Assembly (NCBI GenBank): GCA_049642705.1
Contig: JBARPB010000068.1
Span: forward strand, 1 to 49,992
Length of the DNA: 49,992 nucleotides
Source of the DNA: Candidatus Omnitrophota bacterium
Lineage (GTDB): Bacteria; Omnitrophota; Gorgyraeia; JABMRN01; RBG-13-46-9
Reading direction: 5' to 3'
Shown: in pieces, positions 1-49,992 of the stretch
How the letters are laid out: each line of letters opens with the position of its first letter
Numbering within the stretch: the first letter of the stretch is position 1
Notes under the pieces: generated by a model
Seen by the model: only the letters and a program-made list of their open reading frames with translations
Database searches by the model: none
What the model was told of the DNA's origin: nothing
Made by a program: the position numbers and the translations under genes

Positions 1-1330
1 TACCAGGCGTTGAACTGGGATATTCTTTCTTCACTGATTAATTCCCCTCTAACTTTCATGCCTTTTCTCGGCCTTAATATGAATTGCTCGATAACGCCGA
101 AGAAATATCCGAGGGTGCCGAGCAAAACAGCGCCGCCTATGATGGCATTGAAGAACATGGCAAAATACCACGGCAGGCGCAGGAGCTTTCCAAAAACAGG
201 CAAAAAGACTCCCGTCGCCCCGTCTCCACCCGGCATTATGCTGGACATAATCGGAGTCAGGGACGATATGCCGGCAAGCGTGAGATAGACACCTACGATC
301 ATAAAGGCCGCTCCCCCGGCAATCGCATACCACTTTGTCCTCCCTGCCTTTAGAAATTCCGGAGGATTTAATTTGGTTTTATCTTTTTCTCCTTTAGGCG
401 CACCCATGAGCCAGGCAGCACCCGGGCCGAATATGAACGCGGCAACCAGAATTGTGGCTGCTCTAAGTACAAGGTCAACCGGTACAAAATTCGTTAATTG
501 TGAGGCCAATAATGGAGGCATAATCAGAACGGCTGCAATAATGACAGATTCTATTATCGGCCAGAGATAAACTGAACGCCATAGTTTTCTTTTTGCTTTA
601 TAATCCTTTGTTTCTCTGCGTTCTTTTATTGTATCCCGGAATTTACGATATGCGGGTAATATGCCTAATACCGCTGCCGCAATAATGCTTGTCACCATTA
701 CAGCTTTGGGCGTAAGGAAAAGCATTCCAGCTATGGGAGCTCCTGATATCGCCATAAAAACAGTGGAAAGGCCTATCGCGAGGGACCACCTGAACTTAAC
801 AATATAGTCAAACAAAGGCGGATTCGCGCTTGTTTCGAGAAATGACGGCCACGTGCCGGCCGATTTCTGCCCCTTGGCGTGAGATTTTACTTCTTCTTTT
901 GTCCCTTTGAAACCGTGCCACAATTGTACAGGTTTTAAAACGAGCTTCATCAAATAAACTGTCGTAGAGGAAACAAGTTCAAAAACGCCTATTGGTATAT
1001 CGTGTATTATGAACGATGCGAGTACGTTGAACGGCTTGGCAGTCCTACCAGTACCAAACGGTGTAAGGGGTGGTTCGACAATTCCGAATATGTAATTAGT
1101 AAGAGGGCCTGTAAACTTGGGGTGAATCAGGAGAATCATTATAACTAAAAATATGATTTCTCCGACAAATGGAAACGCAATTTCGAAAACGCCGGGTCTT
1201 AGCATCGCGTAGAAAGTAAATATAAGCTGTATTGCCCATATTGGCTCGGAGAACATGCCCCGCGTAACGAGGCTTTCCGAATATTCCCCTCTTAAAGGAA
1301 GCTTGGGCTTGACCGATTGGTCAATAAGTG
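1..1330 (-). other. Polytopic membrane region following the GT2 domain (continues beyond the window)
   Basis: Translation gives successive hydrophobic stretches, for example IWAIQLIFTFYAML, FVGEIIFLVIMILLI, LAIGLSTVFMAISGAPIAGMLFL, IIESVIIAAVLIMPPLL, YAIAGGAAFMIVGVYLTLAGI and FNAIIGGAVLLGTLGYFFGVI (the last verified at 3-182). Confidence 0.5.
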
Positions 1331-4300
1331 TAATGGTTGTCTCTAAGATTTCTTTTTGTGGCCTTAAGCGGAATTCGAGTTCCTCGGCGAATGACGCAAA
1401 TTCCTTTCTTCTCCGGCGGCTTAGGGTTCTTAATTTCTTGCCGCGGACTTCGTCGCGGAGGAACGTATAAACATTTACGTATGGACCCCTCATCTTTTCA
1501 GCACACTCACCTCTTATACTTTCAGAAGCATCGTCTTCAGAATATTCTCTGTAGATACGGATGGAATCATTGCATGCCTTTAATGCTTTATTGTAATCGG
1601 TTTCCGCTACGCCCAGGCTAAGTATAGCACTCTTATTATTAACTAGAAAATCCTGCAGGCCTTGCAGCGTATTTCCCTCTTCTTCCGCTGTTTTTATTAG
1701 CTGTTCTGCGTATTTTTTCTGCCACTTGAGGAACTTATTGCGTTTTCCGTGCAGGTAAATGAAATTGCGTATGTCAAACGTGGGCAGCCACTTCGTTTCC
1801 TCTCTTTCCAGCTCTGACATATAGCTGGTAGGCGTTGCTTCATATATTATTGCTTTCGGAACATATCCGACCCTTCCGAAAATCCCATGGTAGGCGTCCT
1901 CGCTCTGGAGGTATTTCCTGTCGAGCTTGTACATGCTCTGGAATTGATTACCCGCAACTTCCACATGATAATATGGTTTTACCCTGAAGAAATATTTACC
2001 GAAGGACCTAACGCCTCCTTCCGCCAAAGTAGCGGCTGTCTGCGAGAAATTACCCAGAGCATTATTTGGGGTATGTTTCATTACGTAAGCGTATAAACTC
2101 TGCGGCGCATTATAAAATTGTATCCGCGGCTGCCAGACCATATAGTCGTCGTTCATGGTATTAATCATTCTGAGAACTGTATCGGATGTTGCGAAGTTAT
2201 CGCTGTCTAGAATTGAGCCGTTGGCAAGCAACGGTTTTCCGTCATCGGAAGTTTCGCCTCTTAATCTGCGGAGGTTTTTGAGCCCTTCGGCTGTCGCTAT
2301 TATACCGTATTTGCCATCCCCTTCCCCTACGTGAGGAATGCCGTCATTTCCGGTAGTTACATTACCGGGAACCAGATCTTGCGTTTTGACGCCGAATATA
2401 AAGTCTTTTGTTACGGGGTCGTTTTCTTCATTCTCCCGATTTAACCATCTGAATACCTTGTAGAAGTTATGCGGTTTGGCAACTCCTTTCATGCAGAATA
2501 CATAGAACCGGTCCTTCACGTCGGGCCTGTTTGCAAGGTCCGGATTTTCGTAAACCAGTTCTTTTAAAATATCGTAGTACTGTTTGTAGAGCGCCTCTGA
2601 ATTGCCCACCGCCTGCAGAATAAGTACGCTGACTACATTTTCGGAATTTATGTCTTTTAATACCTGGACATTTTTATTAATAACTCCTCTTAATTGGTCG
2701 TTGTTTATCGGCCGGAGCGGATTTATCATCACGAAACTTTTATCATCGCTTATTTTCGAAATTTCTATCGGGGATTTAAGGTCGGGTACCATGTTGAGTA
2801 TATTACCCACAATCCATACGATAAACTTAAGAAGGTAGATATCGATGATTATTGTGACGAGGTATATAAACGTAGCTGACCAGATAGGCAGCACAAAGTA
2901 GCTAGCGGCGGTGATTGCGTTGAAGTTCACGATGCTTATTGCAAGGGTCGTAAGAAGCGAGGTGCAGAAAATAAGAACTAATTTAAAGGGCAGGTGCTGC
3001 CTTAGAATTATATCCTTCTCTTTTTCGTCCCTGAATTCCTTCAAATCGGCCCCTTTGGGCTTTGTAAGGCCCCTCCAGGGCGGGGATTTGTTCCACTTGT
3101 ATAGCTTGTGAACTGCGATTGCAAACGTGACCACGGCGGAAATTACTATCGATATAAGCAATGTCGGGTTAGAGAGTATGTATAGAATAGCCGGATAAAA
3201 TAGATAACCTGCCCCTGCCACGCTAAGGCCTGCAATTATAGCTGTAATCATTTTCCGCTTTGTTGTTACTTCTGCTTGTTTATCACTAACAGTATCGCGC
3301 ATTTTTAATAAAGATTCCGTTGTGGGCTTGCCTGTTCCTGCTTTATCGCTGCTTTTGGGTTCATGTTTTGTGGTCAATTTTTTTCTGGAAAGCACTCCAT
3401 AAATAATTCCATATATGAATATCAATGATAAAATTGCTCCGGCTAATAATAAGGTAGAGAGCTTAGGGTTATTCCTTAAGTATTCATAAGCCCATGTTCT
3501 TTTTTTCTCAAGCCATGACCACGATTCCTGCCAGACTTCTTTATCCACCGCTTCGGTAAGCAACTCTTCTTGTGCTATCTTGTGCATAACGTTTATAGGT
3601 CTTGATAGATTCTCTTCCAGGAATTTTTTGTCATAATTAAAAATATCTTCGTCCGCAAGCCCTATATTCTCATCGGCAAAAGTATTTTGCGAATCTAAAT
3701 AGACCATTATATCCCTGAGGTTCATATGGGTAAGTAAATCAAAGGTGAGCCGCGGCGCCGCGGTTCTGTCGGAGAATTTGTCTTTCTTTTCATTGTCGCT
3801 TATTGCTTTTTGGCGCAGCGCGTCCATTTCCAGCGTCCTATCGACCAGCATCTTTATAACAACGGGGTTAATCTTCCTTTTGACCATTTGTTTTTTTATC
3901 TCTTCTTTTTTCAAAAGGATAGATGGGTCCTTCAATCTCGGAAGTTCTCTAGTCAAAACTTCTCCTATTGCGGCTTCATCCGGTTTTTCCTCTTTCGGAA
4001 GTTTTGCGACGCCCAATGAAAACCAGTTGTCGGTTGTATAAGCGATTTTAGCAAGCATCTTCTGGTCTACGGGGATTCCAAGGCGCTCCATTTCTTCTTT
4101 GACTTTCTTAATAGCGGCTATCCAGTTTTCCAGGTCTTTCTGCTCTAAGCCGTTGGCGAAAGCGTTGTTTGCCATAAGCTGCTTTTGGTCTTCGGTGATT
4201 TCCAGGCCGATTCCCTCTTCCTTGCCGAGCGCCCTGTTTAAATATTCCTTTAGTTTAAATATACTTCCCAAGTTTCGCATTTCCTGCTCAAGAATAGCTT

Positions 4301-7300
4301 TGAGGCTCAAATCATCTATTTTTTCCATCTTTGCTTCCAGATTTTTCTTTCTTCCCGGCGGTAAGTTTTCTTCGTTTACCGCTATTATCAATTCCATCTT
4401 AAGCCGGGTTTTTATCTCATCTAAAATCTGCTTTTCGTATCGTGAGCCAATAAAATCTACCTTATCGGAAACTAGTCTCGCTAAGCCGGACGCAAATAAG
4501 CGCTGCTGTTTGGAAAGCTCTCTTCCGTTGTTATAAACTTCGGCGTAAAGCCTGATGACCATTTCGGGAATCGTAACAAATTTATAGATTACTTCGTCTT
4601 CGCTATACCCTACGGTGAGCATTTTATCGTCTATATAGAAGCTTATTTCACCGTCCGTCAATTCTACCCCTGCGTTTTCTTCCGCTTTTCTCCTCAAAGA
4701 TTCTATAAGGCGCATTCGCTCTTCTTTACCGGTCACCGCGTCCTGCAGCATCATGCGAAGCTTCCTTGCTCTTCTTGCTCTTTCCGTGGCTATTTTTTCT
4801 TTATATTTTTCTAAAACCTCATTATATATAATTCCTTCCGACATGCGGTCTTCACATTCCCACTTTCTCTGTTGTACGCCTGCGATTTTTTCAACAAGCA
4901 AAGGCCACATAAAGCCCTCCAAGGTTTTTAGCTGCGGCCTTATAAGGGCGATAATATCGCCTTCTCTTCTCTTGCCCTCCTTATAAATAAGGGGTGCCGC
5001 TAAGTCCGTAAAACCCTTGGATACGTTCCTTACGCTCTCTACAAGCTCACCCTTAGCTCTTGTTATCTTGCCTTCGGTCATGCCCTGGTTTTTACCGCGC
5101 TCTCCGGAGAGTATTTGTTCCAACTTCTCGAAATGCTTTACCCTATTTTCGAGTTCATCTTTTGTCATGGTCTCTCCGAACACTACTATCCATTTCTGCA
5201 GGAGATAACGGTAATCCTCGAATCTTCCTAAAGGCATAAAGGCCCATTCCGAATGGTATGTAGTTTCGAATCTTCTTATCTCTCTTCTCAGTTCATGAAT
5301 ATCAAGTTTTTTCTCATCGCCTCCCCTTACCTGGTATAATATACTGTAGATATTGCACCAGTTGAAAAATCTGCCTTGCGTCCTGTACTCCTGCTCTTGA
5401 ACAACTTCTATATCATCAAAGGTATTGTCCATATAATCTTTTGGGAGGCCCCGGCTATGCATGCGAACTACAAAACCCCAGACCTCCGCTTCGGTAGCTT
5501 CTGGAATAAGGTCAGCTACATCTTTATTATATTTTCCCCTTATTTTATCGCGCAACTTGCGTTCCCGTTCCCTGAAGTAAGCCGCACAGTCTATAAATTT
5601 GCCGATTGTTTCTTTTGTATAACCACGTGTTCTCTCAAGGAGCGTCATTAAATTACCTACTTTGCCGGCTTCAAGCCTTTGCGGTATTGTTATGATTCCT
5701 GTCTCCAATATCTCTTTAATCTTTTTTTCTGCGTCTTTTAATTTAAGATCCTGTATGCAACGAATGAGTACGGACTTAACTTCGGGAGTTACAATAATCG
5801 TCCGTTTATTGTAAGCCATGTACACTGCCTGGATGTAAATACGTTTTTCTATATCCTGAACCAGCTCTTCACGGGTTTCAATTCCCTTGCTAACTATGTA
5901 ATCTGTACCGAAATATACGGCTTCCTGGTCATTTACAGCTTCCAGGCCGAGTTCTTCTATGTAATCTCTTATTTCTTCTTTCTTTTCTTTACTAACATCC
6001 CATTTCCAGTCTTTTTTGTCTTTCAGTTCTTCAAGCAATCTTATGGACGCATCTTCTTTTGCTTTTTGCGCGGCATCTATATTCTTAAACACTTCCTCAA
6101 CAGCCAAATCCGGCTTATCGTATTCCTTCCTTAGCCTGTCGACAAGCCTTGCGTAATAGGGTAGCGCCTCCATTTCCAGCTGTTTCCAGTTTGTTTCGGC
6201 TGCCTTATATATATCGGCCATCGTGATAAAGAATTTTTCCATTTCCTCCGGCGAAAACTTGCCATCGACCATAAACTGCGGCTCGTTATCGATGGTGAAC
6301 TCTATGGTGAACTCTGCCCATGCCTTTAAGGTTCCGAGGTACCTACCCTGATTCATTCCGTAGTAATCAAACTCTAAGGGTTCGGCGCCTTCTTCAATTG
6401 CCCTGGCAAGCGCTTCGTCCTGCATGGCAAGTATGTCTTTAAGATTCTCGCCTATATCAGATTCGTAAAGATATCTTGCCAAACCAAGGCCTTTGGGATC
6501 TAACATCCTATATATTGACCCTATAGTCATGCCTTCGTTGAGAGATAACCTGGCGGGTATTACTGCGCGGTTCTTTATATTAACGGCATCGGCAAGTCCT
6601 GTGTCTTCGCTATAAACCTCCGGTACTGCCTGCCTTAATTTTACGAGATTATCCAACACAAAGTCCCTGTCGCAGGTAAGGAATAATGCGTGCGGCGAGA
6701 GGTGCGCCTGCCATTGGGTGTACTGTGGGCCAAACATTAATGCGGCCCTGTTCTGTGCTAAAAGAGATGTGCCTTTTTCTCCGCTGTATTTTCTCTTCGT
6801 CTCGCATGCGGAGTGGAAAGCCGCTATACTCAAGCCGAGTATATTACGCCTCTTGCCCTGGTCTTCTATAACGCGCCTGTAGTTATTAATCAGCATTTTC
6901 ATTACAGGGTTAGTATCTTCTGCTACAAGCATATTAGGCAAGCACAACTGGAATGCGCCTCCGTCCCATGTTGCGAGCACCGGTATTTCTTCGCCTGTTA
7001 ACAATTTGTAATTCCTTATCTCGATATCAGAGCTTAAGATGGAGTCCCTATCTATTTTGCCCATAGCCGCAAGGATTTGGCTATTTAGCCTTGATTCGCT
7101 TCCCAGTGTGCCGGCCGGATGCCATGTTTCTTTTGAATCTCCGAGCATACCCCCTACGAGAAGCTTTCTATCTCTATCGTAAAGTATGGTATAGTCTTGT
7201 GATTTTATTATCGAATCAGCCACTCTTTTTATTTCTTTCCCTTCTTCTGTGGCATCGTTTTTGTAGGCTTCTGATACTATTTTGAGGCAGGCTGTCAAGT

Positions 7301-10300
7301 TTGCGTTATCAATAGAAGGCAGGTAGTAATCTTCTATGGTGGGTATGCCAAGGCCTTTGGTTTCGTACCATGCATAAAAAAGACCGGATTTATGTCTTTC
7401 CATTTTTTCCATTGTTTTTAACATCTTTAGAATCGCGCTTCTTGCCTCGTCTTCGGTGGCTATCTTCAAGTCTCTTGCGGCGACAAATGAAATAAGCCCC
7501 ATACCTATATTGGTAGGCGAAGTAGTTGTCTGTAAGGGTACTATTTTCCCCCGGGCAACTTTATATTTATCTATGGGAATGCCGCTTTTGGATATCATGC
7601 GCTTCATTGCATTAAATGCATCTTTAAAATAGCTCTTCAAAGCTTCTGTTTTTTCGGCTTCTGACATGGCCTCGGCCGGGGCGGTAGGCGTAGCGGGGAG
7701 AGGCGCTGCTTCTTCCATTATCCTGCGTATATACTCGTTAAATCCGTCTTGTATTGCTATCGTTCTGTCAATTTGCTCAATGCCTTTTTTCATTTTTTCG
7801 GCAAGGGGTAATTTACTTAAATCCCTGTCGTCAGGCCTTACAATATTTTCCGCTATGCTAAGGATAGTTCCCATTACCTCGCCCATGAGCTCGTTATCTT
7901 CTTCTGCCTCGGCTTTCTTTATAAGATTACACAATTCTCCTTCCGACAGAGCATGGCCCTTAATGGCGAATCTGCCGTTTATCAGGATTTTCTCGATTTT
8001 TTCTATTGTCTGGGCCGCGCAACGCAGCATGGCATTCATCTCTTCTTCGGTAATAGGCTCTTTCCGTTCCTCGATTACGCCGGCCTGGTTCTCCCGGGTG
8101 CGCATTGACCTCTCAAGCGCCATGAGTTTACCTGCGTCTTTTGGGCTGTCGAGATTGAGCAGCCTTTCAAGGGGCTTACGATAAAATTCCTGCGCCCCCG
8201 GCATTATACCCTTCATCCTTGTAAGCCTTTGGTCAAGGTCCGGGATTGATATTCCTTCTTTTACTACGACTTCAATCGCATAGAAATAGAGAAGGCCGAA
8301 GTCATCGGGATTTGCGGCATCCATCTTGCGCTCAAGGAATTTTTCAACCGGTCTTTTCACAAGCGCGATATTTTTATATATGGTTTTGAGCTCTTTTGAT
8401 AAGGCATTAATGGTAGCTTCCTCAGAAATATCCGGACTAATTGTAAGGCGTTCCGCGCTATCTTTTTCTACGATATGGGTAACGCCGTTTCTTTCAAATA
8501 TCCTATCGGTCGGTTTGATAACAACACTTTCCCCTTCCCTCGGAATAAGAATAACGCTCCCGTTATCTCCTGCCTTAACCTTGAAGGTCTCGAGTCCGAG
8601 TTTTATCCAGCCCATATTATCATCTTCTTTTTCAAGGTCTCTTGCTGATGGCAGTGTTTTGGTATGCAGTTCTATAAGGAAATCTGCGGTGGAAAGAACC
8701 TTTCCGATTTCCAACTGGTCCATGATTTCCTGTATTTTCATTACAATGGCTTTCTTGTCTTCTTCGTGCACAGGTTTCCCTTCCCGTTCCAGCCTTTTGT
8801 ATCTTCCCACGAGCCTGCCGATTTCGACGAAGTCCGATTTTCTCATATTTTCATATTCGCCATTTATACCGCGCTCTATGTGGTCTAGTAATTGATTAAG
8901 GGCGCGTTCATTTATTTTGGCTTTACCGTCCTTGCCTATCAACCGCCCAAGAAGATGATTGATTTTGCCCACATAACGGATATAATTAAATTTCTCGACA
9001 TCCGTTTGGATTTCGACACAAAGATCCGTAAAGAGGTCCAGTCTTTTATAATCGCTGATCGTAGCCCCCGAGGGATTCTTCATATATCGGTTTGACAAGA
9101 ACATGACCGCAAAACTGTATTCTGCTCCCGCTGCTTTCAGGTCGCCGTAAAGATGATATGTCCTACCGGGCCTTAGCCTCTCGAGTGCCTTCTTGGCAAC
9201 CATCCTGAGGTATTTCCAGTATCTTTCGTCATCCATCCTCTGGAACCTGTATTTTCTGGTGTCATTACGCATAATCCTTAGCGTCTTTATGAAATCGCCG
9301 GGGTCCTCCCCTTTGTATCCTTTGCCTTCATACCAGGTTTCAGGATTCCTGAACCAGTCTACGAGTTTTTCCTGTATTACCTGCCAGTCGCGGTCTATAG
9401 CGTCTAAAATATTTACCGGAATACCCTCCTGCAGTGAATCCATGGCCTGGCCCGAATAATGGTCTATGAGGCCCAGGAGCCTTACGGTGTTAACACCCAT
9501 GTAACCCTTGGCCTCGTGAGTAAGCAGGCCTTCGTATCCGCTTAAAAACGGAAACATGGTGCAGTCACTCTTGATAGACATGAATATGCCCCTTATATCG
9601 GATGGTTTCACAAGATTGGAATATTTAATTTCCCCTGCGACTTCTCTTTCTATTCCGGATACGTCTACCATGTAAACCGTTCCGATTTCGCCGAGAATAA
9701 AGCCGGTAAGGTCCTTTCTTTCACTTTCCGATAAGCTTAATTTATGTTTTTCGGCTATGCCATCTATGAAGTCCCCTATTTTTTCTCTTGCGACCCTTTT
9801 AAAGAAGTTGTTCCAGTTTTCGACTATTTTTTTAGTGACCATCTCTTTATATCTTATCTCTTCTGCGTAATCGCCCTTTGATTGGCCGATAAGCGTCGTG
9901 CTGTCTTCGTTTTCTATTATCAATCTTGCAAAATCTTCGAAACTTATAAATCTTTCCTTACCGGGGACTTCATGCTGCCTTGTCCAATCCAGTGTTTCGT
10001 TTATCAATATATCATACAACACTCTTATATTTTCTTCTGCTCCGGCGTAGGCGCTAAGATCAGGTGCCGGTTGTCTTATTCGGGTTTCAGTCTGTGGAAT
10101 ATCCCAGTTCCGCGCCTCGTAAGGTTCTTCCGCCTCCGGCATGAACGCTGGAATGAAGGGTGTAATTATTCCGCGATTATTTTCCAGAAATCTGAGCATG
10201 CCGATCCGTAGTTTCTTTCCTGCAATCTCCCGTTTTTTCTCTTCGATTTCTTTCCTCACTTCTGTTGCCCGGGCCGGCTTTACTTCCTCTTTTACAAATT

Positions 10301-13300
10301 GAACCGCCGGGGTTTCAAAAGTTGTCGGACTTCTGAAAATTTTTCCTTCGTCTATGCCGAGCAGTCTTGCGTACTCTACCAGGTTATCAACGGCGTTTTT
10401 GTGCGCAAACCGCGCGTTGTTTAAGGCATCTACGCTTTCGGTATACTCAATTTCCGCAGAGCTTAACTCTTCCGCCACTTTGTGGATTCCGGACCACAGT
10501 GTCTTATCGGGAATATTTTCAAATTCGTCCCATTTCTCGCTAAGAAGTTCCATTGCCAAACCCGCCCGTTCTGCGGCAAGGACACATCGCCTTGCCGTAT
10601 AGTTGATGCTATCAACCATGGCATCAATCCTATTTTCTACCTCAAGCCTTTTTTGTTCTTCGAGCCGTTCGAGCTCATGTTGCATAAGCTCTTTAATCCT
10701 TACCTTCTCTTTTTCGGTGTTGCCTATCAATCTGATAGACCACTCCATTCCCATATCCCACGTTAGCGATGCTCCTCCGCTTCCCGCCACAGCACTACCC
10801 AAGATGCTTAGCCTCGAGCTTCCTTCAGGGCCCTTTGGTATAATCCTGCCTAATATGCCCTCGCCGCCAAGCGCCGCCTTTTCCATTAATAAAACGGCGC
10901 GCTCCGCGTTGATACTATTAAGGGTCGGGTCTTCTTTGAGCGCCATAACAACAAATTTATCCATGTCCGGGAGCCTGACTTCTCCGGAGAAACTATTCCA
11001 TCGCGCTTCAAGCCATGTTTCCTGTAACTGGTTTAATTTGGGCTCGTCTTTACTATGCACATCTATTGTCGTTATCGTCCTTCCCGAATAATCCTTTACG
11101 TCGTGTTTATGCCTGTGCCAATGGCCGAACCAATAGAAAATACCTTTTTTGGCCTTATTGACTCTTTCGAGTTCGTTGGCATATGCTTCGTACGCTTCCC
11201 GTTCTTTTGTGTCGACCTTTTCTTTCTCAAATTCGCTCATAATCCTTCCGCCGAATATCGGAATCCTTATACCGGTCGCATCAACTGTTTTTAAAAGGTC
11301 CAGTAAGTCACTTTTAGCGCTTTCGAAACGTTCCCTGGCAATGGCAAGGTCCCTCTCGGCCATTGCGACGGCGTCTTCCGCGCCTCTTATGCCCTTTTCA
11401 TCCCCTTTAAAATAAAGGGTTAGATTTCGGGCTCTGGCGGCAATTGTGTCAAGGAATTTCTCTGTCCTTTCTATTCTTATCTCGGCTATTTTTATCGCCT
11501 GCGCCGCGGCAAGCATTTCATTTACTTTTGTTATAAGTGCCTGGCGAAGCTCAAAATTTCTCTGAGAAAGTTCGTATTCTCTTACTTCCAAATGTTTCCT
11601 GGCAATCGGTATATCCTCATCGAGGAAATCTATTCTATAGGCAGCCCCTAAGGACATATTGTACTCGAGGGGACCTGTTTCCGGTTGTGTAACGCTTAAC
11701 TGAAATGACGCGTCGATTCCTTTTGCAAAAACAAATAACTTCTCTATTTTCGATTCCTCGCGCGCAAGTTCCGCCCTATCCCTGGCATCTTCGTCGATAG
11801 TCGTGATTGCTTTCTTCCGTAAGTCCTCTTCGTCAAGTTCCTTTCCGAGTGTTTCGTATTCACTTCTGTAAATCTCGGCTATTGCCCTGTCGATTGCGCC
11901 GGCGAGCGCCAGCCCTACCTGAGATCGCACCGCGATGGAGGCTTTTAATATCTCATCCAGGTATATTCTTTCCACGTCATTTCCGTATTTCTTTTTGAGG
12001 TCAGATAGGGTGTCTTCGGCCCTCGAGAGGCGGCCCATATAAATAGCGAGTATCCTCTCGGTATTCTCAAGATGCCACCTATTCATATTTCGTTTGTTCA
12101 GCGTGGTAATTAATAAATCCCTCCTGTCGCGCTTGGCTTTTTCCAGCCATTTTTTTGCGCTTTCGATATCTATTCTCCTGTCTTTCCGAATTACGCCCTG
12201 CCATAAATCAACGCCGGTACCCCCTGCTTTCGCTGTAAAATCCAATGAAAACATGAATCTGAAATTTGGATTTTTATTTGCTATTTCAAGACATTTCTCG
12301 GCTATTAATATGTTAAGGTCTGCCCCGTCGAAATAGATTTCGTAGTCATAGTTATTTTTTATAAATGCCTCCAGCCTGTCCGATAACTCTCTCGCTATCG
12401 CATCCGGCCTTTTTCCCCTAAGGGAATCGGCGAAAGCTATCCCCAGTTCGGCATGTTCATCCAGTCCCACGATTTCTTTTAAATTGCTTTCCTCCCGGCG
12501 TATGATTTCCAGGTTTTCGTATCTTTGCGCAATCGCAAATTCGTATTCAATTTGCGCTCTGTATAATTCTTTTACCGCATCGAGCACGCCTTTGAATCTC
12601 ATCTGTCCGGACAGGCTCAATACCCCTTCCAAGATCTTTTCCGCTTCTTCGCCCCATTCATTCAGTAAATCGGCGAACTCCTTATCCTCCGTTATCCGAA
12701 TTTTTTCCGCGATGCCCTCCATTTTCTCCAAGCCTTCTCTCAGCCCCTTGGTATCTATGTTATTTCTGTCAAATTCCGTCAGAACCCTTTTTGCTTTTAC
12801 CATCCATAACGGCTGTGATTCAAGGACGCTTTGTTCCCAGTTAAAATGAAGCGCATAGGCCTTGCATAAATCGCTGTACGCTGACGCTATGGATTGGGCA
12901 ATATCATTGTCGATCGACCTTATGGCCTGCTGGCGAAGTTCCCAGTCAAGTCCGTATAACTCGAGTTTTTCCTTCTCGCCTCTTTTTACCTCGAATTCAG
13001 TCCCTAAGAACGGCCAGCCGGCTTGCACCTTTCGCAGTTTAACGTTGGACCCCGGTAATCTGGCTTCTTTAAATTTATCTTCGTACCTTATTTCTGCCGC
13101 TTCTGAACTAATTTCTGCCTGCATCCTGTCGTGTCGCCTGTCCCTTGCCATAACAATGAGACTTTTCAAATTCATATTCTCAAGTTTTGCCTCATCTACC
13201 GGCTCGAGCATTTTTCTTGCCCTTCTGGCATATAGAAGCTGCGCGCCCAATAAATCCAGCGTCTTTTTCCAGTCTCTATTGCATTCTACCTTACTTATCG

Positions 13301-22300: not shown

Positions 22301-24068
22301 TGGGCTTTAAAGGTATGCCTTCGTCATAGGACCTTCCAAGGGAGTAAACTATGGCTTCACGAAGCTGGCGATCATCGCCTGTATAGAAATACGCTCGCAC
22401 AGCCAATATATACTCCCCGGTCTCGAGAAGTTCTTCATACGGCTGTTTTTTATTCGTAAGAACCGCTATGTAAGGACGCTGCTCCCCGTCTTTGAATTTT
22501 GGCATTATAACAAGATACGAAAGGCCCTTTTCCTTCATGAGCGCGGAAAGCCCTTTCGAGTGGAAACCACCCGTTATTAGAGCCGCGACCTGCTCGTCGT
22601 TTTCCCTCATAGCGCGGATGGTGTTCGCAATCATGGCGTTATTTCGGCGCTGGGCGATATTGTAGAACTTTACCGCCTCGTCCATGTTGCCGAATATCAC
22701 ATCGAGGTCGTAAGTATGCTCGATGGGCAGTTTGTGCTTCAGGTAAGTTTTCTTGATAAATTCCGAAAGAAGCGTTCTGTCGAAATAGCGCTTTTTGCTT
22801 GTAACAAAGTCGTAATCGGCGTTGCTTAAAGAGATCTCGAAAAGCTTCTTTATCGTCCTTACCGCTCTTGTGAGGTTGTAAAGTTCGCGCTCTTCGTCAT
22901 TTCGGTAGATTTTCTCGCGGATATAATCCTCGAATTCCTCCACCTCCTGGAAAAGTGCCAGGAGGTCTATATCTTCGTAAATCGTTATATAGCGTGTAAA
23001 ATTAATCAGGTTAGAATATGGCTTGGGTGAAAGCTCGATGTCTTCGGCCAACCTTACGAGGTACCGGTGGAACTCGGCCTGGGAGATCTTCCCCATTTTG
23101 AAAGAGAGCGATTCAAGGACAAGTTTCTCTATTTCCCTTTTGGGGAGGACCCTCGAGAGTTCGTCTATGAGGAGTTTCCTCTCTTCGTTCGCTTTGTCAA
23201 AATCTATGCCTTTTTCGAGCTCTATGGATTTGAGCAGTTTGGAGAGGTTTTCAAATATGACGATTTCGATATTATTCCTTTTAGCCAGTTTCGCTATGAA
23301 GTCCCAGTGAGAGGTAAACGCGAGTTTGCCGTCATGGTGAAGAACGGAGTTTTTATTAAGCTGCCTTAAATCCTTGGAATAGACCTTGGGCGCGAACGCT
23401 TTCAGCGTGCTTAAAACTGCCTCAATATTGCGTAGGCTCTCTATCTTCCCCTCCATCACCGTATTAAGGGCTTCGATGTTGGCTTTGTATAAGGCGTTAT
23501 CCTCGATACCGTAAAGCCGGATGGGTTTTTCGGAAACAACGGAGAAGAATTCGCCGGCTGACATCTTGCCCTTTCGCATGAGGTATTCGGCGGTTTCTTT
23601 GCGGATTTCGGCATCCGGGAAGGTCCGAAGAAGCGATATATCTATCGGGCCTTCGGCGCCTTCAAGGGCTATTAGGTCAAGGTCGTAATTTGCGGCAAGC
23701 GTCTGGAGTATTTTTACAATCGACTGCTGGGCTGATAGAGAGGCGTGGGCGTCCTGTATGTTGATGACGACTTCGTCCCCGCCGTTGGAAAAGGCGTCCT
23801 GGGCGATGCCGGCGTCGTAAGGTATCTTTATTCCGTTAAGCCGGGCTCTTCCATTCAGCGTGATCTTCGGCTTGGCCTGGTGCCATATCGGCGTTCCGCC
23901 CTGTGCCCGTGTTATGTCAGACAATAGAAATGTAAAGATTAATATATATGCTAAGGTTTTAAATAAAAAGGCATGGCGCTTTCTCCAATCCGCCATGCCT
24001 TCATTCTTTGTCTGTGCTAATCTGCGTTCCTCATCTGTGCTAATCTGTGTTTTCTGCCAAGCTTTCAT
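1..24068 (-). CDS. Giant multidomain envelope protein, 3'-partial (>=8,022 codons in window; frame runs off the left edge)
   Basis: Not on the supplied ORF track because it has no in-window stop. The ATG at 24068-24066 has AAGGTG 7 nt upstream and an in-frame upstream TAA at 24140-24138. I hand-translated the minus strand in the frame whose codons begin at + coordinates divisible by 3, at 3-182, 2091-2762, 4980-5039, 7500-7559, 12000-12059, 14523-14642, 16500-16559, 18870-19127, 20343-20462, 21420-21479 and 23900-24068. Every stretch was protein-like, in the same frame, with no stops. No minus-strand ORF is listed between 334 and 24228, which fits one unbroken frame. An alternative start is M25 (ATG at 23996), which aligns with the start of the paralogue. 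Confidence 0.85.
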   Translation of the reverse strand, partial: MKAWQKTQISTDEERRLAQTKNEGMADWRKRHAFLFKTLAYILIFTFLLSDITRAQGGTPIWHQAKPKITLNGRARLNGIKIPYDAGIAQDAFSNGGDEVVINIQDAHASLSAQQSIVKILQTLAANYDLDLIALEGAEGPIDISLLRTFPDAEIRKETAEYLMRKGKMSAGEFFSVVSEKPIRLYGIEDNALYKANIEALNTVMEGKIESLRNIEAVLSTLKAFAPKVYSKDLRQLNKNSVLHHDGKLAFTSHWDFIAKLAKRNNIEIVIFENLSKLLKSIELEKGIDFDKANEERKLLIDELSRVLPKREIEKLVLESLSFKMGKISQAEFHRYLVRLAEDIELSPKPYSNLINFTRYITIYEDIDLLALFQEVEEFEDYIREKIYRNDEERELYNLTRAVRTIKKLFEISLSNADYDFVTSKKRYFDRTLLSEFIKKTYLKHKLPIEHTYDLDVIFGNMDEAVKFYNIAQRRNNAMIANTIRAMRENDEQVAALITGGFHSKGLSALMKEKGLSYLVIMPKFKDGEQRPYIAVLTNKKQPYEELLETGEYILAVRAYFYTGDDRQLREAIVYSLGRSYDEGIPLKPTMKRWLRLFTYDYYAFSEVVRKWIGEGKRPITPKQLAKMFGFELRVKFKEEGKIESGIESVEITEKPGEKSGFSVESVRVGGEKVIVVRCTNEKGETEIEIALTKNEKGEYNIDLVSPQAKRILERREVKPEIEKLISREKETRKSTLDLLNCKNSETKEKRDKIIRSIRSKIIDNNGALREGVDIENVIVRVLRAKRYGIPNNWRDDPELVKGIRDITVIVRQAINFKDKENWALQRNPENDWEDLYVFNAGAIEIDGKIYLVYRALGTRDNKSRFGLAIIDIENGTTERFSDPIYEGKKAWEINGVEDARITEENGEIIIYFTALSGELGYRDDHKDVPKYPIFRPAIASISIEDFKNRNWEAWKRGGIIKFTDGTNPDWFKNFVPLADGYAYVRPTNTLKDKKTWLILKSKKGPLGPWEVLKGENGEPVKITPECWWEGKDSEGWFGPGTPPIRVKDPDGKEVEVIFTHGTTVKEDIPIYRIGAKVFDPENPTELRTTTEPLIDIPLEEIIKDEQEIRELKEKGEINVPNIRFTTGAVWLGDGKFALFYAKNDMDTRVAIITLKDIYDKLTPAPAPEAPALEFAPPVEGGYLYIDRLREIYREAIRQLGRDDIKDALVIGSALYLADKDGKVPVAAVSDIDIAVVVSSDAKLDEVTKAINDELGHILAGLAEQIKVPERSILYTHYGSYVTILTEDGRSVNLDIMLAFGENVKEAVHFIAKEFYEDILRPEEEPGVVSFVKAYLRMEYLIGDTERFNRIRERFLEDPSGSAAGIIQEIKESGRQAELAKIIEGNREEIIATIEAGLRRKTGLVTEAPRRAPPAKGGKFMTWLIVGGTLLLSVSPALAGEAAKQGELFLSLHTVLSFIAFVLAGIAIRYLSITPLKKYFLKQYKKLSLTAGVVSFVLLLSLFNISETRFARSVKDFARTPVANVKLFINSVLREIPWRKVASGIEYARVNVANTGIPGEAIILGKSARLEIVRYSDLKNFTPADGYTVYGVFNTAPQVNDKHTTLVGAKGKVLRKRNPVSTRAGGAFYIKYPSGSVRIIKNTDAEFNAFVNGRNFGIAVQAGPLVKENGNIIGNLPKESTSRIYVGVNSQGDTTKIIKVGEGITGYGNVKYVLDAYFRDCPNVMLFDAGQSDITKINREGLPVSNIDLRDKNLCKNLYCLVVTGKPVALPMRSVVPSILFSAGIAQAIYGLATDGTVPAQGVTQASFGGNFVVLTAAALVIGTVFYIFERLMTIWIERKFREIRSEIKKAIEIAGRDVDGKTHTKLVLIKDNLVRRIQTVTKIIKLLTPYRSKRIRDAIDGVTADYNRLRKELEKKIPQKKPPEGTGRNALLWFITIGAGLAAFFGGEVALQAAQSATEGLKVAGGNLSTLLLAATVALAINISILAFRDRAKIRTYFSQRKLRKAGKKLAHLKAELERAFAKDMKEKNLNFEEMTAEMLRPKYRMLLNHPDYLIDKPELEEELCNYIARVLTLKKAGMDISFLKRMKDPSYYRDRLIRMNAGLLERKIALLKALNLSVKPDILLYSIDKIQKRAGALHRYGLPVTDTTIRYSEKKIIPAAIESHIATITAKWIAPKERRQLAVLLGRILTATPYALSGEDAMAEMAAGKLQWVGQESQEKFLRQFEPLVGLVRDGTLTDERRTKLFELFARIQDGDLKPYLKTNLTPEETKAFTQLSRKFISGPEEKEAAASVLYRAIRLPGGGEAFKEAIKSERLTPQRRIHILRLLKEEKNLYLRSRVAVQKAVIAGLRYAKSKNSAFLKEIQVIADAMEAKDNHFFANEARIFAARHDEYVLGVMGIREFKEEHIEIFRAVSISLRRLFPGTTPYSKILAKYGRRDIWAGIKESLSRFDMIRNLNVFEGRFAFVKTAIVILAVIMLIPAILLAPTTATSAISPHAGDTGLDIGEAHPALDVTPDISAPLSELLPAIEPTVEEKSGEAIDLERKIDEISAFMARQEEIIANMDKKASELSSEKMRVNRLRNVLDTLCGRLDQREAEKEELEKERESLAAREEKRPAEAAILHAPQEINIVGIEDFGLSNALRTALSGVLTNLAEKGHVFTDSARGGTPRVYVYRDGFGNKTSPGEKAYEIWNRGENPTIFVCTGASSDDIVSSYRRFAELGGDRKDAILVFIDGNKGFLAAKGGLPPGIKVLNFHTADSGTYGPMEGAENVRLRGVSHWGVLKDKAVQAMIADELAKALTAAAPPTAVSEEKPAEEAFRSMQLAALEGKMRALEFETGLLRKTILSLADTEDTEGKLASLREDSKKLGEELLRTQEELEKAQAELQILRIIQEAPKAEEKISASPLTAAEKFFDRITARRQALEREVERIQPEESEEKLLTDAESAARAELISILRAKNIEPWDISDNDLAQILGRTVEILLRKSGNDKLATAEKIETRSRQFKDTVKSVMNEIQKESKGRDAAQQFISMLNTALIEAGWFTAYEKIIVPVEREVTPAVMTIPKPKETLQPTEPLGRKELITLALYYRFTTEKEREKWGTAENWMQYAAERDEGDFRKFVEENTDVKIRDLESEISDKERGITLDLKLGASLLRGAFGGLELRIPIFDTSRVPRENLQVLKGHEIRLVTMKEYVDVLFEVESAIARYKLTQRNLEKAERDLAGAKNTHELAMKRQKDGIEESVDEARLLLKKAEAALEGAKKEKDDALKNITSLLGLRIRKDRVILSKKLIDEDMLSASSRKETAEILGEMGLAYTEKAEDTLLVQMARTEKLISETSMKLAQTAGDIKATLILRPEASNVLGWMGSGIFAEFSKEDRENPYRLLLLYLSEVSDYWNELSSIQRQLDTAGAELAYARSEFERFDEMAKGALGKYNAILQSDYRTNLAGYGEVEMAKNDLMQALNRREAALASYKASHDKICMLTVGIEKEIRDRLEEYEQKTRDGEKLYRRHGREAKKVLGPIMSIVEASEAFPIEPGFAYQEALKFERDIEDKYSEARRNARVGTRFLIFPRTKFYHVFEEEDGTISKVECNRDWKKTLDLLGAQLLYARRARKMLEPVDEAKLENMNLKSLIVMARDRRHDRMQAEISSEAAEIRYEDKFKEARLPGSNVKLRKVQAGWPFLGTEFEVKRGEKEKLELYGLDWELRQQAIRSIDNDIAQSIASAYSDLCKAYALHFNWEQSVLESQPLWMVKAKRVLTEFDRNNIDTKGLREGLEKMEGIAEKIRITEDKEFADLLNEWGEEAEKILEGVLSLSGQMRFKGVLDAVKELYRAQIEYEFAIAQRYENLEIIRREESNLKEIVGLDEHAELGIAFADSLRGKRPDAIARELSDRLEAFIKNNYDYEIYFDGADLNILIAEKCLEIANKNPNFRFMFSLDFTAKAGGTGVDLWQGVIRKDRRIDIESAKKWLEKAKRDRRDLLITTLNKRNMNRWHLENTERILAIYMGRLSRAEDTLSDLKKKYGNDVERIYLDEILKASIAVRSQVGLALAGAIDRAIAEIYRSEYETLGKELDEEDLRKKAITTIDEDARDRAELAREESKIEKLFVFAKGIDASFQLSVTQPETGPLEYNMSLGAAYRIDFLDEDIPIARKHLEVREYELSQRNFELRQALITKVNEMLAAAQAIKIAEIRIERTEKFLDTIAARARNLTLYFKGDEKGIRGAEDAVAMAERDLAIARERFESAKSDLLDLLKTVDATGIRIPIFGGRIMSEFEKEKVDTKEREAYEAYANELERVNKAKKGIFYWFGHWHRHKHDVKDYSGRTITTIDVHSKDEPKLNQLQETWLEARWNSFSGEVRLPDMDKFVVMALKEDPTLNSINAERAVLLMEKAALGGEGILGRIIPKGPEGSSRLSILGSAVAGSGGASLTWDMGMEWSIRLIGNTEKEKVRIKELMQHELERLEEQKRLEVENRIDAMVDSINYTARRCVLAAERAGLAMELLSEKWDEFENIPDKTLWSGIHKVAEELSSAEIEYTESVDALNNARFAHKNAVDNLVEYARLLGIDEGKIFRSPTTFETPAVQFVKEEVKPARATEVRKEIEEKKREIAGKKLRIGMLRFLENNRGIITPFIPAFMPEAEEPYEARNWDIPQTETRIRQPAPDLSAYAGAEENIRVLYDILINETLDWTRQHEVPGKERFISFEDFARLIIENEDSTTLIGQSKGDYAEEIRYKEMVTKKIVENWNNFFKRVAREKIGDFIDGIAEKHKLSLSESERKDLTGFILGEIGTVYMVDVSGIEREVAGEIKYSNLVKPSDIRGIFMSIKSDCTMFPFLSGYEGLLTHEAKGYMGVNTVRLLGLIDHYSGQAMDSLQEGIPVNILDAIDRDWQVIQEKLVDWFRNPETWYEGKGYKGEDPGDFIKTLRIMRNDTRKYRFQRMDDERYWKYLRMVAKKALERLRPGRTYHLYGDLKAAGAEYSFAVMFLSNRYMKNPSGATISDYKRLDLFTDLCVEIQTDVEKFNYIRYVGKINHLLGRLIGKDGKAKINERALNQLLDHIERGINGEYENMRKSDFVEIGRLVGRYKRLEREGKPVHEEDKKAIVMKIQEIMDQLEIGKVLSTADFLIELHTKTLPSARDLEKEDDNMGWIKLGLETFKVKAGDNGSVILIPREGESVVIKPTDRIFERNGVTHIVEKDSAERLTISPDISEEATINALSKELKTIYKNIALVKRPVEKFLERKMDAANPDDFGLLYFYAIEVVVKEGISIPDLDQRLTRMKGIMPGAQEFYRKPLERLLNLDSPKDAGKLMALERSMRTRENQAGVIEERKEPITEEEMNAMLRCAAQTIEKIEKILINGRFAIKGHALSEGELCNLIKKAEAEEDNELMGEVMGTILSIAENIVRPDDRDLSKLPLAEKMKKGIEQIDRTIAIQDGFNEYIRRIMEEAAPLPATPTAPAEAMSEAEKTEALKSYFKDAFNAMKRMISKSGIPIDKYKVARGKIVPLQTTTSPTNIGMGLISFVAARDLKIATEDEARSAILKMLKTMEKMERHKSGLFYAWYETKGLGIPTIEDYYLPSIDNANLTACLKIVSEAYKNDATEEGKEIKRVADSIIKSQDYTILYDRDRKLLVGGMLGDSKETWHPAGTLGSESRLNSQILAAMGKIDRDSILSSDIEIRNYKLLTGEEIPVLATWDGGAFQLCLPNMLVAEDTNPVMKMLINNYRRVIEDQGKRRNILGLSIAAFHSACETKRKYSGEKGTSLLAQNRAALMFGPQYTQWQAHLSPHALFLTCDRDFVLDNLVKLRQAVPEVYSEDTGLADAVNIKNRAVIPARLSLNEGMTIGSIYRMLDPKGLGLARYLYESDIGENLKDILAMQDEALARAIEEGAEPLEFDYYGMNQGRYLGTLKAWAEFTIEFTIDNEPQFMVDGKFSPEEMEKFFITMADIYKAAETNWKQLEMEALPYYARLVDRLRKEYDKPDLAVEEVFKNIDAAQKAKEDASIRLLEELKDKKDWKWDVSKEKKEEIRDYIEELGLEAVNDQEAVYFGTDYIVSKGIETREELVQDIEKRIYIQAVYMAYNKRTIIVTPEVKSVLIRCIQDLKLKDAEKKIKEILETGIITIPQRLEAGKVGNLMTLLERTRGYTKETIGKFIDCAAYFRERERKLRDKIRGKYNKDVADLIPEATEAEVWGFVVRMHSRGLPKDYMDNTFDDIEVVQEQEYRTQGRFFNWCNIYSILYQVRGGDEKKLDIHELRREIRRFETTYHSEWAFMPLGRFEDYRYLLQKWIVVFGETMTKDELENRVKHFEKLEQILSGERGKNQGMTEGKITRAKGELVESVRNVSKGFTDLAAPLIYKEGKRREGDIIALIRPQLKTLEGFMWPLLVEKIAGVQQRKWECEDRMSEGIIYNEVLEKYKEKIATERARRARKLRMMLQDAVTGKEERMRLIESLRRKAEENAGVELTDGEISFYIDDKMLTVGYSEDEVIYKFVTIPEMVIRLYAEVYNNGRELSKQQRLFASGLARLVSDKVDFIGSRYEKQILDEIKTRLKMELIIAVNEENLPPGRKKNLEAKMEKIDDLSLKAILEQEMRNLGSIFKLKEYLNRALGKEEGIGLEITEDQKQLMANNAFANGLEQKDLENWIAAIKKVKEEMERLGIPVDQKMLAKIAYTTDNWFSLGVAKLPKEEKPDEAAIGEVLTRELPRLKDPSILLKKEEIKKQMVKRKINPVVIKMLVDRTLEMDALRQKAISDNEKKDKFSDRTAAPRLTFDLLTHMNLRDIMVYLDSQNTFADENIGLADEDIFNYDKKFLEENLSRPINVMHKIAQEELLTEAVDKEVWQESWSWLEKKRTWAYEYLRNNPKLSTLLLAGAILSLIFIYGIIYGVLSRKKLTTKHEPKSSDKAGTGKPTTESLLKMRDTVSDKQAEVTTKRKMITAIIAGLSVAGAGYLFYPAILYILSNPTLLISIVISAVVTFAIAVHKLYKWNKSPPWRGLTKPKGADLKEFRDEKEKDIILRQHLPFKLVLIFCTSLLTTLAISIVNFNAITAASYFVLPIWSATFIYLVTIIIDIYLLKFIVWIVGNILNMVPDLKSPIEISKISDDKSFVMINPLRPINNDQLRGVINKNVQVLKDINSENVVSVLILQAVGNSEALYKQYYDILKELVYENPDLANRPDVKDRFYVFCMKGVAKPHNFYKVFRWLNRENEENDPVTKDFIFGVKTQDLVPGNVTTGNDGIPHVGEGDGKYGIIATAEGLKNLRRLRGETSDDGKPLLANGSILDSDNFATSDTVLRMINTMNDDYMVWQPRIQFYNAPQSLYAYVMKHTPNNALGNFSQTAATLAEGGVRSFGKYFFRVKPYYHVEVAGNQFQSMYKLDRKYLQSEDAYHGIFGRVGYVPKAIIYEATPTSYMSELEREETKWLPTFDIRNFIYLHGKRNKFLKWQKKYAEQLIKTAEEEGNTLQGLQDFLVNNKSAILSLGVAETDYNKALKACNDSIRIYREYSEDDASESIRGECAEKMRGPYVNVYTFLRDEVRGKKLRTLSRRRRKEFASFAEELEFRLRPQKEILETTITLIDQSVKPKLPLRGEYSESLVTRGMFSEPIWAIQLIFTFYAMLRPGVFEIAFPFVGEIIFLVIMILLIHPKFTGPLTNYIFGIVEPPLTPFGTGRTAKPFNVLASFIIHDIPIGVFELVSSTTVYLMKLVLKPVQLWHGFKGTKEEVKSHAKGQKSAGTWPSFLETSANPPLFDYIVKFRWSLAIGLSTVFMAISGAPIAGMLFLTPKAVMVTSIIAAAVLGILPAYRKFRDTIKERRETKDYKAKRKLWRSVYLWPIIESVIIAAVLIMPPLLASQLTNFVPVDLVLRAATILVAAFIFGPGAAWLMGAPKGEKDKTKLNPPEFLKAGRTKWYAIAGGAAFMIVGVYLTLAGISSLTPIMSSIMPGGDGATGVFLPVFGKLLRLPWYFAMFFNAIIGGAVLLGTLGYFFGVIEQFILRPRKGMKVRGELISEERISQFNAW
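1700..2760 (-). other. Processive GT2 glycosyltransferase domain, OpgH/MdoH-like
   Basis: Codon-by-codon translation of 2091-2762 gives FVMINPLRPINNDQL..VVSVLILQAVGNSEA..DRFYVFCMKGVAKPHNFYKVFRWL..NGSILDSDNFATSDTVLRMINTMNDDYMVWQPRIQFYNAPQSLY. Downstream is SEDAYHGIFGRVGYVPKAIIYEATPTSYMSELEREETKWLP. This matches the OpgH-type order: rifYRrR..n.K.GN, the LDaDs (DxD) motif, iiQt.P, then an E..P.....RW-like motif. Multi-TM regions lie on both sides. Confidence 0.55.
6500..7620 (-). other. (alpha/alpha)6-barrel glycoside hydrolase-like domain related to the central domain of cyclic beta-1,2-glucan synthase (NdvB/Cgs) and GH144-type beta-1,2-glucanases
   Basis: Translation of 7500-7559 gives VARGKIVPLQTTTSPTNIGM. 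Downstream comes HKSGLFYAWYETKGLGIPTIEDYYLPSIDNANLTACL, which I compare with the sPTNiGl and G.l.NWYDT.t..pl.p.YVStVDsGNLa..L motifs I recall from NdvB/Cgs-type proteins. Further on are LATWDGGAFQLCLPNMLV and LSLNEGMTIGSIYRML. Confidence 0.5.
10400..14650 (-). other. Array of TolC / outer-membrane efflux protein (OEP)-like repeats (at least four)
   Basis: Hand translation at 14523-14642 gives ERGITLDLKLGASLLRGAFGGLELRIPIFDTSRVPRENLQ, followed by long helices ending ...ALKNITSLLGL. Further units include MSLGAAYRIDFLDEDIPIARKHLEVREYELSQRNFELRQALITKVNEMLAAAQA...AIARERFESAKSDLLDLLKTV (about 11290-11700) and GGASLTWDMGMEWSIRLIGNTEKEKVRIKELMQHELERLE...NNARFAHKNAVDNLVEYARLLGI (about 10380-10830). 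Each unit has a beta-strand pair with a PlFDgg-like turn followed by Ala/Leu-rich coiled helices, which is the TolC family repeat pattern. Confidence 0.5.
18860..19540 (-). other. Phosphodiester glycosidase (NAGPA/DUF2233)-like domain
   Basis: Codon-by-codon translation of 18870-19127 gives NAFVNGRNFGIAVQAGPLVKENGNIIGNLPKESTSRIYVGVNSQGDTTKIIKVGEGITGYGNVKYVLDAYFRDCPNVMLFDAGQSD. This resembles the aGPlLv.nG ... R...G ... LDGGGS pattern of NAGPA domains. Hydrophobic segments flank it at about 19560-19830 and 18600-18720. Confidence 0.4.
20100..20520 (-). other. Pol-beta-fold minimal nucleotidyltransferase domain
   Basis: Codon-by-codon translation of 20343-20462 gives DDIKDALVIGSALYLADKDGKVPVAAVSDIDIAVVVSSDA. 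This is the hG[GS]-x(n)-D-h-D-h NTase signature. Confidence 0.55.
20590..21610 (-). other. GH130/DUF377-like five-bladed beta-propeller domain (glycoside phosphorylase/hydrolase-like)
   Basis: Hand translation gives ENWALQRNPENDWEDLYVFNAGAIEIDGKIYLVYRALG..SRFGLAIIDIENGTTERFSDPIY..GVEDARIT..IYFTA..GPGTPPIRV..IYRIGAKVFDPENP..NIRFTTGAVWLGDGKFALFYAKNDMDTRVAIITL. This follows the FNpGa..dG...l.YRa / S.iGlA / EDpRi / YTa / pP / Y..G..l.D..nP / v.f..G.....l.iYYG.aD blade pattern of GH130. Confidence 0.55.
22000..23915 (-). other. Conserved ~640-aa N-terminal module shared with the 1,021-aa ORF; possibly a Tiki/TraB/ChaN-like fold
   Basis: Alignable with aa ~20-660 of ORF 24487-27552. Shared strings include GGTPIWHQAKP, VVINIQDAHASL, LIALEGAEGP, KMSAGEFF, RNNIEIVIFENLSKLLKSIELEK, ITGGFHSKGL and MPKFK[DE]GEQRPY. 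The paralogy is seen directly. The fold assignment (QDAH...EGAEG plus a C-terminal TGGFH, like the GxxH motifs of ChaN/TraB/Tiki) is weak and by eye. Confidence 0.6.
23916..23972 (-). other. N-terminal signal-anchor / transmembrane helix of giant protein 1
   Basis: Hand translation gives ...DWRKRHAFLFKTLAYILIFTFLLSDITRAQGGTPIW: a basic stretch followed by about 19 hydrophobic residues. The paralogue at 24487-27552 has the same layout (MKTWYKAIAFILLFAFLFYDISWTQGGTPIW). Confidence 0.6.
24011..24047 (-). repeat. Perfect 14-bp direct repeat TCTGTGCTAATCTG x2 (+ strand reading), period 23 nt, at the extreme 5' end of giant gene 1
   Basis: Copies lie at 24011-24024 and 24034-24047, separated by cgttcctca. 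The period is not a multiple of 3, so the two copies are read in different frames (QIST versus RLAQ). This points to a nucleic-acid-level site rather than a coding repeat. Confidence 0.6.
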
Positions 24069-24140
24069 TTTAAACACCTTTTTAAATTTTCTAAGAAAGT
24101 AGTGAAAAAAAATATTCTCATTTTCACCATCAACGCTTTA

Positions 24141-24171
24141 AGTATAGCATATTTTTCGTCTTGAATGGCAA
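24141..24171 (-). promoter_or_regulatory. Candidate sigma70-type promoter with extended -10 (TGCTATACT) for giant gene 1
   Basis: The minus strand reads TTGCCA-N19-TATACT with TG at -15/-14 (24141-24149 = TGCTATACT). The -35 spacing is poor at 19 nt, but an extended -10 can compensate. It lies about 70 nt upstream of ATG 24068. Confidence 0.35.
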
Positions 24172-24187
24172 CAGTAGGGTAATAGAA

Positions 24188-24209
24188 ATGTAACAATTAT
24201 GTAACAAAT
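24188..24209 (-). promoter_or_regulatory. Tandem 11-bp direct repeat (ATGTAACAATT / ATGTAACAAAT on +; TTGTTACAT x2 on -) upstream of the candidate promoter
   Basis: Seen directly at 24188-24198 and 24199-24209. The one-helical-turn spacing and the position about 40-65 nt upstream of the -10 are typical of an activator or response-regulator site. Confidence 0.35.
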
Positions 24210-24378
24210 GGGGACGTTTCACTTTGTCCTATCTTCTTATTTTACAATAGGTTATGACAACAACTGGTACATTTTTTAAAAAATTTTTAAAATTCCTGCC
24301 CACAAATCGGTTTTTTTGTCGTCTATATATATGAGGGGGCTGAATAAGATAAAATATATAAATCAGGAGGTGATTTAT

Positions 24379-24409
24379 GCCCGTAAGCTGCTTGGTACAG
24401 CCTACGGGC
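24379..24409. other. Strong stem-loop (11 of 12 bp stem, 7-nt loop) in the intergenic region
   Basis: GCCCGTAAGCTG-CTTGGTA-CAGCCTACGGGC, read directly, with a single A/C mismatch. It can fold in a transcript from either strand. Confidence 0.5.
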
Positions 24410-24459
24410 ATAAATGTTTTCCCCGCCATAGCCAAACACAATAAGTATTTGGCGAAGGC

Positions 24460-24484
24460 GGGGCGAGGCAACCTCCCCCTTTTT
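24460..24484 (+). terminator. Intrinsic-terminator-like hairpin plus T5 tract, oriented for the + strand
   Basis: GGGGCGAGG-CAA-CCTCCCCC followed by TTTTT (24480-24484) on the + strand. On the minus strand it is preceded by A5 and has no U tract after it. It sits 3-27 nt downstream (in the minus sense) of the stop of ORF 24487-27552, so it may still act as a 3' stabiliser or weak terminator for that gene. Confidence 0.3.
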
Positions 24485-24486
24485 GA

Positions 24487-27400
24487 TTATACTGCCATCA
24501 GGATTTCTCTATATCTATTAATCTCTCTTTCTAGTTTATCTAAATCGACCTTCTCCATAGGCGGTAATATATACAGTAGCAGACCTTTCTTTATAATCTC
24601 TACGCCAGGTATATCGGGCACATCAAATCTCCTGGCCCATAATCTAAGTGCGAGGTCAAAAACCCTCTCCGTAATTCTATCTCGATACTGAACAACCACT
24701 ACCTTCTCTTCTTCTTCCTGTGCTGTTAAGAACGCTTCTTCTTCTTCGCTTAATCCCCTGTATTTGTCGATAATAAGTATATTTTCTGGAGCGTATCCTT
24801 CAGCGCGATATCTCTCATAAGCTTCCTTGATGTTCAAAGGCGGAGCTTCTCTCTCCGATAAATCCAGGCGTTCAGCTTTTACTACGTCGTCTATTCTCAT
24901 CTTCTCCAGCCAGTCTCGAGGTGCTTCTTTTATTACTCTCAATTCTTCTTCACTTAATTTGGCTTCTATGTCTAAATCAAACTGTTTTGCTCTTCTTCTA
25001 TGCATTTCGGCTGTCGTCTTTAATTCGCGTAATGAATAAACCGTAGCACGAATAAGGCCTTTCTTGGCTTCTTCTATACGATGTCCTACTACGAGCGGTA
25101 GCGGTTCCTGTGCTATATGTTCTCTTACTCTTTCTTCGGCTCGCAAATTATATATACTCAACTCTGCAAGTCTTTCGGATGCTATAGGCGTAAGCGCGGG
25201 AACGGAAAGCAAAGGAAGCTCTCCTAGCGCTGAGAGGACTATACCCTTGAATTCTTCATCCTGCTCCAGCCATTTCGGTGATATTAAATAGCCTTTTTTA
25301 GATCTTAAGGTGCGTATAAAGAGACTGAGTTTTTCTTGTTGTTTAAGTTCCGCAGGCGATACTCCCCTCTGTTGAGCCCTATAATGCATACGCGTAATAA
25401 CGGCTTCGAGAATCTCTTCTCTGTCTTTTCTTTGTTCAGGTGTAAGCTTACCTATTTCAGCACCGAATAATTGCTTTACTCTCTCTACAGTCGGTTTCTG
25501 CAACTCGGCTGTCACTCTTCTCCCTATCGCTTTTGTCTTTTCCTCTTCGCGAAGTTTCAGTATTGCTTCTTCAGGCACAACTTCATGAAGCGTTAATCTG
25601 CCTTCTTCGTTTCTCGTAAGAGCGACCTGATATTCAATCCTGCCTTCCTTGTAGTCTCTTATTACTATAACTTCTTTGCCATCAACCCTTGCCACTCTTA
25701 TGACAATGCCTTCGCCTTCCTCTATGCCAACGGCCTTTCCCTTTTCGTCTACTTGCACTCCGAATGTCTCGTCAAATTGCTCCAGCGTAATCGGTCTCTT
25801 ATAATGCGCCTCTCCTCTTCTCAGTCCTTCCATTACCTCAAGGTATTTACGAAACGCTTCACGATGTTCGAGTACAAGCAGTTCTATTGGCTTGCCCTTC
25901 AAATATGCCAATCCATATGCTCCAAATAAACCTCTTAAAATCTCTTCCGGCGTATCCGTCCAACAAAGAGCAGGCGCAGAAAGTATATATTCCTCTGTAT
26001 CAAGGAGTTTTTCATACGGCTGGCGCTTATTGGTGAGAACCGCTAAATAAGGCCTTTGCTCTCCTTCTTTGAATTTCGGCATAACCACAAGATAGGATAG
26101 ACCTTCTTCCTTCATAACCGAGGCTAGCCCTTTTGAGTGGAAACCGCCTGTTATGAGGGCTGCGAACTGTTCGGCATGTTTTTTCATTACCCGGATAGTA
26201 TTGGCTATCATAACCTTGTTACGTCGCTGGGCAATATTGTAAAATTCAACGGCTTCTTCTGTGTTGTCGAATATTATGCCAAGGTCGTACTCATGTTCAA
26301 AGATAAGGTTGTGTTTAGCGTAGTTTTTCTTTATGAAATCACTTATAAGGGTTCTATCAAAGTAGCGCTTTTTAGCCTTTATGAAGTCGTAGTCATTGTT
26401 ATTTAGGGATATTTTAAAGAGCCCATCTATGGTTCTTACGGCTTTGGTTAGGTTGTATAGGGTCCTTTCTTCATCGTTACGGAAGATCTTTTCCCTTATA
26501 TAGTCTTCAAACTGTTCTACTTCCTGGAATAGCACCAGTAGGTCTATATCTTCATATATAGTGATGTATCTTGTGAATTTAATAAGATTTGAACAGGGCT
26601 TTGGATCGAGTTTTATGTCTTGGGCAAGTCTTATCAAGTATTGCTGGAACTCTGTTTGGGATATTTTCCCTTTTTTGAAAGACAGTGATTCAAGGACAAG
26701 TTTCTCAAGCTCTCGCTTTGGAAGAACCTTGGATAGTTCATCTATAAGGAGCTTTCTTTCCTCGTTTGCTTTTACAAAGTCTATGTCTTTTTCGAGTTCT
26801 ATGGACTTTAATAATTTCGAGAGATTTTCGAATATTACTATTTCTATATTGTTTCTTTTTGCCAATTTCTCAACAAAATCCCAGTGTTTAGTGAAGGCGA
26901 GGTTGCCTTCTTGGTGAAGGATTGAGTTTTTATTAAGTTTAAGAAGGTCTTTTGAATATACCTTTGGCTCTATGGCTTTTAGAGTATTTAAAAGGCCCTG
27001 GATGTTTTCAAGACATACAACTTTCTTCTCCATTAACTTATTTAGGGCGTCTATGTTAGCTTGATAAAGCTGGCTATTTTCAATTCCATATAATTTTATT
27101 GGCTTTTCAGAGACAATGGAGAAGAACTCGCCCGCTGACATCTTGCCCTCTCTTATGAAATAATCGGCTATATCCTTCCTTATCTCAGGATCCGGGAAGG
27201 TCTTAAGTAGGGATATATCTACGGGCCCTTCTGCGCCTTCAAGGGCTATCAATTCAAGGTCATAGTTTGAGGCGAGGTTTTCTAGGATTTTAACTATGGA
27301 GTATTGTGCGGTAAGGGATGCGTGGGCATCCTGGATATTTATGACGACTTCATCCCCGCTTGTAGAAAATGCCTCCTGGGGGGTGCCTGCGTCATACGGA

Positions 27401-27552
27401 ATCTTTATTCCATTTAAGATAACTCTTCCGTTAATCTTAATGACCGGCTTTGCCTGGTGCCATATGGGGGTTCCGCCCTGTGTCCAGCTTATATCATAAA
27501 ATAAAAAGGCAAATAGTAAGATAAATGCTATTGCCTTATACCAAGTTTTCAT
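24487..27552 (-). CDS. Signal-anchored 1,021-aa protein; stand-alone paralogue of the N-terminal ~640 aa of giant protein 1, with a unique Glu/Arg-rich C-terminal half
   Basis: ORF on the track. GAGGT lies 9 nt upstream of the ATG and the stop is TAA. The N-terminal hydrophobic helix is followed by the conserved GGTPIWHQAKP. There is long collinear similarity to the hand-translated 22000-23915 product. I recognised no domain in aa ~660-1021. Confidence 0.85.
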   Translation of the reverse strand: MKTWYKAIAFILLFAFLFYDISWTQGGTPIWHQAKPVIKINGRVILNGIKIPYDAGTPQEAFSTSGDEVVINIQDAHASLTAQYSIVKILENLASNYDLELIALEGAEGPVDISLLKTFPDPEIRKDIADYFIREGKMSAGEFFSIVSEKPIKLYGIENSQLYQANIDALNKLMEKKVVCLENIQGLLNTLKAIEPKVYSKDLLKLNKNSILHQEGNLAFTKHWDFVEKLAKRNNIEIVIFENLSKLLKSIELEKDIDFVKANEERKLLIDELSKVLPKRELEKLVLESLSFKKGKISQTEFQQYLIRLAQDIKLDPKPCSNLIKFTRYITIYEDIDLLVLFQEVEQFEDYIREKIFRNDEERTLYNLTKAVRTIDGLFKISLNNNDYDFIKAKKRYFDRTLISDFIKKNYAKHNLIFEHEYDLGIIFDNTEEAVEFYNIAQRRNKVMIANTIRVMKKHAEQFAALITGGFHSKGLASVMKEEGLSYLVVMPKFKEGEQRPYLAVLTNKRQPYEKLLDTEEYILSAPALCWTDTPEEILRGLFGAYGLAYLKGKPIELLVLEHREAFRKYLEVMEGLRRGEAHYKRPITLEQFDETFGVQVDEKGKAVGIEEGEGIVIRVARVDGKEVIVIRDYKEGRIEYQVALTRNEEGRLTLHEVVPEEAILKLREEEKTKAIGRRVTAELQKPTVERVKQLFGAEIGKLTPEQRKDREEILEAVITRMHYRAQQRGVSPAELKQQEKLSLFIRTLRSKKGYLISPKWLEQDEEFKGIVLSALGELPLLSVPALTPIASERLAELSIYNLRAEERVREHIAQEPLPLVVGHRIEEAKKGLIRATVYSLRELKTTAEMHRRRAKQFDLDIEAKLSEEELRVIKEAPRDWLEKMRIDDVVKAERLDLSEREAPPLNIKEAYERYRAEGYAPENILIIDKYRGLSEEEEAFLTAQEEEEKVVVVQYRDRITERVFDLALRLWARRFDVPDIPGVEIIKKGLLLYILPPMEKVDLDKLEREINRYREILMAV

Positions 27553-27600
27553 TTTAGGTTACCTCGCTTCTTAATACTTTGTTTAACTCTAAAAGATGTT

Positions 27601-27659
27601 AGGATAAAAAATATGCTGTATCAGCATTTTAAGGTGTGAAATCTTACCTTTTTTATCCT
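27601..27659 (-). promoter_or_regulatory. Nested inverted repeat in the 5' leader of ORF 24487-27552
   Basis: A perfect 11-bp outer inverted repeat, AGGATAAAAAA (27601-27611) and TTTTTTATCCT (27649-27659), encloses the palindrome ATGCTG-TAT-CAGCAT (27613-27627). It lies between the candidate promoter and the start codon. Confidence 0.45.
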
Positions 27660-27674
27660 TTAACTTACACTACA

Positions 27675-27702
27675 AGTATATCATATTATATGATTATGTC
27701 AA
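27675..27702 (-). promoter_or_regulatory. Candidate sigma70-type promoter TTGACA-N16-TATACT
   Basis: The minus strand has TTGACA at 27702-27697 and TATACT at 27680-27675 with a 16-nt spacer. It sits about 120 nt upstream of ATG 27552, in the 273-nt gap after the TPM gene. Confidence 0.5.
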
Positions 27703-27825
27703 GAAATCAAACCTAACTATTTTATACCTTAATTCTTATATACTCCTCGCCACTCGAGTAGACTGGGATTATTGATTTATGTGGTAAAGAATCCTGATAC
27801 ACTACTGCTACATTGAGATATTGGT

Positions 27826-28443
27826 CTAAAGGCTATTTTGGGGGTGTTTTTTGACGATACGTCTGATAAGAAAGAAGGTAAGTATAATGAGAAATGCTGT
27901 TACTATGTTTTTTGGTGTCAGAAATAGAGGGCCCTGCGGAATTTCTGCGGCATTCAATATTTCGACAATAGCTTCTGTGCCTTTTTTTATGCCCTCGGCG
28001 TAATTTCCCATGTTGAATTCAGGCGCAATTTTGTTTTGTATAATATCCTTGATTATAGGGTCTGTTAATATGCCCTTAAGATTCTGGCCTACGCCTATGG
28101 TCATTCGTCCTTCCTGTAAGGCAATGAGCAATATTACGCCGTTATCTCTCCTTCCCTTTTTAATCTCCCGCCATTTTTCGCCGTACGCCAGCACAAAATT
28201 CTCGAATTGCCAGCCATCCAGGGAACGAAAAGTGGCTACAATCATCTCTGCCCTGTCCGGTGTTTCCTGCTTCACCGAGGATATAAGTTTTTTGAGATAA
28301 TTTTCGGCATTCTGGTCGAGAATGCCGGCGTAATCGTTTATGGGCGTCTCTGTCCTGCCGGGAACCGGGATCCTGGCAAATCCTGTTTCCGCATAAAAAA
28401 TAGTGAGAACTGATACTGCAAAAATGACAAATACCCTTTTCAT
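27826..28443 (-). CDS. TPM-domain (TLP18.3/Psb32/MOLO-1 family) protein with signal peptide and C-terminal TM helix
   Basis: N-terminal hydrophobic leader. INDYAGILDQNAENYLKKL...EMIVATFRSLDG...NGVILLIALQEGRMTIGVGQNLKGILTD...GNYAEGI matches the TPM pattern (v.D.agiL...ei.vvtv.sl.g...nGvlll.a...r..rI.vG.gle). The C-terminal helix is IVTAFLIILTFFLI. The start overlaps the upstream stop (ATGA). Confidence 0.8.
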   Translation of the reverse strand: MKRVFVIFAVSVLTIFYAETGFARIPVPGRTETPINDYAGILDQNAENYLKKLISSVKQETPDRAEMIVATFRSLDGWQFENFVLAYGEKWREIKKGRRDNGVILLIALQEGRMTIGVGQNLKGILTDPIIKDIIQNKIAPEFNMGNYAEGIKKGTEAIVEILNAAEIPQGPLFLTPKNIVTAFLIILTFFLIRRIVKKHPQNSL

Positions 28444-29921
28444 TTGGATTTTAATCCCTCCTTGTCGATTTTTCCGTAACTATTTCTGGGCATTATTTTC
28501 ACCATCGCGATGCGCGAGGGCATCTTGTAAGGCGGCAGGCGCTCTTTACATATTTGCCTGATTTCCTCGCGGCTCATCGCCTGCCCGTGCATCAGGGTTA
28601 CAAAAATTTTGATCCTCTCGCCCAGGATCTTATCGGGCACACCTATTACAGCCGCTTCCATTACCCTCTCGTCTTCGGTTATAAGGTATTCTATTTCCCG
28701 CGGGTTTACGCGACGGCCCCCTACCTTTATAAAATCTTTCTTGCGGCCGGCTATAAAAATATCGCCGTCTTCGTCCCTGAAAGCAATATCTCCTGTATGA
28801 AGCCACCCTTTTTTTATAACCCTTCCGGTTTCTCTATTTTTGCCCCAATAGCCGAGCATAATGTTTTTACCCAGGGCTAATATTTCGCCTTTCTCGCCGG
28901 GTTTACATGGCTTATTCTTATTATTAACAATCCTTACTTTAACCCCGGGGATAGCCTTGCCTATAGAATCGGGTTTCTTCGCGGCCAGAGAAGGGTCAAG
29001 ATAGGTCAGTCTCGGCGAGGCCTCGGTCTGCCCGTACATCAGATAGAGTTTTTTACCGGGAAAGGTGTTTATTAGCTCCCGGGTTATTCCGGGAGGCATG
29101 GCATCACCTGCCTGCATAAAGTACCGCAAGGAAGCAAGTGCCCTTTTCCCGATTTCGCTTTTATGAAGCAGGATTGAATAGTGCGATGAAACACCGGCAA
29201 AGCCCGTGGCCTTAAACCTCTCGATGGTGCCCAGCACTACATTAGGGTACATAAAACGGTTATCGAGAATAATCGTCCCTCCTGCTAGAAAAGGGGAGAA
29301 TAAAAGCGATAGGCCGTAGATATAATAAAAGGGTAATACGCAACAAATCCTGTCAGAAGAAGTGATTTTCGCGTATTTTATAACGGATTTACTGTTCGAA
29401 ATTAAGTTTCTGTGGCTAAGCATCACCCCGATGGGCACCTTCGCCGTGCCGGAAGTATATATTATCGACGCCGGGTCGTTTTGCAAAACACGGGGTAATT
29501 TAGCGATTTTAGCGGACGGCGGGTTATCCCTGATGGTAAATCTTACGGATTTCACCTTTTTTTTGACGTTTTTTGCTTTCTTTTTTAAATCTTTTCCCGC
29601 GTATATCGCTCTAATCCTACAGTTATCGGCCTCTCTGACTATATCGCGCCAATCAAGGGTATGGTTTAACGGGACGGAAATACCCCCGGAGCGTGATACC
29701 GCAAAATATACCGCTACACACGAAATTGAATTGCGCGAGAGGATTCCGACTCTTTCTCCCTTTTTGAGGCCCTTTCTCAGGATTTCGTCTGCAATGGCCT
29801 TGACTTTTTTATCGAGTTTTTGATATGTAATTGACCGGCCCGTATCGGCCTCTATGACGGCTTTGCTGCGTGGCCGTTTTCCGGCCGCATCAGAGACAAG
29901 GTCGTGGAGACAGGAAATCAT
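28440..29921 (-). CDS. AMP-dependent synthetase/ligase (ANL superfamily; DltA-like or acyl-ACP-ligase-like adenylating enzyme)
   Basis: IIYTSGTAKVPIGVMLSHRNL (the YTSGTTG.PKGV core), MYGQTEAS, GWLHTGDIAFRDEDGDIFIAGRKKDFIKVGGRRVNPREIE and PRNSYGKIDK are the canonical A3, A5, A7/A8 and A10 adenylation motifs. Confidence 0.9.
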   Translation of the reverse strand: MISCLHDLVSDAAGKRPRSKAVIEADTGRSITYQKLDKKVKAIADEILRKGLKKGERVGILSRNSISCVAVYFAVSRSGGISVPLNHTLDWRDIVREADNCRIRAIYAGKDLKKKAKNVKKKVKSVRFTIRDNPPSAKIAKLPRVLQNDPASIIYTSGTAKVPIGVMLSHRNLISNSKSVIKYAKITSSDRICCVLPFYYIYGLSLLFSPFLAGGTIILDNRFMYPNVVLGTIERFKATGFAGVSSHYSILLHKSEIGKRALASLRYFMQAGDAMPPGITRELINTFPGKKLYLMYGQTEASPRLTYLDPSLAAKKPDSIGKAIPGVKVRIVNNKNKPCKPGEKGEILALGKNIMLGYWGKNRETGRVIKKGWLHTGDIAFRDEDGDIFIAGRKKDFIKVGGRRVNPREIEYLITEDERVMEAAVIGVPDKILGERIKIFVTLMHGQAMSREEIRQICKERLPPYKMPSRIAMVKIMPRNSYGKIDKEGLKSK

Positions 29922-29922
29922 A

Positions 29923-30171
29923 TCATTTCGACTTTAGTTTTTTTGTTATATATCTTTCGAGATTATTAAGCGTATCAAAGTTTTCCGGCATGATTTCCGG
30001 TACTTCTATCTTAATGCCGTATTTTTCCTGGATGAAGCTGGCAAGTTCGATAACACCTATGGAATCAATAATGCCTTTTTCAAGAAACGAGTCGCCGTCG
30101 TCCAAACGGGCGGAGTCGCTTTTGAGGTAATTAGAGATGATAAATCTCCTTAGCTCTTCTTTTATATGCAT
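29923..30171 (-). CDS. Acyl/peptidyl carrier protein (DltC-like ACP)
   Basis: 82 aa. LEKGIIDSIGVIELASFIQEKYGI contains the D-S-[IL] phosphopantetheine-attachment motif. The gene ends 1 nt before the ligase start codon. Confidence 0.8.
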   Translation of the reverse strand: MHIKEELRRFIISNYLKSDSARLDDGDSFLEKGIIDSIGVIELASFIQEKYGIKIEVPEIMPENFDTLNNLERYITKKLKSK

Positions 30172-31154
30172 AGCCTCTTTTTTGCCGCCTGTATTACTTT
30201 CTTGTTTTTGCGGAAAGGTATATGCTTTAAGCCCTCTTCCCGCCTCATGTACCCTTCCCTTACAAGATTCGCTATTTCCAGGACATACGGGTGGAAACCG
30301 TGCCTTCTTATATGCACAAGGTCAGCCAGGGGGTTCAAAAGGCAATTTGTGGCGTTCAATTCGACCCCAGCGGGCATCTTCCATCCGAGATTTTTTATTC
30401 TATTCAATACCCTTTTCTCGTTATAGTCCAAAAAAGCGAGGGGGTGTACAAAAATAGGGAACTTCTTCCCTTTAGCGTAATGGCGCTCATTTAAGAAATA
30501 GGCCTCTATGGCCCTGCCGGCTATTTTTCGCAGCGGTTTTTTCAGCGCTTTCTCCATGTTTTTTATCATTGCGGGGTTTATTTTAAGCACGGAAGACGTA
30601 ACCGGCGCCTGTCCGGGAGACCACCCGAAACCTACAAGAGGAATCTCCTTTTCGACGGCGATTTTTAAGGACGCGTACTTGACGAGCCCTATGCACGAGG
30701 TGCACACGGCGCTTGCCCTTTCCGAAGCTTTCGGAGAATAGAGAGACCTCTTTAGGGCTGTTTTAAATATTTTTTTTAATATATCGAAACGCGGTTTAAA
30801 AATCATGTGGTCGATGCCCAACTTCTCGACGACGTTACGCATATTAACGTAGGTCCTCCCCGGGATGAAGCCGTTGTCAAGCGTAAAGGCCAGTATCTTT
30901 AGCTTGTATTTATTCTTTAACTCGCTAAGCGTGTATGTTGAGTCCTTTCCCCCGCTGTAACACATAAGAACATCATATTGTCCTTTACCGGCAACCTTCT
31001 TAAGGAGTGTCTGAAATTTCCCCCTGTATTCGCTCTTTAATTTTTTCTGCACCTTCCGCCCGCGGTAGGCCCGGCACAGGCTGCAGACACCTTTTCTGTC
31101 AAACCTTATATGTGGAAAATTCTCCGGCAGAATACAGCGTTTACACCTTTTCAT
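30162..31154 (-). CDS. PP-loop ATP pyrophosphatase, N-acetyl-sugar amidotransferase family (WbpG/PseA-like)
   Basis: An N-terminal Cys-rich ribbon (CKRCILPENFPHIRFDRKGVCSLC) is followed by the CYSGGKDS PP-loop. Length and order match what I recall for the TIGR03573-type LPS-sugar amidotransferases. Confidence 0.7.
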   Translation of the reverse strand: MKRCKRCILPENFPHIRFDRKGVCSLCRAYRGRKVQKKLKSEYRGKFQTLLKKVAGKGQYDVLMCYSGGKDSTYTLSELKNKYKLKILAFTLDNGFIPGRTYVNMRNVVEKLGIDHMIFKPRFDILKKIFKTALKRSLYSPKASERASAVCTSCIGLVKYASLKIAVEKEIPLVGFGWSPGQAPVTSSVLKINPAMIKNMEKALKKPLRKIAGRAIEAYFLNERHYAKGKKFPIFVHPLAFLDYNEKRVLNRIKNLGWKMPAGVELNATNCLLNPLADLVHIRRHGFHPYVLEIANLVREGYMRREEGLKHIPFRKNKKVIQAAKKRLCI

Positions 31155-31169
31155 GCGATATCTCCTGTT

Positions 31170-32165
31170 TTATTTTTTTTCCGTCTTAACGAAATACGGA
31201 GCGAATGCCATTTTCTTAAAATATTCGGTATAAATCTCAGAGCCCTCTTTGTTCACGTGCGAAGGGTCTCCGAAATAACTGTTCTTCAGGTAAAGTATGG
31301 GTTTCCGGACAAAAAGCGATCTCGGGTATCTTATTTTCAGGCGCCTGAAAAACTTCCGGTAATCGTTGTCGAAATTGTTCTTTTCGAAAATGCCGTAAAG
31401 TTCCTCGGGAAGAAGGAACCCCAGGAAAATAACTTTGATGTTTTTCGAAGACGCGAGTTTCATGAGTTTGTCCAGGTATTCCGTGTCCCTTGCTGAAATT
31501 GAAATACCATCCTGTATGCGCCCTGTGTGAGTAGCAAAATAATCTCCGCTAATGGCATTGCCGGCACTTGGGGCAGGCATGAAACCGTGGTTTTTTATCA
31601 TCTTTTCCACGAAAACCTTGTTGGAATAAGGGTATTTGTCCCTTACGGTAAGTCCCACCTTTCGCAAATCGAGGCTCGCCCAGTATCTCGTGATAAAAAC
31701 CCGCCTTTCTTTCCAGGTCAAATCGTTCCAGATAGAGATAAATTCCGGAATGCTTACAAAATACCTGAGTATTGTAAAAAGGGAGTCGTGCGGGTCTTCG
31801 GGGTCAATATACAGGAATACGGCTTCCGGCGGGTTGTGCCTTTTCAGGTACCTTTTAAGCAAAAGATATAAACTCATCGGTTTTCCGCCCGGAAGGCCTA
31901 AATTCAAGATTTCTTTGTTAACGGCCGTGGGATTTATGCCTGTTTTCTGGATGCTGTCGCCTACGATGAGGTATTTGTAATTTTCCGGAAGGTCCAGCAA
32001 GGCGCGTTCGTTTATGAGGAACTTGTTCCAGTAATCTTCTATAAGCTCGGCCCTGTTGGCGTAGATAAACCATTCCGTCAGCAGAAAAAGCGTCGCCGCA
32101 ATTAAAAACGCCGCCGGTATTCTTTTAAAACTGGAAGTAGTAATATTTTTGCGCACTGAAGTCAC
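31170..32165 (-). CDS. Membrane-anchored SGNH/GDSL-like protein (DltD/AlgJ-like O-acyltransferase partner of the MBOAT)
   Basis: N-terminal TM helix (IPAAFLIAATLFLLTEWFIY), a GDS block (LIVGDSIQ) and a C-terminal D-x-x-H (GDPSHVNKEG). It lies immediately downstream of the MBOAT gene and overlaps it by 41 nt. Confidence 0.55.
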   Translation of the reverse strand: MTSVRKNITTSSFKRIPAAFLIAATLFLLTEWFIYANRAELIEDYWNKFLINERALLDLPENYKYLIVGDSIQKTGINPTAVNKEILNLGLPGGKPMSLYLLLKRYLKRHNPPEAVFLYIDPEDPHDSLFTILRYFVSIPEFISIWNDLTWKERRVFITRYWASLDLRKVGLTVRDKYPYSNKVFVEKMIKNHGFMPAPSAGNAISGDYFATHTGRIQDGISISARDTEYLDKLMKLASSKNIKVIFLGFLLPEELYGIFEKNNFDNDYRKFFRRLKIRYPRSLFVRKPILYLKNSYFGDPSHVNKEGSEIYTEYFKKMAFAPYFVKTEKK

Positions 32166-33561
32166 CGTACATTATTATCAAGTATAGCAGAACGTAATAA
32201 ACGGCCGCCCTCGCGAGGATAGGCCACTTGAATAGCGCGAGTTCGTCGTCTTTTCTGTATTGAAAAAATTCCACGAACAAAACGGGTAACGCAAGAAGCA
32301 GGAATAAAGTCGATATATAGGTGTTGAAATACGCGGGAGAGAAAAGCCCGGTGGCAATGCTGTGCAGGATCTCAAAAACCTGGGGAGTGGTCTCCGCGGC
32401 AAAAAATAAAATACCCACGGAGAAAAGATGAAACACGAGTAGGATCTTAAGCGTAAGCCAGATGCCTGAGAGGAAATTCTTCTCTTTTCCGCCAATCAAA
32501 AGAAGGTAAGGGCGTATGCGGCTATAGATAACGAGAATCACACCGTGGTAGACGCCCCACAGGACAAATTTCCACATCGCCCCGTGCCAGAGGCCCATTA
32601 TTGCCCATGTAATTATCACTACAATGGGGGCGCTTAGGCGCCTCCCGAAAAACTTCGCTAAAGCAAGGGGGTAATAGAGATATTCCTTTATCCATGTCGT
32701 CAGACTTATGTGCCACCTCTGCCAGAAGTCATAGAGGTTTGACGAGAAGAAAGGCACGCGGAAATTCACCATCAAGTTAAAGCCCAGGAGCTTTGCAAGC
32801 CCCCTTGCCATATTTGAATAGCCGGAGAAATCCGCGTAAACCTGAAACGCAAAAGCGTAAGTCGCAATAAGGGCGGCGCTCCCCGCGAAGGCACTGCCCC
32901 CGCGCCCAAACGCCATATCCGTTATCTTAGCGAGGTTATCGGCTATTACTATTTTTTTAAAAAGCCCCCAGAATATAAGCCAGCACCCGCCGTAAAATGC
33001 ATCCAGCGTAATATTTCTTTTATTGGCTATCTGGGGAATGAGGTTCCGCGCCCTCTCTATGGGACCCGCTACAAGCTGCGGGAAGAATGCGATAAAAAGG
33101 GCGAAATTAAAGAAGCGCCTCGTCGGCTTTATTACCCGCCGGTATATATCGATGGGGTAACTCATCGCCTGGAAGGTGTAAAAAGAGATACCGAGCGGCA
33201 GCACTATGCGTAAGGTAACCCTGCTTACCCGCCAGCCGAAACCCCAAAGAAGAATCTGTAGATTGTCTGCGAAAAAATTAAAGTATTTAAAGAAACCCAG
33301 CATGCCCAGGTTAAGGCATATGGCTATTACAAGGAAAATCTTACTCTTACGCCTGTCGGAGGCGCTGTTTATCTTAAGGCCCAGGTAATAGTTGAAAAAT
33401 GTCGATAGAATTATAAGGGAAAGAAACCGCCAGTCCCAGAAGGAATAGAATACGTAACTGGCAAGGAGAAGAAGCAGGTTCTGCCATTTGTGCTTCAGGC
33501 ACAGGTATAGGCCGTATACAATTAAGAAAAATAGCGCGAACTGAAGGGAATTAAATAACAT
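32125..33561 (-). CDS. MBOAT-family membrane O-acyltransferase (AlgI/DltB-like)
   Basis: Typical N-terminus MLFNSLQFALFFL. Polytopic. FWQRWHISLTTWIKEYLYYPL and GLWHG carry the conserved MBOAT histidines. Confidence 0.9.
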   Translation of the reverse strand: MLFNSLQFALFFLIVYGLYLCLKHKWQNLLLLLASYVFYSFWDWRFLSLIILSTFFNYYLGLKINSASDRRKSKIFLVIAICLNLGMLGFFKYFNFFADNLQILLWGFGWRVSRVTLRIVLPLGISFYTFQAMSYPIDIYRRVIKPTRRFFNFALFIAFFPQLVAGPIERARNLIPQIANKRNITLDAFYGGCWLIFWGLFKKIVIADNLAKITDMAFGRGGSAFAGSAALIATYAFAFQVYADFSGYSNMARGLAKLLGFNLMVNFRVPFFSSNLYDFWQRWHISLTTWIKEYLYYPLALAKFFGRRLSAPIVVIITWAIMGLWHGAMWKFVLWGVYHGVILVIYSRIRPYLLLIGGKEKNFLSGIWLTLKILLVFHLFSVGILFFAAETTPQVFEILHSIATGLFSPAYFNTYISTLFLLLALPVLFVEFFQYRKDDELALFKWPILARAAVYYVLLYLIIMYGDFSAQKYYYFQF

Positions 33562-33591
33562 ATACGATAATTATATCATATATATTCTTTG

Positions 33592-33960
33592 TTATCTATC
33601 TTTTTTAAGCAGGTATTCGACTGTTTTGGCGAGCTTTTTTCTTTGTGTCTCAACGATGCTAATGAACTCAATGCCTATATTGAACCGGCGGAAACCCCAG
33701 GCAGAGCATATAGTAACGATTCTTACAACCCGGCCTTTTATGCCAATAGGTTCGCCTTCAGTGGGAAGAAAAAGTGAAAGATCCAGCATCTCCCCCAGGT
33801 TGGGGAGGTTGCTCGTCCTGATGAGCGCTCCGTGCCGGCTTATGTTGATGACAGGGACGGGTGTCCTTATATTCTTATCGAATATCCTGATTCTTATGCC
33901 GTCGTCAACGCGCGGGGACCTTCGTTTTTCCGTGCCTGTGTATTCCTGCATGGCTATCAC
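33592..33960 (-). CDS. PilZ-domain protein (candidate c-di-GMP receptor)
   Basis: RRSPR (the RxxxR motif) and NISRHG (the [DN]xSxxG motif) sit at canonical spacing. It is a paralogue of 34174-34476. The likelier start is Met4 (ATG at 33951), which has AGGTGA 6 nt upstream and aligns with the paralogue N-terminus MAQYTGTEKRRSPRV. Confidence 0.8.
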   Translation of the reverse strand: MIAMQEYTGTEKRRSPRVDDGIRIRIFDKNIRTPVPVINISRHGALIRTSNLPNLGEMLDLSLFLPTEGEPIGIKGRVVRIVTICSAWGFRRFNIGIEFISIVETQRKKLAKTVEYLLKKDR

Positions 33961-34011
33961 CTACTATAAAGTATACCATATTCCGCACATCCTATGGTAA
34001 CAATAATGTAA

Positions 34012-34140
34012 TTAATCCTCTTCGTCTTCATTTTCGTTTTCATCGGACATGATTCTGCATTCGCTTCCGCATTTGCATTTTGGCGTCTCGCAGGCGCTAT
34101 ATCCTATGAAACCGCAGTCTTCGCACCTAACCTTATACAC
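34012..34140 (-). CDS. 42-aa zinc-ribbon-like small protein with acidic tail (below the ORF-track size cutoff)
   Basis: Minus strand: AAAGGAGG (34156-34149), 8 nt, then a GTG start at 34140. Translation gives VYKVRCEDCGFIGYSACETPKCKCGSECRIMSDENENEDEED, ending in TAA at 34014-34012. Six Cys residues include a CxxC and a CxC pair. It sits between the two PilZ genes. Confidence 0.55.
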   Translation of the reverse strand: MYKVRCEDCGFIGYSACETPKCKCGSECRIMSDENENEDEED

Positions 34141-34173
34141 GGTTATCGCCTCCTTTGGTTTTTCTTTCTGGGG

Positions 34174-34476
34174 CTAAACTACGTTCAGAAATTCAATGCC
34201 AACGTTAAACTTGCAGAAACCCCAGGCGGAGCATGTTGTAACTGTTCTGATAACGCGCCCTTTTATGTCAATTGGTCTTGTCTCGCTTGGAAGATATACT
34301 GAAATATTTACTACTTCCTCGGGTTTAATAAAAGAGCGGCTTCTCAAAAGCGCCCCGTGGCGGCTTATGTTAAGGACAGAACCGATCTTTCGGATATGTT
34401 TTCCGGTTATTCTGGCCTTTGTGCCGTTGGGCACGCGTGGTGACCTCCGCTTTTCTGTGCCAGTGTACTGTGCCAT
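34174..34476 (-). CDS. PilZ-domain protein (candidate c-di-GMP receptor)
   Basis: RRSPR and NISRHG motifs. AAAAGGAGG lies 6 nt upstream of the ATG. The start is 16 nt downstream of the giant-gene stop codon (34495-34493). Confidence 0.8.
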   Translation of the reverse strand: MAQYTGTEKRRSPRVPNGTKARITGKHIRKIGSVLNISRHGALLRSRSFIKPEEVVNISVYLPSETRPIDIKGRVIRTVTTCSAWGFCKFNVGIEFLNVV

Positions 34477-34492
34477 GATTATCCTCCTTTTG

Positions 34493-37400
34493 TTATACGG
34501 CTGTTATCGTTTGCCTTATGGCTTTGAAGATTTCGGATAAGCCTTCGCTTATCTTTGTAATAACGCTGAAATATCCGCCTATTTTTTCTAGCAAGCTCTT
34601 TATGCTTCCAAATGCCGTCTTATCATAACCTATTCCGACAAAGCAAGGTTTCTCCCTTACAACGGTAAGCAGGAGATTGGCCATGTTAATTTGGGCATTT
34701 TCTTCTGCGCCTTCTTTCAACGCTACATAGCTTGCCATGCGTAATGGCGTATTCTCTTTAGCTCTTAGGTCTTCCAATATGACATCGTTGAGCGTGCTTT
34801 CTTCGCCTTTTAATGCTATTGCGATTTTCGCAATGTCTACATGGTCGCCGAGTTCTCTTTTTACAGCGTGTGCAATTCTGTCAGAGAGCGTGCCTTCTTC
34901 GGCTTCCGGAATGTATATTGCACCCGGAATTCGTTCTCCTATAACGGCAACCCTTATAAGTCCGCCTTCGGCTTTTGCCAGCCTTTCGGCGAGTTCTATT
35001 ACTGAGTCATCAACCGCGCTTTTATCGAATACAAGCACCTGCGCGCCCTGCAAAATGCCTGCCTGGTTTTCAAGGAAGACAAGCATGCTTTCCATCGAGA
35101 GTGCGCCTGTTTCCTCTATTTCCCGGGCAATACCCTTGAGATCTTCCATATCTTGGCCTGTTTTCAACCGCGGGCCTATGGCACCGATAGGAAGTGGTAT
35201 AGGCATTGAAAGAAGTTCGGCTTCCCGGCCCTTTTTTTCGAGCATCCTTCTTATTTGGTCGGTTGTCGGGGCCGCTTCTTCTTGTGCAATGCTGCGCTCG
35301 ATAGTAAGTTCGATGCCTTGTTTAATTCCTCTAAACGCAAAAGCTATGCTTAACATCGGTGATGCGATCCTTTCAACCCGGCCATCTCTCATTCTCTCTA
35401 TATTCATGGCCCTGACAAAGCTCACTATTCTTTCAATCTCTTCTGTAAATTGAGGAATGCTTGTGTCTATTACTTTAGCTTTAGTAGCACCTCTTTCGAA
35501 TATTATTTCCGGGAGTAACTTACCATAAATAACCTCTCTTACTCTCATTGCAAGCTTATCTTTATCGTTGACAGCTGATATTATCGGTTCTGAATGGCCA
35601 TGCGCTACTACCTCGACTTCTCCGCTGCGATAGCCGGTTATTGCTTCGCGGCTAAATATCTCGGAAGAGGTCATGGCTATGAGTTTACCTTCCTCGTTGA
35701 AGATGATACCCGCTTTATCGGAGAATATAGGCGGTTCCACAGTTCCGTCGCTTCGTTTTCTTACCTCGTATGATACTTCATAAGGAATGACTCCATCCGG
35801 GAATTCGGCCATAAGGGATTCAAAAGCCTCCTCTGTAAGATGCTGCTTTATAAGGTCTATTAGTTTCGTGCCGTCTTTTTCGGCTTTAAGGGTTATTTCT
35901 TTAGCTTCGAATTTAAGTGTGATAATCTGGCCTTTCCTTAATATACCTCTATGGCTTTCGTATACGCGCTCGGCTATCGGACGGGCTACCTGCTCGATAA
36001 CCGCATTTTCTACCCCCTGGGCTTCTAATGCTTTCCTTGCTTGTTCTTCTGCAGTTATGACTGCCTCTGCAACAGGTGTCGGTTGCACTTTTATACTTAC
36101 GCGTACTTCGTTAAATAGCTCGCTGACAACCCTTCTTGCCTGCTCGGTAGTCGGAGCATCCCGCCTTATAGCAGGATATGAGTGAACCGCTTTCTGCAAG
36201 GCAATATCAGAAACAAGCCTTTGGAATTTCTTAGGCCTCATCTCATATCCTAGCTCTTTACGTATACCTTCTAATGTTACTATCTGCAATATATGAGCCA
36301 GTTCATGCCCTTCGGCTTTTTGCATAAAGCGCGTCGTGCTCCATATAATCGGCGCGACAATGCCGTATCCGATGAGAGTTACCAAAATCCCTGGAACGAA
36401 ACCATGTATAGAGCTATAAGCCAGGCCAAACATCGCCCATGTTGCCATATGCGTTGGGTATAGTTTGCCTCTATTAGGCGAATACACGATCTCCGTAATC
36501 TTTTCATCCTTATCAAACTTCACCAATGTTGCAGGACCTATCTGCTGAGTAATGAAAGATAACAGATGCCCAACCAGTTCTGTGGCTGCAAAAACGGTCT
36601 TCTTCCTATCGAATTTTATTAACGAAGCAAAGAATGTTCTGGTAGCATCATAAATACCTCTTATCTTCTCTCTGTTAAATTCGGCGAGAGTAAGTTGTCT
36701 ATCCGAAATTTTAATGCCTTGTGCATCTGCCTGTGTTCTTACAAAAGTCTCAAATTCACCTATAGAGCCAAGGTGGCTTGTCACCTTGCTAGTCAGACCC
36801 TTCTCTATTTCCTCCAACTTCTGATGCAACGTAGCTGGTTCAGCTTTAGTTTGCGCAAGCAAACGTTCAAACTTGGCTAATTTATCCGAGTTCGACGCTA
36901 ATGCTTCTCTAATTATATCTGTTTGCATAAATAAGCCGGTCGTTACAAGGTATCCGACTAATTGCTCCGCTGTCATTGTTTCGGCACGCCTTGCTAAGTC
37001 GCGGGCGTCTAACCCACCACCCATTGGCGGGAGTGTTGTGGGCTCTGTTCTTCCAGTCCTTAAGACAATGTATTTTAATAGTGTTTCTATATCTTCATTT
37101 TTAATCACACCTGTTATTTTATATGTATTTAGGTTCACTAAAATATTCTCTAATCCATCGTTATGTATCATATGGTAATAATTCTTGAATATAGAAGCCG
37201 CATCTCTCGCTTCCAGTTTTCCGTTTAGTACCAGCTTTGGTAATGCGCTTATGATATTTGTCCTGTCGTTTATATTAAGGTATGGTAATATAGTTTGTAT
37301 AATATTGTCCCATGTAAATACTGTAATCGTGGGCCTGCCGGCTACTTGTATGCGGGATTCAAGGGCTGCTGAAATAAGGGATCTGGCTTCGGAAATAGTC

Positions 37401-40400
37401 AGTGCTTGTTTGCCAGTCTTCTGCATCATAGAAATAATATCGCCAGCCAGACTGCCAGGTATGGCACTATTCATTCTATAATAATTCCTTAATGTACCAG
37501 TACTATCTCTTTGCTTTTCCTTTGTCAGTAAGCCTATGCCTGCCAGCGATTCAAGGTCTCTGTCAAGTTCGGCTAATTTATCCGGGTTCGACGCTAATGC
37601 TTCTCTGATTATACCTGCCTGCGTAAATAAGCCGGTCGTTACGAGGTAACCGACTAATTGCTCTGCAGTCATTGTTTCGGCACGCTCTGCCAAGTCACGC
37701 GCGTCCAGCCCTCCGCCCATCGGCGGAAGTTCGGTGGATTTTTGCGCTTTAAGGCTAAACATGGCATATAAAATATCTGCGACGCGCGGGAATTTGGCTC
37801 TAAAACCTTCCCTATCGGCAGCACTCAATGCAATCACCTGAGCAATTGCTTCATGTAGTATGTCATCGCCGCGCCGTTCTCCTGGTAGTCTTAGTTTTTC
37901 CATGCGGAATTTTGCCGCCTGGACTTCATTTGGGTCATCCAATCCAAAACCTGCTGCCACAATTTCTTGAATTGCTCGATCCGTCGCACCTTGTCTAATC
38001 AACGAAGTTATATTATATTCTTCATCAATGACATGCCCAACTTCATGAGCAATTATAATCTGTTTATCATTGCCAAACCGTGGTGTTTCACGTAACGATA
38101 TAAGCCTGCGCTTTATATCAACTCTTGCGTCAACAGGAAGCCCGCCGACTTTTAATACTTCTTCATTGATTTTGTCCCATTCTTCATTGCTTACAACTTG
38201 TATCTTCACGCCAAACTCAGCAGCTAACTCTTCACCGAATTTCACAGTTCTGCTAACCTCCGATGGCTGTTCCTCGACGACGGCCGGCTTCGCGGCTTCT
38301 CCGGCGGCTTTTTCGGCTCGTTCTCTCGCAGAGCCTTTGTGCGCCAAAAGTGCTTTTATTTCCGGCGAGAGCGAGAGCTTGGTTCCATCTGGCCTGATTC
38401 CACTTGTAATATCTGCTAACTTGTAATAATTCCTATCGTGCCTTTCTTTTGTCAATATGCCTTCATTTACTAAACGATTGAGGTCTCGCAAAACAGTGCT
38501 GTACGCGGGCGCGTTGCCTTCGGCGGCCTGCGCTTTAAATACCTCGCCCAGTATCTTCTGCGCTGTGTATTCTTCCGTTTCTCCTACGAAGAACGTCACT
38601 ATCATCTCTTCCCTTGTGGCTCTATTTAAGGTCGTGGGTTTTTTGGCAACTTTTTCGGGTTCGGCGGTCGCTGTCTCGACTCTATTTGCTTCTTCAGCAT
38701 CTCCTTGCGCGTATTCTTTTATCCTTTCCCTCGCTTCCTTCGCTGCAATTCTTACTTCTTCCTCTCCTCGTATTCTACGATTTTGTTTTAACAACCTTAT
38801 AACTTCATCAAGTGTTGTGGCTGTTTCTATCTTATATGCCAATGCCTTAATGTAATATTCTCTAACTTTGCCTATCGCCTCTTTTACCTCTCGCCTATCC
38901 CTGACGCTCTTGAACCCTTCCTGCGTTAAATAATTATATGCCGCATCCAAGGTCGGCGCGTTATAGATTAGGGGTATCAATCTGTTTACATCCGCATCGC
39001 CTCTTAACGCGGCTCGTTCCTCTGCCGCATTTTGCTTCTGCCATAAATTAATTGAATCAATCTTGTCCTTCATGTATCTTACAAAATCTTCATTTTCACT
39101 GATTTTCGGATTAAGCTTAAGAAGCATTTCATACTTACTCCGTGCTTCTTCAAAATCTCTCTTTGCATCCTCTAATTTTCCGCTTTTAAGCGCTTCGTTC
39201 GCTCTGTCAAAAGCCGTAATAACCTCTTTTTCTAATTGTTCTAGTTTAGGCGCTATAGGTTCCATTTCAAGCTGTTTGTATATCTCATCCAGCTCTGCAA
39301 GCGTTTCTTTTCTTTGTCGTTCGAAATCTTTTGATTTGATTCTCCCCAGTTTAGCCTGGATCTTTTTTCTTGTTTCTTTATTTAAATTCGGCCCACCCAG
39401 GGCTTTTTCATAAGCACTTGCCATGTTTGCCGCCGTTTCTGCTTGATTTAGTCTTCTTAAAACACTGTCTAATGCCGTTGATATCTTTATTACGCGTCTT
39501 GCTTCTTTCGGTTTTATATCGCCGGAGGCAAGCTGCCTTTTGACTCGCTCAAGGTCAGCCAGAGCAAGCTTTACAGCTTTTCTTTGGTCAATATCACCTA
39601 TTCCTTTGTTGAGATCTTCTATTAGATTATCTAGGGCATTGTCTACTTTTCTTGCCACTGAAAGTGCATTTATTACTTTCGTTTTCAGCGTAGATAAAGT
39701 GGAAGGTTTTCTCGCTTTGCCCTTAATTAGCATTACGAGAGACATCATAATTCCGGCACTTACTATGTTTCCCGTCGCCATTGCGGAAGTGCCGGTTAGT
39801 CCAAAAATACCTGTGGCCAGCAATCCGCCAAAGGTTACAAATCCTGCGCCTGCAAGCCACCCCACCACAGGTATCGCAAGTAATGATAACAACGCGCCGG
39901 CTGCAACAGCCTTCTTTACGCTCTCGCCCACTGACGGGGAAATAACCCTTTCTTCCACAAATGTCTTTCCGAGGTCTTCCAATACAAATGTATTCTCGTT
40001 TCTATATCCTATTACAATATAGTGGCCGCTAATAGGCATTACAAAAATATCCTTGCTATTTATGATATTTTCCAATTCCTGCCTGTTTTCCGCGAAGTAA
40101 CTTTCTAATGCTTCTGCGGTATCTATGGGGAGCTTGTATTCGTCTTGTATGCCTGCTAATTTCAGCGTTGCCGTATTCGCGGCTCTATCGCGGTTTGTTA
40201 TTCGTATCGGAGCGGTTTCTTTCCGTCTTTGTTCGGCTTTTGCTTCATTTACAGCCTGAGATACATCTACTTTCCTGACTTCTCTTTGGGCCACCGCAGA
40301 ATCCGCTCTTTCTACTGCCTGCGCCTGGGCTGTACGCACCAATGTCTGCACCATGCGCGGCCCGAACAACCTGCTGTAGGCCCGATCCAGCATTCCGGGT

Positions 40401-43400
40401 TTGTGCTCTTTGACGGGTTTTATTTCAAGCTCTGCCAGATGCGAAGTAATCGACTTTTCTGCCTGCGATATAGATTCCCTTACGCTCTCTTCGCTTAATG
40501 ATTCCGCCTTAGACTCCCTTGCTATCGCCAGTTTATTCGCTACCTTATCCGTAAAGTTTTCCATTACATCCTTGAAGGATGCAATCATCTTTCCGGCGTA
40601 TTTTCTAAATCTAACTTCTCTGCGTAGCTTTCTTGAGTTTGCCAGGAACTCAACCCACATATCATCGATAGACTGGGTTACGATATTCATGAGATCGGCC
40701 TGCGAAACGTTCTTAATCACGGATTGCAGGATAACCTGCGCTAATCCGTTATTATCAAGGCTCCTTATAGAATCTTCTGTAATGCCTTCGAGCGAAATGC
40801 TGAATCTTGACTTAATTGCCCCTAACATGTCCTTAAAGTTAAATTCTGCTTTTTGATCTCTGTATTTCTCTACGAGTTTCAATGTGGCTGTTTCTAAGAT
40901 GCTATCGATTGTAATCTCACGGGATTTTCCGCCAAGTATCGCGTTTCTCAATTCGTGGTATGACTTCTGCATCCTGTATTCAAATGTGTTAAACCTGGCG
41001 GCGGAAGCCCTCATCCTGAGTTCGGCTTTATCTATATTATCCTGGGCTTTCCTGGTTGACTTTCTTATGTATCTCGTTGCCTTTCTTATGTAATTTCTTT
41101 GGGAATCCGTTAACTCACGTCCTTCTTCAAGGGCCTGCTTTATTTCTTTAAGGGCCGGTTTTATTTTTAATATCCTCTCATACCTGCTTTTAATGAGTAT
41201 GTTTATGAGTATGTTTCCACCGCGATATATACCGTTTTTGTAAGCTAAACCTCTCTCGAGCATGGCAAGATCCGCTCCTTCGAGCGACATAACTGACCAC
41301 GCTTCGCCAGGGTTATCCTGACGCGCCACCCTGCCGTCTGCCTGCCTGTCAATTCTTCGTGATTTATTAACTTCTCTTATTAGCTGCAATCCGAATACAT
41401 AGGTAGTAAATACCATATTCATAAGTTCGGGTGCTTCTATTCCTTGTCTCTTAAAGAAATCTCTTACCTCTTTCGCCTTTTCTTTCATCGCTTTGGGATT
41501 TCTGTTTTCATTAAGCCTGTCAATTAATTTGCCCAGTTCCTGCTTTTGCGCCGGGGTTAGCACACGGGATGCCTCTTCCAGTATCTGACTCCTGCCGGGC
41601 AGTTTAATATCGGTGGCGCGGCCTGCTATATTAGTCGCGATGGTCACCATGCCGGGTGTACCGGCTGTTTCAACTATCGCTTCTTCGTTCCATTCTAACG
41701 ATGCGTCAAGAAGCTGCATGTGCTCGGCATCCACTATGCCTTCGCTTATTAATATCCTGTGGAACGCTTTCGCGTCATCCATATTTCTGAACGTAACAAG
41801 TATGGGTGCACCCGGTCTCGTATTCCTTATTTCATATATCTTATTCTTTATATATTCAACCTTTTCTCTGCCCGTCAGAACGATTTCGGTAAGATTGTCT
41901 TTTCTCAAGCTTTCAGAGTGAGGAGGCATCCTGACCACTTCTCTATTAAAGAGTTTCCTTAGTTCTTTCTCCGCTTCCATGACGGTTCCGCTGCAGCCGC
42001 TGAAGTGTTTGTATTCGTTTACTAAGAGGTCTCTTATGCTCATCTTGGCTATGGTCTTGTATTCTCCGTGTATATCGAGTCCTTCTTTTGCCTCTACTGC
42101 CTGCGCAAGGCCGTCTTCCCAGCGTTGTCCCTCTAAATCGCGGCCAGTTGCCTCGCTTACGATTATAAGTTTGCGCTTTCCGTCTTTTTCCGTTTCGATT
42201 CTGTACTGTATATCTTCGTGGTAAAGAAGGTGTGCTTCAAGGGCTCTTTGTATATGATGTTCTTCCAGATTTGTCATATTTTTCATTACGCCCTCATGCC
42301 TAATCGCCTGTATCAATCTACCGACAGCCTTTTTACCTTCTTCCTTAAGCGTAAGAGTTCTTGTGGTCCTGTTTAAACTATAATATTCGTTAGTTTCTAA
42401 TTTTTGCGTTATGCCGCCTACATCTTTTAATGTAACTTTTACCTCCCCGCCTTCAGGACGGATTCGCCTTGCTATCTTATCGGCAATTATATATACGGCG
42501 GCCTCGCCGGCGCTGAGTGGTTCGCCTGCGCCTTCTGAAAGAATACATTCGGATAGCGCCTGGTCCAACGTTATGTTATCTATTTCGTCTACGTTAGCGT
42601 AATTGAGTTCTCTCGTAATATATTTTTCTTCTTCCCGATGTGTTCTTAAGTCGTGTAGTTTATCAAACCTAACTGTTGTGTTCGCGACATAAACTACATC
42701 CGCACTATATGCCTTCCTCTTAGCTTCCAGTATTTTCTCTCCCCTGTTTTCCGCGTCTTCGGATATACCCATATCTCTTGTTACAAAGCTTGGCTCTATG
42801 CCTAACATATCAAAGATTGGTTTTGTCTCATTGAAATCCCGCTCGGCAAGGAAGTCCGCCGTAACAAGCTGGTGCGCACTTTTACCGGTTAAGGCATGCA
42901 GATAGAGCGCGAGCACGCTCGTTAAGGTCTTACCTTCGCCTGTTCCCATCTGAATGATTATCTCCTCAGCAAGTAGTTTTCCCGCGTATGACTGTTCTTT
43001 GTGCGGCGCGAATCCATACCCGTCTGCTAATAGGGTTGCCAGTATGAAGGCGCTTGTTGCGTCTAATACCACCGCTTTCCTCTGCATGCGGCCTCTAAGG
43101 TTACTGGTTATCTGTTCAGGTATCTTACTCAGGGCCTCTCTTATAGCTTTGCCTCTTTCGGACTTAAGGCTTATGCCCTGGTTATTTAGCGCTTTTTCAA
43201 AGGTTACTTTTTCTTTTTGTCCTTCTTTGGAAAGAACTCTTTCGATAGCACTTATCGCAACGCCGGCATCTTCCGGAAGTAGGTTTTGCCTTATATGAGT
43301 AAAGAGGTTGCTGTTGGCAGCGGCGTGGTTTTTCTTGAGGGCTTTCCTCACCGCTTGCTCTCTGCCAAACCATCTTACTTTTATCCTGTTTATCTGTCCT

Positions 43401-46400
43401 ATTACGAAGCTTCTTATCCTCTGCACGGTTGACATATCTGACTTGAGTAGTTTGAAGGTCATCTCGTCTACTGTAGTGGCTCTTCCGCTCTTTGTTTGCA
43501 ACCTGTTCAGTTTGTCGCAGAGCCTGGCGTTTGTAATGAGATTCGCATACTGTGTTCCCAGTTTGCGCAGGAAAGCCTCCCCTACCGCATGGTCTAATGA
43601 ACCGTTTTCAATAAGCTTTTCCGCGATGGGTATTATTCTCTCCAGCATCTTGGCTCTTTCAGCGAATACTGCCCTTGCCTGTCTTAACGCCTTGCCCTTA
43701 TCTTCTGTTCTTCTGAATGTCTGTATGCCAAGTGTATTCAAGCTATTTACAATATACTGAGCGTTATTCGGAGTAGAAGCGAGTTTTTCTACATTGGCCA
43801 TTTTCGCCGCTACCATTTTGGCTATTTCATTTACGGATATTTCTTTTTGTGCATTATTTAATCGTATTCCGAACGCTCTAAATAAAGTCCTTAACCGTTT
43901 GGTAATCTTTAGGCTGCCGTTTTCTATTCTCACCATGCCTTTCGGATCTTTTACTTTTGCTTCAAGCGCCATTCTGACGGCTTTAGCATTCATGGGCGTA
44001 ATGCCGTAAATCGCGAATACCGCCAGTTGCGTATAACTCATGTATGGCAGGCTCTCTCCGAGTGACTGAATCGCGGATAATGTTTCAGGTGTTAAATTTC
44101 TTAATAGTATATTTGGCCTGCCTTGTAAGAACTCCTGCATGAGCGAATAATCGGAACTTAGCGGCATCGCAAGCTCGTTCATTAATTTCGTTACTTCTGA
44201 AGAATCCATTTTTGCAAGTTTGTCGAGCCTGTAATGGCGCATAATAAGGCCTGCTTCACCGTACTTTTCCTTGTTTGCGGTGCTTACAATTATGGAATTC
44301 TTCAGCATGTTATTTATGTTGATCTTGTTCAGATTGTTGAATAGAGAACCCGATACGAAACCTGCGCCTAAAAGGTGCTCGCCGATTGTATTTGTGTCCT
44401 TTTCTGTCAAATTCTTGAAGTCATGAGCGGTCGGATTGATGCCCAATTGCGCTAAAGCCGGCAGTATTGCTTCAATGTTGCCCCGTGCATTCGCAAACAG
44501 GGCGCCCATTACGATTCTCTTCATATGGAACCCTATATCCTGCTGTCTCAAGGTTCCCAGGTTCTGCGAAAATGCCTGTGCTATGTCGGTCTTTGCATCA
44601 TGGGCAAGAGCCGGGTCGATAGTTTGCAAAATAGCAATACCGTTTACTATCGCGTCTATCGCTTCCTGTTTCCAACCCAGGCCTTGATAGGTTGGCATTT
44701 TTAACCGCGCCATTTCAATATTTAGCGCGCCTTGTCTCTCCAATAATTCTCCTTTGATTTCTGTTAATTTAGATTCTATCCCATTTATAGCAACAGCGAT
44801 AGCATCCCATGGCGCAGGACCGCTTTGCTCAATTTGAGCTATTAAACTGTCTATGTGCTCTAAGGTTCTCCTTAGGGTTAAATTATATCGGAAGCGGGCT
44901 TCTGTCTGGTATTGTGATTCTGCGGCGCCTTTCGGTGCATAAGTTAGCTCTTCTATTCGGTTCTTTATGCGTTCTCGCAGCTGCGGAAGGTTGGCTTGTT
45001 CTTGCTTATCTCTTAATTGGTTTTCCAGTATTGATATTTCCTGTTTAAGTTGCACGATTTCATTTTGAATTTCTGCAATCCTTGGAGGCGCGCGGTCGCC
45101 GAGGTTTAGCATATTCATGGTACCTTTTGAATCAACCGCATGGTCTATTACTGCGCTGATTACAACTCTTATAAATTCTCCTCCGGAAGTAGCAAGGTTA
45201 TTACCTATTTCGGTGATAATCAATCGCTTGGCTTGTTCGTTGGAATTCGAAAGAATTGCCAATAGGTGCCTCTCTCCCTTAGATAAACCGAGCGAAGTAA
45301 GGACATCTAAAACCGAATCGGTTATAACTCCGCCTGAGAACGCAATTACAACGCCCCTCGCTGTCTGTTTCGCTTTTGTGCTTATATCTCCGGGGGTATT
45401 TAAACCTATTTGATTAAACAGCATTTTCCCTGTTTTTACCAAGGCGTCATTATTGCTTTCGAATAGTTTGTTTAACGCGGCCGCATCGGCTTCATAAATA
45501 CCGAATGTAGTTAAGTTTTCTGCGCTGCCGTTCATAAGTTGTGTGGACAAAGCGAGCTCTTCTACGGCAGGTTTTAATGTAGCTTCCGAAATTCTTCCCG
45601 TCATTGCCAGATATCTCAGATTTGATAAGAGATGCCCGTCGTTTATCTGGACTTGAGACAACCCCATGTTCTCGAGGGCTTTTATATCCCAGTTATTGAC
45701 TACATTTATAAGCTTCGCATTTTGTTTTGTAAAGTTCTTGATAGACTGCGTAACTTCTAACAACCCGACTTGTTCAAGGTTTGATTTTATGCTGGAATTG
45801 GTTATATCGGCATTTGCTAATTGGTTCGTTAGGATATTCACTTCCTGCTGAGTGGCCGTGCCTTCCTGCACCCTGCCTACCGTACCTATGTCAATACCAG
45901 CATCCTGCAGGGCCCATCTTTGGTTCGTGTTGGAAAGGTTTATTTTGCTTGCAGCTTTTTCGACAGTTCCCCTTGCAATGTTCTTGCTCGTATTGCTGAA
46001 GCTCGATCCAAAACTAACATCGCCGAATTCAACGAGGTATTCGGCGGTTGCGGGAGATACGCCGAATGCCTGCAAAATGGCACTTAGTATCGGCTCTTTA
46101 ATTCCTTCTTCCCAGATGCCCTTAATTGACCCTAATTTGAAGAACCGTTTTGCGAACCTTCCGACCCAAGCCGGGAATTTGACTATAACGTTTTTGAACC
46201 CGGCCCCTATCCTCACAGCGGCAAATCCTACAGGATTTCCAATCATTTTCCCTATCCCCAATGTTTCCACGATTTTGCCGCCTATTTTGCCTAAAAATTT
46301 CCCTGCAGCCAGAGCAAATATTTGGATAAACGGCCCTAATGCGAAGAACACTATTACAAACATCGGGTTTCTTACGGTTGTGTTCATCATGCCGTCCAGT

Positions 46401-49400
46401 ACGCTGCCTTTTTCAACAACAAACTTATTCGGCACGACCTGGCTGACATTCCATCCAAAGCTCGCCAGGGTCATCCATATAGTTCTTCCGAGCCCTTCCG
46501 GTCTTTGCGCCAGTGTATTCATTAGATCCGTAGGATTATCAGCGCCAAACCACAGCATGAGAACAGGAGTTATCGCCGCTCTGCCCGTGATCCACAGCGA
46601 GGCTCCAAACCATCCTATTTGAATCGTGGTTCTAACCAGCGCCAGCGTAGCGCCTTTTATGGTCAGGTATTGTGCCACCGCGCTGTGGCCCGCAAATATC
46701 GCCTTAAGAGCCGAACCTCTAAAGAAGAGGTGGGCTTTGCTAACAAAGTTATAAATTGCGTTGGCCAACTTTGCCTTCAAGCCTGCTCCGGAAATAAGCT
46801 CTTTCGCTATTCCAGTAAGCGCCGCATTAATTTTACCCGCAATCGCGGCCACGCCTTTTCCGAGGACACAAGCGGCGATAACCATACCTACTATTTCTAT
46901 AGCGTCTCCCCAGGTATAACCTCTCCAGAACTCCGCTCCGATATAGGTGCTTTTCTCGTGGACTCTGAACGCATCACCTATGCCTCCTATTCCGAGAGAA
47001 AGGCCTCTTACAAGAGCGGTAAATCCATTTGCTATTTCAAAAACAACTCTGCCAAAATCTGATTTTTCTGCCCACACCGCCATCGTATCCATTAACGCAT
47101 GTCCGGCTGTGTATTGATATCCAAAAGCAGTGTTTGGCTTATCGATTACTACGTTTCCTTCTTTATCTATATGGCCGGATCCGTTCGAACCTGCATATTG
47201 AACAAGAGATACAACAACTCCGACTATCGCGCCAACTACTGCACCTATTGCAAATCCTATCAAAGTACCGATAAAAGGAGTGATGCATGTTCCTATGATG
47301 CCCCCGAGCACTGCTAATGTTCCGGCAAATGTTCCGACATTCGCCAACACGCCATCGGTAGTCATGCCTCTTGCAACCAGCTTCTTATCCAAGTCCTTAA
47401 ACGCGCCGAACGCCGAAGCAATAACTCCGCCAATTACTCCTACAGCCAATCCGATAGCAGCACCTACAGCTGCTCCTACCAACGCTCCAACTCCGAAGAA
47501 CCAGACTCCGATAGCAGCTCCGATTACGGCGCCCGTTGCGCCGCATGTAGCAGTTCCTACCGCGGCATTTCTGTCCATGAATCCAAGGTCAAATGCGCCT
47601 CCTGCGATAAGCCCGACTATCGCGCCGACTATTGCGCCTATTCCCGTACCGATAACCGGTATAACGCTTCCTATAGCAGCGCCTATTGCTGCTCCGCCAA
47701 GAACCCCCGTTGCTGTGCCTTTGATTTTGATTACGCTTGTATCTGCAAGAATGCCAAGTAATAATCCGATGCCGGCGCCGATTATAGCTCCGATTGCCGT
47801 CCCAATAACCGGGAAAACGCTACCTATTAAAGCACCAAGCGCCGCACCACCCGCTACACCGGTCAAGCTGCCTTTTATTTTACCAAAGATACCAAGATCC
47901 ACTGATACACCTGCTATAAGACCGACTATTGCGCCTACGAGTGCGCCTATTGCCGTGCCTACGCCTGGTATAATACTTCCTACTAAAGCACCCAATGCTG
48001 CTCCACCTGCTACGCCTCCTATGCTGCCTTTTATTTTACCGAGGGCCCCTGTGTCGTAGAGAATTCCTCCTGTCAGTCCCACAACTGCTCCTATAGCAGC
48101 GCCTATCGCTGCTCCTACTAAAGCCCCAACGCCAAAGAACCATACTCCGATAGCGGCTCCTATTGCTGCACCTGCTGCTGCACCGCCTGCCACACCGACT
48201 CCGCTACCTACAATTCCCATGGACTTTAGGTCTTTTACTGCATCTCCTGCAACGCCTATTACGGCGTCCAATATCTCAGAGGCAACGAAGGCAAAGAGAA
48301 TGCCCACTATTGGCGCGTACTCTTTTACAAAGTTCCACGCCCTGCCTGCGGCATCCTTAATATTGTCCCACTGCCAGATTATAAGTTCGGAGATGCCCAG
48401 GGTTACTATACCGAGGCATACCCTTCCTATTGTTGAAGCGTTTTCCTTTACAAAGCCCCACGCCCTGCCTGCCATGTCTTTTATATTATCCCATTGCCAT
48501 CTGATAAGTTCTGAGATACCCAGGGTTACTATACCGAGGCATACCCTTCCTATCGTCGAGGCGTTTTCCTTTACAAAGCCCCACGCCCTGCCTGCCATGT
48601 CTTTTATGTTATCCCACTGCCAGATTATAAGTTCGGAGATGCCCAGGGTTACTATACCGAGGTAGACTCTTCCTATTGTTGAAGAGTTTTCCTTTACAAA
48701 GTTCCACGCGATACCAAAACCTTCTGCCATGGCGGCTGTAAAGCTCTGGTGTGTTCTGGCGTACTCAGCGGCAAAAGATTTCGCCTGTTGATGGCTAAAA
48801 CCAAAAAGCCTGCTCATAGCATAAGCCGTGCCATAATTTGTACCGTACCATACCGCGCTTGCTCCGGCTTTTATGTTATCCCATTGCCATATTATAAGTT
48901 CGGAAATACCCAGGGTTGTTATAGCAAGGTAGATTCTGCCCACTATTGGCGCGTATTCTTTTACAAAGTTCCATGCCCTGCCTGCGGCGTCTTTTATGTT
49001 ATCCCATTGCCATATTATAAGCTCAGAGATGCCCAGGGTTGCTATGCCTACGTAAACTCTGCCCACTGTTTTTAATATCTCTTTTTCTGAATCTTGCTTA
49101 CCTAACTCTACGGCAGCATTCCAAGCTGTTTCTTCGTCAAAAGAAACAACACCTGCTTTTCCTCCCCACCACTTTAAGCCATACTGAAGAGCGGCGCGAA
49201 GACCTATTTTCTTAAGCTGCCCCCAGGTTGTACTGTCAGGGTGATTCTTTGCAAGTTGCGTCATTTCATTCAATCCTAAGGCTGCGTCAGGAATTCCCTG
49301 GACACCTGTAACTTTGATAATTTTGTGATCGAGTCCTGTTTTTTCTGCAAACTTGAAAATTTCGCCATTTATCGCAGCTCCTTCTACACCCACAAGCTGC

Positions 49401-49992
49401 TTAAGGCTCGTTGGGTCAAGGCTTAAATGGCCGCCTGGAATATGAACTATCGGCTCGCCTTTTTCGTCTAATCTGAAAGATGAAACATTTGCTGTTTCGC
49501 CGTCTTTAGTCCTTAGTTGACAATCTATAAGAAAAACGTTTTTCGCATCAACACCCGTTTGCTCAGATACCGCTTTGAGATGCGCAGCCATTTCTTCGAT
49601 ATCTGCGTAAGTGCCATTTGCAGCGAACGCTTGTTGTTCTTCTTCCACTCCATCACTAGTGTAGGTCTTTGTCACTACCTTAAAAACTCCTCCTTCGAAA
49701 TAGGTGTAATCTATGCGGGTTACTACGGTTTTTCCGGTTAATCTGTTGAATCCCGCACCTATTACGAAGATGACCTTTCCGCTTAGGTCTTGGACGGCGA
49801 ATGTGAGGGACTCTAATGCCTTGCCCATACCTATGAATGCAAGGCCTTCTGTGAACTTGGCGAATGCCGCTATGCCTCCTGCGCCCGAGAAGTCGTGTTT
49901 TATTGCTTCTGCTCTTATCTGGGTTATCTGCGCATCTGTTAGATTTAATGCGCCTTGTGCGCTGTCGTATATGTTTTCTCTTCCTATTAAGG
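34493..49992 (-). CDS. Giant membrane-associated protein with embedded SecA-like motor (>=5,166 codons; probably 5'-partial)
   Basis: The track lists 34493-49828 (5,111 aa) from the first ATG. I translated 49829-49992 in the same frame and it stays open and protein-like (...[60 protein letters not shown]). No convincing SD precedes ATG 49828, so the true start is probably beyond the right edge. The stop is TAA. Confidence 0.85.
   Translation of the reverse strand, partial: [5165 protein letters not shown]
36293..36307 (-). other. HEXXH motif 2 (HELAH, aa 4508-4512) immediately after two hydrophobic helices
   Basis: [54 protein letters not shown]. This suggests a membrane-proximal zincin-like site. 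The family is unassigned. Confidence 0.4.
36875..37033 (-). repeat. Internal 159-nt duplication, copy B (encodes [35 protein letters not shown]...[10 protein letters not shown])
   Basis: See copy A. Confidence 0.8.
37571..37729 (-). repeat. Internal 159-nt duplication, copy A (encodes [35 protein letters not shown]...[10 protein letters not shown])
   Basis: Collinear with 36875-37033, with about 25 mismatches in 159 nt by my hand alignment. The copies are 696 nt (232 codons) apart and in frame. Confidence 0.8.
38033..38047 (-). other. HEXXH zinc-metallopeptidase motif 1 (HEVGH, aa 3928-3932)
   Basis: [15 protein letters not shown] read from the track protein and located on the DNA (atgcccaacttcatg). 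The surrounding family is unassigned. Confidence 0.45.
38412..38620 (-). other. Winged-helix-like module (first of three ...NYY[KRH][LM] units)
   Basis: [28 protein letters not shown]...[31 protein letters not shown] resembles MarR/ArsR-type wHTH (recognition helix, then a G.L wing). Related endings recur: [20 protein letters not shown] and [22 protein letters not shown]. By eye only. Confidence 0.35.
39725..39915 (-). other. Cluster of about 3 transmembrane helices C-terminal to the SecA-like region
   Basis: [64 protein letters not shown]. Confidence 0.6.
40520..43010 (-). other. Nearly full-length SecA-like translocase ATPase region (NBD1, PPXD, NBD2, helical scaffold), aa ~2274-3100 of the giant protein
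   Basis: Motif-for-motif match to E. coli SecA as I recall it:
- [41 protein letters not shown] versus [41 protein letters not shown] (Walker A at 42926-42946)
- [15 protein letters not shown] versus YALVDEVDSILIDEA
- [40 protein letters not shown]...FSGCSGTV versus [40 protein letters not shown]...LAGMTGTA
- [16 protein letters not shown] versus VTIATNMAGRGTDIVL
- [32 protein letters not shown] versus [31 protein letters not shown]
- [26 protein letters not shown] versus [26 protein letters not shown]. Confidence 0.85.
47215..48215 (-). other. Array of glycine-zipper (GxxxG/AxxxG) transmembrane hairpin repeats, about 5-6 units of ~52 aa
   Basis: Example: [52 protein letters not shown], repeated three times. 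Two units containing [17 protein letters not shown][IV]GAAIG flank these, and a further [20 protein letters not shown] unit follows. The composition matches glycine-zipper 2TM-type domains. Confidence 0.7.
48303..49068 (-). repeat. Five in-frame copies of a 41-aa (123-nt) hydrophobic repeat (2 + ~55-aa spacer + 3)
   Basis: The protein unit is GRAW[NG]FVKE[YN]A..[IV]GR[VI].LGI.[8 protein letters not shown][IR]WQWDNIKD.A. By my hand alignment, adjacent DNA units 48418-48540 and 48541-48663 differ at about 11 of 123 positions. Confidence 0.85.

Follow-up and report, generated by a model that had tools for sequence, protein, structure and literature searches.

Giant genes are a signature oddity of the Omnitrophota. 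The window analysed here is one entire 49,992-bp contig of a Candidatus Omnitrophota metagenome-assembled genome (MAG); every gene in it lies on the minus strand, and two of them are giants, here called G1 and G2. As the window is the whole contig, G1 is cut by the contig end. The features that frame the locus are as follows:

3..24068, minus strand: G1, the 5' 8,022 codons of a giant gene whose 3' end is missing (0 stops and a uniform frame-0 codon signal)
24075..24080, minus strand: Shine-Dalgarno-like AAGGTG upstream of the G1 start codon
24487..27552, minus strand: P1021, a 1,021-aa paralog of the G1 N-terminal module (59-65 % identity to G1 aa 36-804), ending in the C-terminal tail motif of the family
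34493-49828, minus strand: G2, a complete 5,111-aa giant gene encoding a SecA-like ATPase with DEAD, preprotein-binding, P-loop and scaffold/wing domains

G2 lies 10 kb upstream of G1, and similarity between the two is undetectable. P1021 (also P0001) is 100 % identical to NCBI WBC74_04020, a MAG hypothetical protein of a Candidatus Omnitrophota bacterium. Together with P1021, the genes upstream of G1 encode a TPM-domain protein, an AMP-dependent ligase, an 82-aa carrier protein (PF00550) and a PP-loop ATPase-like protein, followed further upstream by a DUF1574 protein, an MBOAT acyltransferase and two PilZ proteins; the MBOAT acyltransferase, the ligase and the carrier protein make up a predicted dlt/alginate-acetylation-like set. 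Rfam families and tRNAs are absent from the window, and promoter and terminator scans of it gave background levels.

The reading frame of G1

The original prediction described a single stop-free frame on the minus strand, running from an ATG at 24068 to position 3, and translation of the reverse complement of window positions 3-24068 bears this out, with 0 stops in 8,022 codons. The stop frequency expected from base composition is 0.059 per codon (~1 per 17 codons) and the probability of 8,022 stop-free codons on that expectation is ~1e-212; the remaining five frames contain 170-587 stops over the same stretch. The start codon occupies 24068-24066, and both upstream signals named in the prediction are in place: AAGGTG is separated from the ATG by 6 nt, and the frame has a TAA 72-70 nt upstream, at 24140-24138. 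Met25 as an alternative start would give the protein a classical signal peptide, but its ribosome-binding site is poorer. The frame had also been called protein-like, in agreement with codon-usage log-odds trained on the window's other genes: per codon, frame 0 scores +0.34 to +0.39, uniformly along the ORF, and each 1,000-codon window gives about -0.5 to -0.65 for frames 1 and 2. The amino-acid composition of G1 is ordinary and lacks low-complexity character, a repeat scan detected no tandem repeats in G1, and no internal repeats were found within it; the sole sizeable dispersed repeat that touches it is a 300-nt paralogy with the upstream 1,021-aa gene. Two further short two-copy DNA matches touch G1, probably by chance. 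G1 is confirmed as a genuine coding frame throughout.

Colinear homologs on independent contigs back aa 72-528 and aa 4885-8022, and the intervening stretch is backed by the coding statistics alone: no homolog or domain was detected in aa ~1,200-4,880 (about 3,700 residues). Over its whole length, ~85 % of G1 is E/L/A/K/R-rich sequence without a recognisable domain. The ORF had been reported as unlisted, and it was indeed absent from the list of open reading frames, the cause being that the ORF lister omits frames running off the sequence; the plus-strand ORFs across the first 24 kb are antisense shadows of G1. Neither exact 50-mer scans of genome and metagenome contigs nor a metagenome scan at the protein level, using the last 400 aa, yielded a contig overlapping the end of G1. 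Since short-read MAGs typically break Omnitrophota giants at contig ends, according to two preprints (bioRxiv 10.64898/2026.06.07.730766; 10.1101/2023.11.21.568195), its position at a contig edge is the expected appearance of such a gene.

Domain architecture of G1

From the N-terminus to the contig end, the encoded protein contains the following parts, all on the minus strand (TM, transmembrane; GT, glycosyltransferase; SGL-clan, beta-1,2-glucanase-clan; Cgs, the synthase of PDB entries 8rf9 and 8rf0):

23913..23969, minus strand: N-terminal signal anchor or signal peptide, aa 34-52 (from hydrophobicity; a classical signal peptide occupies the homologous place in P1021)
22485..23855, minus strand: Omnitrophota-specific N-module, aa 72-528 (57 homologs; QDAH, EG, R and GGFH motifs)
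20589..21596, minus strand: GH130 domain, aa 825-1160 (Pfam PF04041, E 2e-8 to 6e-10; PDB 9fj8 and 7fip; NCBIfam NF052550)
16608..19811, minus strand: first TM-like cluster, ~9 segments, aa 1420-2487 (from hydrophobicity; count uncertain)
3447..16607, minus strand: E/L/A/K/R-rich region of 4,387 aa without TM segments, aa 2488-6874 (from hydrophobicity; crude parity and the positive-inside rule predict an extracytoplasmic location)
6441..7580, minus strand: SGL-clan domain (PDB 8xuj, E 1.9e-13; 8wy1, E 2e-13; 8rf9 residues 1000-1300; Pfam DUF3131)
3459..6221, minus strand: helical region preceding the membrane core and conserved in the family, aa ~5950-6870 (colinear in P0059, P0071, P0074, P0068, P0069, L004 and L005)
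2805..3446, minus strand: second TM cluster, 5 segments, aa 6875-7088 (from hydrophobicity)
1719..2771, minus strand: GT84-like glycosyltransferase domain, aa ~7100-7450 (family profile against PDB Cgs 8rf9/8rf0, E 1.8e-8)
90..1181, minus strand: third TM cluster, 8 segments, aa 7630-7993 (from hydrophobicity; kept in all family members)

Those of the 57 N-module homologs that have a source name come almost all from Omnitrophota or Omnitrophica. Many of them are N-terminal pieces carried by short contigs, and in several the N-module is followed by differing enzyme domains (cellulase, PGK+GAPDH, TGT, metallophosphatase). The QDAH, EG, R and GGFH motifs are made up of invariant or near-invariant residues, and an AF2 model of the module (pLDDT 84.9) consists of an alpha/beta core, a large helical insert and a beta-sandwich. 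No significant fold match in the PDB was returned by Foldseek, and no PDB profile matched significantly. Near the top of the Foldseek results stood members of the Tiki/TraB/ChaN/erythromycin-esterase superfamily (EreC, E 0.15; 3b55, E 0.39), and PF04187, the ChaN/Tiki Pfam family, matched weakly in 3 of 38 members (best E 0.068); as a weak lead, the N-module possibly has a remote Tiki/ChaN/erythromycin-esterase-like hydrolase fold. By our own reading, the four motifs resemble those of the Tiki/ChaN/EreA superfamily. The best N-module homolog, P0003, lies in a 1.43-Mb genome and is not adjacent to any G1-like gene.

The GH130 assignment rests on 34-39 bits for PF04041 (gathering cut-off 26). 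The domain is closest to the beta-1,2-mannobiose and oligomannan phosphorylases, and its VEDARIT motif aligns with the G(L/V)EDPRI of GH130 enzymes. In the central region, the SGL-clan domain matches EeSGL1 (8xuj) over residues 84-434, which span the (alpha/alpha)6 catalytic domain, and also matches the GH189 cyclisation domain of TiCGS (8wy1) and the cyclase region of Cgs; the GSESR of G1 at aa 5657 aligns with the ASEAR and ASECR of TiCGS and Cgs, and its Glu is a candidate equivalent of the clan's general acid (E1356). The idea that the central region is a coiled coil or an OEP (TolC-like) protein was considered and rejected, the Pfam matches being marginal (one at 24.7 bits with a cut-off of 22, the others below their cut-offs).

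A hydrophobicity-window scan gives ~22 TM-like segments in G1, including the N-terminal anchor, and the GT domain sits between the last two clusters. The family profile of the GT module aligns with Cgs residues 568-761 (8rf9 numbering); at about 12 % identity between G1 and Cgs this is remote homology. By residue counting in the alignment, G1 D7288, D7290 and D7391 (alignment positions D198, D200 and D301) coincide with D624, D626 and D739 of Cgs, the catalytic residues that were mutated to inactivate its GT domain (PMC10901819), and the three are invariant across 13 divergent family members and likewise in alignments A3 and A5. At the QxxRW position G1 reads xxKW. A word-seeded profile search with the GT module gave two matches only. 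AF2 modelled aa 6860-8022 poorly (pLDDT 53.8, TM-score ~0.2); with this low-confidence core model as the query, Foldseek placed Cgs at the top (E 7e-7), and hyaluronan, cellulose and chitin synthases came next. The conserved core of G1 thus looks like a membrane sugar-polymer synthase, as judged from remote homology and a model.

Topology was derived from the hydrophobicity window by alternation, with the first segment taken as N-in/C-out. On this scheme the GT domain and the C-terminal tail would be cytoplasmic, and the N-module, the GH130 domain and the 4.4-kaa (thousand amino acids) central region with its SGL-clan domain would be extracytoplasmic. Most K/R-rich flanks fit the resulting parity, and the flank of TM2 contradicts the positive-inside rule. 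An inside location of the GT domain and tail fits the needs of a nucleotide-sugar transferase and of ATP- or PEP-using domains.

Relatives of G1 and its expected C-terminal end

When the last 1,200 visible residues of G1 were used as the query, exhaustive searching with HMMER found 47 relatives, and a word-seeded search found none. The relatives P0059, P0083 and L004 are labelled Omnitrophota or Omnitrophica. Three full-length relatives, P0074 (5,233 aa), P0080 (7,079 aa) and P0077 (7,990 aa), start with the N-module and carry the helical region (G1 ~5950-6870) and the TM-GT-TM core near their ends, colinear with G1; they sit on independent contigs of up to 225 kb. Shorter relatives with the core include P0095 (932 aa). 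The closest relatives are N-terminally truncated fragments that reach the true stop:

L003: 54 % identity to G1 over 1,332 aligned positions; 1,092 residues beyond the window end
L004 (Omnitrophica RIFCSPHIGHO2_02_FULL_46_20): 43 % identity over 2,102 aligned positions; 2,242 residues beyond the window end
P0058: 49 % identity to G1; 2,631 residues beyond the window end

Because these three run 1,092-2,631 residues past the window end, the complete G1 is expected to have about 9,100-10,650 aa, and the visible part would be its N-terminal roughly 80-88 %; the true stop is expected about 3.3-8 kb past the contig end. The original description of a gene longer than 24 kb whose 3' end is missing is correct. 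Downstream of the core the cargo of the relatives is variable and includes an HExxH motif, PPDK_N or PEP-utiliser domains, and a sub-threshold NAGPA match (23.6 bits, cut-off 25). We also read an HD-like motif in these downstream parts by eye.

The ends of L003, L004 and P0058 share a tail, (I/Y)YLP..IDY..EI..Y..A...(S/T)AA. As the small P1021 and several N-module proteins of 1.4-1.7 kaa carry the same tail motif, the family, previously unnamed, is 'bookended', with a signal peptide or anchor and the N-module at the front, the conserved tail at the back, and an insert of 0.4 to >9 kaa between them. L004 has no SGL-clan domain at the homologous position, and none of the three full-length relatives gave a match to GH130, which marks both domains as lineage-specific cargo and the GT core, present in the giant members, as the conserved element.

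Proposed glycan synthesis and competing readings

The full-length relatives have informative neighbours. P0074 is followed by a 2,202-aa fusion of UDP-glucose pyrophosphorylase and UDP-glucose dehydrogenase and has a protein with DUF3131 and Glycoamylase domains ~1.8 kb upstream, and within ~5 kb downstream of P0080 lie genes for a sugar-nucleotide epimerase and a Wza-like Poly_export protein; with the neighbourhood of G1, this makes three independent loci whose genes suggest that a polysaccharide is synthesised, modified or exported. Because the neighbours of G1 and of these two relatives concern such functions, we consider it reasonably likely that G1 is a giant, polytopic inner-membrane protein of the Omnitrophota that synthesises and processes an envelope glycan. 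In such a protein a Cgs-type (GT84, GT2-like) glycosyltransferase would be held between two TM-helix bundles, with enzyme cargo inserted between fixed parts. Working at the membrane in the manner of Cgs, hyaluronan synthase and BcsA, the cytoplasmic GT domain would build a glycan polymer from a nucleotide sugar; this polymer, or related beta-1,2-linked glycans, would be bound, trimmed or transglycosylated in the envelope by the N-module, the GH130 domain and the central SGL-clan part, all outside the cytoplasm; and the adjacent dlt-like acylation genes and PilZ proteins might modify and regulate the process. The topology, the substrate and the action of the domains on one common polymer are inferred. 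In its broadest form, which we put forward as a tentative possibility, the whole family would be modular mega-synthases, in which a Cgs/HAS-like processive GT core is bracketed by a secreted N-module and a tail and carries kilobase-scale cargo, so that synthesis, periplasmic processing and perhaps precursor supply of one envelope or host-contact glycan are combined in a single polypeptide.

The strongest competitor is that G1 attacks prey or hosts, as a surface adhesin and enzyme array whose GH130 and beta-1,2-glucanase-like domains degrade foreign envelope glycans and whose membrane core is merely an anchor or export device. Adhesion and cell-wall digestion have been proposed for Omnitrophota giants by West-Roberts et al., and secretion genes and glycoside hydrolases beside the giants have been reported by Nielsen & Lui; G1 has a signal anchor and two GH-type domains in predicted extracytoplasmic regions, and a SecA-domain giant gene lies upstream of it. 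However, what the family members have in common is a GT core whose catalytic Asp residues are intact, whereas the GH domains vary between members; the window holds no type II or type IV secretion, pilus or adhesin-repeat genes; and the neighbourhoods described above concern glycan synthesis, modification and export. We therefore regard attack as rather unlikely to be the principal role of G1. The two roles are not mutually exclusive: in a protein whose core is an envelope-glycan synthase, the variable GH130 and SGL-clan domains in particular may serve other ends, such as attack on foreign glycans.

We find it improbable that G1 is a non-catalytic scaffold, that is, a structural envelope or cytoskeleton-like element with degenerate enzyme-like domains. 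Its large share of domain-free, E/L/A/K/R-rich sequence is like that of long helical proteins, but the invariance of the Asp triad of the GT domain in divergent members and the retention of the EDxR motif (GH130) and of the putative acid motif SExR (SGL-clan) argue against it. That a short-read assembler joined unrelated fragments in frame is very improbable, for although the contig comes from a metagenome bin and the stretch between aa ~1,200 and 4,880 has no independent homolog support, an in-frame, stop-free join over the whole ORF has a negligible chance, codon usage is uniform, no internal repeats able to mislead an assembler were found, the order of N-module, helical region and TM-GT-TM core recurs in full-length relatives on independent contigs, and aa 4885-8022 are colinear with L004.

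The original prediction had also called G1 extremely rare and the largest unexplained object in the window. Rarity holds for bacteria overall and fails for the Omnitrophota, in which proteins of at least 10,000 aa are common, and giant multi-pass membrane proteins are a published hallmark of the phylum, so that G1 is not an object without explanation. Giant genes are concentrated in this phylum: one preprint describes 46 Omnitrophota genes of >90 kb, encoding up to 85,804 aa, with many TM regions and often divergent SecA domains (bioRxiv 10.1101/2023.11.21.568195). According to another, 94 % of 176 complete Omnitrophota genomes encode at least one protein of at least 10 kaa, the longest of 147,155 aa, and TM helices or a signal peptide are present in 94 % of these long proteins (bioRxiv 10.64898/2026.06.07.730766). 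As far as these sources describe them, the Omnitrophota giants ('Archaeovorin'-type, the V. archaeovorus giant protein) resemble G1 in phylum, in their many TM helices and signal anchor, in having sugar-active domains scattered through mostly unannotated sequence and in breaking at the contig ends of MAGs, and a SecA giant is present in the G1 locus too. They differ in size, G1 having about 9-10.6 kaa as compared with >30 kaa in the West-Roberts 2023 set and being borderline for the 10,000-aa cut-off of Nielsen & Lui; and most of them have a divergent SecA DEAD domain, whereas the visible part of G1 lacks SecA, which is present in the separate G2. A Pfam search for SecA, C39/S8 peptidase, dockerin and TSP3 domains found none in the 8,022 residues of G1 or in the downstream parts of four relatives.

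Conversely, no description of a GT84-like core, the N-module, the tail motif, GH130, DUF3131 or NdvB was found in the available portions of the Omnitrophota giant-gene literature, and our literature search found no paper joining the Omnitrophota with a glucan synthase. The recognition of a Cgs-type GT84 core, an N-module and a C-terminal tail as constant parts of one Omnitrophota giant family may therefore be new.

Among known enzymes Cgs is one of the closest counterparts: like G1, it is large and polytopic, and in both a GT84-type transferase docked beneath TM helices is joined in one chain to an SGL-clan (alpha/alpha)6 domain and a domain of phosphorylase type. They differ in domain order, which runs the opposite way in G1, where the SGL-clan domain comes ~1,300 residues ahead of the GT domain; this SGL-clan domain is not kept throughout the relatives of G1 (L004). 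The phosphorylase-type domain of Cgs belongs to GH94, whereas that of G1 belongs to GH130, is far N-terminal and is probably on the opposite side of the membrane; Cgs has 6 TM segments and G1 has 22 TM-like ones; and identity is only about 12-30 %. BcsA, hyaluronan synthase and chitin synthase share a fold-level likeness with the TM-GT-TM core of G1, as seen with the low-confidence model. For BcsA the Foldseek matches include c-di-GMP-bound entries, and PilZ proteins are encoded near G1 but are not fused to the synthase. The QxxRW motif of membrane-embedded GT2 synthases is altered in G1.

If the synthase reading is true, part of the giant-protein hypothesis would move from prey digestion to envelope-glycan biosynthesis, and the Omnitrophota giants would be linked to the well-studied mechanisms of Cgs, HAS and BcsA. 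G1 is itself a comparatively small and tractable giant, with a recognisable catalytic core, three conserved Asp residues and the mini paralog P1021 next door, and its family includes defined full-length members of 5-8 kaa.

The small family member and the shared C-terminal tail

A short paralog lies directly upstream of G1, the giant gene that we read as encoding a putative envelope-glycan synthase:

24487-27552 (-): P1021, 1,021 aa

P1021 is a paralog of the first ~800 residues of G1 (59-65 % identity), and its C-terminus bears the tail motif common to the giants, so that we count it as a 'mini' member of the G1 family. The conserved tail consensus, (I/Y)YLP..(I/V)DY..EI..Y..A...(S/T/M)A(A/V)-COOH, is present in P0001 (the P1021 protein), P0002, P0041-P0043, P0058 and P0089 and at loci L003 and L004, and proteins that carry both the tail and the N-module (the conserved front part of the family) are between 1 kaa and more than 5 kaa long. 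In P0063, P0069, P0074, P0077 and P0080 the ending is shorter, ...SA or ...AA. The tail, which no Pfam model matches, may act as a signal for sorting or recognition.

Relatives and their neighbours

Homologs of the TM-GT-TM core, a GT84-like glycosyltransferase between transmembrane clusters, include P0061, P0062, P0064, P0066, P0067 and P0079 (34-42 % identity); these six proteins also contain long Ser/Arg/Pro/His low-complexity tracts, eukaryotic in appearance. The Omnitrophota genome CP070780.1 (1.43 Mb) holds additional large genes (L001, 17529-22996, and P0083): one encodes a 3,049-aa TPR/radical-SAM protein, and the product of another, a 'partial (d)CMP kinase' of 4,150 aa, holds the same core as the G1 family. 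In one product of the genes adjoining full-length G1 relatives (L008/L009, 25757-32365; L010, 35671-36564), 2,202 aa long, UDP-glucose pyrophosphorylase is fused to two UDP-glucose/GDP-mannose dehydrogenase units; the others are a DUF3131+Glycoamylase protein and a Poly_export protein that is Wza-like.

The acylation-like gene set and PilZ genes of the window

27826-33561 (-): dlt/alginate-acetylation-like gene set
29923-30171 (-): carrier protein, 82 aa (PF00550)
33592-33960 and 34174-34476 (-): two PilZ-domain proteins, between G2 and the MBOAT gene

The set comprises a TPM-domain protein, an AMP-dependent ligase, the carrier protein, a PP-loop ATPase-like protein, a DUF1574 protein and an MBOAT acyltransferase. 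The two PilZ genes are paralogs (DNA identity about 70 % over 148 nt), and their products are possible c-di-GMP receptors for a glycan synthase.

G2, a giant gene with an embedded SecA-like ATPase

34493-49828 (-): G2, the window's second giant gene, complete, 5,111 aa
48212-49070 and 47220-48200: tandem and Gly/Ala-rich repeats in the 5' part of G2

A full SecA-like ATPase is embedded in G2 at about aa 2219-3080, with DEAD, preprotein-binding and P-loop parts plus a match to the scaffold/wing model PF07516 (E 2.5e-6). By contrast, the SecA domains borne on giants are reported by West-Roberts et al. (bioRxiv 10.1101/2023.11.21.568195) to lack the scaffold/wing part that is matched in G2. Three Gly-zipper_YMGG matches were also found in G2, and its 5' part contains tandem repeats with a unit of 123 nt (41 aa; 61-87 % identity) as well as 'GAAIGA'-type Gly/Ala-rich repeat runs. 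The G2 C-terminus, ...AIRQTITAV, is similar to the G1-family tail.

Follow-up and report, generated by a model that had tools for sequence, protein, structure and literature searches.

Introduction

Two groups of described systems come closest to the locus discussed here. The first comprises the giant-gene loci of Omnitrophota, whose giant proteins were reported to contain embedded SecA DEAD and PPXD domains but to lack the SecA wing/scaffold domain, to be followed by downstream pilZ genes, and to have type II secretion-like genes in their vicinity, with a 30-kaa class of giants being stressed (West-Roberts et al. 2023, bioRxiv 10.1101/2023.11.21.568195). The second comprises the MBOAT–SGNH acylation systems, which act on general envelope polymers and in which the C-terminal [F/Y]xYxxF sequence of the MBOAT protein constitutes the acyl-shuttle hexapeptide; a carrier-protein donor and an MBOAT-fused shuttle motif belong to separate kinds of these systems (Anderson et al. 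2025, PMC12148441). The export, maturation and use of the Omnitrophota giants are a current puzzle.

In this study, we analysed a stretch of 49,992 bp (“the window”) which constitutes the whole of contig JBARPB010000068.1 from a metagenome-assembled genome (MAG) of Candidatus Omnitrophota (GCA_049642705.1). The window is a typical Omnitrophota giant-gene island, in which a six-gene acylation cassette is situated between two giant genes, termed G2 and G1, and this placement immediately behind a giant gene is kept in five lineages. A first-pass annotation of the sequence had regarded the composition of the locus as without known counterpart. This holds for the linkage of the cassette to giants, which is new relative to the Omnitrophota giant-gene papers (bioRxiv 10.1101/2023.11.21.568195 and bioRxiv 10.64898/2026.06.07.730766); the SecA-containing giant with downstream pilZ genes, on the other hand, had already been published. 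The term “MBOAT” is absent from the main text of both papers, as are “acyl”, “AMP-binding” and “phosphopantetheine” from that of West-Roberts et al. 2023 (bioRxiv 10.1101/2023.11.21.568195).

Source and Organization of the Locus

The MAG is labelled Candidatus Omnitrophota, and the closest relatives of G2, of orf1021 and G1, and of the cassette are all from Omnitrophota, which agrees with the lineage that had been guessed from the sequence; marker genes are not present on the contig. Upstream of G2, the contig continues for 164 nt; its other end is inside G1. All 11 credible genes are located on the minus strand, to which all gene and domain coordinates given below refer, and the seven longest plus-strand open reading frames (ORFs; 189–370 aa) are antisense within the giants and without Pfam match; the co-directionality proposed for the locus is, thus, confirmed, and most of the initial description of the locus stands. 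Neither a tRNA nor an Rfam family was found in searches of the window, including c-di-GMP riboswitches in the leaders.

Short or overlapping junctions, as described initially, are found inside the cassette, where they range from −41 to +15 nt. Sizeable intergenic gaps had been counted as two, of 418 nt and 273 nt; both are real, but a third one of 213 nt separates the two pilZ genes. A chimeric origin of the contig was considered and rejected. An independent Logan contig covers the end of G2, both pilZ genes, the MBOAT gene and the following genes through the ligase gene at 100% identity, which makes a chimera unlikely; in addition, the composition is uniform along the contig and all of its parts have Omnitrophota relatives. 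In exact look-ups, neither the orf1021 nor the TPM protein sequence was on record; the junction between the cassette and orf1021 is, therefore, without a second assembly.

The Upstream Giant G2 and the PilZ Proteins

G2 (34493–49828) encodes a giant of 5,111 aa in one uninterrupted ORF, with about 20 hydrophobic segments in total according to a hydropathy scan and no transmembrane segment predicted within the first ~460 aa. About 18 hydrophobic segments are contained in a glycine-zipper transmembrane array (46304–48433; aa ~466–1175), which matches Pfam Gly-zipper_YMGG (9e-18) across several stretches and in which GxxxG repeats are visible. Further downstream, a complete SecA ATPase module (40589–43174; aa ~2219–3080) comprises the Pfam domains SecA_DEAD (2.5e-38), SecA_PP_bind (1.2e-17), P-loop_SecA (5e-23) and SecA_SW (2.6e-6), all above their cut-offs, together with a Walker A motif (MGTGEGKT) and DEID; the top SecA match in the PDB is at 2.5e-62. 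Given these four domains and the array, the attribution of a SecA motor and a membrane array to one of the giants is well founded. The NCBIfam SecA scores are far below the equivalog cut-offs, and the SecA of G2 is a domain within a 5,111-aa protein and not a canonical SecA. Its nearest relatives are three partial proteins from Omnitrophota MAGs (55–58% identity over the SecA region).

The case for the peptidase motifs, which had also been attributed to G2, is weakened: what is present are two bare HExxH strings found by regular expression match only, HEVGH (38033–38047; aa 3928–3932) and, right after a hydrophobic stretch, HELAH (36293–36307; aa 4508–4512), with matches to neither a peptidase family nor a PDB entry. 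Internal BLAST repeats were found in neither giant, and similarity was detected neither between G1 and G2 nor between the N-terminus of G2 and orf1021.

The gene of PilZa (34174–34476), a single-domain PilZ protein (Pfam PilZ, 6.5e-10), starts 16 nt past the G2 stop and is followed by that of its tandem paralogue PilZb (33592–33960; 2.2e-14; 57% identical to PilZa). Both proteins retain the RxxxR and NxSxxG motifs (as RRSPR and NISRHG), by which c-di-GMP binding is predicted, in line with the two PilZ proteins recognized at the outset.

The Acylation Cassette

The six-gene cassette encodes, in this order, an MBOAT protein, a DUF1574/SGNH protein, a WbuX-like PP-loop protein, a carrier protein, an adenylating AMP-ligase, and a TPM protein.

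The DltB-like MBOAT acyltransferase (32125–33561) matches Pfam MBOAT (5.5e-14) and the DltB structure 6bug (1.2e-28), with the histidines of the RWH and WHG motifs being conserved relative to DltB; its score of 159 bits is below the DltB equivalog cut-off of 375. Its C-terminus ends in [FY]xYxxF, which reads YYYFQF or YFYFQF in the window (32128–32145, YYYFQF) and in five homologues. Among the minus-strand ORFs between 27 and 35 kb, this is the only one ending in an FxYxxF-type motif, and a separate DltX microprotein was not found among them.

The DUF1574/SGNH protein (31170–32165) is a membrane-anchored, DltD-like protein with an N-terminal hydrophobic segment, in which the residues of the G-D-S and DxxH motifs (G69, S71, D300 and H303) do not vary among 59 homologues. 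Pfam assigns it to DUF1574 and not to DltD; its AF2 model (pLDDT 93), however, shows an SGNH fold for which DltD structures are the best fold matches (E 3e-5, search probability 1.0, TM 0.36–0.44). The WbuX-like PP-loop protein (30162–31154) is related to N-acetyl sugar amidotransferases (WbuX/NASAT), matching NCBIfam TIGR03573 (9.7e-43, below cut-off) and PDB 8wex (8e-6), and contains an SGGKDS motif as well as N-terminal CxxC pairs.

The acyl/peptidyl carrier protein of 82 aa (29926–30171) matches Pfam PP-binding (1.3e-7), with the Asp-Ser pair (IDSIG) inside the matched region, and reaches 24–29 bits against DltC models with cut-offs of 52–68. The AMP-ligase (28440–29921) is an ANL-family adenylating enzyme (Pfam AMP-binding, 3e-74). 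In NCBIfam, it comes closest to the models of fatty-acid CoA ligases and of an exosortase-associated ligase, all below cut-offs, and its nearest PDB entries are A domains of non-ribosomal peptide synthetases (NRPS) and acyl-CoA synthetases; there is no DltA among the 25 NCBIfam and 60 PDB matches listed. The TPM protein (27826–28443; Pfam TPM_phosphatase, 1.3e-26) has hydrophobic stretches at both ends, which probably represent a signal peptide and a C-terminal anchor. Every cassette locus of sufficient length contains the TPM gene, and likewise, the carrier protein and the ligase are kept inside the cassette.

The Head Module, orf1021 and the Downstream Giant G1

Downstream of the cassette, orf1021 (24487–27552; 1,021 aa) precedes G1 (3–24068), which encodes a giant of more than 8,022 aa whose C-terminus is lost at the contig end. 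The reading frame of G1 extends without a stop from 24137 up to the window edge, with the ATG at 24068 being the preferred start. The orf1021 protein, a short paralogue encoded in tandem with the G1 head, is 65% identical to the N-terminus of G1 over about 680 aa. The common module of roughly 620–700 aa is found at roughly 25693–27552 in orf1021 and, with the transmembrane anchor included, at 21918–24068 (aa 1–~717) in G1.

While orf1021 itself has 57 homologues, nearly all from Omnitrophota, a profile search with the head-module family yields 9,826 cluster representatives, and the module begins at residue 1–75 in all but one of the 150 proteins listed. It has no Pfam family match; against solved structures, a sequence-profile search returned coiled-coil noise only, and a fold search returned nothing at E ≤ 0.001. 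The weak top matches of the fold search include erythromycin-esterase-like entries (search probability ≤0.35); an EreA/ChaN/TIKI-like core is, at this stage, a lead only. The AF2 model of orf1021 has a pLDDT of 87. Members of the family are also found away from the cassette, for example in the loci L085, where the gene is located beside an RND efflux operon, and L086 to L090; in L088, a PilZ protein at 45–49% identity follows the head-module protein. With thousands of members and no Pfam family, the head module offers a simple key to find and classify such large proteins.

G1 is a giant with an N-terminal hydrophobic anchor and a conserved head module, followed by a GH130-like and a β-1,2-glucanase-like domain. 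The GH130-like domain (20589–21596; aa ~825–1160) matches Pfam Glyco_hydro_130 (1e-8), the β-1,2-mannoside phosphorylases 9fj8 and 7fip in the PDB, and the NCBIfam β-1,2-mannobiose phosphorylase model (1.4e-13, below its cut-off), so that the glycosidase-like character ascribed to G1 is borne out. The (α/α)6 β-1,2-glucanase-like domain (6441–7580; aa ~5497–5876) matches PDB 8xuj (1.9e-13) and 8wy1 (1.2e-12) and, at 7e-12, residues 1000–1104 of the cyclic β-1,2-glucan synthase 8rf9; part of the region matched by the glucan synthase gives a weak Pfam DUF3131 match (0.0025). These residues of Cgs lie in what we take to be its (α/α)6 cyclization, glucanase-like domain. Since the match falls on a glucanase-like domain, and no glycosyltransferase family was detected by Pfam, NCBIfam and PDB searches in G1 as present (its C-terminus is missing), the designation of G1 as a glycan synthase is not supported; its catalytic domains are of glycan-cleaving types.

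TolC-like repeats had been noted as well; they come down to one weak OEP/TolC-like stretch (14229–14585; aa ~3162–3280), whose Pfam score of 22.6 bits (1e-4) is borderline to the cut-off of 22 and for which neither a second repeat nor a PDB match was found. The hydropathy scan gives about 20 hydrophobic segments for G1 in total, including C-proximal transmembrane clusters (84–3449; aa ~6874–7090 and 7630–7995).

Promoter-Like Sites, Hairpins and Probable Transcription Units

Promoter-like sequences had been described for the 418-nt and the 273-nt gap, which is correct for the latter. The 273-nt leader of orf1021 (27553–27825) contains a near-consensus TTGACA-16-TATACT site in the promoter scan (27702–27675) as well as a hairpin with a U-run (27627–27613), and it is conserved upstream of a 71% identical orf1021 homologue in CP070780.1, whose neighbours differ; the 192 nt after the TPM gene in locus L091 do not align with it. 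In the 418-nt gap, the scan found no near-consensus site. Overall, promoter-like sites are not more frequent between 23.9 and 34.6 kb than in shuffled sequences (17 versus 20.8).

The 418-nt spacer between orf1021 and G1 (24069–24486) is strongly structured, with a minimum free energy z-score of −5.95. Two long hairpins are located directly after the orf1021 stop and recur with compensating changes in L086 and L087, as judged from an alignment by eye. On the basis of the conserved upstream elements of orf1021 and G1 and the strong hairpins between them, we infer that the genes of the window are read as several transcription units rather than as a single operon.

Position of the Cassette in Other Lineages

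The cassette is located directly downstream of a giant of 4.3–11.8 kaa in five out of five lineages, i.e., the window and four others, at MBOAT identities of 51–76% between the five. According to the tables of called genes, an 11,821-aa giant is followed by the cassette in L091, and a 10,473-aa giant, one AAA_14 gene and then the cassette are found on the ERZ27297570 contig. In L094, a giant of at least 4,298 aa, the cassette and three other genes are followed by a 3,915-aa giant starting with the head module, and in L096, an 8,272-aa giant, the cassette and a 1,230-aa open frame with the head precede a giant of 15,114 aa. A head-module protein after the cassette is, thus, found in the window and in two of the four other lineages (L094 and L096).

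As a control, ten Omnitrophota loci were inspected that have an MBOAT paralogue but no cassette; in none of them does the upstream ORF exceed 700 aa. Complete Omnitrophota genomes have a median of two proteins of at least 10 kaa, and with giants being that few per genome, chance adjacency is unlikely. A scan of GTDB genomes with the MBOAT mostly retrieved paralogues without the cassette, and a metagenome scan with the DUF1574 alignment yielded three contigs of 2.2–2.8 kb each, too short for long-range context.

Locus L094, a contig of 59.9 kb, and L002 agree in the identity values of all their cassette genes; because of this match, the upstream ORF of L002, which is cut at the contig start, would correspond to the C-terminus of the L094 giant. 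L094 matches a record labelled Planctomycetia, with identities that agree for each gene of the cassette.

The surroundings of the cassette and parts of its content differ between the lineages. The final ~2,800 aa of the upstream giants were compared for the five contexts; in this part, the giants of the other lineages are similar neither to G2 or G1 nor to each other, and in none of these four lineages is a pilZ gene located between the giant and the MBOAT gene. AsnB-like and AAA_14 insertions are found in some loci, and the TPM gene has moved. For the proposed co-occurrence of the giants, the PilZ pair and the cassette, this means that the cassette does follow a giant in four other lineages, so that the lack of co-occurrence named at the outset as a refutation was not observed, while the particular combination of a SecA giant, two PilZ proteins, the cassette and G1 is not conserved as a unit, given the dissimilar upstream giants and the missing PilZ in between. 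It further follows from the dissimilar giant ends that the partner of the cassette is “a giant” of no particular family, which fits an inherited neighbourhood equally well as a function. As far as the sequences tell, it is by synteny alone that cassette and giants are tied.

Interpretation of the Cassette–Giant Association

The reading that we favour, by a little more than even chances, is that, in this Omnitrophota giant-gene island, a carrier-protein-dependent MBOAT–SGNH cassette travels with the giants as an accessory, its acceptor being tied to the work of the giants. In such a relay, the ligase would activate a carboxylic acid and load it onto the carrier protein, the MBOAT would transfer the acyl group to its own C-terminal tyrosine at the outer membrane face, and the SGNH protein would hand it over to an acceptor outside the cytoplasm. 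This acceptor would most likely be a surface glycan of the cell itself, the acylation of which might, e.g., mark or protect the cell from the glycan-cleaving giants; a less likely acceptor would be a glycan or residue belonging to those parts of the giants that are exported. The PilZ proteins may couple the giants to c-di-GMP, and the genes would be read from several transcription units. What counts against this reading are the dissimilar giant ends, the tie by synteny only, the head-module proteins found away from the cassette, and the match of L094 to the Planctomycetia-labelled record.

Opposed to this is a rather unlikely explanation without any shared function, according to which the cassette performs housekeeping acylation of an envelope polymer and is found beside giants either by an inherited arrangement or because such islands collect accessories. 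It would accommodate that the giants preceding the cassette are not related in sequence between lineages, that pilZ genes are inconsistently placed, that the cassette content varies with the AsnB-like and AAA_14 insertions and the moved TPM gene, and that mobile elements are common beside giants; likewise, general envelope polymers are the substrates of MBOAT–SGNH systems elsewhere (PMC12148441). It is less easily reconciled with an adjacency that persists in all five lineages at 51–76% identity despite changing surroundings and is seen in none of the ten control loci, nor, with few giants per genome, is chance a likely cause. The initial proposal that the whole 50-kb locus is one machine synthesizing, modifying and exporting a surface polymer under c-di-GMP control appears very improbable. 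The co-direction of all genes, the tight junctions inside the cassette, the PilZ proteins with intact motifs, and the combination of a SecA motor with glycan-active domains speak in its favour. However, neither a glycosyltransferase nor a synthase was detected, the “synthase” match being a glucanase-like domain; the “building” of a polymer is, therefore, without basis. With the upstream giants unrelated in addition, the notion of one machine is only partly supported; moreover, the evidence for TolC-like repeats is borderline, the cassette does not have giants of the G2 and G1 types as conserved partners, and several transcription units are indicated.

A further possibility is that the giants themselves, or their shared head module, are acylated outside the cytoplasm and become anchored or activated in this way. 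A hydrophobic segment is located N-terminal of the SGNH domain, the TPM domain and the head module alike, which hints at a common compartment; head-module proteins come after the cassette not only in the window but also in L096 and, with three genes in between, in L094; and the nearest matches of the ligase are acyl-activating enzymes and not DltA. Against it, we know of no protein that is acylated by a bacterial MBOAT–SGNH pair, the WbuX-like and AsnB-like enzymes are suggestive of sugar chemistry, and many head-module proteins occur without the cassette. We regard protein acylation as improbable, and to the same low degree its more specific form, a carrier-protein-fed MBOAT–SGNH relay dedicated to acylating the head module or outer parts of the giants, thereby anchoring or activating them for prey attachment. 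Eukaryotic MBOATs do acylate secreted proteins, and if true, the acylation of giants would be a bacterial counterpart thereof.

A small set of enzymes travelling consistently with giants provides a concrete laboratory handle. The ligase substrate, the acyl acceptor and the MBOAT–SGNH relay are open to in vitro or heterologous work without culturing the organism.

Comparison with Known Systems

With the published giant-gene loci of Omnitrophota, the window shares very long genes with many transmembrane segments (G2 and G1), a giant with an embedded, divergent module of SecA DEAD and preprotein-binding domains (G2), glycoside-hydrolase-type domains on a giant (G1), and small pilZ genes directly downstream of a giant (G2). 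In contrast to these loci, G2 also matches the SecA wing/scaffold domain, and with 5.1 and more than 8 kaa, the giants of the window are small and below the 30-kaa class. The resemblance of G1 to the glucan synthases Cgs/NdvB is confined to the middle domain, with aa ~5497–5606 as the best stretch matching Cgs residues 1000–1104, whereas neither the GT84 synthase nor the GH94 phosphorylase domain was detected.

The cassette resembles the Dlt pathway in having an adenylating enzyme with a small carrier protein, a DltB-like MBOAT (PDB 6bug, 1.2e-28), and an SGNH protein that is anchored in the membrane and by its fold matches DltD structures best. It differs in that its ligase is not DltA-like, that the MBOAT itself carries the Tyr shuttle motif at its C-terminus in place of a DltX microprotein, that the SGNH partner belongs to the uncharacterized DUF1574 family, and that extra PP-loop and TPM genes are present; to our knowledge, Omnitrophota have not been reported to make teichoic acids. 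With PatA/PatB, AlgI/AlgJ/AlgX and WssH/WssI, in turn, it has in common the C-terminal [F/Y]xYxxF shuttle motif of the MBOAT and a separate SGNH transferase outside the cytoplasm with a Ser/Asp/His triad; but while PatA/PatB-type systems use an acyl-CoA donor and no carrier protein, the carrier protein and the ligase are conserved here. Judged by its predicted components, the cassette, thus, mixes features of Dlt with those of PatA/B, and this combination of carrier protein, ligase and MBOAT-fused Tyr motif constitutes a new cassette type which, by joining a predicted carrier-protein donor to a fused shuttle motif, may widen the view of the MBOAT–SGNH relay.

Gene Organisation and Integrity of the Locus

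The window is a whole contig (49,992 bp) from an NCBI MAG labelled Candidatus Omnitrophota (locus tags include WBC74_04020 and WBC74_04045), and both this label and its relatives bear out the lineage guessed in the first-pass annotation. As that annotation had also stated, every credible gene is encoded on the minus strand; on the plus strand, the seven longest ORFs are antisense inside both giants and have no Pfam match. In minus-strand direction, the order is a giant gene, G2 (34493–49828; 5,111 aa), two PilZ genes (PilZa, 34174–34476; PilZb, 33592–33960), a cassette of six genes, a 1,021-aa gene (orf1021, 24487–27552) and a second giant, G1 (3–24068; >8,022 aa, cut by the contig end). The cassette encodes a DltB-like MBOAT (32125–33561), a DUF1574-type SGNH protein (31170–32165), a WbuX-like PP-loop protein (30162–31154), an 82-aa carrier protein (29926–30171), an AMP-forming ligase (28440–29921) and a TPM-domain protein (27826–28443), with internal junctions of −41 to +15 nt. 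Wider gaps of 418, 273 and 213 nt are present, the last of which, between the PilZ genes, had been overlooked when only the other two were reported. Neither tRNA genes nor Rfam families were found in the window. The plus-strand AT skew is negative in all 2-kb bins but one (down to −0.32) and the GC skew in all but two, consistent with exclusively minus-strand coding.

A chimeric contig, which had been named as a possible refutation, is unlikely, since GC varies from 0.38 to 0.49 without a sharp break, an independent Logan assembly covers everything between the G2 C-terminus and the ligase at 100% identity, and Omnitrophota relatives exist for each of the three gene sets. Between cassette and orf1021, the junction is covered by a single assembly, and the same arrangement is present in the related locus L096.

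The 273-nt spacer (27553–27825, minus strand) contains TTGACA-16-TATACT, a near-consensus promoter-like site with an extended −10 element, and the orf1021 leader also forms a small hairpin with a U-run behind it. Promoter and hairpin are kept upstream of a 71% homologue in CP070780.1 (locus L085, 9840–10050) despite different neighbours (RND efflux genes), with what looks like a compensating G:C to A:U change in the stem. The 418-nt spacer (24069–24486, minus strand) is much more stably folded than its shuffled counterparts (z = −5.95) and harbours, just past the orf1021 stop, two long hairpins, one being a 19-bp perfect stem without a U-run. In an alignment judged by eye, L086 and L087 show these hairpins as well, with compensating changes, in spacers that separate tandem genes of the orf1021 type (L086 3000–3345 and 6520–6870; L087 9550–10015); they might act as terminators or might stabilise the transcript. 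Another promoter-like site was placed immediately ahead of the MBOAT gene, and such sites are no commoner in the scanned stretch than in shuffles. Several transcription units are more likely than one operon.

The Acylation Cassette

The MBOAT aligns to DltB (PDB 6bug, 1.2e-28) and keeps the histidines of the RWH and WHG motifs. It ends in YYYFQF, and five homologues likewise keep [FY]xYxxF at the very C-terminus; this hexapeptide has been described as the acyl shuttle of MBOAT–SGNH pairs and, in the carrier-protein-fed Dlt pathway, resides on the separate microprotein DltX (Anderson et al. 2025, PMC12148441). In the DUF1574 protein, which has a hydrophobic segment at its N-terminus, G69, S71, D300 and H303 (G-D-S and DxxH motifs) are invariant across 59 homologues. 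Its AlphaFold model (pLDDT 93) best matches DltD structures among PDB folds (E ~3e-5, probability 1.0, TM 0.36–0.44), followed by SGNH esterases and PatB; DUF1574 is among the SGNH families listed without known function. The PP-loop protein, which has an SGGKDS motif, is a relative of N-acetyl sugar amidotransferases. In the Dlt-like operon of the first-pass annotation, the ligase most closely resembles acyl-CoA ligases and the adenylation domains of NRPSs rather than DltA, and the shuttle motif is fused to the MBOAT. For this cassette, we infer an acyl group, a donor and an acceptor.

Cassette content varies by lineage (L096 12006–13958; the ERZ27297570 contig; L093 88–1335): two lineages have an AsnB-like glutamine amidotransferase inserted ahead of the carrier protein, in L094 the TPM gene has moved to a mid-cassette position, and in one lineage an AAA_14/DUF4143 gene stands between giant and MBOAT.

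Linkage of the Cassette to Giant Genes

A GTDB scan with the MBOAT returned mostly cassette-less paralogues and one short cassette contig, L002, while the cassette-specific SGNH protein yielded 62 homologues, all named ones being Omnitrophota. Gene context was readable in the window and in four SGNH-homologue contigs of sufficient size, and a giant lies upstream of the cassette in all five lineages, among which MBOAT identity is 51–76%. The upstream giant directly precedes the cassette in L091 (11,821 aa; the contig stops 192 nt past the TPM gene), in L094 (at least 4,298 aa; the cassette is followed by three genes and a 3,915-aa giant opening with the head module discussed below) and in L096 (8,272 aa; followed by a 1,230-aa open frame with this head and a 15,114-aa giant); on the ERZ27297570 contig, one AAA_14 gene separates a 10,473-aa giant from the cassette, and a 468-aa gene, known as a gene call only, comes after it. 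The upstream giants of the other lineages have no detectable similarity to G2, G1 or one another over the last ~2,800 aa compared, and no PilZ gene stands between giant and MBOAT in any of the four contigs. Hence, the conserved order is giant, cassette and often head-module protein, and the exact part set of the window is not conserved; the co-occurrence proposed as a check holds for cassette and giants, and fails for this particular pair of giants and the PilZ pair.

L002 and L046, the records with the best-matching MBOAT genes in the GTDB scan, are both labelled "uncultured Planctomycetia". Reading the ORF upstream of the L002 cassette as an unrelated gene was dropped: gene by gene, the L094 cassette gives identity values equal to those of L002, and the ORF is therefore taken to be the C-terminus of an L094-type giant. 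L002 holds the whole cassette, and the longer L094 carries giants and an Omnitrophota-type head module, so that mis-binning or an incorrect label seems likelier than Planctomycetota origin.

On balance, the window would probably best be explained as a giant-gene island with which an MBOAT–SGNH cassette fed by a carrier protein travels, this cassette acylating an acceptor outside the cytoplasm that would be connected with the function of the giants. The main alternative, that the cassette sits beside giants through an inherited neighbourhood without any shared function, would accommodate the dissimilarity of the upstream giants, but we regard it as less likely, given that adjacency is maintained in five of five lineages at 51–76% MBOAT identity, compared with an upstream ORF of >700 aa in none of ten Omnitrophota control loci with a cassette-less MBOAT paralogue, and that giants are few per genome (proteins of at least 10 kaa: median two per complete genome; 2026 preprint 10.64898/2026.06.07.730766). 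Moreover, the genes around the cassette change between lineages while the adjacency stays. Of the single integrated polymer-building system originally envisaged, the link between cassette and giants remains; nothing points to polymer synthesis, G1 and G2 are not partners that the cassette keeps across lineages, and several transcription units are likelier. Overall, the earlier observation was largely right, with corrections, and its interpretation is partly supported.

Domains of the Giant Proteins

No transmembrane segment is predicted in G2 from aa 1 to ~460, followed by a glycine-zipper transmembrane array at aa ~466–1175. A complete SecA module spans aa ~2219–3080 (window 40589–43174, minus strand), with DEAD, preprotein-binding, second P-loop and wing/scaffold domains all above Pfam cut-offs (wing/scaffold 28.1 bits vs. 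26.7), a best SecA match in the PDB of 2.5e-62, and intact Walker A and DExD motifs. SecA motor and membrane array are accordingly as first described, while the peptidase motifs amount to two HExxH strings (HEVGH and HELAH; 36293–38047, minus strand) that no family match supports. The strings share the region of aa ~3760–4520 with weak winged-helix matches (Penicillinase_R 0.085, PadR 0.014; none significant), a constellation that may loosely recall BlaR1/BlaI-type sensor–protease pairs.

G1 starts with a transmembrane anchor and the conserved head module, after which a GH130-like domain (aa ~825–1160) agrees with the glycosidase-like content noted previously. The presumed glycan synthase is not supported: the domain at aa ~5497–5876 matches cyclic β-1,2-glucan synthase at residues 1000–1104 only, which we take to be the (α/α)6 cyclisation, glucanase-like domain of that enzyme and not its glycosyltransferase, and no glycosyltransferase was detected anywhere in the sequenced G1. 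A weak DUF3131 match covers part of this region. The TolC-like repeats reduce to one borderline OEP match; two transmembrane clusters lie near the cut end.

A Head Module Common to orf1021 and G1

Residues 5–669 of orf1021 and 36–717 of G1 are 65% identical (~680 residues), and this N-terminal module of some 620–700 aa (25693–27552 and 21918–24068, respectively, minus strand) is also present in L085–L090, L094 and L096. Homologues of orf1021 are nearly all from Omnitrophota and occur in tandem (three copies in L086), after other large genes (L087 and L088, with PilZ next in L088) or before one (L090). The closest, in the 1.43-Mb Omnitrophota record CP070780.1, lies after an OEP-MFP-RND-RND efflux operon and before recA; none of the 62 SGNH homologues is listed on a contig of such size. 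Genes called in L085 (CP070780.1 108535–131530) include a 1,075-aa product containing enolase, which hints at gene fusions.

A profile search with the module retrieved 9,826 cluster representatives at E ≤0.001 (6,840 at ≤1e-30); with a single exception, the match starts at residue 1–75 in the 150 listed, which are proteins of 506–7,834 aa. The confident AlphaFold model (pLDDT 87, pTM 0.83) displays β-strands at both ends and a long all-helical stretch between them, with conserved QDAH, EG, R and GGFH positions. The module matches no Pfam family, no PDB sequence and no fold significantly; erythromycin-esterase-like entries are among the top, weak fold matches.

Comparison with Known Systems

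According to West-Roberts et al. (bioRxiv 10.1101/2023.11.21.568195), the majority of giant genes in Omnitrophota code for numerous transmembrane regions together with divergent SecA DEAD and preprotein-binding domains, and most have at least one small pilZ gene directly behind them, the pattern also seen in G2 and its two PilZ genes. The combination of SecA-in-giant and pilZ is already published. A SecA-bearing architecture cluster was recovered in the 2026 preprint. G2 differs from the giants of West-Roberts et al., whose embedded SecA modules were reported without a wing/scaffold domain, in its additional wing/scaffold match.

By its gene content, the cassette is a hybrid, because it joins the donor logic of the Dlt pathway (ligase and carrier protein) to a shuttle motif fused to the MBOAT, as in PatA-type systems, and has two additional genes. 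The term "MBOAT" is absent from the main texts of both preprints, as are "acyl", "AMP-binding" and "phosphopantetheine" from that of West-Roberts et al., and a full-text literature search for Omnitrophota and MBOAT returned nothing related. Relative to the literature compared, both this form of the cassette and its association with giants are new.

Follow-up and report, generated by a model that had tools for sequence, protein, structure and literature searches.

A giant Omnitrophota protein carrying a predicted processive glycan synthase and a putative beta-1,2-glucanase domain on one chain

The 49,992-nucleotide stretch of Omnitrophota DNA analyzed here (the window) encodes part of a giant protein whose domains suggest that an OpgH/BcsA-style synthase is fused to a periplasmic trimming glucanase, a reading to which we give an even chance. 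The overall setting is best read as an Archaeovorin-like giant protein. The frame that holds these domains is free of stop codons for 8,045 codons (positions 3 to 24137, minus strand), and the ATG is its likely start codon (Table 1). A preliminary description of this DNA had listed an (alpha/alpha)6 domain, a long helical stretch, a multispanning synthase, and a GH130-like propeller, and all four are present in this one frame and strand. Their order along the chain is GH130, (alpha/alpha)6 domain, helical region, and glycosyltransferase (GT), which is permuted, as had been proposed, with respect to the GT84-GH189-GH94 order of the cyclic glucan synthase Cgs. The visible stretch had also been taken to end at the C terminus of the protein, which is incorrect, as the closest relative, L002 (41% identity across 2,211 aa and 74% within the GT), extends ~1,100 residues past the end of the window-visible chain before it reaches a stop codon.

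Table 1. Positions of the features in the window, with the residue numbers of the giant frame (aa) where applicable
Feature	Position	Strand	Basis or remark
Giant gene	3..24068	minus	>8,022 codons from the ATG at 24068; window start cuts the C terminus
GH130 five-bladed propeller, predicted extracytoplasmic	20589..21566	minus	aa ~858-1183; Pfam PF04041
TolC-like OEP segment	14229..14585	minus	Pfam PF02321, E 1.3e-5, 25.6 bits (cut-off 22)
(alpha/alpha)6 SGL-clan domain	6288..7580	minus	aa ~5520-5950; PDB matches ~1e-15
Asp5610, candidate base	7308-7310	minus	Aligned to Asp of 'AVDNGNL'
Glu5681, general acid	7095-7097	minus	Alignment with EeSGL1 and TiCGS
Ile5771, at the GH189 nucleophile position	6825-6827	minus	Alignment with TiCGS E1442
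All-alpha region, ~930 aa	3471..6287	minus	AF2; phmmer conservation with the GT
Five predicted TM helices	2784..3470	minus	aa 6890-7118; hydropathy scan and loop charges
GT-A processive synthase domain, predicted cytoplasmic	1263..2783	minus	aa 7119-7625; profile and fold
D7311/D7313 (LDSDN)	2199-2207	minus	DxD motif
D7414 (QSED)	1896-1898	minus	Catalytic motif
R7445...W7450 (REETKW)	1788-1805	minus	R-x-x-KW-type motif
Polytopic membrane region after the GT	3..1262	minus	aa 7626-8045; at least 8 hydrophobic segments; reaches window edge
Second giant gene	34493-49828		Adjoins the first; SecA DEAD, preprotein-binding, P-loop, and wing/scaffold domains

The glycosyltransferase and its membrane setting

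The GT domain contains the motifs LDSDN, VWQPRI, and EREETKW. As a single sequence it has no match in Pfam, NCBIfam, or the PDB; the Pfam Glyco_trans_2_3 and NCBIfam MdoH models do not match it even at E values up to 10, and a BLASTP comparison with Escherichia coli OpgH is not significant. A profile of the GT family has one meaningful match in the PDB, the GT84 domain of Cgs (8rf9; E 5e-4, 22 bits), which covers residues 713 to 763, with the DxD stretch collinear but below threshold. This points to a relationship with Cgs GT84 that is real but too distant for GT84 membership to be assigned. Profile-profile alignment (hhalign) with OpgH gives a probability of 78.5%, an E value of 1.7e-5, and a score of 47.8 across 264 columns (controls: 14.5 for the reversed profile and ≤18.8 for 30 column-shuffled profiles), and it spans NPLRP/P-x-x-NE through REETKW/RDRRW. 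By these alignments, the domain appears to have the collinear GT-A motif set of OpgH together with significant profile similarity to it.

The AF2 model of the GT domain (pLDDT 82, pTM 0.77), in which long helices follow the GT, matches HAS (6e-7), Cgs (2.6e-6), CesA, and BcsA in Foldseek at E values of 6e-7 to 6e-4 and a probability of 1.00, with global TM-scores that are low (0.24 to 0.43). Nearly all of the top 20 PDB fold matches are processive synthases embedded in the membrane, and one is the polymerizing galactofuranosyltransferase GlfT2. The modeled fold is that expected of a membrane-embedded processive GT-A synthase of the BcsA/HAS/CesA/Cgs class. Among 14 family members, D7311, GK7381, D7414, R7445, and W7450 are kept or almost so (D7414 is invariant and D7311 nearly invariant), while farther members vary at the second Asp of the DxD motif and at the QP motif. 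Based on the profile, profile-profile, and predicted-fold comparisons, we regard homology of this domain to OpgH and Cgs as established, though remote. The multispanning OpgH-like GT2-type synthase of the preliminary description is thus borne out by the hhalign score and the fold, including the structure prediction that it had called for.

Protein-level homologues of the giant gene are found in metagenomes, and the GT family has 37 relatives among 1.84 billion representative proteins. In phmmer searches, a core made up of the helical region, the GT, and the C-terminal membrane region is common to other giant homologues, and these three parts are co-conserved. The helical region matches P0003, P0013, P0015, P0021, P0023, P0029, P0031, and L002, and the membrane region after the GT, a candidate translocation channel, matches every GT-bearing homologue, down to E 1e-157. 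The helical region is all-helical in its AF2 model (pLDDT 66 overall and ~80 in the C-terminal half), which agrees with the ~1,000-aa helical stretch described earlier at a length of ~930 aa, and Foldseek found no PDB match for it at an E value of <0.07.

Our topology is based on a hydropathy scan. The loops assigned as cytoplasmic among the five helices that precede the GT are basic. The same scan of eight relatives finds 5, 5, 3, 3, 3, and 1 segments in six of them and 2 in the other two, which is an even count in 2/8. In the window protein, the scan finds zero segments in aa 2521 to 6889, the stretch into which the TolC-like OEP segment falls (homologue P0003 also matches OEP, more weakly and below the cut-off). 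Because the (alpha/alpha)6 domain lies in this TM-free stretch together with the OEP segment, because five helices separate it from the GT, and because its relatives have signal peptides, we predict that it is extracytoplasmic, with the membrane between it and the GT.

The (alpha/alpha)6 domain

The (alpha/alpha)6 domain carries the motifs TSPTNIG, GLFYAWYET, and PSIDNANL, and the Cgs affinity originally proposed for it from such motifs is confirmed by phmmer matches in the PDB to 8wy1, the cyclization domain of TiCGS (1.4e-15), to Agrobacterium tumefaciens Cgs (8rf9/8rf0, 8e-15), and to 8xuj (EeSGL1, GH192; 9e-15, or 4e-20 with a clade profile). Pfam DUF3131 reaches just 18 bits, which is under its cut-off. 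The clade profile gives a near tie between GH189 (82.7 bits) and GH192 (75.3 bits). Alignment with EeSGL1 is collinear, full length, and in a single piece at an identity of only ~25%, and Glu5681 (GSESRL) aligns with EeSGL1 E221 (NESRL), with TiCGS E1356, and with the S-E-x-R of 25/25 homologues. On the basis of this conserved general-acid Glu, we place the domain, from its sequence, in the SGL clan (GH144/162/192/193/194 plus GH189).

The residues that distinguish cyclases from glucanases (roles from PMC10834661 and PMC12102758) differ from those of GH189. The TiCGS nucleophile E1442 ('WGISE') is replaced by Ile5771, and E1400 is replaced by Gln. The GH189-specific insert of ~165 residues (a long alpha5 and extra alpha4-alpha5 helices) is absent; TiCGS residues 139 to 303 have no counterpart, since query positions 186 and 193 almost adjoin. 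Asp5610 (IDNANL) aligns, at ~25% identity, with the GH192 candidate general base, EeSGL1 D149 (VDNGNL), and 'TWDGGAFQ' fits the GH192-like group and not the 'SWSGxMFE' of Cgs. The N-terminal third leans slightly toward Cgs over all glucanases (8wy1 is its top match). Because the domain lacks the nucleophile, E1400, and the insert and retains the general acid as well as the candidate base of GH192, the alignment points to an inverting endo-beta-1,2-glucanase rather than to a transglycosylase or cyclase. In the active-site comparison advised earlier, the GT motifs and the glucanase general acid are retained, but the GH189 nucleophile and E1400 are not.

In this copy, Asn5867 replaces the Asp found in 25/25 homologues ('SLD(Q)GM'), so the activity of the domain is not certain. 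The nearest relatives of the domain are stand-alone secreted enzymes (P0038, P0039, and P0040-45 carry signal peptides). Both it and the GH130 domain are absent from the other giant homologues built on the helical, GT, and membrane core, and the (alpha/alpha)6 domain would therefore be dispensable for the synthase.

GH130 and neighboring genes

PF04041 scores 34 to 37 bits on the propeller domain (gathering cut-off 26; E 2e-8 to 3e-9), upholding the GH130-like propeller reported earlier on this chain, and its top PDB relatives are 9fj8 and 7fip (beta-1,2-oligomannan and beta-1,2-mannobiose phosphorylases). In VEDAR, the proton-donor Asp, with Glu before it, has its counterpart in the 'EDPR' of 9fj8 and 7fip. 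The score above gathering and this invariant Asp support GH130 membership at the sequence level. Phosphorylases are recognized by an Arg/His phosphate-binding pair (Uhgb_MP R168/H231; PMC7660257). Here the FTHG His aligns with the 'YHA' of 9fj8 and the YVRP Arg is one position off the 'LHR' Arg of P0066 and 9fj8, in a domain whose middle aligns poorly; these residues would be consistent with the beta-1,2-mannoside phosphorylase rule (PMC7660257). In the literature consulted and among the PDB matches, the characterized GH130 enzymes act on beta-mannosides. The GH130 domain is divergent, with a single homologue among 5.8 billion clusters, and between it and the (alpha/alpha)6 domain lie ~4,300 residues with 8 or more TM segments. 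We read it as a separate accessory module, with beta-1,2-mannosides as its probable target.

These results bear on the idea that the chain is a permuted machine of the cyclic glucan synthase type, whose GT, cyclizing (alpha/alpha)6 domain, and GH130 in the place of GH94 would make a length-controlled, possibly cyclic beta-glycan. One polypeptide does bear all three domain classes, 8wy1 is the best match of an (alpha/alpha)6 domain whose N-terminal third leans slightly toward Cgs, and GH130 appears to retain its Arg/His pair, with the Arg one position off. However, five lines of evidence leave this model unsupported and we consider it very improbable, because the GH189 nucleophile, E1400, and insert are all missing, topology prediction puts the GT and the (alpha/alpha)6 domain in different compartments, the GH130 signature appears to be that of beta-1,2-mannosides (PMC7660257) in a domain far upstream, the three domains are not co-conserved, and no GH94-related Pfam match was detected in the window's 8,045 aa or in L002 down to its stop codon. 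What stands of the earlier proposal of synthase length control is that a hydrolase-type domain could plausibly limit the product of the fused synthase; GH130 in the GH94 role and cyclization are unsupported.

It is also conceivable, though we think it improbable, that the (alpha/alpha)6 domain, GH130, or both are catalytically inactive and only hold a polymer, either the protein's own product or a foreign one. The Asn at position 5867 fits this, as do the strong divergence of GH130 and the uncertain placement of its +1 subsite Lys, but Glu5681 and Asp5610 are retained in the (alpha/alpha)6 domain and GH130 retains the proton-donor Asp and, it appears, the Arg/His pair.

The co-directional neighbors of the giant gene encode a DltB-like MBOAT, a DUF1574 protein, a WbuX-like protein, a carrier protein, and an acyl-CoA ligase, which look like a glycan-acylation set. 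Acylation genes suit glycan production. The adjoining second giant gene, with its SecA-type domains, has a hallmark of giant Omnitrophota proteins (bioRxiv 10.1101/2023.11.21.568195) and thereby fits a rather unlikely alternative, that the giant serves a predatory or epibiotic bacterium as a surface weapon of the Archaeovorin type. Its exposed SGL-type and GH130 domains would then degrade prey or host glycans (e.g., periplasmic beta-1,2-glucans or beta-mannosides), with the GT having an unrelated role or serving only to anchor and secrete the protein. Both enzyme domains are predicted to be extracytoplasmic, both are variable accessories absent from homologous giants, and the nearest kin of the SGL domain are ordinary secreted enzymes. 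Against this, in addition to the acylation genes, the catalytic motifs of the GT are all conserved and accompany a dedicated membrane region, which argues for a working synthase; direct evidence of predation is absent for this organism, and the sole named relative is labeled Planctomycetia.

Proposed mechanism and comparison with known systems

If the synthase is indeed fused to a trimming glucanase, the cytoplasmic GT-A processive GT, as distant kin of OpgH and Cgs GT84, would polymerize a beta-linked glycan from nucleotide sugar. We infer sugar, linkage, and functional coupling of glucanase and synthase as we do topology, with a beta-1,2-glucan as the likeliest product. The growing chain would pass between the membrane helices that flank the GT and emerge in the periplasm, where the all-alpha region and the (alpha/alpha)6 domain of the same polypeptide would lie, the latter cutting or releasing the nascent chain as an inverting endo-beta-1,2-glucanase. 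The TolC-like segment farther upstream, which shares this TM-free stretch, may conduct the product outward. Counting against this arrangement are the remoteness of the similarity to OpgH and Cgs, the variable second DxD Asp and QP motif in farther family members, the absence of the (alpha/alpha)6 domain from other giant homologues with the GT core, Asn5867, the even TM count in two of eight relatives, and a giant-protein literature that leans toward degradation of prey surfaces (bioRxiv 10.1101/2023.11.21.568195). A more far-reaching version, which we consider unlikely, is that this polypeptide of >9,000 residues is a complete and self-sufficient envelope-spanning exopolysaccharide machine that fuses what all known synthase-dependent systems split. 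Its parts would be a very rare new OpgH/Cgs-related synthase family, a new all-alpha periplasmic conduit, a chain-length-setting beta-1,2-glucanase, and a TolC-like exit duct.

What is known of beta-1,2-glucan biology comes mostly from Proteobacteria, where OpgH/OpgG serve osmoregulated periplasmic glucans and Cgs serves cyclic ones, and GH144, GH162, GH189, and GH192-194 were defined only in recent years. With a fused synthase and glucanase, the locus would add to the synthase lineage a deeply divergent family invisible to curated models, would show it joined to an SGL-clan enzyme across the membrane (a natural construct for synthase-hydrolase coupling), and would give ~2,500 residues of a largely unannotated giant bacterial protein a concrete biochemical function. 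If the protein is instead a weapon, beta-1,2-glucans and beta-1,2-mannosides would be targets of bacterial predation.

The synthase-dependent exopolysaccharide systems (BcsA-BcsZ-BcsC, Alg8-AlgL-AlgE, Pel, and Pga) have the logic proposed here: a processive GT in the inner membrane is combined with a helical scaffold and a trimming hydrolase or lyase, both periplasmic, with an outer-membrane conduit, and with a nearby MBOAT-type acylation set. BcsZ, AlgL, and PslG trim or release the polymer in such systems, as OpgG/OpgD do beside OpgH. Those systems use separate proteins, whereas here the parts are fused; the scaffold here has no detectable TPR similarity, and the putative exit is a TolC-like element in place of a beta-barrel porin.

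Proteobacterial OpgH (MdoH, GT2) and the GT are both, with profile-profile support, polytopic inner-membrane GT-A synthases that share a collinear series (P-x-x-NE, LSD-type, DxD, Q-x-P, SHD/SED, EE-x-P, and R-x-x-RW/KW), and in both cases a beta-1,2-glucan-cleaving enzyme would handle the product extracytoplasmically (here by prediction). The sequence similarity is remote, however, and comes without a Pfam or NCBIfam family match; OpgG/OpgD have the GH186 fold, while the outside enzyme here is of the (alpha/alpha)6 SGL clan and is fused to the synthase, with the ~930-aa helical region and extra TM helices lying between them.

Cgs is the only solved structure matched by both the GT profile and the (alpha/alpha)6 domain, and it too has an SGL-related domain and a membrane-embedded processive GT on one chain. 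Its domain order is the reverse of that here, its domains are all cytoplasmic, whereas the (alpha/alpha)6 domain here is predicted to be periplasmic, and its GH189 nucleophile, E1400, alpha4-alpha5 insert, and GH94 were not detected here. GH94 is unrelated to GH130, whose characterized enzymes considered above act on mannosides. The general acid, candidate base, and 'TWDGxxFQ' are shared with GH192 (EeSGL1, 8XUJ; PMC12102758), and the relatives are secreted; the differences are the Cgs-like N-terminal motifs here, the embedding in a giant protein, and Asn for Asp in 'SLDQGM'.

Giant Omnitrophota proteins have many TM regions, GT and GH domains, and SecA-type domains (bioRxiv 10.1101/2023.11.21.568195). 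A term search of that report found no description of OpgH/Cgs-type synthase, SGL-clan, or GH130 domains. The Archaeovorin-type giants it describes are like the present protein in size, in their many TM segments, and in their mix of GT and GH domains, and the likeness extends to a neighboring giant gene with divergent SecA domains. A point of difference is that the SecA-bearing neighbor here does have a wing/scaffold match.

The giant gene and its constant core

The minus strand reads from nt 24137 to nt 3 through 8,045 codons without a stop, and the ATG at 24068 is the most likely start codon. As the open frame extends past the first base of the window, the C terminus of the protein is missing. 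The interval 1 to 7620, taken in the preliminary description as the C-terminal part of the chain, does hold the final 2,500 visible residues, but these do not reach the true C terminus. When 1.84 billion representative proteins were searched exhaustively with HMMER, 37 proved related to the processive synthase (GT) segment, most of them fragments of proteins of 2,000 to 8,000 aa. A word-indexed protein search retrieved only a single relative each for the GT and for GH130, and it was the exhaustive search that uncovered the GT family beyond the one relative from the word index. A single-protein scan for related loci gave one locus. The closest relative, encoded at locus L002 (a contig from a MAG, with the label "uncultured Planctomycetia bacterium"), shares 41% identity with the window protein over 2,211 aa, rising to 74% in the GT core; it extends ~1,100 aa past the point at which the window ends and then stops, and no recognisable domain was found in it after the GT and membrane region. 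The giant gene is real.

When 15 segments of the giant protein were compared by phmmer with all retrieved homologues, the constant unit was the second half of the helical region, the GT domain, and the polytopic region that follows it. The (α/α)6 and GH130 domains were not found in the near-complete giant homologues P0021, P0023, and P0031 or in the other giants in this map. These three proteins do share the N-terminal domain (E values down to 3e-58), for which Pfam gives just a faint ChaN/Tiki-like match (E 0.16). Three resemblances seen by eye, namely, a ChaN/Tiki-like N-terminal domain, a nucleotidyltransferase-like stretch at aa ~1200 to 1440, and a NAGPA-like stretch at aa ~1560 to 1790, have no significant Pfam match in the giant protein and are not claimed. 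Homologue P0002, with a GT domain 53% identical to that of the window protein, has ~2,600 aa beyond its GT and membrane region; this extension includes a phosphodiester glycosidase (NAGPA) match of 23.6 bits, just under the Pfam cutoff of 25, and a pyruvate-phosphate-dikinase-type ATP-binding domain. Coordinates are collected in the table.

Features of the giant gene and its neighbours in the window
Feature	Position (nt)	Strand	Basis or remark
GT domain	~1263-2783	minus	profile, profile-profile, AF2, Foldseek
(α/α)6 domain	~6288-7580	minus	phmmer against PDB
TolC-like OEP (PF02321) match	14229-14585	minus	inside giant gene; above Pfam threshold
GH130 domain	20589-21566	minus	Pfam PF04041 above threshold
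N-terminal domain (frame aa ~100-830)	21650-23840	minus	after signal-peptide-like segment
1,021-aa protein	24487-27552	minus	directly upstream of giant gene
TPM-domain (Psb32-like) protein	27826-28443	minus	adjoins 1,021-aa gene
Acyl-CoA ligase	28440-29921	minus	closest to exosortase-associated type
82-aa carrier protein	29923-30171	minus	'IDSI' serine motif within 'GIIDSIGV'
WbuX-like N-acetyl-sugar amidotransferase	30162-31154	minus	
DUF1574 protein	31170-32165	minus	
DltB-like MBOAT	32125-33561	minus	E 2e-46
Second giant gene (5,111 aa)	34493-49828	minus	

Identity of the synthase domain

Scanned against Pfam and NCBIfam at E values up to 10, the GT segment returned nothing relevant, and single-sequence phmmer against the PDB gave no match. 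Comparison with Escherichia coli OpgH was not significant either by BLASTP or by Smith-Waterman alignment with shuffles (z = 3.5 only), and hhalign against a single OpgH sequence gave a nonsignificant probability of 3 to 7%. Among the OpgH comparisons that were run, a clear signal appeared only with an 11-member OpgH profile, built from the E. coli sequence and ten plasmid-borne mdoH genes. Profile-profile alignment then gave a probability of 78.5%, an E value of 1.7e-5, and a score of 47.8 over 264 columns, compared with 14.5 for the reversed control and no more than 18.8 for each of 30 column-shuffled controls. A 14-member profile of the GT family, searched against the PDB, had cyclic glucan synthase (Cgs) as its sole meaningful match (E 5e-4); this alignment sets Cgs 'ILSHDLLEG...VEDFP...SRQHRW' opposite 'IQSEDAIHG...LESTP...AREESKW', and the DxD stretch is collinear. 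The AF2 model of aa 7040 to 7760 (pLDDT 82, pTM 0.77) shows a GT-A core of seven strands set between long helices, and its best Foldseek matches in the PDB are hyaluronan synthases, Cgs, plant CesA, and BcsA (E values of 6e-7 to 6e-4). The global TM-scores are low (0.24 to 0.43), as expected when membrane helices differ. Based on these four independent tests (PDB profile search, OpgH profile-profile alignment, AF2, and Foldseek), the identity of the GT domain is established, and the earlier designation "OpgH-like GT2 synthase" is therefore correct at the superfamily level. The family is new to curated libraries and very rare.

Across the family, D7311 (the first Asp of LDSDN), R7445, and W7450 are nearly invariant, and D7414 (the QSED Asp, at the TED/SHD position) and G7380-K7381 are invariant. 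The second Asp of the DxD and the 'WQP' motif are kept in the closer relatives only. The catalytic domain tolerates large insertions: homologues P0004, P0006, and P0007 have a hydrophobic insertion of ~70 to 80 aa between the 'FGKY' block and 'QSED', and the window protein (aa ~7470 to 7600) and P0002 have a helical insertion of ~130 aa after 'KW...FD'.

The (α/α)6 and GH130 domains

Single-sequence phmmer of the (α/α)6 domain against all PDB chains matched exactly four sequences. The best is 8wy1, the isolated cyclization domain of Thermoanaerobacter italicus Cgs (TiCGS; 1.4e-15), followed by two Agrobacterium tumefaciens Cgs entries (~8e-15, at Cgs residues ~1000 to 1426) and 8xuj (9e-15). 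The 8xuj structure is EeSGL1, a member of the new GH192 family of endo-β-1,2-glucanases (PMC12102758). The motifs TSPTNIG, FYAWYE, and IDNANL, which had been read as marks of the central Cgs domain, were correctly observed and are the most conserved blocks across the whole SGL clan, as represented by 25 retrieved homologues. EeSGL1 aligns continuously over the whole domain, and the Cgs alignments are interrupted where GH189 carries ~165 extra residues (TiCGS chain residues 139 to 303 against query residues 186 to 193), an insert that sets GH189 apart (PMC12102758). A profile built from the three nearest sequences gives near-equal scores for GH189 (82.7 bits, in two pieces) and GH192 (75.3 bits, in one).

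The general acid/base is kept (Glu5681 within S-E-x-R, equivalent to TiCGS E1356 and EeSGL1 E221), as is the GH192 candidate base (Asp5610, equivalent to EeSGL1 D149, in V-D-N-G-N-L). In two independent HMMER alignments, Ile5771 occupies the position of the GH189 nucleophile, TiCGS E1442 (the Glu of W-G-I-S-E), a correspondence that we confirmed by residue counts in both Cgs alignments. In place of the Cgs-specific E1400 the domain has Gln, as do EeSGL1 and the GH192-like homologues ('TWDGGAFQ'). We reject the GH189 cyclase reading because its catalytic residues are absent. We conclude that the domain is an SGL-clan member that these comparisons assign to no single CAZy family and that its catalytic makeup is that of the inverting glucanases rather than of a retaining cyclase. 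Asn5867 ('LSLNEGM', 6537 to 6539, minus strand) stands at a position where Asp is present in 25/25 retrieved homologues ('SLD(Q)GM'); with the following position, the two closest relatives read D-E and D-L. These relatives, P0038 (54% identical) and P0039 (47%), are not parts of giant proteins; they are encoded by stand-alone genes of 538 to 559 aa with N-terminal signal peptides and ordinary neighbourhoods. Next come secreted GH192-type proteins of ~440 aa and, further out, actinobacterial "glucoamylase family" proteins with PF10091 and PF11329.

The closest solved structures to the GH130 domain are 9fj8 (the β-1,2-oligomannan phosphorylase Teth514_1788) and 7fip (a β-1,2-mannobiose phosphorylase). 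By the residue rule given in PMC7660257, the domain keeps the proton donor Asp ('VEDAR'), preceded by the Glu of the β-1,2/1,3 type, and the phosphate-binding His ('FTHG'); an Arg ('YVRP') lies at or adjoining the R168 position, and the Lys that marks β-1,2 specificity ('FKNFVP') can be placed only with a two-residue shift. On this basis it resembles a β-1,2-type mannoside phosphorylase. Some such enzymes are reported to be weak GDP-Man transferases as well (PMC12814180). The characterized GH130 members described in three papers use β-mannosides as substrates (PMC4599007, PMC7660257, PMC12814180). The characterized enzymes among the PDB matches likewise act on β-mannosides. We know of no GH130 enzyme that acts on glucans, and for these reasons it is unlikely that this domain substitutes for GH94 in a glucan machine. 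It follows a signal-peptide-like N terminus and lies ~4,300 residues and at least 8 hydrophobic segments (hydropathy scan) upstream of the (α/α)6 domain. We therefore reject the functional substitution on substrate class, distance, predicted compartment, and lack of co-conservation.

Membrane arrangement, neighbouring genes, and possible product

The hydropathy scan finds no membrane segment in aa 2521 to 6889, a stretch that includes the TolC-like OEP match, and it places five hydrophobic helices between the helical region and the GT domain, joined by loops in which long, basic ones alternate with very short ones. Because the GT domain is necessarily cytoplasmic and five helices intervene, the (α/α)6 domain would lie on the opposite side of the membrane. 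In eight relatives, this crude scan counts an odd number of membrane segments in six and an even number in two. AF2 models the helical region as all-α (pLDDT a mediocre 66 overall and ~80 for aa ~6440 to 6890), and the model has no credible Foldseek match. Its strict association with the GT domain and its predicted periplasmic position make a putative conduit or scaffold the most economical guess. A second, weaker OEP match lies near aa 4220 to 4280, both matches fall within a coiled-coil-like stretch of ~1,500 aa, and homologue P0003 has a weaker OEP match under the cutoff.

The best-supported picture is a processive synthase that would polymerize a glycan in the cytoplasm and export it through its own membrane helices, with a glucanase-type (α/α)6 domain tethered outside that could cut or release the chain. 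The type of the fused glucanase and the OpgH/Cgs affinity of the GT domain point to, and do not prove, a β-1,2-glucan as the probable product.

A possible explanation, and the main rival, is that the variable (α/α)6 and GH130 domains are offensive cargo directed against prey surfaces. Omnitrophota are reported to have giant multi-TM proteins that combine GT and GH domains, with divergent SecA domains adjacent or internal (bioRxiv 10.1101/2023.11.21.568195), and these proteins have been interpreted as tools for attachment to and degradation of prey surfaces (bioRxiv 10.1101/2023.11.21.568195; see also 10.64898/2026.06.07.730766). The second giant gene carries exactly such domains at aa ~2219 to 3080 (SecA DEAD-like, preprotein cross-linking, P-loop, and wing/scaffold). 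The published giant-protein SecA domains are said to be without the wing/scaffold part, whereas here it is matched (PF07516, E 2e-6). Against cargo as the whole explanation, the synthase core is intact and co-conserved, which is our main argument that something is also made. The second giant protein also has YMGG-type glycine-zipper repeats near aa 700.

The neighbouring co-directional genes would suit a role in modifying an exported glycan. The set at 28440 to 33561 looks like a Dlt- or alginate-type system that would acylate an exported polymer, and the 1,021-aa protein has no match in Pfam or NCBIfam. All sizeable genes in the window lie on the minus strand; both GC skew and AT skew stay negative nearly throughout, and GC content is ~45%.

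Giant proteins of this general kind, and each of the folds, are already known. What is new is a deeply divergent OpgH/Cgs-related synthase family that is invisible to Pfam and NCBIfam, its fusion, across the membrane as predicted, to an SGL-clan domain, and the assignment of a specific, testable role to a large part of one giant protein. The logic proposed here is that of OpgH with OpgG/OpgD rather than that of Cgs. Synthase-dependent exopolysaccharide systems with BcsZ, AlgL, or PslG follow the same logic.

Follow-up and report, generated by a model that had tools for sequence, protein, structure and literature searches.

Few known proteins are as large as the giants of Omnitrophota, for whose function and control there is no explanation yet. 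The clue in the literature is that, in this phylum, at least 1 small pilZ homologue lies directly downstream of most giant genes (West-Roberts et al. 2023; bioRxiv 10.1101/2023.11.21.568195, section 11, Fig. 7C). The locus described here lies in a window of 49,992 nucleotides (the whole stretch of DNA that was analyzed) and shares with that system a giant multi-TM gene with SecA_DEAD and SecA_PP_bind domains, directly followed by small single-domain pilZ homologues (Table 1). It differs in having a 42-aa zinc-ribbon gene between the pilZ genes, a PilZ protein that lacks the C-terminal helix, and no GGDEF domain detected by Pfam in the visible parts of either of its 2 giants, A and B. The published system has solute-binding-protein carbohydrate importers downstream, whereas here that place is taken by a Dlt-like MBOAT O-acylation operon together with a second giant. 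As such, the link between pilZ and giant genes is already published, the cassette is a local, lineage-specific variant of it, and the general picture is unchanged by this locus; its sole fresh element is the zinc-ribbon gene.

MapZ-type adaptors are expected to dock on a partner enzyme in a c-di-GMP-dependent way. In glycan synthesis, Alg44 and BcsA are synthase components gated by c-di-GMP, and MBOAT acetylases are present in both alginate and cellulose operons. Like MapZ (PA4608; e.g. MapZ-CheR1, PDB 5xly and 5y4r), the second PilZ protein of the cassette, PilZ-B, stands alone, is ~120 aa long, and combines a beta-barrel with a C-terminal helix (structural match E 4e-4). Unlike MapZ, with which it shares only ~20% sequence identity, it has no sequence-level match in the PDB and no CheR-like gene nearby. 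The PilZ domain of Alg44 (PDB 4rt0 and 4xrn) is its best structural match (TM 0.71), and an MBOAT acyltransferase is found in the neighborhood, as in the alginate and cellulose operons. However, the PilZ of Alg44 and BcsA is a domain of a membrane synthase component, whereas PilZ-A and PilZ-B are single-domain, free-standing proteins with no fusion partner.

Table 1. Features around the 3′ end of giant gene B, with positions in the window, ordered in the direction of the minus strand.
Feature	Position	Strand	Description
Giant gene B, 3′ part	34493..49990	minus	At least 5,165 codons, incomplete at the contig end; contains SecA domains as well as a ~230-aa C-terminal domain that is conserved (ORF list, Pfam)
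Junction, giant B stop to PilZ-A start	34477..34492	minus	16 nt, with the Shine-Dalgarno sequence AAGGAGG inside; read from the sequence
PilZ-A	34174..34476	minus	100-aa single-domain PilZ, N-terminus MAQYTGTEKRRSPRV; PF07238 E 6.5e-10
Zinc-ribbon gene	34012..34140	minus	42 aa, MYKVRCEDCGFIGYSACETPKCKCGSECRIM and an acidic tail; GTG start, AAGGAGG 8 nt upstream
Conserved spacer	33952..34011	minus	AATTACATTxTTGTTACCA ... GGTATACTT ... GGTGAT ... ATG; DNA alignment with L066 and L069
PilZ-B	33592..33951	minus	119 aa, MQEYTGTEKRRSPRV; PF07238 E 2.2e-14, 54.0 bits (cut-off 22.5)
MBOAT (DltB-like)	32125..33561	minus	PF03062 5.5e-14; TIGR04091 dltB 2e-46, below its cut-off

The elements of the cassette lie on the minus strand within 33592-34476, where an earlier sequence-only reading of the window had placed them, in the order giant B, PilZ-A, 42-aa zinc-ribbon ORF, and PilZ-B, and each small gene has its own Shine-Dalgarno site. 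That reading had also seen SecA in the giant gene, and the giant B ORF indeed matches SecA_DEAD (2.4e-46), SecA_PP_bind (6e-17), P-loop_SecA, and SecA_SW in Pfam. The giant gene ends with a TAA (34493-34495), past which the sequence continues as CAAAA-GGAGG-ATAATC-ATG. The GGAGG thus begins 5 nt beyond the stop, exactly as proposed, and the suggested coupling of the PilZ genes to the 3′ end of the giant holds and is tight, with a 16-nt gap that contains this site; PilZ-B starts 525 nt further on. A terminator scan found no minus-strand terminator-like sites between giant B and the cassette genes, and an Rfam scan of the window returned no c-di-GMP riboswitch and no other family.

Both small proteins are, on sequence criteria, true PilZ domains with intact c-di-GMP motifs. 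As read initially, RRSPR (RxxxR) and NISRHG ([DN]xSxxG) are present in each of them, and R10, S12, R14, S38, and G41 are invariant in an alignment of 11 family members. The HMM comparison with PF07238 agrees, with PilZ-A at 39.7 bits against the same cut-off as PilZ-B (Table 1), and both are also recovered in a six-frame search of the genome. PilZ-B lies within an ORF at 33592-33960 and probably starts at the ATG at 33951; its AF2 model (pLDDT 75.6) is a six-stranded beta-barrel followed by a C-terminal helix (residues 101-118). A PDB sequence search with the PilZ profile gives no match, while all 19 PDB matches of the model in Foldseek at E <= 0.001 are PilZ domains. Alg44 PilZ with c-di-GMP is first among these (E 2e-5), followed by MrkH, MotI, YcgR, and MapZ-CheR1. 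The ranking is nearly flat (E 2e-5 to 1e-3), and the top place of Alg44 therefore has no specific meaning. The dN/dS of PilZ-B is 0.18-0.24, and the gene is under purifying selection.

The 2 PilZ proteins are 57% identical over 100 aa without a gap, from which a six-stranded barrel is also predicted for PilZ-A up to residue 100. According to the family alignment, with strand and helix positions taken from the PilZ-B model, PilZ-A stops just past the final barrel strand, and the C-terminal helix that the family conserves is missing from it. Its stop codon, TAG, is aligned with a conserved Gln (CAG) of the orthologues; the zinc-ribbon ORF, with its GTG 11 codons further on, is in the same frame. 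Recoding of TAG in this genome was considered and rejected, because this codon closes 180 of 857 long ORFs (21%). The codon-usage score of PilZ-A is 0.061, compared with a gene mean of 0.21, and its dN/dS against relatives is ~0.1-0.2, with dS saturated. Given the atypical codon usage and the truncated end, PilZ-A may be decaying. It is nonetheless a plausible c-di-GMP binder by analogy with PA0012 (8u0i), an 85-aa PilZ without the helix in the Foldseek match list that was solved with c-di-GMP bound.

DNA alignment with relatives separates the history of these genes. In L066 and L069, the conserved spacer stands directly between the giant stop and an orthologue of PilZ-B, with the PilZ-B orthologues (74-79% identity) lying 75 nt past the giant ORFs, and those giants resemble giant B only across their C-terminal ~500 aa. 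From this alignment, PilZ-B can be identified as the ancestral giant-linked copy, in a unit made of giant, conserved spacer, and PilZ-B. Because the spacer adjoins the giant stop in these relatives, PilZ-A and the zinc ribbon are assigned to an insertion between the stop and the ancestral spacer that is found in this genome only. The close relatives have a single PilZ and no zinc ribbon. In the phylogeny of the PilZ proteins, which is poorly resolved, the PilZ-B orthologue group alone is supported and PilZ-A falls outside of it, and a search for loci with a narrower PilZ alignment yields 1 genome locus and 3 metagenome loci. The 2 genes had been read as paralogues, but they are not equivalent ones, as PilZ-B is ancestral whereas PilZ-A is an additional copy, without the helix, that came in together with the zinc ribbon.

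The sequence-only reading took absence of the cassette beside homologues of the giant gene as evidence against its proposal. For PilZ as such, no such absence is seen, because PilZ genes recur after the homologous giant C-terminus in metagenome contigs and in another genus. A SecA-giant homologue is followed by a PilZ in G006. The three-gene cassette, by contrast, is not conserved: the relatives mentioned above have a single PilZ, and in a genome of the same genus (G002, 96% complete) the giant-B homologue leads straight to the giant-A homologue, with neither PilZ nor MBOAT operon. HD-GYP-type genes also occupy the slot after the giant C-terminal domain, in G012 and G003 (with a PilZ next in G003) and in G037. 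Altogether, c-di-GMP genes (PilZ or HD-GYP) are found there in 6 of 14 lineages with visible downstream sequence, these lineages not being phylogenetically independent. The presence of the phosphodiesterase genes in this slot suggests local c-di-GMP signaling, and not one receptor alone. The link between PilZ and giants is facultative, since a homologous giant C-terminus without a following c-di-GMP gene is found in G002, G007, G316, and G335. Nor is this PilZ clade tied to giants only, as its closest relatives in G006, G008, and G009 follow a UvrD-like helicase.

What remains constant upstream is the giant C-terminus, while the downstream neighbors vary by lineage (MBOAT, a truncated Polysacc_synt, PMT_2, another giant, or nothing). 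The C-terminal domain of giant B can be aligned with giants of G002, G007, G012, G006, L066, and L069, and also with giants of 7,873 to 11,542 codons from other families. A PDB sequence search with the profile of this domain gives no match; in G012 the domain is fused to a DegT fragment, a hint that it may be cytoplasmic. A domain of ~230 aa that is common to otherwise unrelated giants is thus the constant partner of PilZ, and therefore a concrete fragment for c-di-GMP-dependent binding tests. The genome, whose 1.26 Mb and several ORFs above 5,000 codons are in keeping with Omnitrophota, encodes 7 GGDEF, 0 EAL, 4 HD_5 (HD-GYP-type), and 8 PilZ genes. Judging from its gene content, it is equipped to make c-di-GMP with the GGDEF genes and probably to degrade it with the HD-GYP-type genes.

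The 42-aa Cys-rich ORF that had been pointed out between the PilZ genes is, on the combined sequence evidence, a real gene, and belongs, as a short and divergent member, to a small Omnitrophota family that is absent from Pfam. Its codon score (0.205) equals that of a typical gene, and only 0.1% of off-frame windows score that high. A family HMM built from 9 relatives, with the window sequence excluded, has this ORF as its sole match among 22,542 ORFs of the genome (E 2.9e-8). The family is present in 17 of 401 sampled Omnitrophota genomes by profile search and follows the pattern MxKV[KR]CxxCGxxGYTA[AS]P..C.CGG..VI, with Cys ligands CxxC ... CxC (C6, C9, C23, and C25 being invariant columns of the alignment). 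It surfaced only in six-frame searches of genomes of the phylum: no Pfam or NCBIfam family matches the 42-aa protein above threshold, a word-based single-sequence search returns the query itself alone, and exhaustive phmmer adds one marginal 85-aa double zinc ribbon. The AF2 single-sequence model has a pLDDT of 77, and its fold matches, none of which is significant, are all Zn ribbons.

The usual site of this family is a response-regulator/HTH block upstream of giant genes, i.e. in 14 of 16 loci of relatives it is accompanied by a divergent XRE-like HTH and CheY receivers, then a small protein of 79-92 aa. No homologues of the HTH or small partner proteins are present in the genome studied here, where the neighbors are the 2 PilZ genes. 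The link of a small, Pfam-less zinc-ribbon family to giant genes is one of three usable details that this locus provides, beside the shared giant C-terminal domain and the HD-GYP-type genes in the slot after it.

The cassette represents the published pattern of small pilZ genes after giants in the form that it takes in this genome, and we estimate a probability of roughly 45% that the PilZ proteins serve in it as adaptors on the giant protein. The sequence-only reading had named a SecA-fused giant protein, an MBOAT pathway, and a GT2-containing giant as the nearest potential clients, all of which are candidates only. The 3 small genes would be co-transcribed with the giant gene, and PilZ-A would be translationally coupled to it. 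The c-di-GMP-loaded PilZ proteins would be cytoplasmic adaptors that dock on a cytoplasmic part of the giant protein, the candidate sites being the conserved C-terminal alpha/beta domain and the SecA-like motor of giant B, and docking could tune the activity of the giant protein or its membrane insertion. PilZ-B may signal through its C-terminal helix, in which case the helix-less PilZ-A could be a variant receptor or a competing one. The zinc-ribbon protein, a putative displaced member of the two-component/HTH-block family, may work alongside them as a small partner at this level of control.

It is rather doubtful that the PilZ genes have no dedicated local client, with the gap between the giants being a recombination-prone slot that gathers unrelated genes, the PilZ proteins general effectors that act elsewhere, and PilZ-A a decaying duplicate. 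The tandem of B-type and A-type giants is conserved and the gap is only ~200-800 nt in G002, G316, and G335, compared with ~10 kb of mixed cargo in G000 (PilZ, Zn ribbon, Dlt-like operon, TPM, and a paralogue of the giant-A N-terminus). However, c-di-GMP genes are found in the slot in the 6 of 14 lineages noted above, whereas only ~1-2% of the genes in the genome encode PilZ, GGDEF, or HD-GYP proteins. The same-genus genome without the cassette, the truncation and low codon score of PilZ-A, and a zinc ribbon that lacks its usual HTH and small-protein partners would all fit a history of chance arrivals, yet the ancestral part of the locus behaves differently, with PilZ-B under purifying selection and its spacer conserved. 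Likewise, members of the same PilZ clade do appear in other contexts (e.g. after UvrD and beside TypA), but the pattern of PilZ after giants is phylum-wide in the literature (West-Roberts et al. 2023).

The client of the PilZ proteins could also be the envelope-glycan machinery in place of giant B, with the proteins gating either the MBOAT/carrier-protein O-acylation operon or the glycan-synthase module of giant A, in the manner of Alg44 and BcsA. The MBOAT gene is the first of that operon and begins 30 nt past PilZ-B, although a promoter-like site (33598-33570, 10/12) precedes it, the count of such sites in the region not being above chance. This junction is old, as L066 keeps a 13-aa remnant of the MBOAT start past its PilZ; the same locus nevertheless lost the MBOAT and kept the PilZ. 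In G023, a related PilZ precedes 2 PMT_2 (ArnT-like) genes, but this is one of several lineage-variable downstream contexts, set against the constant giant C-terminus. The precedent of c-di-GMP-gated synthases with MBOAT acetylases in their operons, and Alg44 as best structural match of PilZ-B, agree with a role in glycan synthesis, yet the near-flat Foldseek ranking makes that top place uninformative and a Pfam search of giant A at E <= 0.001 detects no GT2 domain. On balance, we consider such a role unlikely.

Quite unlikely, in our view, is that the zinc-ribbon family is an undescribed small regulator dedicated to Omnitrophota giants, captured here between PilZ receptors, such that the c-di-GMP-loaded PilZ proteins act through the zinc ribbon. 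The family would normally reside immediately upstream of A-type giants, next to the XRE-type HTH and CheY receivers, and the in-frame pair of PilZ-A and zinc ribbon would be a Rosetta-stone hint. If true, and with HD-GYP genes in the same slot elsewhere, the gap between B-type and A-type giants would be a node dedicated to c-di-GMP control over how giant proteins are produced or assembled.

Finally, it is very improbable that PilZ-A and the zinc ribbon are one 154-aa fusion gene, with the TAG arising from misassembly or from a recent nonsense mutation, or else being read through: both ORFs do share a frame with this single TAG between them, at the position of the conserved Gln, and the codons beyond it (PQKEKPKEAITVY) resemble the lost helix (QKEKLTETVNY in P0003), but the genome uses TAG routinely as a stop, a shared frame arises by chance in 1 of 3 cases, the zinc-ribbon ORF begins at the family start (MYKVRC, against MYKVKC in G316) with a perfect Shine-Dalgarno site 8 nt upstream, and the read-through product as query against 5.8 billion proteins recovers PilZ-B-type proteins only, with no natural PilZ-Zn-ribbon fusion and no PilZ-A orthologues.

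A second arrangement of this kind is found in the same genome, on contig C35, where a separate PilZ / Zn-finger / PilZ / DUF4416 operon also has a small Cys-rich protein sandwiched between PilZ genes. Homology between its Zn finger and the zinc ribbon of the window was rejected, as the C35 protein is not matched by the zinc-ribbon family HMM, and the window contains no DUF4416 or radical-SAM genes, unlike operons of the C35 type. The C35 protein has the pattern CxxC...CxxxC, and the PilZ genes that flank it are distant paralogues of those in the window.

The physical coupling of the cassette to the giant gene is tight, and the sequence-only reading of a PilZ/zinc-ribbon/PilZ arrangement behind the SecA-carrying giant is confirmed. 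From the giant B stop through to the MBOAT gene, the successive gaps measure 16, 33, 60 (51 if counted to an upstream GTG) and 30 nt. A separate Shine-Dalgarno (SD) site precedes every one of the three small genes, and no terminator-like site is found on the coding strand inside the cassette. The sole strong promoter-like site (10/12) is immediately ahead of the MBOAT, the regional number of such sites being not above chance. The window is the whole of contig C68 (49,992 bp), and all its supported genes are on the minus strand; the genome measures 1.26 Mb (93% complete). The 1,021-aa protein upstream of giant A is paralogous to the N-terminal part of giant A, and one region of the giant-A homologue in G002, a genome of the same genus, matches both at ~65% identity.

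Coordinates of the cassette, its neighbors and related loci
Feature	Location	Strand	Details
Giant gene B	window 34493 to beyond 49990	minus	at least 5,165 codons; SecA_DEAD, SecA_PP_bind, P-loop_SecA, SecA_SW
A4-type end of giant B	window 34493-35275	minus	~230 aa
PilZ-A	window 34174-34476	minus	start: AAGGAGG, 6 nt, ATG
42-aa Cys-rich ORF (zinc ribbon)	window 34012-34140	minus	start: AAGGAGG, 8 nt, GTG
PilZ-B	window 33592-33951	minus	start: AGGTGA, 5 nt, ATG at 33951
DltB-like MBOAT	window 32125-33561	minus	
DUF1574/DltD-like protein		minus	after MBOAT
WbuX-like PP-loop enzyme		minus	after DUF1574/DltD-like protein
82-aa carrier protein	window 29923-30171	minus	
AMP-ligase		minus	after carrier protein
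TPM protein		minus	after AMP-ligase
1,021-aa protein	window 24487-27552	minus	after TPM protein
Giant gene A	window 24077 down to beyond 3	minus	at least 8,025 codons
Giant-A N-terminus	window 21990-24077	minus	
MBOAT remnant after PilZ-B orthologue	L066 8724-8819		
Giant-A homologue	L064 7379-9817		G002
UvrD-like helicase, PilZ-domain gene	L045 7551-10312; L018 2-1475; L053 1-3358		
HD_5 gene in slot	L122 (G037:C41) 771-1442; L115 (G003:C100) 1136-2616; L062 (G012) 6199-7230		
822-aa ORF	L062 (G012:C1) 3714-6182		
Zinc-ribbon block	L086 1115-3834; L087 7233-9728; L088 4300-5931; L089 9138-10407; L090 8038-9592; L091 5509-6818		
Second PilZ/Zn-finger operon	C35 2114-4783		G000; L001, L004

Both flanking ORFs are real PilZ genes. 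PilZ-A and PilZ-B score 39.7 and 54.0 bits against PF07238 (cut-off 22.5), and the RxxxR and [DN]xSxxG motifs are intact, both proteins carrying RRSPR and NISRHG with residues that are invariant across an 11-member family alignment. The two align without gaps at 57% identity. The AlphaFold2 model of PilZ-B (pLDDT 75.6) shows six strands with a helix at the C-terminus (101-118). Every one of the 19 Foldseek PDB matches with E <= 0.001 is a PilZ domain, in most cases from a structure that contains c-di-GMP, including Alg44, MrkH, MotI, YcgR, and MapZ-CheR1. PilZ-B is also under purifying selection, with a dN/dS of 0.18-0.24 against its orthologues. The genome encodes 7 GGDEF, 0 EAL, 4 HD_5 (HD-GYP type), and 8 PilZ genes, a full c-di-GMP kit for its size; synthesis of c-di-GMP is within its capacity and degradation probably is as well.

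The cassette would be co-transcribed with giant B, and we tentatively propose, at a probability of roughly 45%, that c-di-GMP-loaded PilZ-B, perhaps together with PilZ-A, would bind to a part of the giant protein that lies in the cytoplasm. Candidate docking sites would be the giant C-terminal domain or the SecA-like motor.

Synteny between PilZ genes and one giant C-terminal domain is recurrent. A profile (A4) built from the C-terminal ~240 aa of these proteins shows that giants from other families, 7,873 to 11,542 codons long, end in the same domain. Directly after this C-terminus we find PilZ (the window's genome, G006, and the L066 and L069 contig groups), GAF-HD_5 (the G012/G003 lineage, with PilZ next in G003), HD_5 with an A-type giant behind it (G037), an A-type giant at once (G002, G316, and G335), or unrelated genes (G007, G350, G454, G304, and G054). 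In G002, G316, and G335 (L117, L119, and L113), the giant-A-type N-terminus follows within about 200-800 nt, and in the window ~10 kb of other genes separates the two giants. From this distribution, a conserved tandem architecture emerges in which an A-type giant comes after a B-type one, and the gap between them is a variable slot often occupied by c-di-GMP genes. Specifically, such a gene fills the slot in 6 of 14 lineages, which are related to each other, against a gene-content share of only about 1-2%. It is doubtful that the PilZ proteins have no local client and that the cassette is cargo in this slot; c-di-GMP genes recur there. In G012, an 822-aa ORF joins a DegT/DnrJ aminotransferase fragment (residues 21-113 only) to a giant-B-type C-terminal domain (49% identity), and looks like a chimera from a large deletion in a closed genome.

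Conservation of the cassette next to giant homologues, which the sequence-only reading set as a check, held for a single PilZ gene but not for the whole unit. A word-based search recovers five PilZ-B orthologues (74-79% identity), and the contigs that carry them have one PilZ gene, 75 nt past a giant ORF (at least 2,751 and at least 4,554 codons) that resembles giant B only over the last ~500 aa (23-28% identity). Their spacer between giant stop and PilZ shares homology with the 60 nt that separate the zinc-ribbon stop from PilZ-B in the window, so the ancestral unit is giant, spacer, and PilZ-B, with the MBOAT next at least in the lineage of the window's genome (G000) and L066, and PilZ-A with the zinc ribbon is an insertion between giant stop and spacer. 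On L066, all that remains of the MBOAT behind the PilZ-B orthologue is 13 aa of its start (MLFNPLQFALFFL and a stop), a trace of the acylation operon having been deleted or replaced; ~100 nt beyond comes a truncated Polysacc_synt ORF. That the PilZ proteins control the downstream glycan-modification enzymes is unlikely: L066 has lost the rest of the MBOAT and still keeps its PilZ. Among other relatives, G006 (another genus of the same family) has a SecA-giant homologue and then a more distant PilZ, PMT_2 genes follow the giant in G007, and G002 has a giant-B homologue, ~780 nt, and then a giant-A homologue directly, with neither PilZ nor the MBOAT operon between them. A second conserved context of the PilZ clade is the neighborhood of a UvrD-like helicase (671 aa where complete), which precedes a PilZ-domain gene in three genera of the family, where the closest PilZ relatives are placed. 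In G006 and G008 this gene is the single-domain PilZ closest to PilZ-A and PilZ-B (44-51% identity), and in G009 it encodes a 330-aa PilZ-containing protein.

The first interpretation is supported in part. PilZ genes coupled to the giant gene stand as first read; the two paralogues are not equivalent. PilZ-A ends at residue 100, straight after the last barrel strand, and lacks the C-terminal helix that is present in every other member of the family alignment. Its TAG aligns with a Gln of the orthologues, the codons that follow (PQKEKPKEAITVY) still look like the missing helix, and its codon-usage score is low (0.061 vs a gene mean of 0.21). Because the c-di-GMP-bound structures matched include a helix-less 85-aa PilZ (PA0012, 8u0i), a truncated PilZ can still serve as a receptor. 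A fusion of PilZ-A and the zinc ribbon, suggested by the TAG being in frame with the zinc-ribbon ORF, is very improbable because that ORF starts exactly where its family does (MYKVRC here, MYKVKC in a relative) behind a perfect SD site, TAG ends 21% of long ORFs in the genome, and our search found no natural PilZ-zinc-ribbon fusion.

By its coding statistics the 42-aa ORF is a typical gene (0.205 per codon, matched by only 0.1% of off-frame windows), and its single-sequence AF2 model (pLDDT 77) matches zinc ribbons throughout, none significantly. Six-frame searches across a sample of 401 genomes from the phylum reveal a rare family, with homologues of 39-83 aa in 17, with the consensus MxKV[KR]CxxCGxxGYTA[AS]PxxVxC(x)xCGG..VI; no members were found in other genomes of the same taxonomic family, and no Pfam or NCBIfam model scores above threshold. 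An HMM built from nine relatives, the window sequence excluded, has the 42-aa ORF as its sole match (E 2.9e-8) among the genome's 22,542 ORFs. In several Omnitrophota families, the ribbon belongs to a conserved block that opens with a membrane protein of histidine-kinase type, continues with several CheY receivers, a divergent XRE-like HTH protein (192-230 aa) and a 60-74-aa protein, and then has the zinc ribbon (62-83 aa) and usually a conserved 79-92-aa protein whose sequence starts MKVIVKIK..NP..FLV. In 14 of 16 loci the ribbon adjoins the HTH gene with its CheY receivers, and the three small block proteins tested have no Pfam match. Often the block sits immediately before a giant or large membrane protein whose N-terminus is of the giant-A type (at least four loci). 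The usual partners are missing from the window's genome, which marks its copy as a short and displaced member of a family associated with giant genes. A library-wide phmmer search with the 42-aa protein has as sole match P0010, an 85-aa protein in which a similar motif (CxRCGWSG...PRCKC) occurs twice in tandem, possibly a distant duplicated relative.

The central pattern, pilZ after a giant gene, is already published: small pilZ homologues immediately follow most Omnitrophota giant genes (Fig. 7C of West-Roberts et al. 2023, bioRxiv 10.1101/2023.11.21.568195). The part of that preprint covered here mentions pilZ alone; the C-terminal domain, the zinc ribbon and HD-GYP genes in the slot do not appear there. 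PilZ also goes unmentioned in a 2026 preprint on complete Omnitrophota genomes (bioRxiv 10.64898/2026.06.07.730766), and a literature search for PilZ with a zinc ribbon returned nothing relevant. Two modest additions may deserve a separate look, namely the slot for HD-GYP and PilZ genes that follows a defined giant C-terminal domain, and the zinc-ribbon family.

Contig C35 of the same genome carries a second operon of PilZ, a 107-aa ORF, a 74-aa Zn-finger protein (CxxC...CxxxC), PilZ, PilZ, and DUF4416. Its Zn-finger protein does not match the zinc-ribbon family HMM, which rules it out as a homologue of the window's ribbon, and an HD-GYP-type gene lies ~10 kb from the operon on that contig.

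Follow-up and report, generated by a model that had tools for sequence, protein, structure and literature searches.

The reverse-strand ORF at the right-hand end of the analysed stretch (34493-49992, here called g2) very likely encodes a polytopic giant protein of the Omnitrophota with an embedded SecA; the visible C-terminal part of this inner-membrane giant of the Omnitrophota type amounts to at least 5,165 aa. The explanation that we favor as a whole, and consider probable, is that of a giant membrane protein with a tethered export SecA acting on parts of giant proteins. The SecA module would be an active ATPase on the cytoplasmic side, permanently tethered to the membrane through the spans that flank it, and it would dock on a SecY-type channel, driving the export of extracytoplasmic giant-protein parts. 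The likeliest substrate would be its own ~1,740 aa C-terminal to a hydrophobic cluster at aa 3361-3422, and/or the neighboring giant, g1. Such an exported tail would contain two zincin-like HExxH modules (M1 and M3), three wHTH-like folds and a family-specific domain (M4), whose targets may lie in the envelope or on the surface of a host or prey, or which may trim the giant chain.

A giant ORF cut off by the contig end

The window, i.e. the whole stretch of 49,992 bp analysed, is one complete contig of the NCBI 'Candidatus Omnitrophota bacterium' MAG. The initial annotation described a second giant ORF open to the right edge of the window, and this was confirmed: the g2 frame (34496-49990, on the (-) strand, like all the g2 features below) consists of 5,165 sense codons, from 49990 down to 34496, with no stop before the TAA at 34493-34495. 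Stops have a frequency of 7.8% in the off-frames, so a stop-free frame of such length cannot be attributed to chance. The earliest in-frame ATG, GTG or TTG is the ATG at 49828. The 54 codons 5' of this ATG have a codon-usage log-likelihood margin of 25.6, as against 18.3 +/- 5.9 for 54-codon windows within the CDS, negative values for three intergenic stretches and at most 4.9 for all other frames. No Shine-Dalgarno site was found at a usable spacing in the preceding AAGGCCTTGCATTCATAGGT, whereas AGGAGG-type sites are present at neighboring genes, such as the PilZ gene at 34476. As the window edge is the contig end, the N-terminus of g2 has been lost to assembly, and the gene begins beyond the window, as had been proposed. 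The NCBI entry for g2 (MGB2706011.1 / WBC74_04070; 5,111 aa), an identical protein begun at ATG 49828 and publicly annotated as complete, is a truncation. The closest homologs of g2 likewise come from Omnitrophica or Omnitrophota.

A chimeric or misassembled fusion of several genes might be envisaged for a MAG contig with near-identical internal repeats, the more so as a close relative (P0122) differs from g2 by a whole module. We consider such an artefact extremely improbable. The coding signal is positive in all 54-codon windows across g2 (minimum 2.2), and independent assemblies are collinear with it, over aa 1506-3654 for the Omnitrophica fragments P0001 and P0002 (44-47% identity) and over aa 4645-5165 for P0122 (80-84% identity), which lacks M3. 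The neighboring genes use all three stop codons, so that recoding plays no part, and the occurrence of giant ORFs in this phylum is well established (10.1101/2023.11.21.568195; 10.64898/2026.06.07.730766; PMC10066038). Apart from g1 and g2, the contig carries only genes for a 1,021-aa unknown protein, a TPM protein, an acyl ligase, an ACP, a WbuX-like protein, a DUF1574-like protein and a DltB-like MBOAT, together with two PilZ genes.

Hydrophobic regions and the embedded SecA module

The segment order initially proposed, running from a soluble N-terminal region through hydrophobic repeats, glycine zippers, a further polytopic region, a long helical region, SecA and a TM cluster to a tail with HExxH motifs, a duplication and a soluble C-terminal region, proved essentially right, as Pfam matches, repeats, hydropathy and HExxH positions agree with it. 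The N-proximal region (aa 1-305; 49076-49990) has no hydrophobic segments, and the search for a homolog or family for it found none. It is followed by five 41-aa repeats (aa 306-562; 48305-49075), recognized from hydropathy and a 123-nt period (array at 48212-49070 in the DNA), with the consensus GRVYLGIVTLGISELIIWQWDNIKDxAGRAWxFVKExxxx and a 48-aa insert in one of the five. As a TM segment, the hydrophobic helix of these repeats is borderline (KD about 1.7, a crude Hessa-scale sum of about +3.7 kcal/mol, low hydrophobic moment); the region gave a weak match to a TrbE TM-segment, and a stronger hydrophobic segment follows the repeats at aa 558-582.

Six glycine-zipper units of 153-156 nt occupy aa 590-941 (47168-48223). 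Five stretches match Pfam Gly-zipper_YMGG (PF13441; 64.2 bits, gathering score 28.9). Each unit is an uncharged stretch of 43-62 aa with a central P-x-x-G turn, the units being separated by GKIKG-type linkers, and they probably form membrane helical hairpins, judging from these features. Small lipoproteins of the outer membrane (SlyB/Pcp type) have a single YMGG-like glycine-zipper hairpin. The g2 units resemble this hairpin as uncharged, G-x-x-x-G-rich helical hairpins, but there are six in tandem, presumably in the inner membrane. A further hydrophobic region identified by hydropathy (aa 1029-1233; 46292-46906) includes two strong TM candidates (1029-1054 and 1208-1233) with weaker ones in between. 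It is followed by a K/R-rich stretch (aa 1230-1300; 13 K/R, 4 D/E) and by a long region with no family match (aa 1330-2270; 43181-46003), which is kept from aa 1506 onward in P0002 (44% identity). In total, the hydropathy scans, which are not DeepTMHMM predictions, identified at least 15 strong candidate TM spans across three separate hydrophobic regions, at aa ~306-1233, 3361-3422 and 4510-4553.

A complete SecA core, identified with Pfam and by alignment to E. coli SecA (2vda), spans aa 2273-3134 (40589-43174). It comprises SecA_DEAD/NBD1 (aa 2273-2678; Walker A GTGEGKT at 2349 and Walker B VDEIDN at 2467), the PPXD found by Pfam (aa 2525-2633), NBD2 (aa 2695-2905; AGRATDI at 2789 and RRIDRQADGRVARQ at 2878) and the scaffold/wing (aa 2973-3134), with the two-helix-finger motif RFRKYAGK at 3127. 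All four Pfam matches exceeded their gathering scores: SecA_DEAD (PF07517; 156.6 bits), the preprotein-binding domain PP_bind (PF01043; 66.4 bits), P-loop_SecA (85.1 bits) and SecA_SW (PF07516; 29.2 bits, gathering score 26.7), the last of which is carried by P0001 too. In the alignment to the E. coli protein, GEGKT, DEID, AGRATDI, RRIDRQxxGRxxRQ and RKYAGK are conserved, with RKYAGK aligned to E. coli RGYAQK. All the motifs checked, catalytic as well as translocation-related, are intact: both Walker motifs, the arginine motif of NBD2, the PPXD clamp, the helix of the scaffold and the Tyr of the two-helix finger. The best E-value against the PDB was 8e-65.

The module thus aligns with canonical SecA (E. 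coli 2vda/2fsf, B. subtilis 1m6n) in NBD1, PPXD, NBD2, scaffold, two-helix finger and ATPase motifs. It differs from it in being embedded in a membrane protein, canonical SecA being soluble, free-standing and 800-1,200 aa long, and in having an insert of ~65 aa in NBD2. No match to the SEC-C zinc motif (PF02810) was found in g2, whereas canonical SecA matches carry this zinc tail. The NCBIfam SecA equivalog scores lie below both cut-offs (328 bits for a cut-off of 814 with NF009538; 309 for 800 with TIGR00963), so an altered function is possible. Accessory Sec systems (SecA2/SecY2) are dedicated to very large adhesins and have a separate ATPase, with its own SecY2 and accessory proteins. The g2 module is similar in idea, as a specialized SecA paralog for unusually large envelope proteins, but here the motor is fused into the giant protein, the NCBIfam SecA2 models match but all their cut-offs were missed (170-257 bits; cut-offs 725-1,100), and no SecY-like gene, SecY2-like genes included, was found on the 50-kb contig. 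The contig offers neither a SecY/E/G gene nor a second SecA for comparison.

The low equivalog score (328 bits against the 814-bit cut-off), together with an identity of only 28-36% to canonical SecA and the very long branches of giant-protein SecA domains (West-Roberts et al., 10.1101/2023.11.21.568195), would suit an inactive relic, left with a purely structural or binding role in a very large scaffold of the envelope. We find this very improbable, because Walker or arginine-finger residues should have disappeared from a relic, and all the catalytic motifs checked are intact; the module is also 56-59% identical to those of the Omnitrophica ortholog fragments P0001 and P0002, besides which the SecA part of g2 has no close relatives. 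Its motifs make it probable that the embedded SecA is an active export motor.

Modules of the C-terminal tail

The tail begins with a charged helical/coiled region (aa 3430-3790; 38621-39703), which is kept in P0001 to about aa 3654 and gave only a weak TPR match. The tail also contains three wHTH-like modules, of a type listed in the initial annotation; all their Pfam matches fall below threshold. Module 1 (aa 3800-3862, ...LNRLVNEGILTKERHDRNYYKL; 38405-38593) matches Penicillinase_R (E=0.05), and module 2 (aa 4122-4177; 37460-37627) matches PadR (E=0.0022; 18.4 bits, gathering score 27) and Sta1 (E=0.033). The Penicillinase_R matches score 14.3-14.6 bits (gathering score 22.6). An NYY motif is common to the modules, and it is the sole basis for module 3 (aa 4225-4278; 37157-37318). 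The AF2 model of aa 3780-4100 was unusable (pLDDT 47).

The first HExxH module, M1 (aa 3913-4093; 37712-38254), carries HEVGH at aa 3982 (38033-38047). Its homologs are P0128, P0131, P0135 and P0141. In an alignment of five sequences (A2), H82, E83, H86 and E109 are invariant, the Glu lying 22 residues downstream. The best Pfam match was Peptidase_M78 (E=0.0048; 17.1 bits, gathering score 22), to which one of the five members matches, and M1 weakly resembles a minimal ImmA/IrrE-type gluzincin. ImmA/IrrE metallopeptidases pair with HTH repressors. The likeness extends to HExGH, the invariant downstream Glu and the flanking wHTH-like modules; M1 differs from this family in scoring below threshold, in lying within a giant, possibly exported membrane protein and in having no evident cleavable repressor partner.

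Module M2 is duplicated, with copy 1 (LPPMGGGLDARDLAERAETMTAEQLVGYLVTTGLF...) at aa 4086-4146 (37553-37735) and copy 2 at aa 4318-4378 (36857-37039); at the DNA level, the duplication covers 175 nt (36867-37041 and 37563-37737) with 85% identity. M3 (aa 4392-4644; 36059-36817) carries the second HExxH motif, HELAH, at aa 4562 (36293-36307). Directly N-terminal to it lies a 44-aa hydrophobic stretch (aa 4510-4553). The position of the 'TM pair plus HEXXH' originally noted here was correct, but the form looks different: in the AF2 model (pLDDT 86, pTM 0.78), a hydrophobic hairpin (aa 4513-4555; 36326-36454) seems to interrupt a folded HExxH domain, following a beta-hairpin and preceding the active-site helix. 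The family alignment (A1) has a conserved GHExxHxxQ...E.IR motif. None of its 13 members matched Pfam at E<0.01, the profile search of the PDB gave no match, and Foldseek with the pLDDT-86 model found none either (best E 0.2 for the PDB and 0.75 for BFVD). M3 thus belongs to an unannotated family and, judging from this model, may be a zincin-like fold with an inserted hairpin.

The C-terminal domain M4 (aa 4646-5165; 34496-36055), delimited by homolog alignment, is also C-terminal in seven of the 10 homologs carrying it; in two more, the match stops where the truncated record ends. Its final residues are conserved (...SEGLSEIFKAIRxTxxAV), and it had no match in Pfam or the PDB. The relatives sharing M1, M3 or M4 had no match to the SecA region of g2, indicating that the tail modules are independent of a SecA in cis. 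Two relatives with a stored Pfam record (P0123 and P0127) had no Pfam match at all. The locus shows that such tails are assembled by the shuffling of cassettes (M1-M4), with two unannotated HExxH families among them.

Membrane topology and the direction of export

The SecA module lies between the Gly-zipper-rich polytopic region and an uncharged hydrophobic cluster of 62 aa (aa 3361-3422; 39725-39910), found by hydropathy and kept in the ortholog fragment P0001. The ATPase of SecA has to be in the cytoplasm, and it is plausible that the chain alternates between cytoplasmic and extracytoplasmic segments. The hydropathy of the cluster fits two or three spans. Three 19-mers can be accommodated (Hessa-type sums of 1.1-2.3 kcal/mol). 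The 30 aa following the cluster contain 8 K/R and 1 D/E and should therefore be cytoplasmic by the positive-inside rule. The P0001 cluster has a central Lys, a better match to two spans than to three. The K/R-rich flank and this Lys favor an 'in-in' hairpin.

These features would fit a membrane-stapled scaffold facing the cytoplasm, with even-numbered hairpins and short periplasmic turns, in which SecA, the wHTH-like and HExxH modules and M4 would all be cytoplasmic and SecA would work in trans, for example on g1. The flanks after both TM 1208-1233 (13/4 K/R to D/E) and the cluster (8/1) are K/R-rich, the Gly-zipper units, with their K-rich linkers and uncharged P-x-x-G turns, look like hairpins with both ends inside, and the P0001 Lys fits two spans. 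M3 is modelled as a single confident fold, which implies packing of its N-terminal against its C-terminal part, and in that case its hydrophobic element would be a hairpin rather than a single pass. The wHTH-like and IrrE-like modules are typically cytoplasmic, and g1 is co-directional with g2, polytopic and provided with an N-terminal signal-anchor. We nevertheless regard this arrangement as somewhat unlikely, because Sec-type signal peptides are present at the start of eight of the 10 N-complete M3 homologs, and the cluster has room for three spans. In six of these eight, no hydrophobic segment separates the signal peptide from the module (P0125 and P0142 have one each), and the secreted-type homolog P0149 lacks the hydrophobic hairpin. 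M2 is also found in a protein with a signal peptide and no TM segment (P0137). The M1/M2 homologs P0131 and P0134, apparently lacking signal peptides, begin no more than 75 nt from a contig edge, and P0131 is demonstrably N-truncated.

As members of the M3 family mostly begin with signal peptides, these homologs suggest that the C-terminal ~1,740 aa of g2 are exported. Export of this tail in cis by the SecA of g2 is a tentative reading, with chances that we put a little short of even: the motor lies directly upstream of the cluster and tail, which counts in its favor, and the presence of wHTH-like and IrrE-like modules, normally cytoplasmic but sub-threshold here, counts against it. A more specific version, which we consider decidedly less likely, is that the tethered SecA, sitting on SecYEG, pushes its own ~1,740-aa tail across the membrane, where the HExxH modules would either trim the chain, or free parts of it, or have a host or prey envelope as their target. 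If this were true, exporter and cargo would be united in one chain, and the translocation of kilodalton-to-megadalton loops in Omnitrophota would be explained.

FtsH has the order TM-ATPase-HEXXH, to which the layout of g2 is similar, and an anchored SecA might unfold polypeptides and feed them to its own HExxH modules, so that g2 would be a membrane protease driven by ATP and not an exporter. One chain does hold a membrane anchor together with an ATPase that translocates polypeptides and two HExxH modules in which H, E, H and a downstream E/Q are conserved. However, SecA is not known as a feeder of proteases, the features for SecY engagement (PPXD clamp and two-helix-finger Tyr) are kept, and the first HExxH lies ~850 aa and a membrane cluster away from the motor. 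The HExxH modules are themselves predictions, M1 being below the Pfam threshold and M3 having no structural relative, and M3 is missing from P0122, despite its 80-84% identity. A machine of this type is very improbable, and tethered export remains the preferred explanation.

Giant membrane-threaded proteins are typical of tiny symbiotic or predatory Omnitrophota. They are among the largest proteins known. In g2, a motif-complete SecA, a conserved 62-aa cluster and a tail with a module (M3) otherwise found behind signal peptides make up a comparatively small, delimited unit, a possible model for an embedded SecA exporting its own chain. The alternation of cytoplasmic and extracytoplasmic segments had been considered unusual for giant proteins, but this was not borne out: polytopic SecA-bearing giants are the described norm in Omnitrophota (10.1101/2023.11.21.568195; PMC10066038; 10.64898/2026.06.07.730766). 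The giants of this phylum are rich in TM helices, carry divergent SecA domains and have predicted domains that are for the most part extracellular (West-Roberts 2023, 10.1101/2023.11.21.568195), a PF07517 architecture cluster has been reported among giant proteins (2026 preprint, 10.64898/2026.06.07.730766), and a Velamenicoccus archaeovorus protein has 39,678 aa and 42 TM (as cited in PMC10066038). Thus, g2 belongs to a known kind, with no anomaly, and refines a known phenomenon without overturning current views.

West-Roberts et al. proposed that the embedded SecA serves for export of the giant protein itself (10.1101/2023.11.21.568195). To this cis-export speculation, g2 adds a complete, compact motor, a defined candidate cargo and signal-peptide evidence for the cargo's module family. 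What is new here is the scaffold/wing domain of the SecA, the families of the HExxH modules and their shuffling among relatives. The same authors describe the scaffold/wing and two-helix finger as absent (10.1101/2023.11.21.568195), whereas g2 keeps both, and at least some giant-protein SecA domains therefore retain these parts. Unlike other Omnitrophota giants, the visible part of g2 has no glycosyl hydrolase, dockerin, C39 or S8 domains, and no type II secretion or pilus genes, which are frequent but not obligatory near such giants, were found on the 50-kb contig. The part of g2 left visible by the truncation, 5,165 aa, is below the lengths used in the catalogues (>10,000 aa in the 2026 preprint and >30,000 aa in West-Roberts et al.). 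It shares with the catalogued proteins the phylum, a very long ORF, separated TM clusters, a divergent SecA ATPase and PPXD within the chain, a sequence mostly without Pfam matches, peptidase-like modules and an adjoining second giant gene.

The g2 reading frame and its start beyond the contig

The minus-strand giant ORF g2 is uninterrupted from window position 49990 (residue 1 in the numbering used here) down to 34496, a run of 5,165 sense codons with no stop, closed by a TAA terminator at 34493–34495. Stops account for 7.8% of the codons in its off-frames, so an open frame of this length is not attributable to chance. Stop-codon recoding was rejected as its source: all three stops are absent from g2 and all three are used by neighbouring genes. 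The earliest possible start codon within the window is the ATG at 49828. Under a codon-usage model fitted to the remainder of the ORF, the 54 codons preceding this ATG scored 25.6, above 91% of the 54-codon windows within g2 (18.3 ± 5.9), whereas three intergenic stretches had negative scores and every other frame of the same 162 bases scored ≤4.9. No ribosome-binding site lies at a usable distance from the ATG, whereas the neighbouring genes have AGGAGG-type sites. The full HMMER scan identified a 5,111-aa protein 100% identical to g2 (P0121; NCBI MGB2706011.1, WBC74_04070), a hypothetical protein from a Candidatus Omnitrophota bacterium MAG. It is recorded on a single 49,992-bp contig, so the window is the entire contig; the N-terminus of g2 is lost at one contig end and the C-terminus of g1, the other giant ORF, at the opposite end. 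The public record is not flagged as partial, but because the frame stays open and coding to the contig end, it corresponds to an N-terminally truncated call from an internal methionine (49828).

The initial annotation had described a frame open and protein-like upstream of this ATG, an ATG with no convincing Shine-Dalgarno sequence and a gene beginning outside the window; all three statements hold, and its order of segments matches the anatomy found by Pfam, repeat and hydropathy analysis. The sole other copy of the locus found was a 5.3-kb Logan contig (SRR28062514) breaking exactly where g2 ends, and searches of genome and metagenome contig collections with the N-terminal 300 aa, or with an alignment (A4) of the C-terminal domain M4, yielded no related locus; an exact search for the 5,111-aa product was likewise empty. 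An assembly artefact is extremely improbable, given the positive coding signal along the ORF and the collinear relatives described below. We conclude that g2 is real, was correctly described and is truncated by the assembly.

A SecA core between hydrophobic regions

The N-terminal half of g2 begins with a region (aa 1–305) with no hydrophobic segment and no homolog; a word-index search with the first 600 aa gave zero matches, and PDB sequence and profile searches with the first 2,299 aa gave nothing meaningful. Five 41-aa repeats follow (aa 306–562; period 123 nt), the hydrophobic helix of which is marginal as a transmembrane (TM) segment (KD about 1.7; crude sum of about +3.7 kcal/mol on an approximate Hessa scale). 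An amphipathic surface location was rejected on the basis of the low hydrophobic moment (0.11), which implies that these helices are either marginal TM segments or part of a buried solenoid. Six glycine-zipper units occupy aa 590–941 (Pfam Gly-zipper_YMGG, 64 bits), each an uncharged stretch of 43–62 aa with a central P-x-x-G turn, separated by K-rich linkers. Two strong and several weak TM candidates are found at aa 1029–1233, followed by a K/R-rich stretch, and the region at aa 1330–2270 matches no family; from aa 1506 onwards its sequence is conserved in a fragment from Omnitrophica.

The SecA core (aa 2273–3134) contains four Pfam SecA domains, all over their gathering thresholds: SecA_DEAD (156.6 bits), SecA_PP_bind (66.4), P-loop_SecA (85.1) and SecA_SW (29.2; threshold 26.7). 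Its best alignment with E. coli SecA (2vda) has an E-value of 8e-65 and reveals conservation of Walker A (GTGEGKT), the AGRATDI motif and the arginine-finger motif (RRIDRQADGRVARQ); Walker B reads VDEIDN (VDEVDS in E. coli) and the tip of the two-helix finger reads RKYAGK (RGYAQK in E. coli). The module differs from canonical SecA in having an insert of ~65 aa in NBD2 and in lacking the SEC-C zinc tail. Its identity to canonical SecAs is 28–36%, and its score of 328 bits is below the SecA equivalog cut-off (814) and every SecA2 cut-off. On sequence comparison, the module is a divergent paralog that retains every feature expected for polypeptide clamping and SecY engagement, so that ATP hydrolysis and a partnership with SecY appear probable. 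Such divergence would also suit an inactive relic, but with the catalytic and finger motifs intact we consider this quite unlikely.

The only close relatives of this module are P0001 and P0002, a pair of fragments from a single Candidatus Omnitrophica bacterium MAG, 56–59% identical to g2 in this region. Together they are collinear with aa 1506–3654 and conserve the hydrophobic cluster that follows the motor. An independent assembly thus preserves the order of helical region, SecA core, membrane cluster and coiled region within one reading frame. Between NBD2 and the scaffold, a 21-nt tandem repeat (2.1 copies; window 41123–41166) encodes a duplicated heptad, (P/Q)ALKEIK / QALEEGR, and is probably trivial.

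Shuffled modules in the tail

Downstream from the motor, an uncharged 62-aa hydrophobic cluster (aa 3361–3422) is followed by a charged helical region (aa 3430–3790). Three wHTH-like modules, the first HExxH motif (aa 3982) and the duplicated module M2 then lie within aa 3800–4380. The wHTH-like modules have a ...G.L....NYY motif in common and all fall below Pfam thresholds. M2 spans ~60 aa and its DNA copies are 85% identical; the boundaries of the internal repeats rest on the DNA repeat finder, because self-BLAST of aa 3701–4450 gave no off-diagonal hits. The next module, M3 (aa 4392–4644), has a 44-aa hydrophobic stretch immediately before the second HExxH motif (aa 4562), and M4 (aa 4646–5165) is the C-terminal domain. 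A word-index search with the C-terminal 1,386 aa gave zero matches. Relatives were obtained solely from the full HMMER scan with aa 3780–4979, which returned 31 proteins, each with one or two modules in common with g2. PDB sequence and profile searches with the C-terminal 1,735 aa, M1, M3 and M4 produced nothing meaningful.

In the first HExxH module, M1 (aa 3913–4093), five sequences share without exception both histidines and the glutamate of the motif, as well as a Glu located 22 residues further downstream. Its best Pfam match, to the IrrE-like Peptidase_M78, is below threshold (E=0.0048; 17.1 bits versus 22), and a single-sequence AF2 model of aa 3780–4100, covering wHTH and the first HExxH, was discarded (pLDDT 47). 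A complete relative of 2,375 aa bearing the M1 module, with neither signal peptide nor TM segment, is encoded at 3001–10128 of a Logan contig (SRR17658280), on which a phage tail Collar-domain gene lies about 2.6 kb, or three genes, upstream; phage or tailocin-like settings may be a further place where the M1 family is found.

M3, as judged from an alignment of 13 sequences with a conserved GHExxHxxQ...E.IR motif, is a clear family, with no match in Pfam. The confident AF2 model built from this alignment (pLDDT 86, pTM 0.78) runs from a helical part at its N-terminus through a beta-hairpin and hydrophobic helices at aa 4513–4529 and 4531–4555 to the HExxH helix; Foldseek found no match to it in PDB or BFVD. 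Both M1 and M3 may be proteolytic, and an FtsH-like motor-plus-protease would bring the ATPase and the two HExxH modules under one function; we consider this very unlikely, given the SecY-engagement features of the motor and the absence of M3 from a close relative. This relative, P0122 (Logan; 1,157 aa), is 80–84% identical to g2 in its C-terminal domain (compared over aa 4320–5165). It fuses M2 directly to M4 without any of M3, hairpin and HExxH included, and its first 573 aa are unmatched in g2. The absence of M3 from so close a relative indicates that the tail modules are gained, lost and shuffled as cassettes.

M4, which has no Pfam match, is C-terminal in seven of the 10 homologs bearing it and internal in P0151; in P0124 and P0126 the match breaks off at the point where a truncated record ends or diverges. 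The closer M4 proteins (g2 aa 5152–5165, window 34496–34537, minus strand; P0122, P0136 and P0139) have almost the same extreme C-terminus, ...GGYFRVIxxxSEGLSEIFKAIRxTxxAV, and in more distant members a similar amphipathic terminal helix ends in ...AL or ...SL. This terminus could serve in sorting, docking or membrane targeting. The H-x-H of the N-terminal M4 half (AHGHSEP; in some relatives HTHP) recalls JAB/MPN, but that reading was discarded, the His pair not being conserved across the alignment and having no Pfam support. M4 is present in two proteins (P0127, 5,516 aa; P0126, 1,476 aa) from one Omnitrophota contig (GCA_042567795.1, 1–26551), and in P0123 (3,339 aa) on another (Logan SRR14699969), where the next gene encodes ≥4,420 aa; tandem giant genes seem to recur in Omnitrophota. 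On the former contig, about 6 kb separates the two genes, a stretch that holds four others, an ECF sigma/FecR pair among them. None of the three large genes with a stored record on these two contigs had a Pfam hit.

Topology, candidate cargo and genomic setting

The presence of three separate hydrophobic regions in g2 is firmly established, and the SecA ATPase must face the cytoplasm. The evidence for the tail after aa 3422 conflicts, and we put its export at close to even. Eight of the 10 M3-family proteins with a complete N-terminus start with a signal peptide of typical Sec form (five of the eight have a clear cleavage motif of the A-x-A type), with no hydrophobic segment between signal peptide and M3 in six and one each in P0125 and P0142. 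This, together with the hairpin-less M3 of P0149, the presence of M2 in P0137, a signal-peptide protein with no TM segment, and the capacity of the aa 3361–3422 cluster for three 19-mers with favourable-to-marginal insertion sums, argues for export. Conversely, the 30 aa following the cluster contain eight K/R against one D/E, the cluster of the ortholog is interrupted near its middle by a Lys, fitting two spans better than three, and wHTH-like and IrrE-like modules, both sub-threshold assignments in g2, are normally cytoplasmic. These three points would suit a scaffold wholly facing the cytoplasm, with its SecA working in trans, a possible but rather doubtful reading given the signal peptides of the M3 family. 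The apparent lack of signal peptides in some M1 and M2 homologs was rejected as an argument that the tail is cytoplasmic, since P0131 and P0134 begin no more than 75 nt from the ends of their contigs and the frame of P0131 continues upstream. Judging by its scores, the M3 model confidently places the beta-hairpin and the HExxH helix, which flank the hydrophobic element, in one chain fold, which suggests a single domain; if so, the putative TM pair would be a hairpin or re-entrant element, and M4 would share a membrane side with the region preceding M3. A full topology built by hand from positive-inside counts was abandoned, as it gave contradictory parities at aa 880–1230.

The initial annotation considered a polytopic layout unusual for giant proteins, a view that fails for Omnitrophota, in which TM-rich giants with SecA are documented. 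This phylum commonly encodes giant ORFs rich in TM helices, a Velamenicoccus (V. archaeovorus) protein reaching 39,678 aa with 42 TM helices (Seymour et al. 2023, PMC10066038). Of 916 long Omnitrophota proteins, 94% were reported to have TM helices or a signal peptide, and a SecA_DEAD architecture cluster of 20 proteins was described (10.64898/2026.06.07.730766), and the SecA domains of giant proteins have been proposed to aid export of the giant protein itself (West-Roberts et al., 10.1101/2023.11.21.568195). Given these precedents, g2 belongs to a class that is already documented though still without a mechanistic explanation, and would not surprise a specialist. Unlike the SecA domains of West-Roberts et al., reported to lack the scaffold/wing and two-helix finger, that of g2 has both. 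Its other particularities are two HExxH families (M1, sub-threshold IrrE-like; M3, unannotated and without structural match) and a tail of shuffled cassettes with a family-specific C-terminal domain.

The flanking spans would tether the motor permanently at the membrane, where it most likely powers the export of those parts of giant proteins that are extracytoplasmic, with the tail downstream of it (in cis), co-directional g1 (in trans) or both as candidate substrates. The motif-complete unit offers a compact means of testing the cis-export idea. Genes for type II secretion or pili are absent from the contig. The ORF g1 (window 3–24137, minus strand; ≥8,045 codons) is cut at the left end of the contig and lacks its C-terminus; lying downstream on the strand of g2, it may be served by the g2 motor. 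It has an N-terminal signal-anchor-like segment, TM clusters at aa ~1443–1529, 1797–2012, 2494–2524, 6893–7098 and 7784–8016, a GH130-like domain (Glyco_hydro_130, E=1.8e-8), a marginal OEP match (21.9 bits; gathering threshold 22) and no SecA domain.

Between g1 and g2 lies a Dlt-like surface-acylation cassette (window 27826–33561, minus strand), every NCBIfam score of which is under the equivalog cut-off. It encodes a DltB-like MBOAT (2e-46), a DUF1574-like protein, a WbuX-like N-acetyl-sugar amidotransferase (1e-42), an 82-aa DltC-like acyl carrier protein, a TPM-domain protein and an AMP-forming acyl ligase (7e-109), the nearest type of which is the exosortase-A-associated one. Two small PilZ-domain genes (33592–33960 and 34174–34476, minus strand) lie immediately downstream of g2, the first beginning 17 nt past its stop with a canonical AGGAGG site, which hints at c-di-GMP control of the locus. 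Directly upstream of g1, a 1,021-aa ORF with no Pfam or NCBIfam match (24487–27552, minus strand) occupies the lowest-GC stretch of the contig (0.38–0.41, versus about 0.45 elsewhere).
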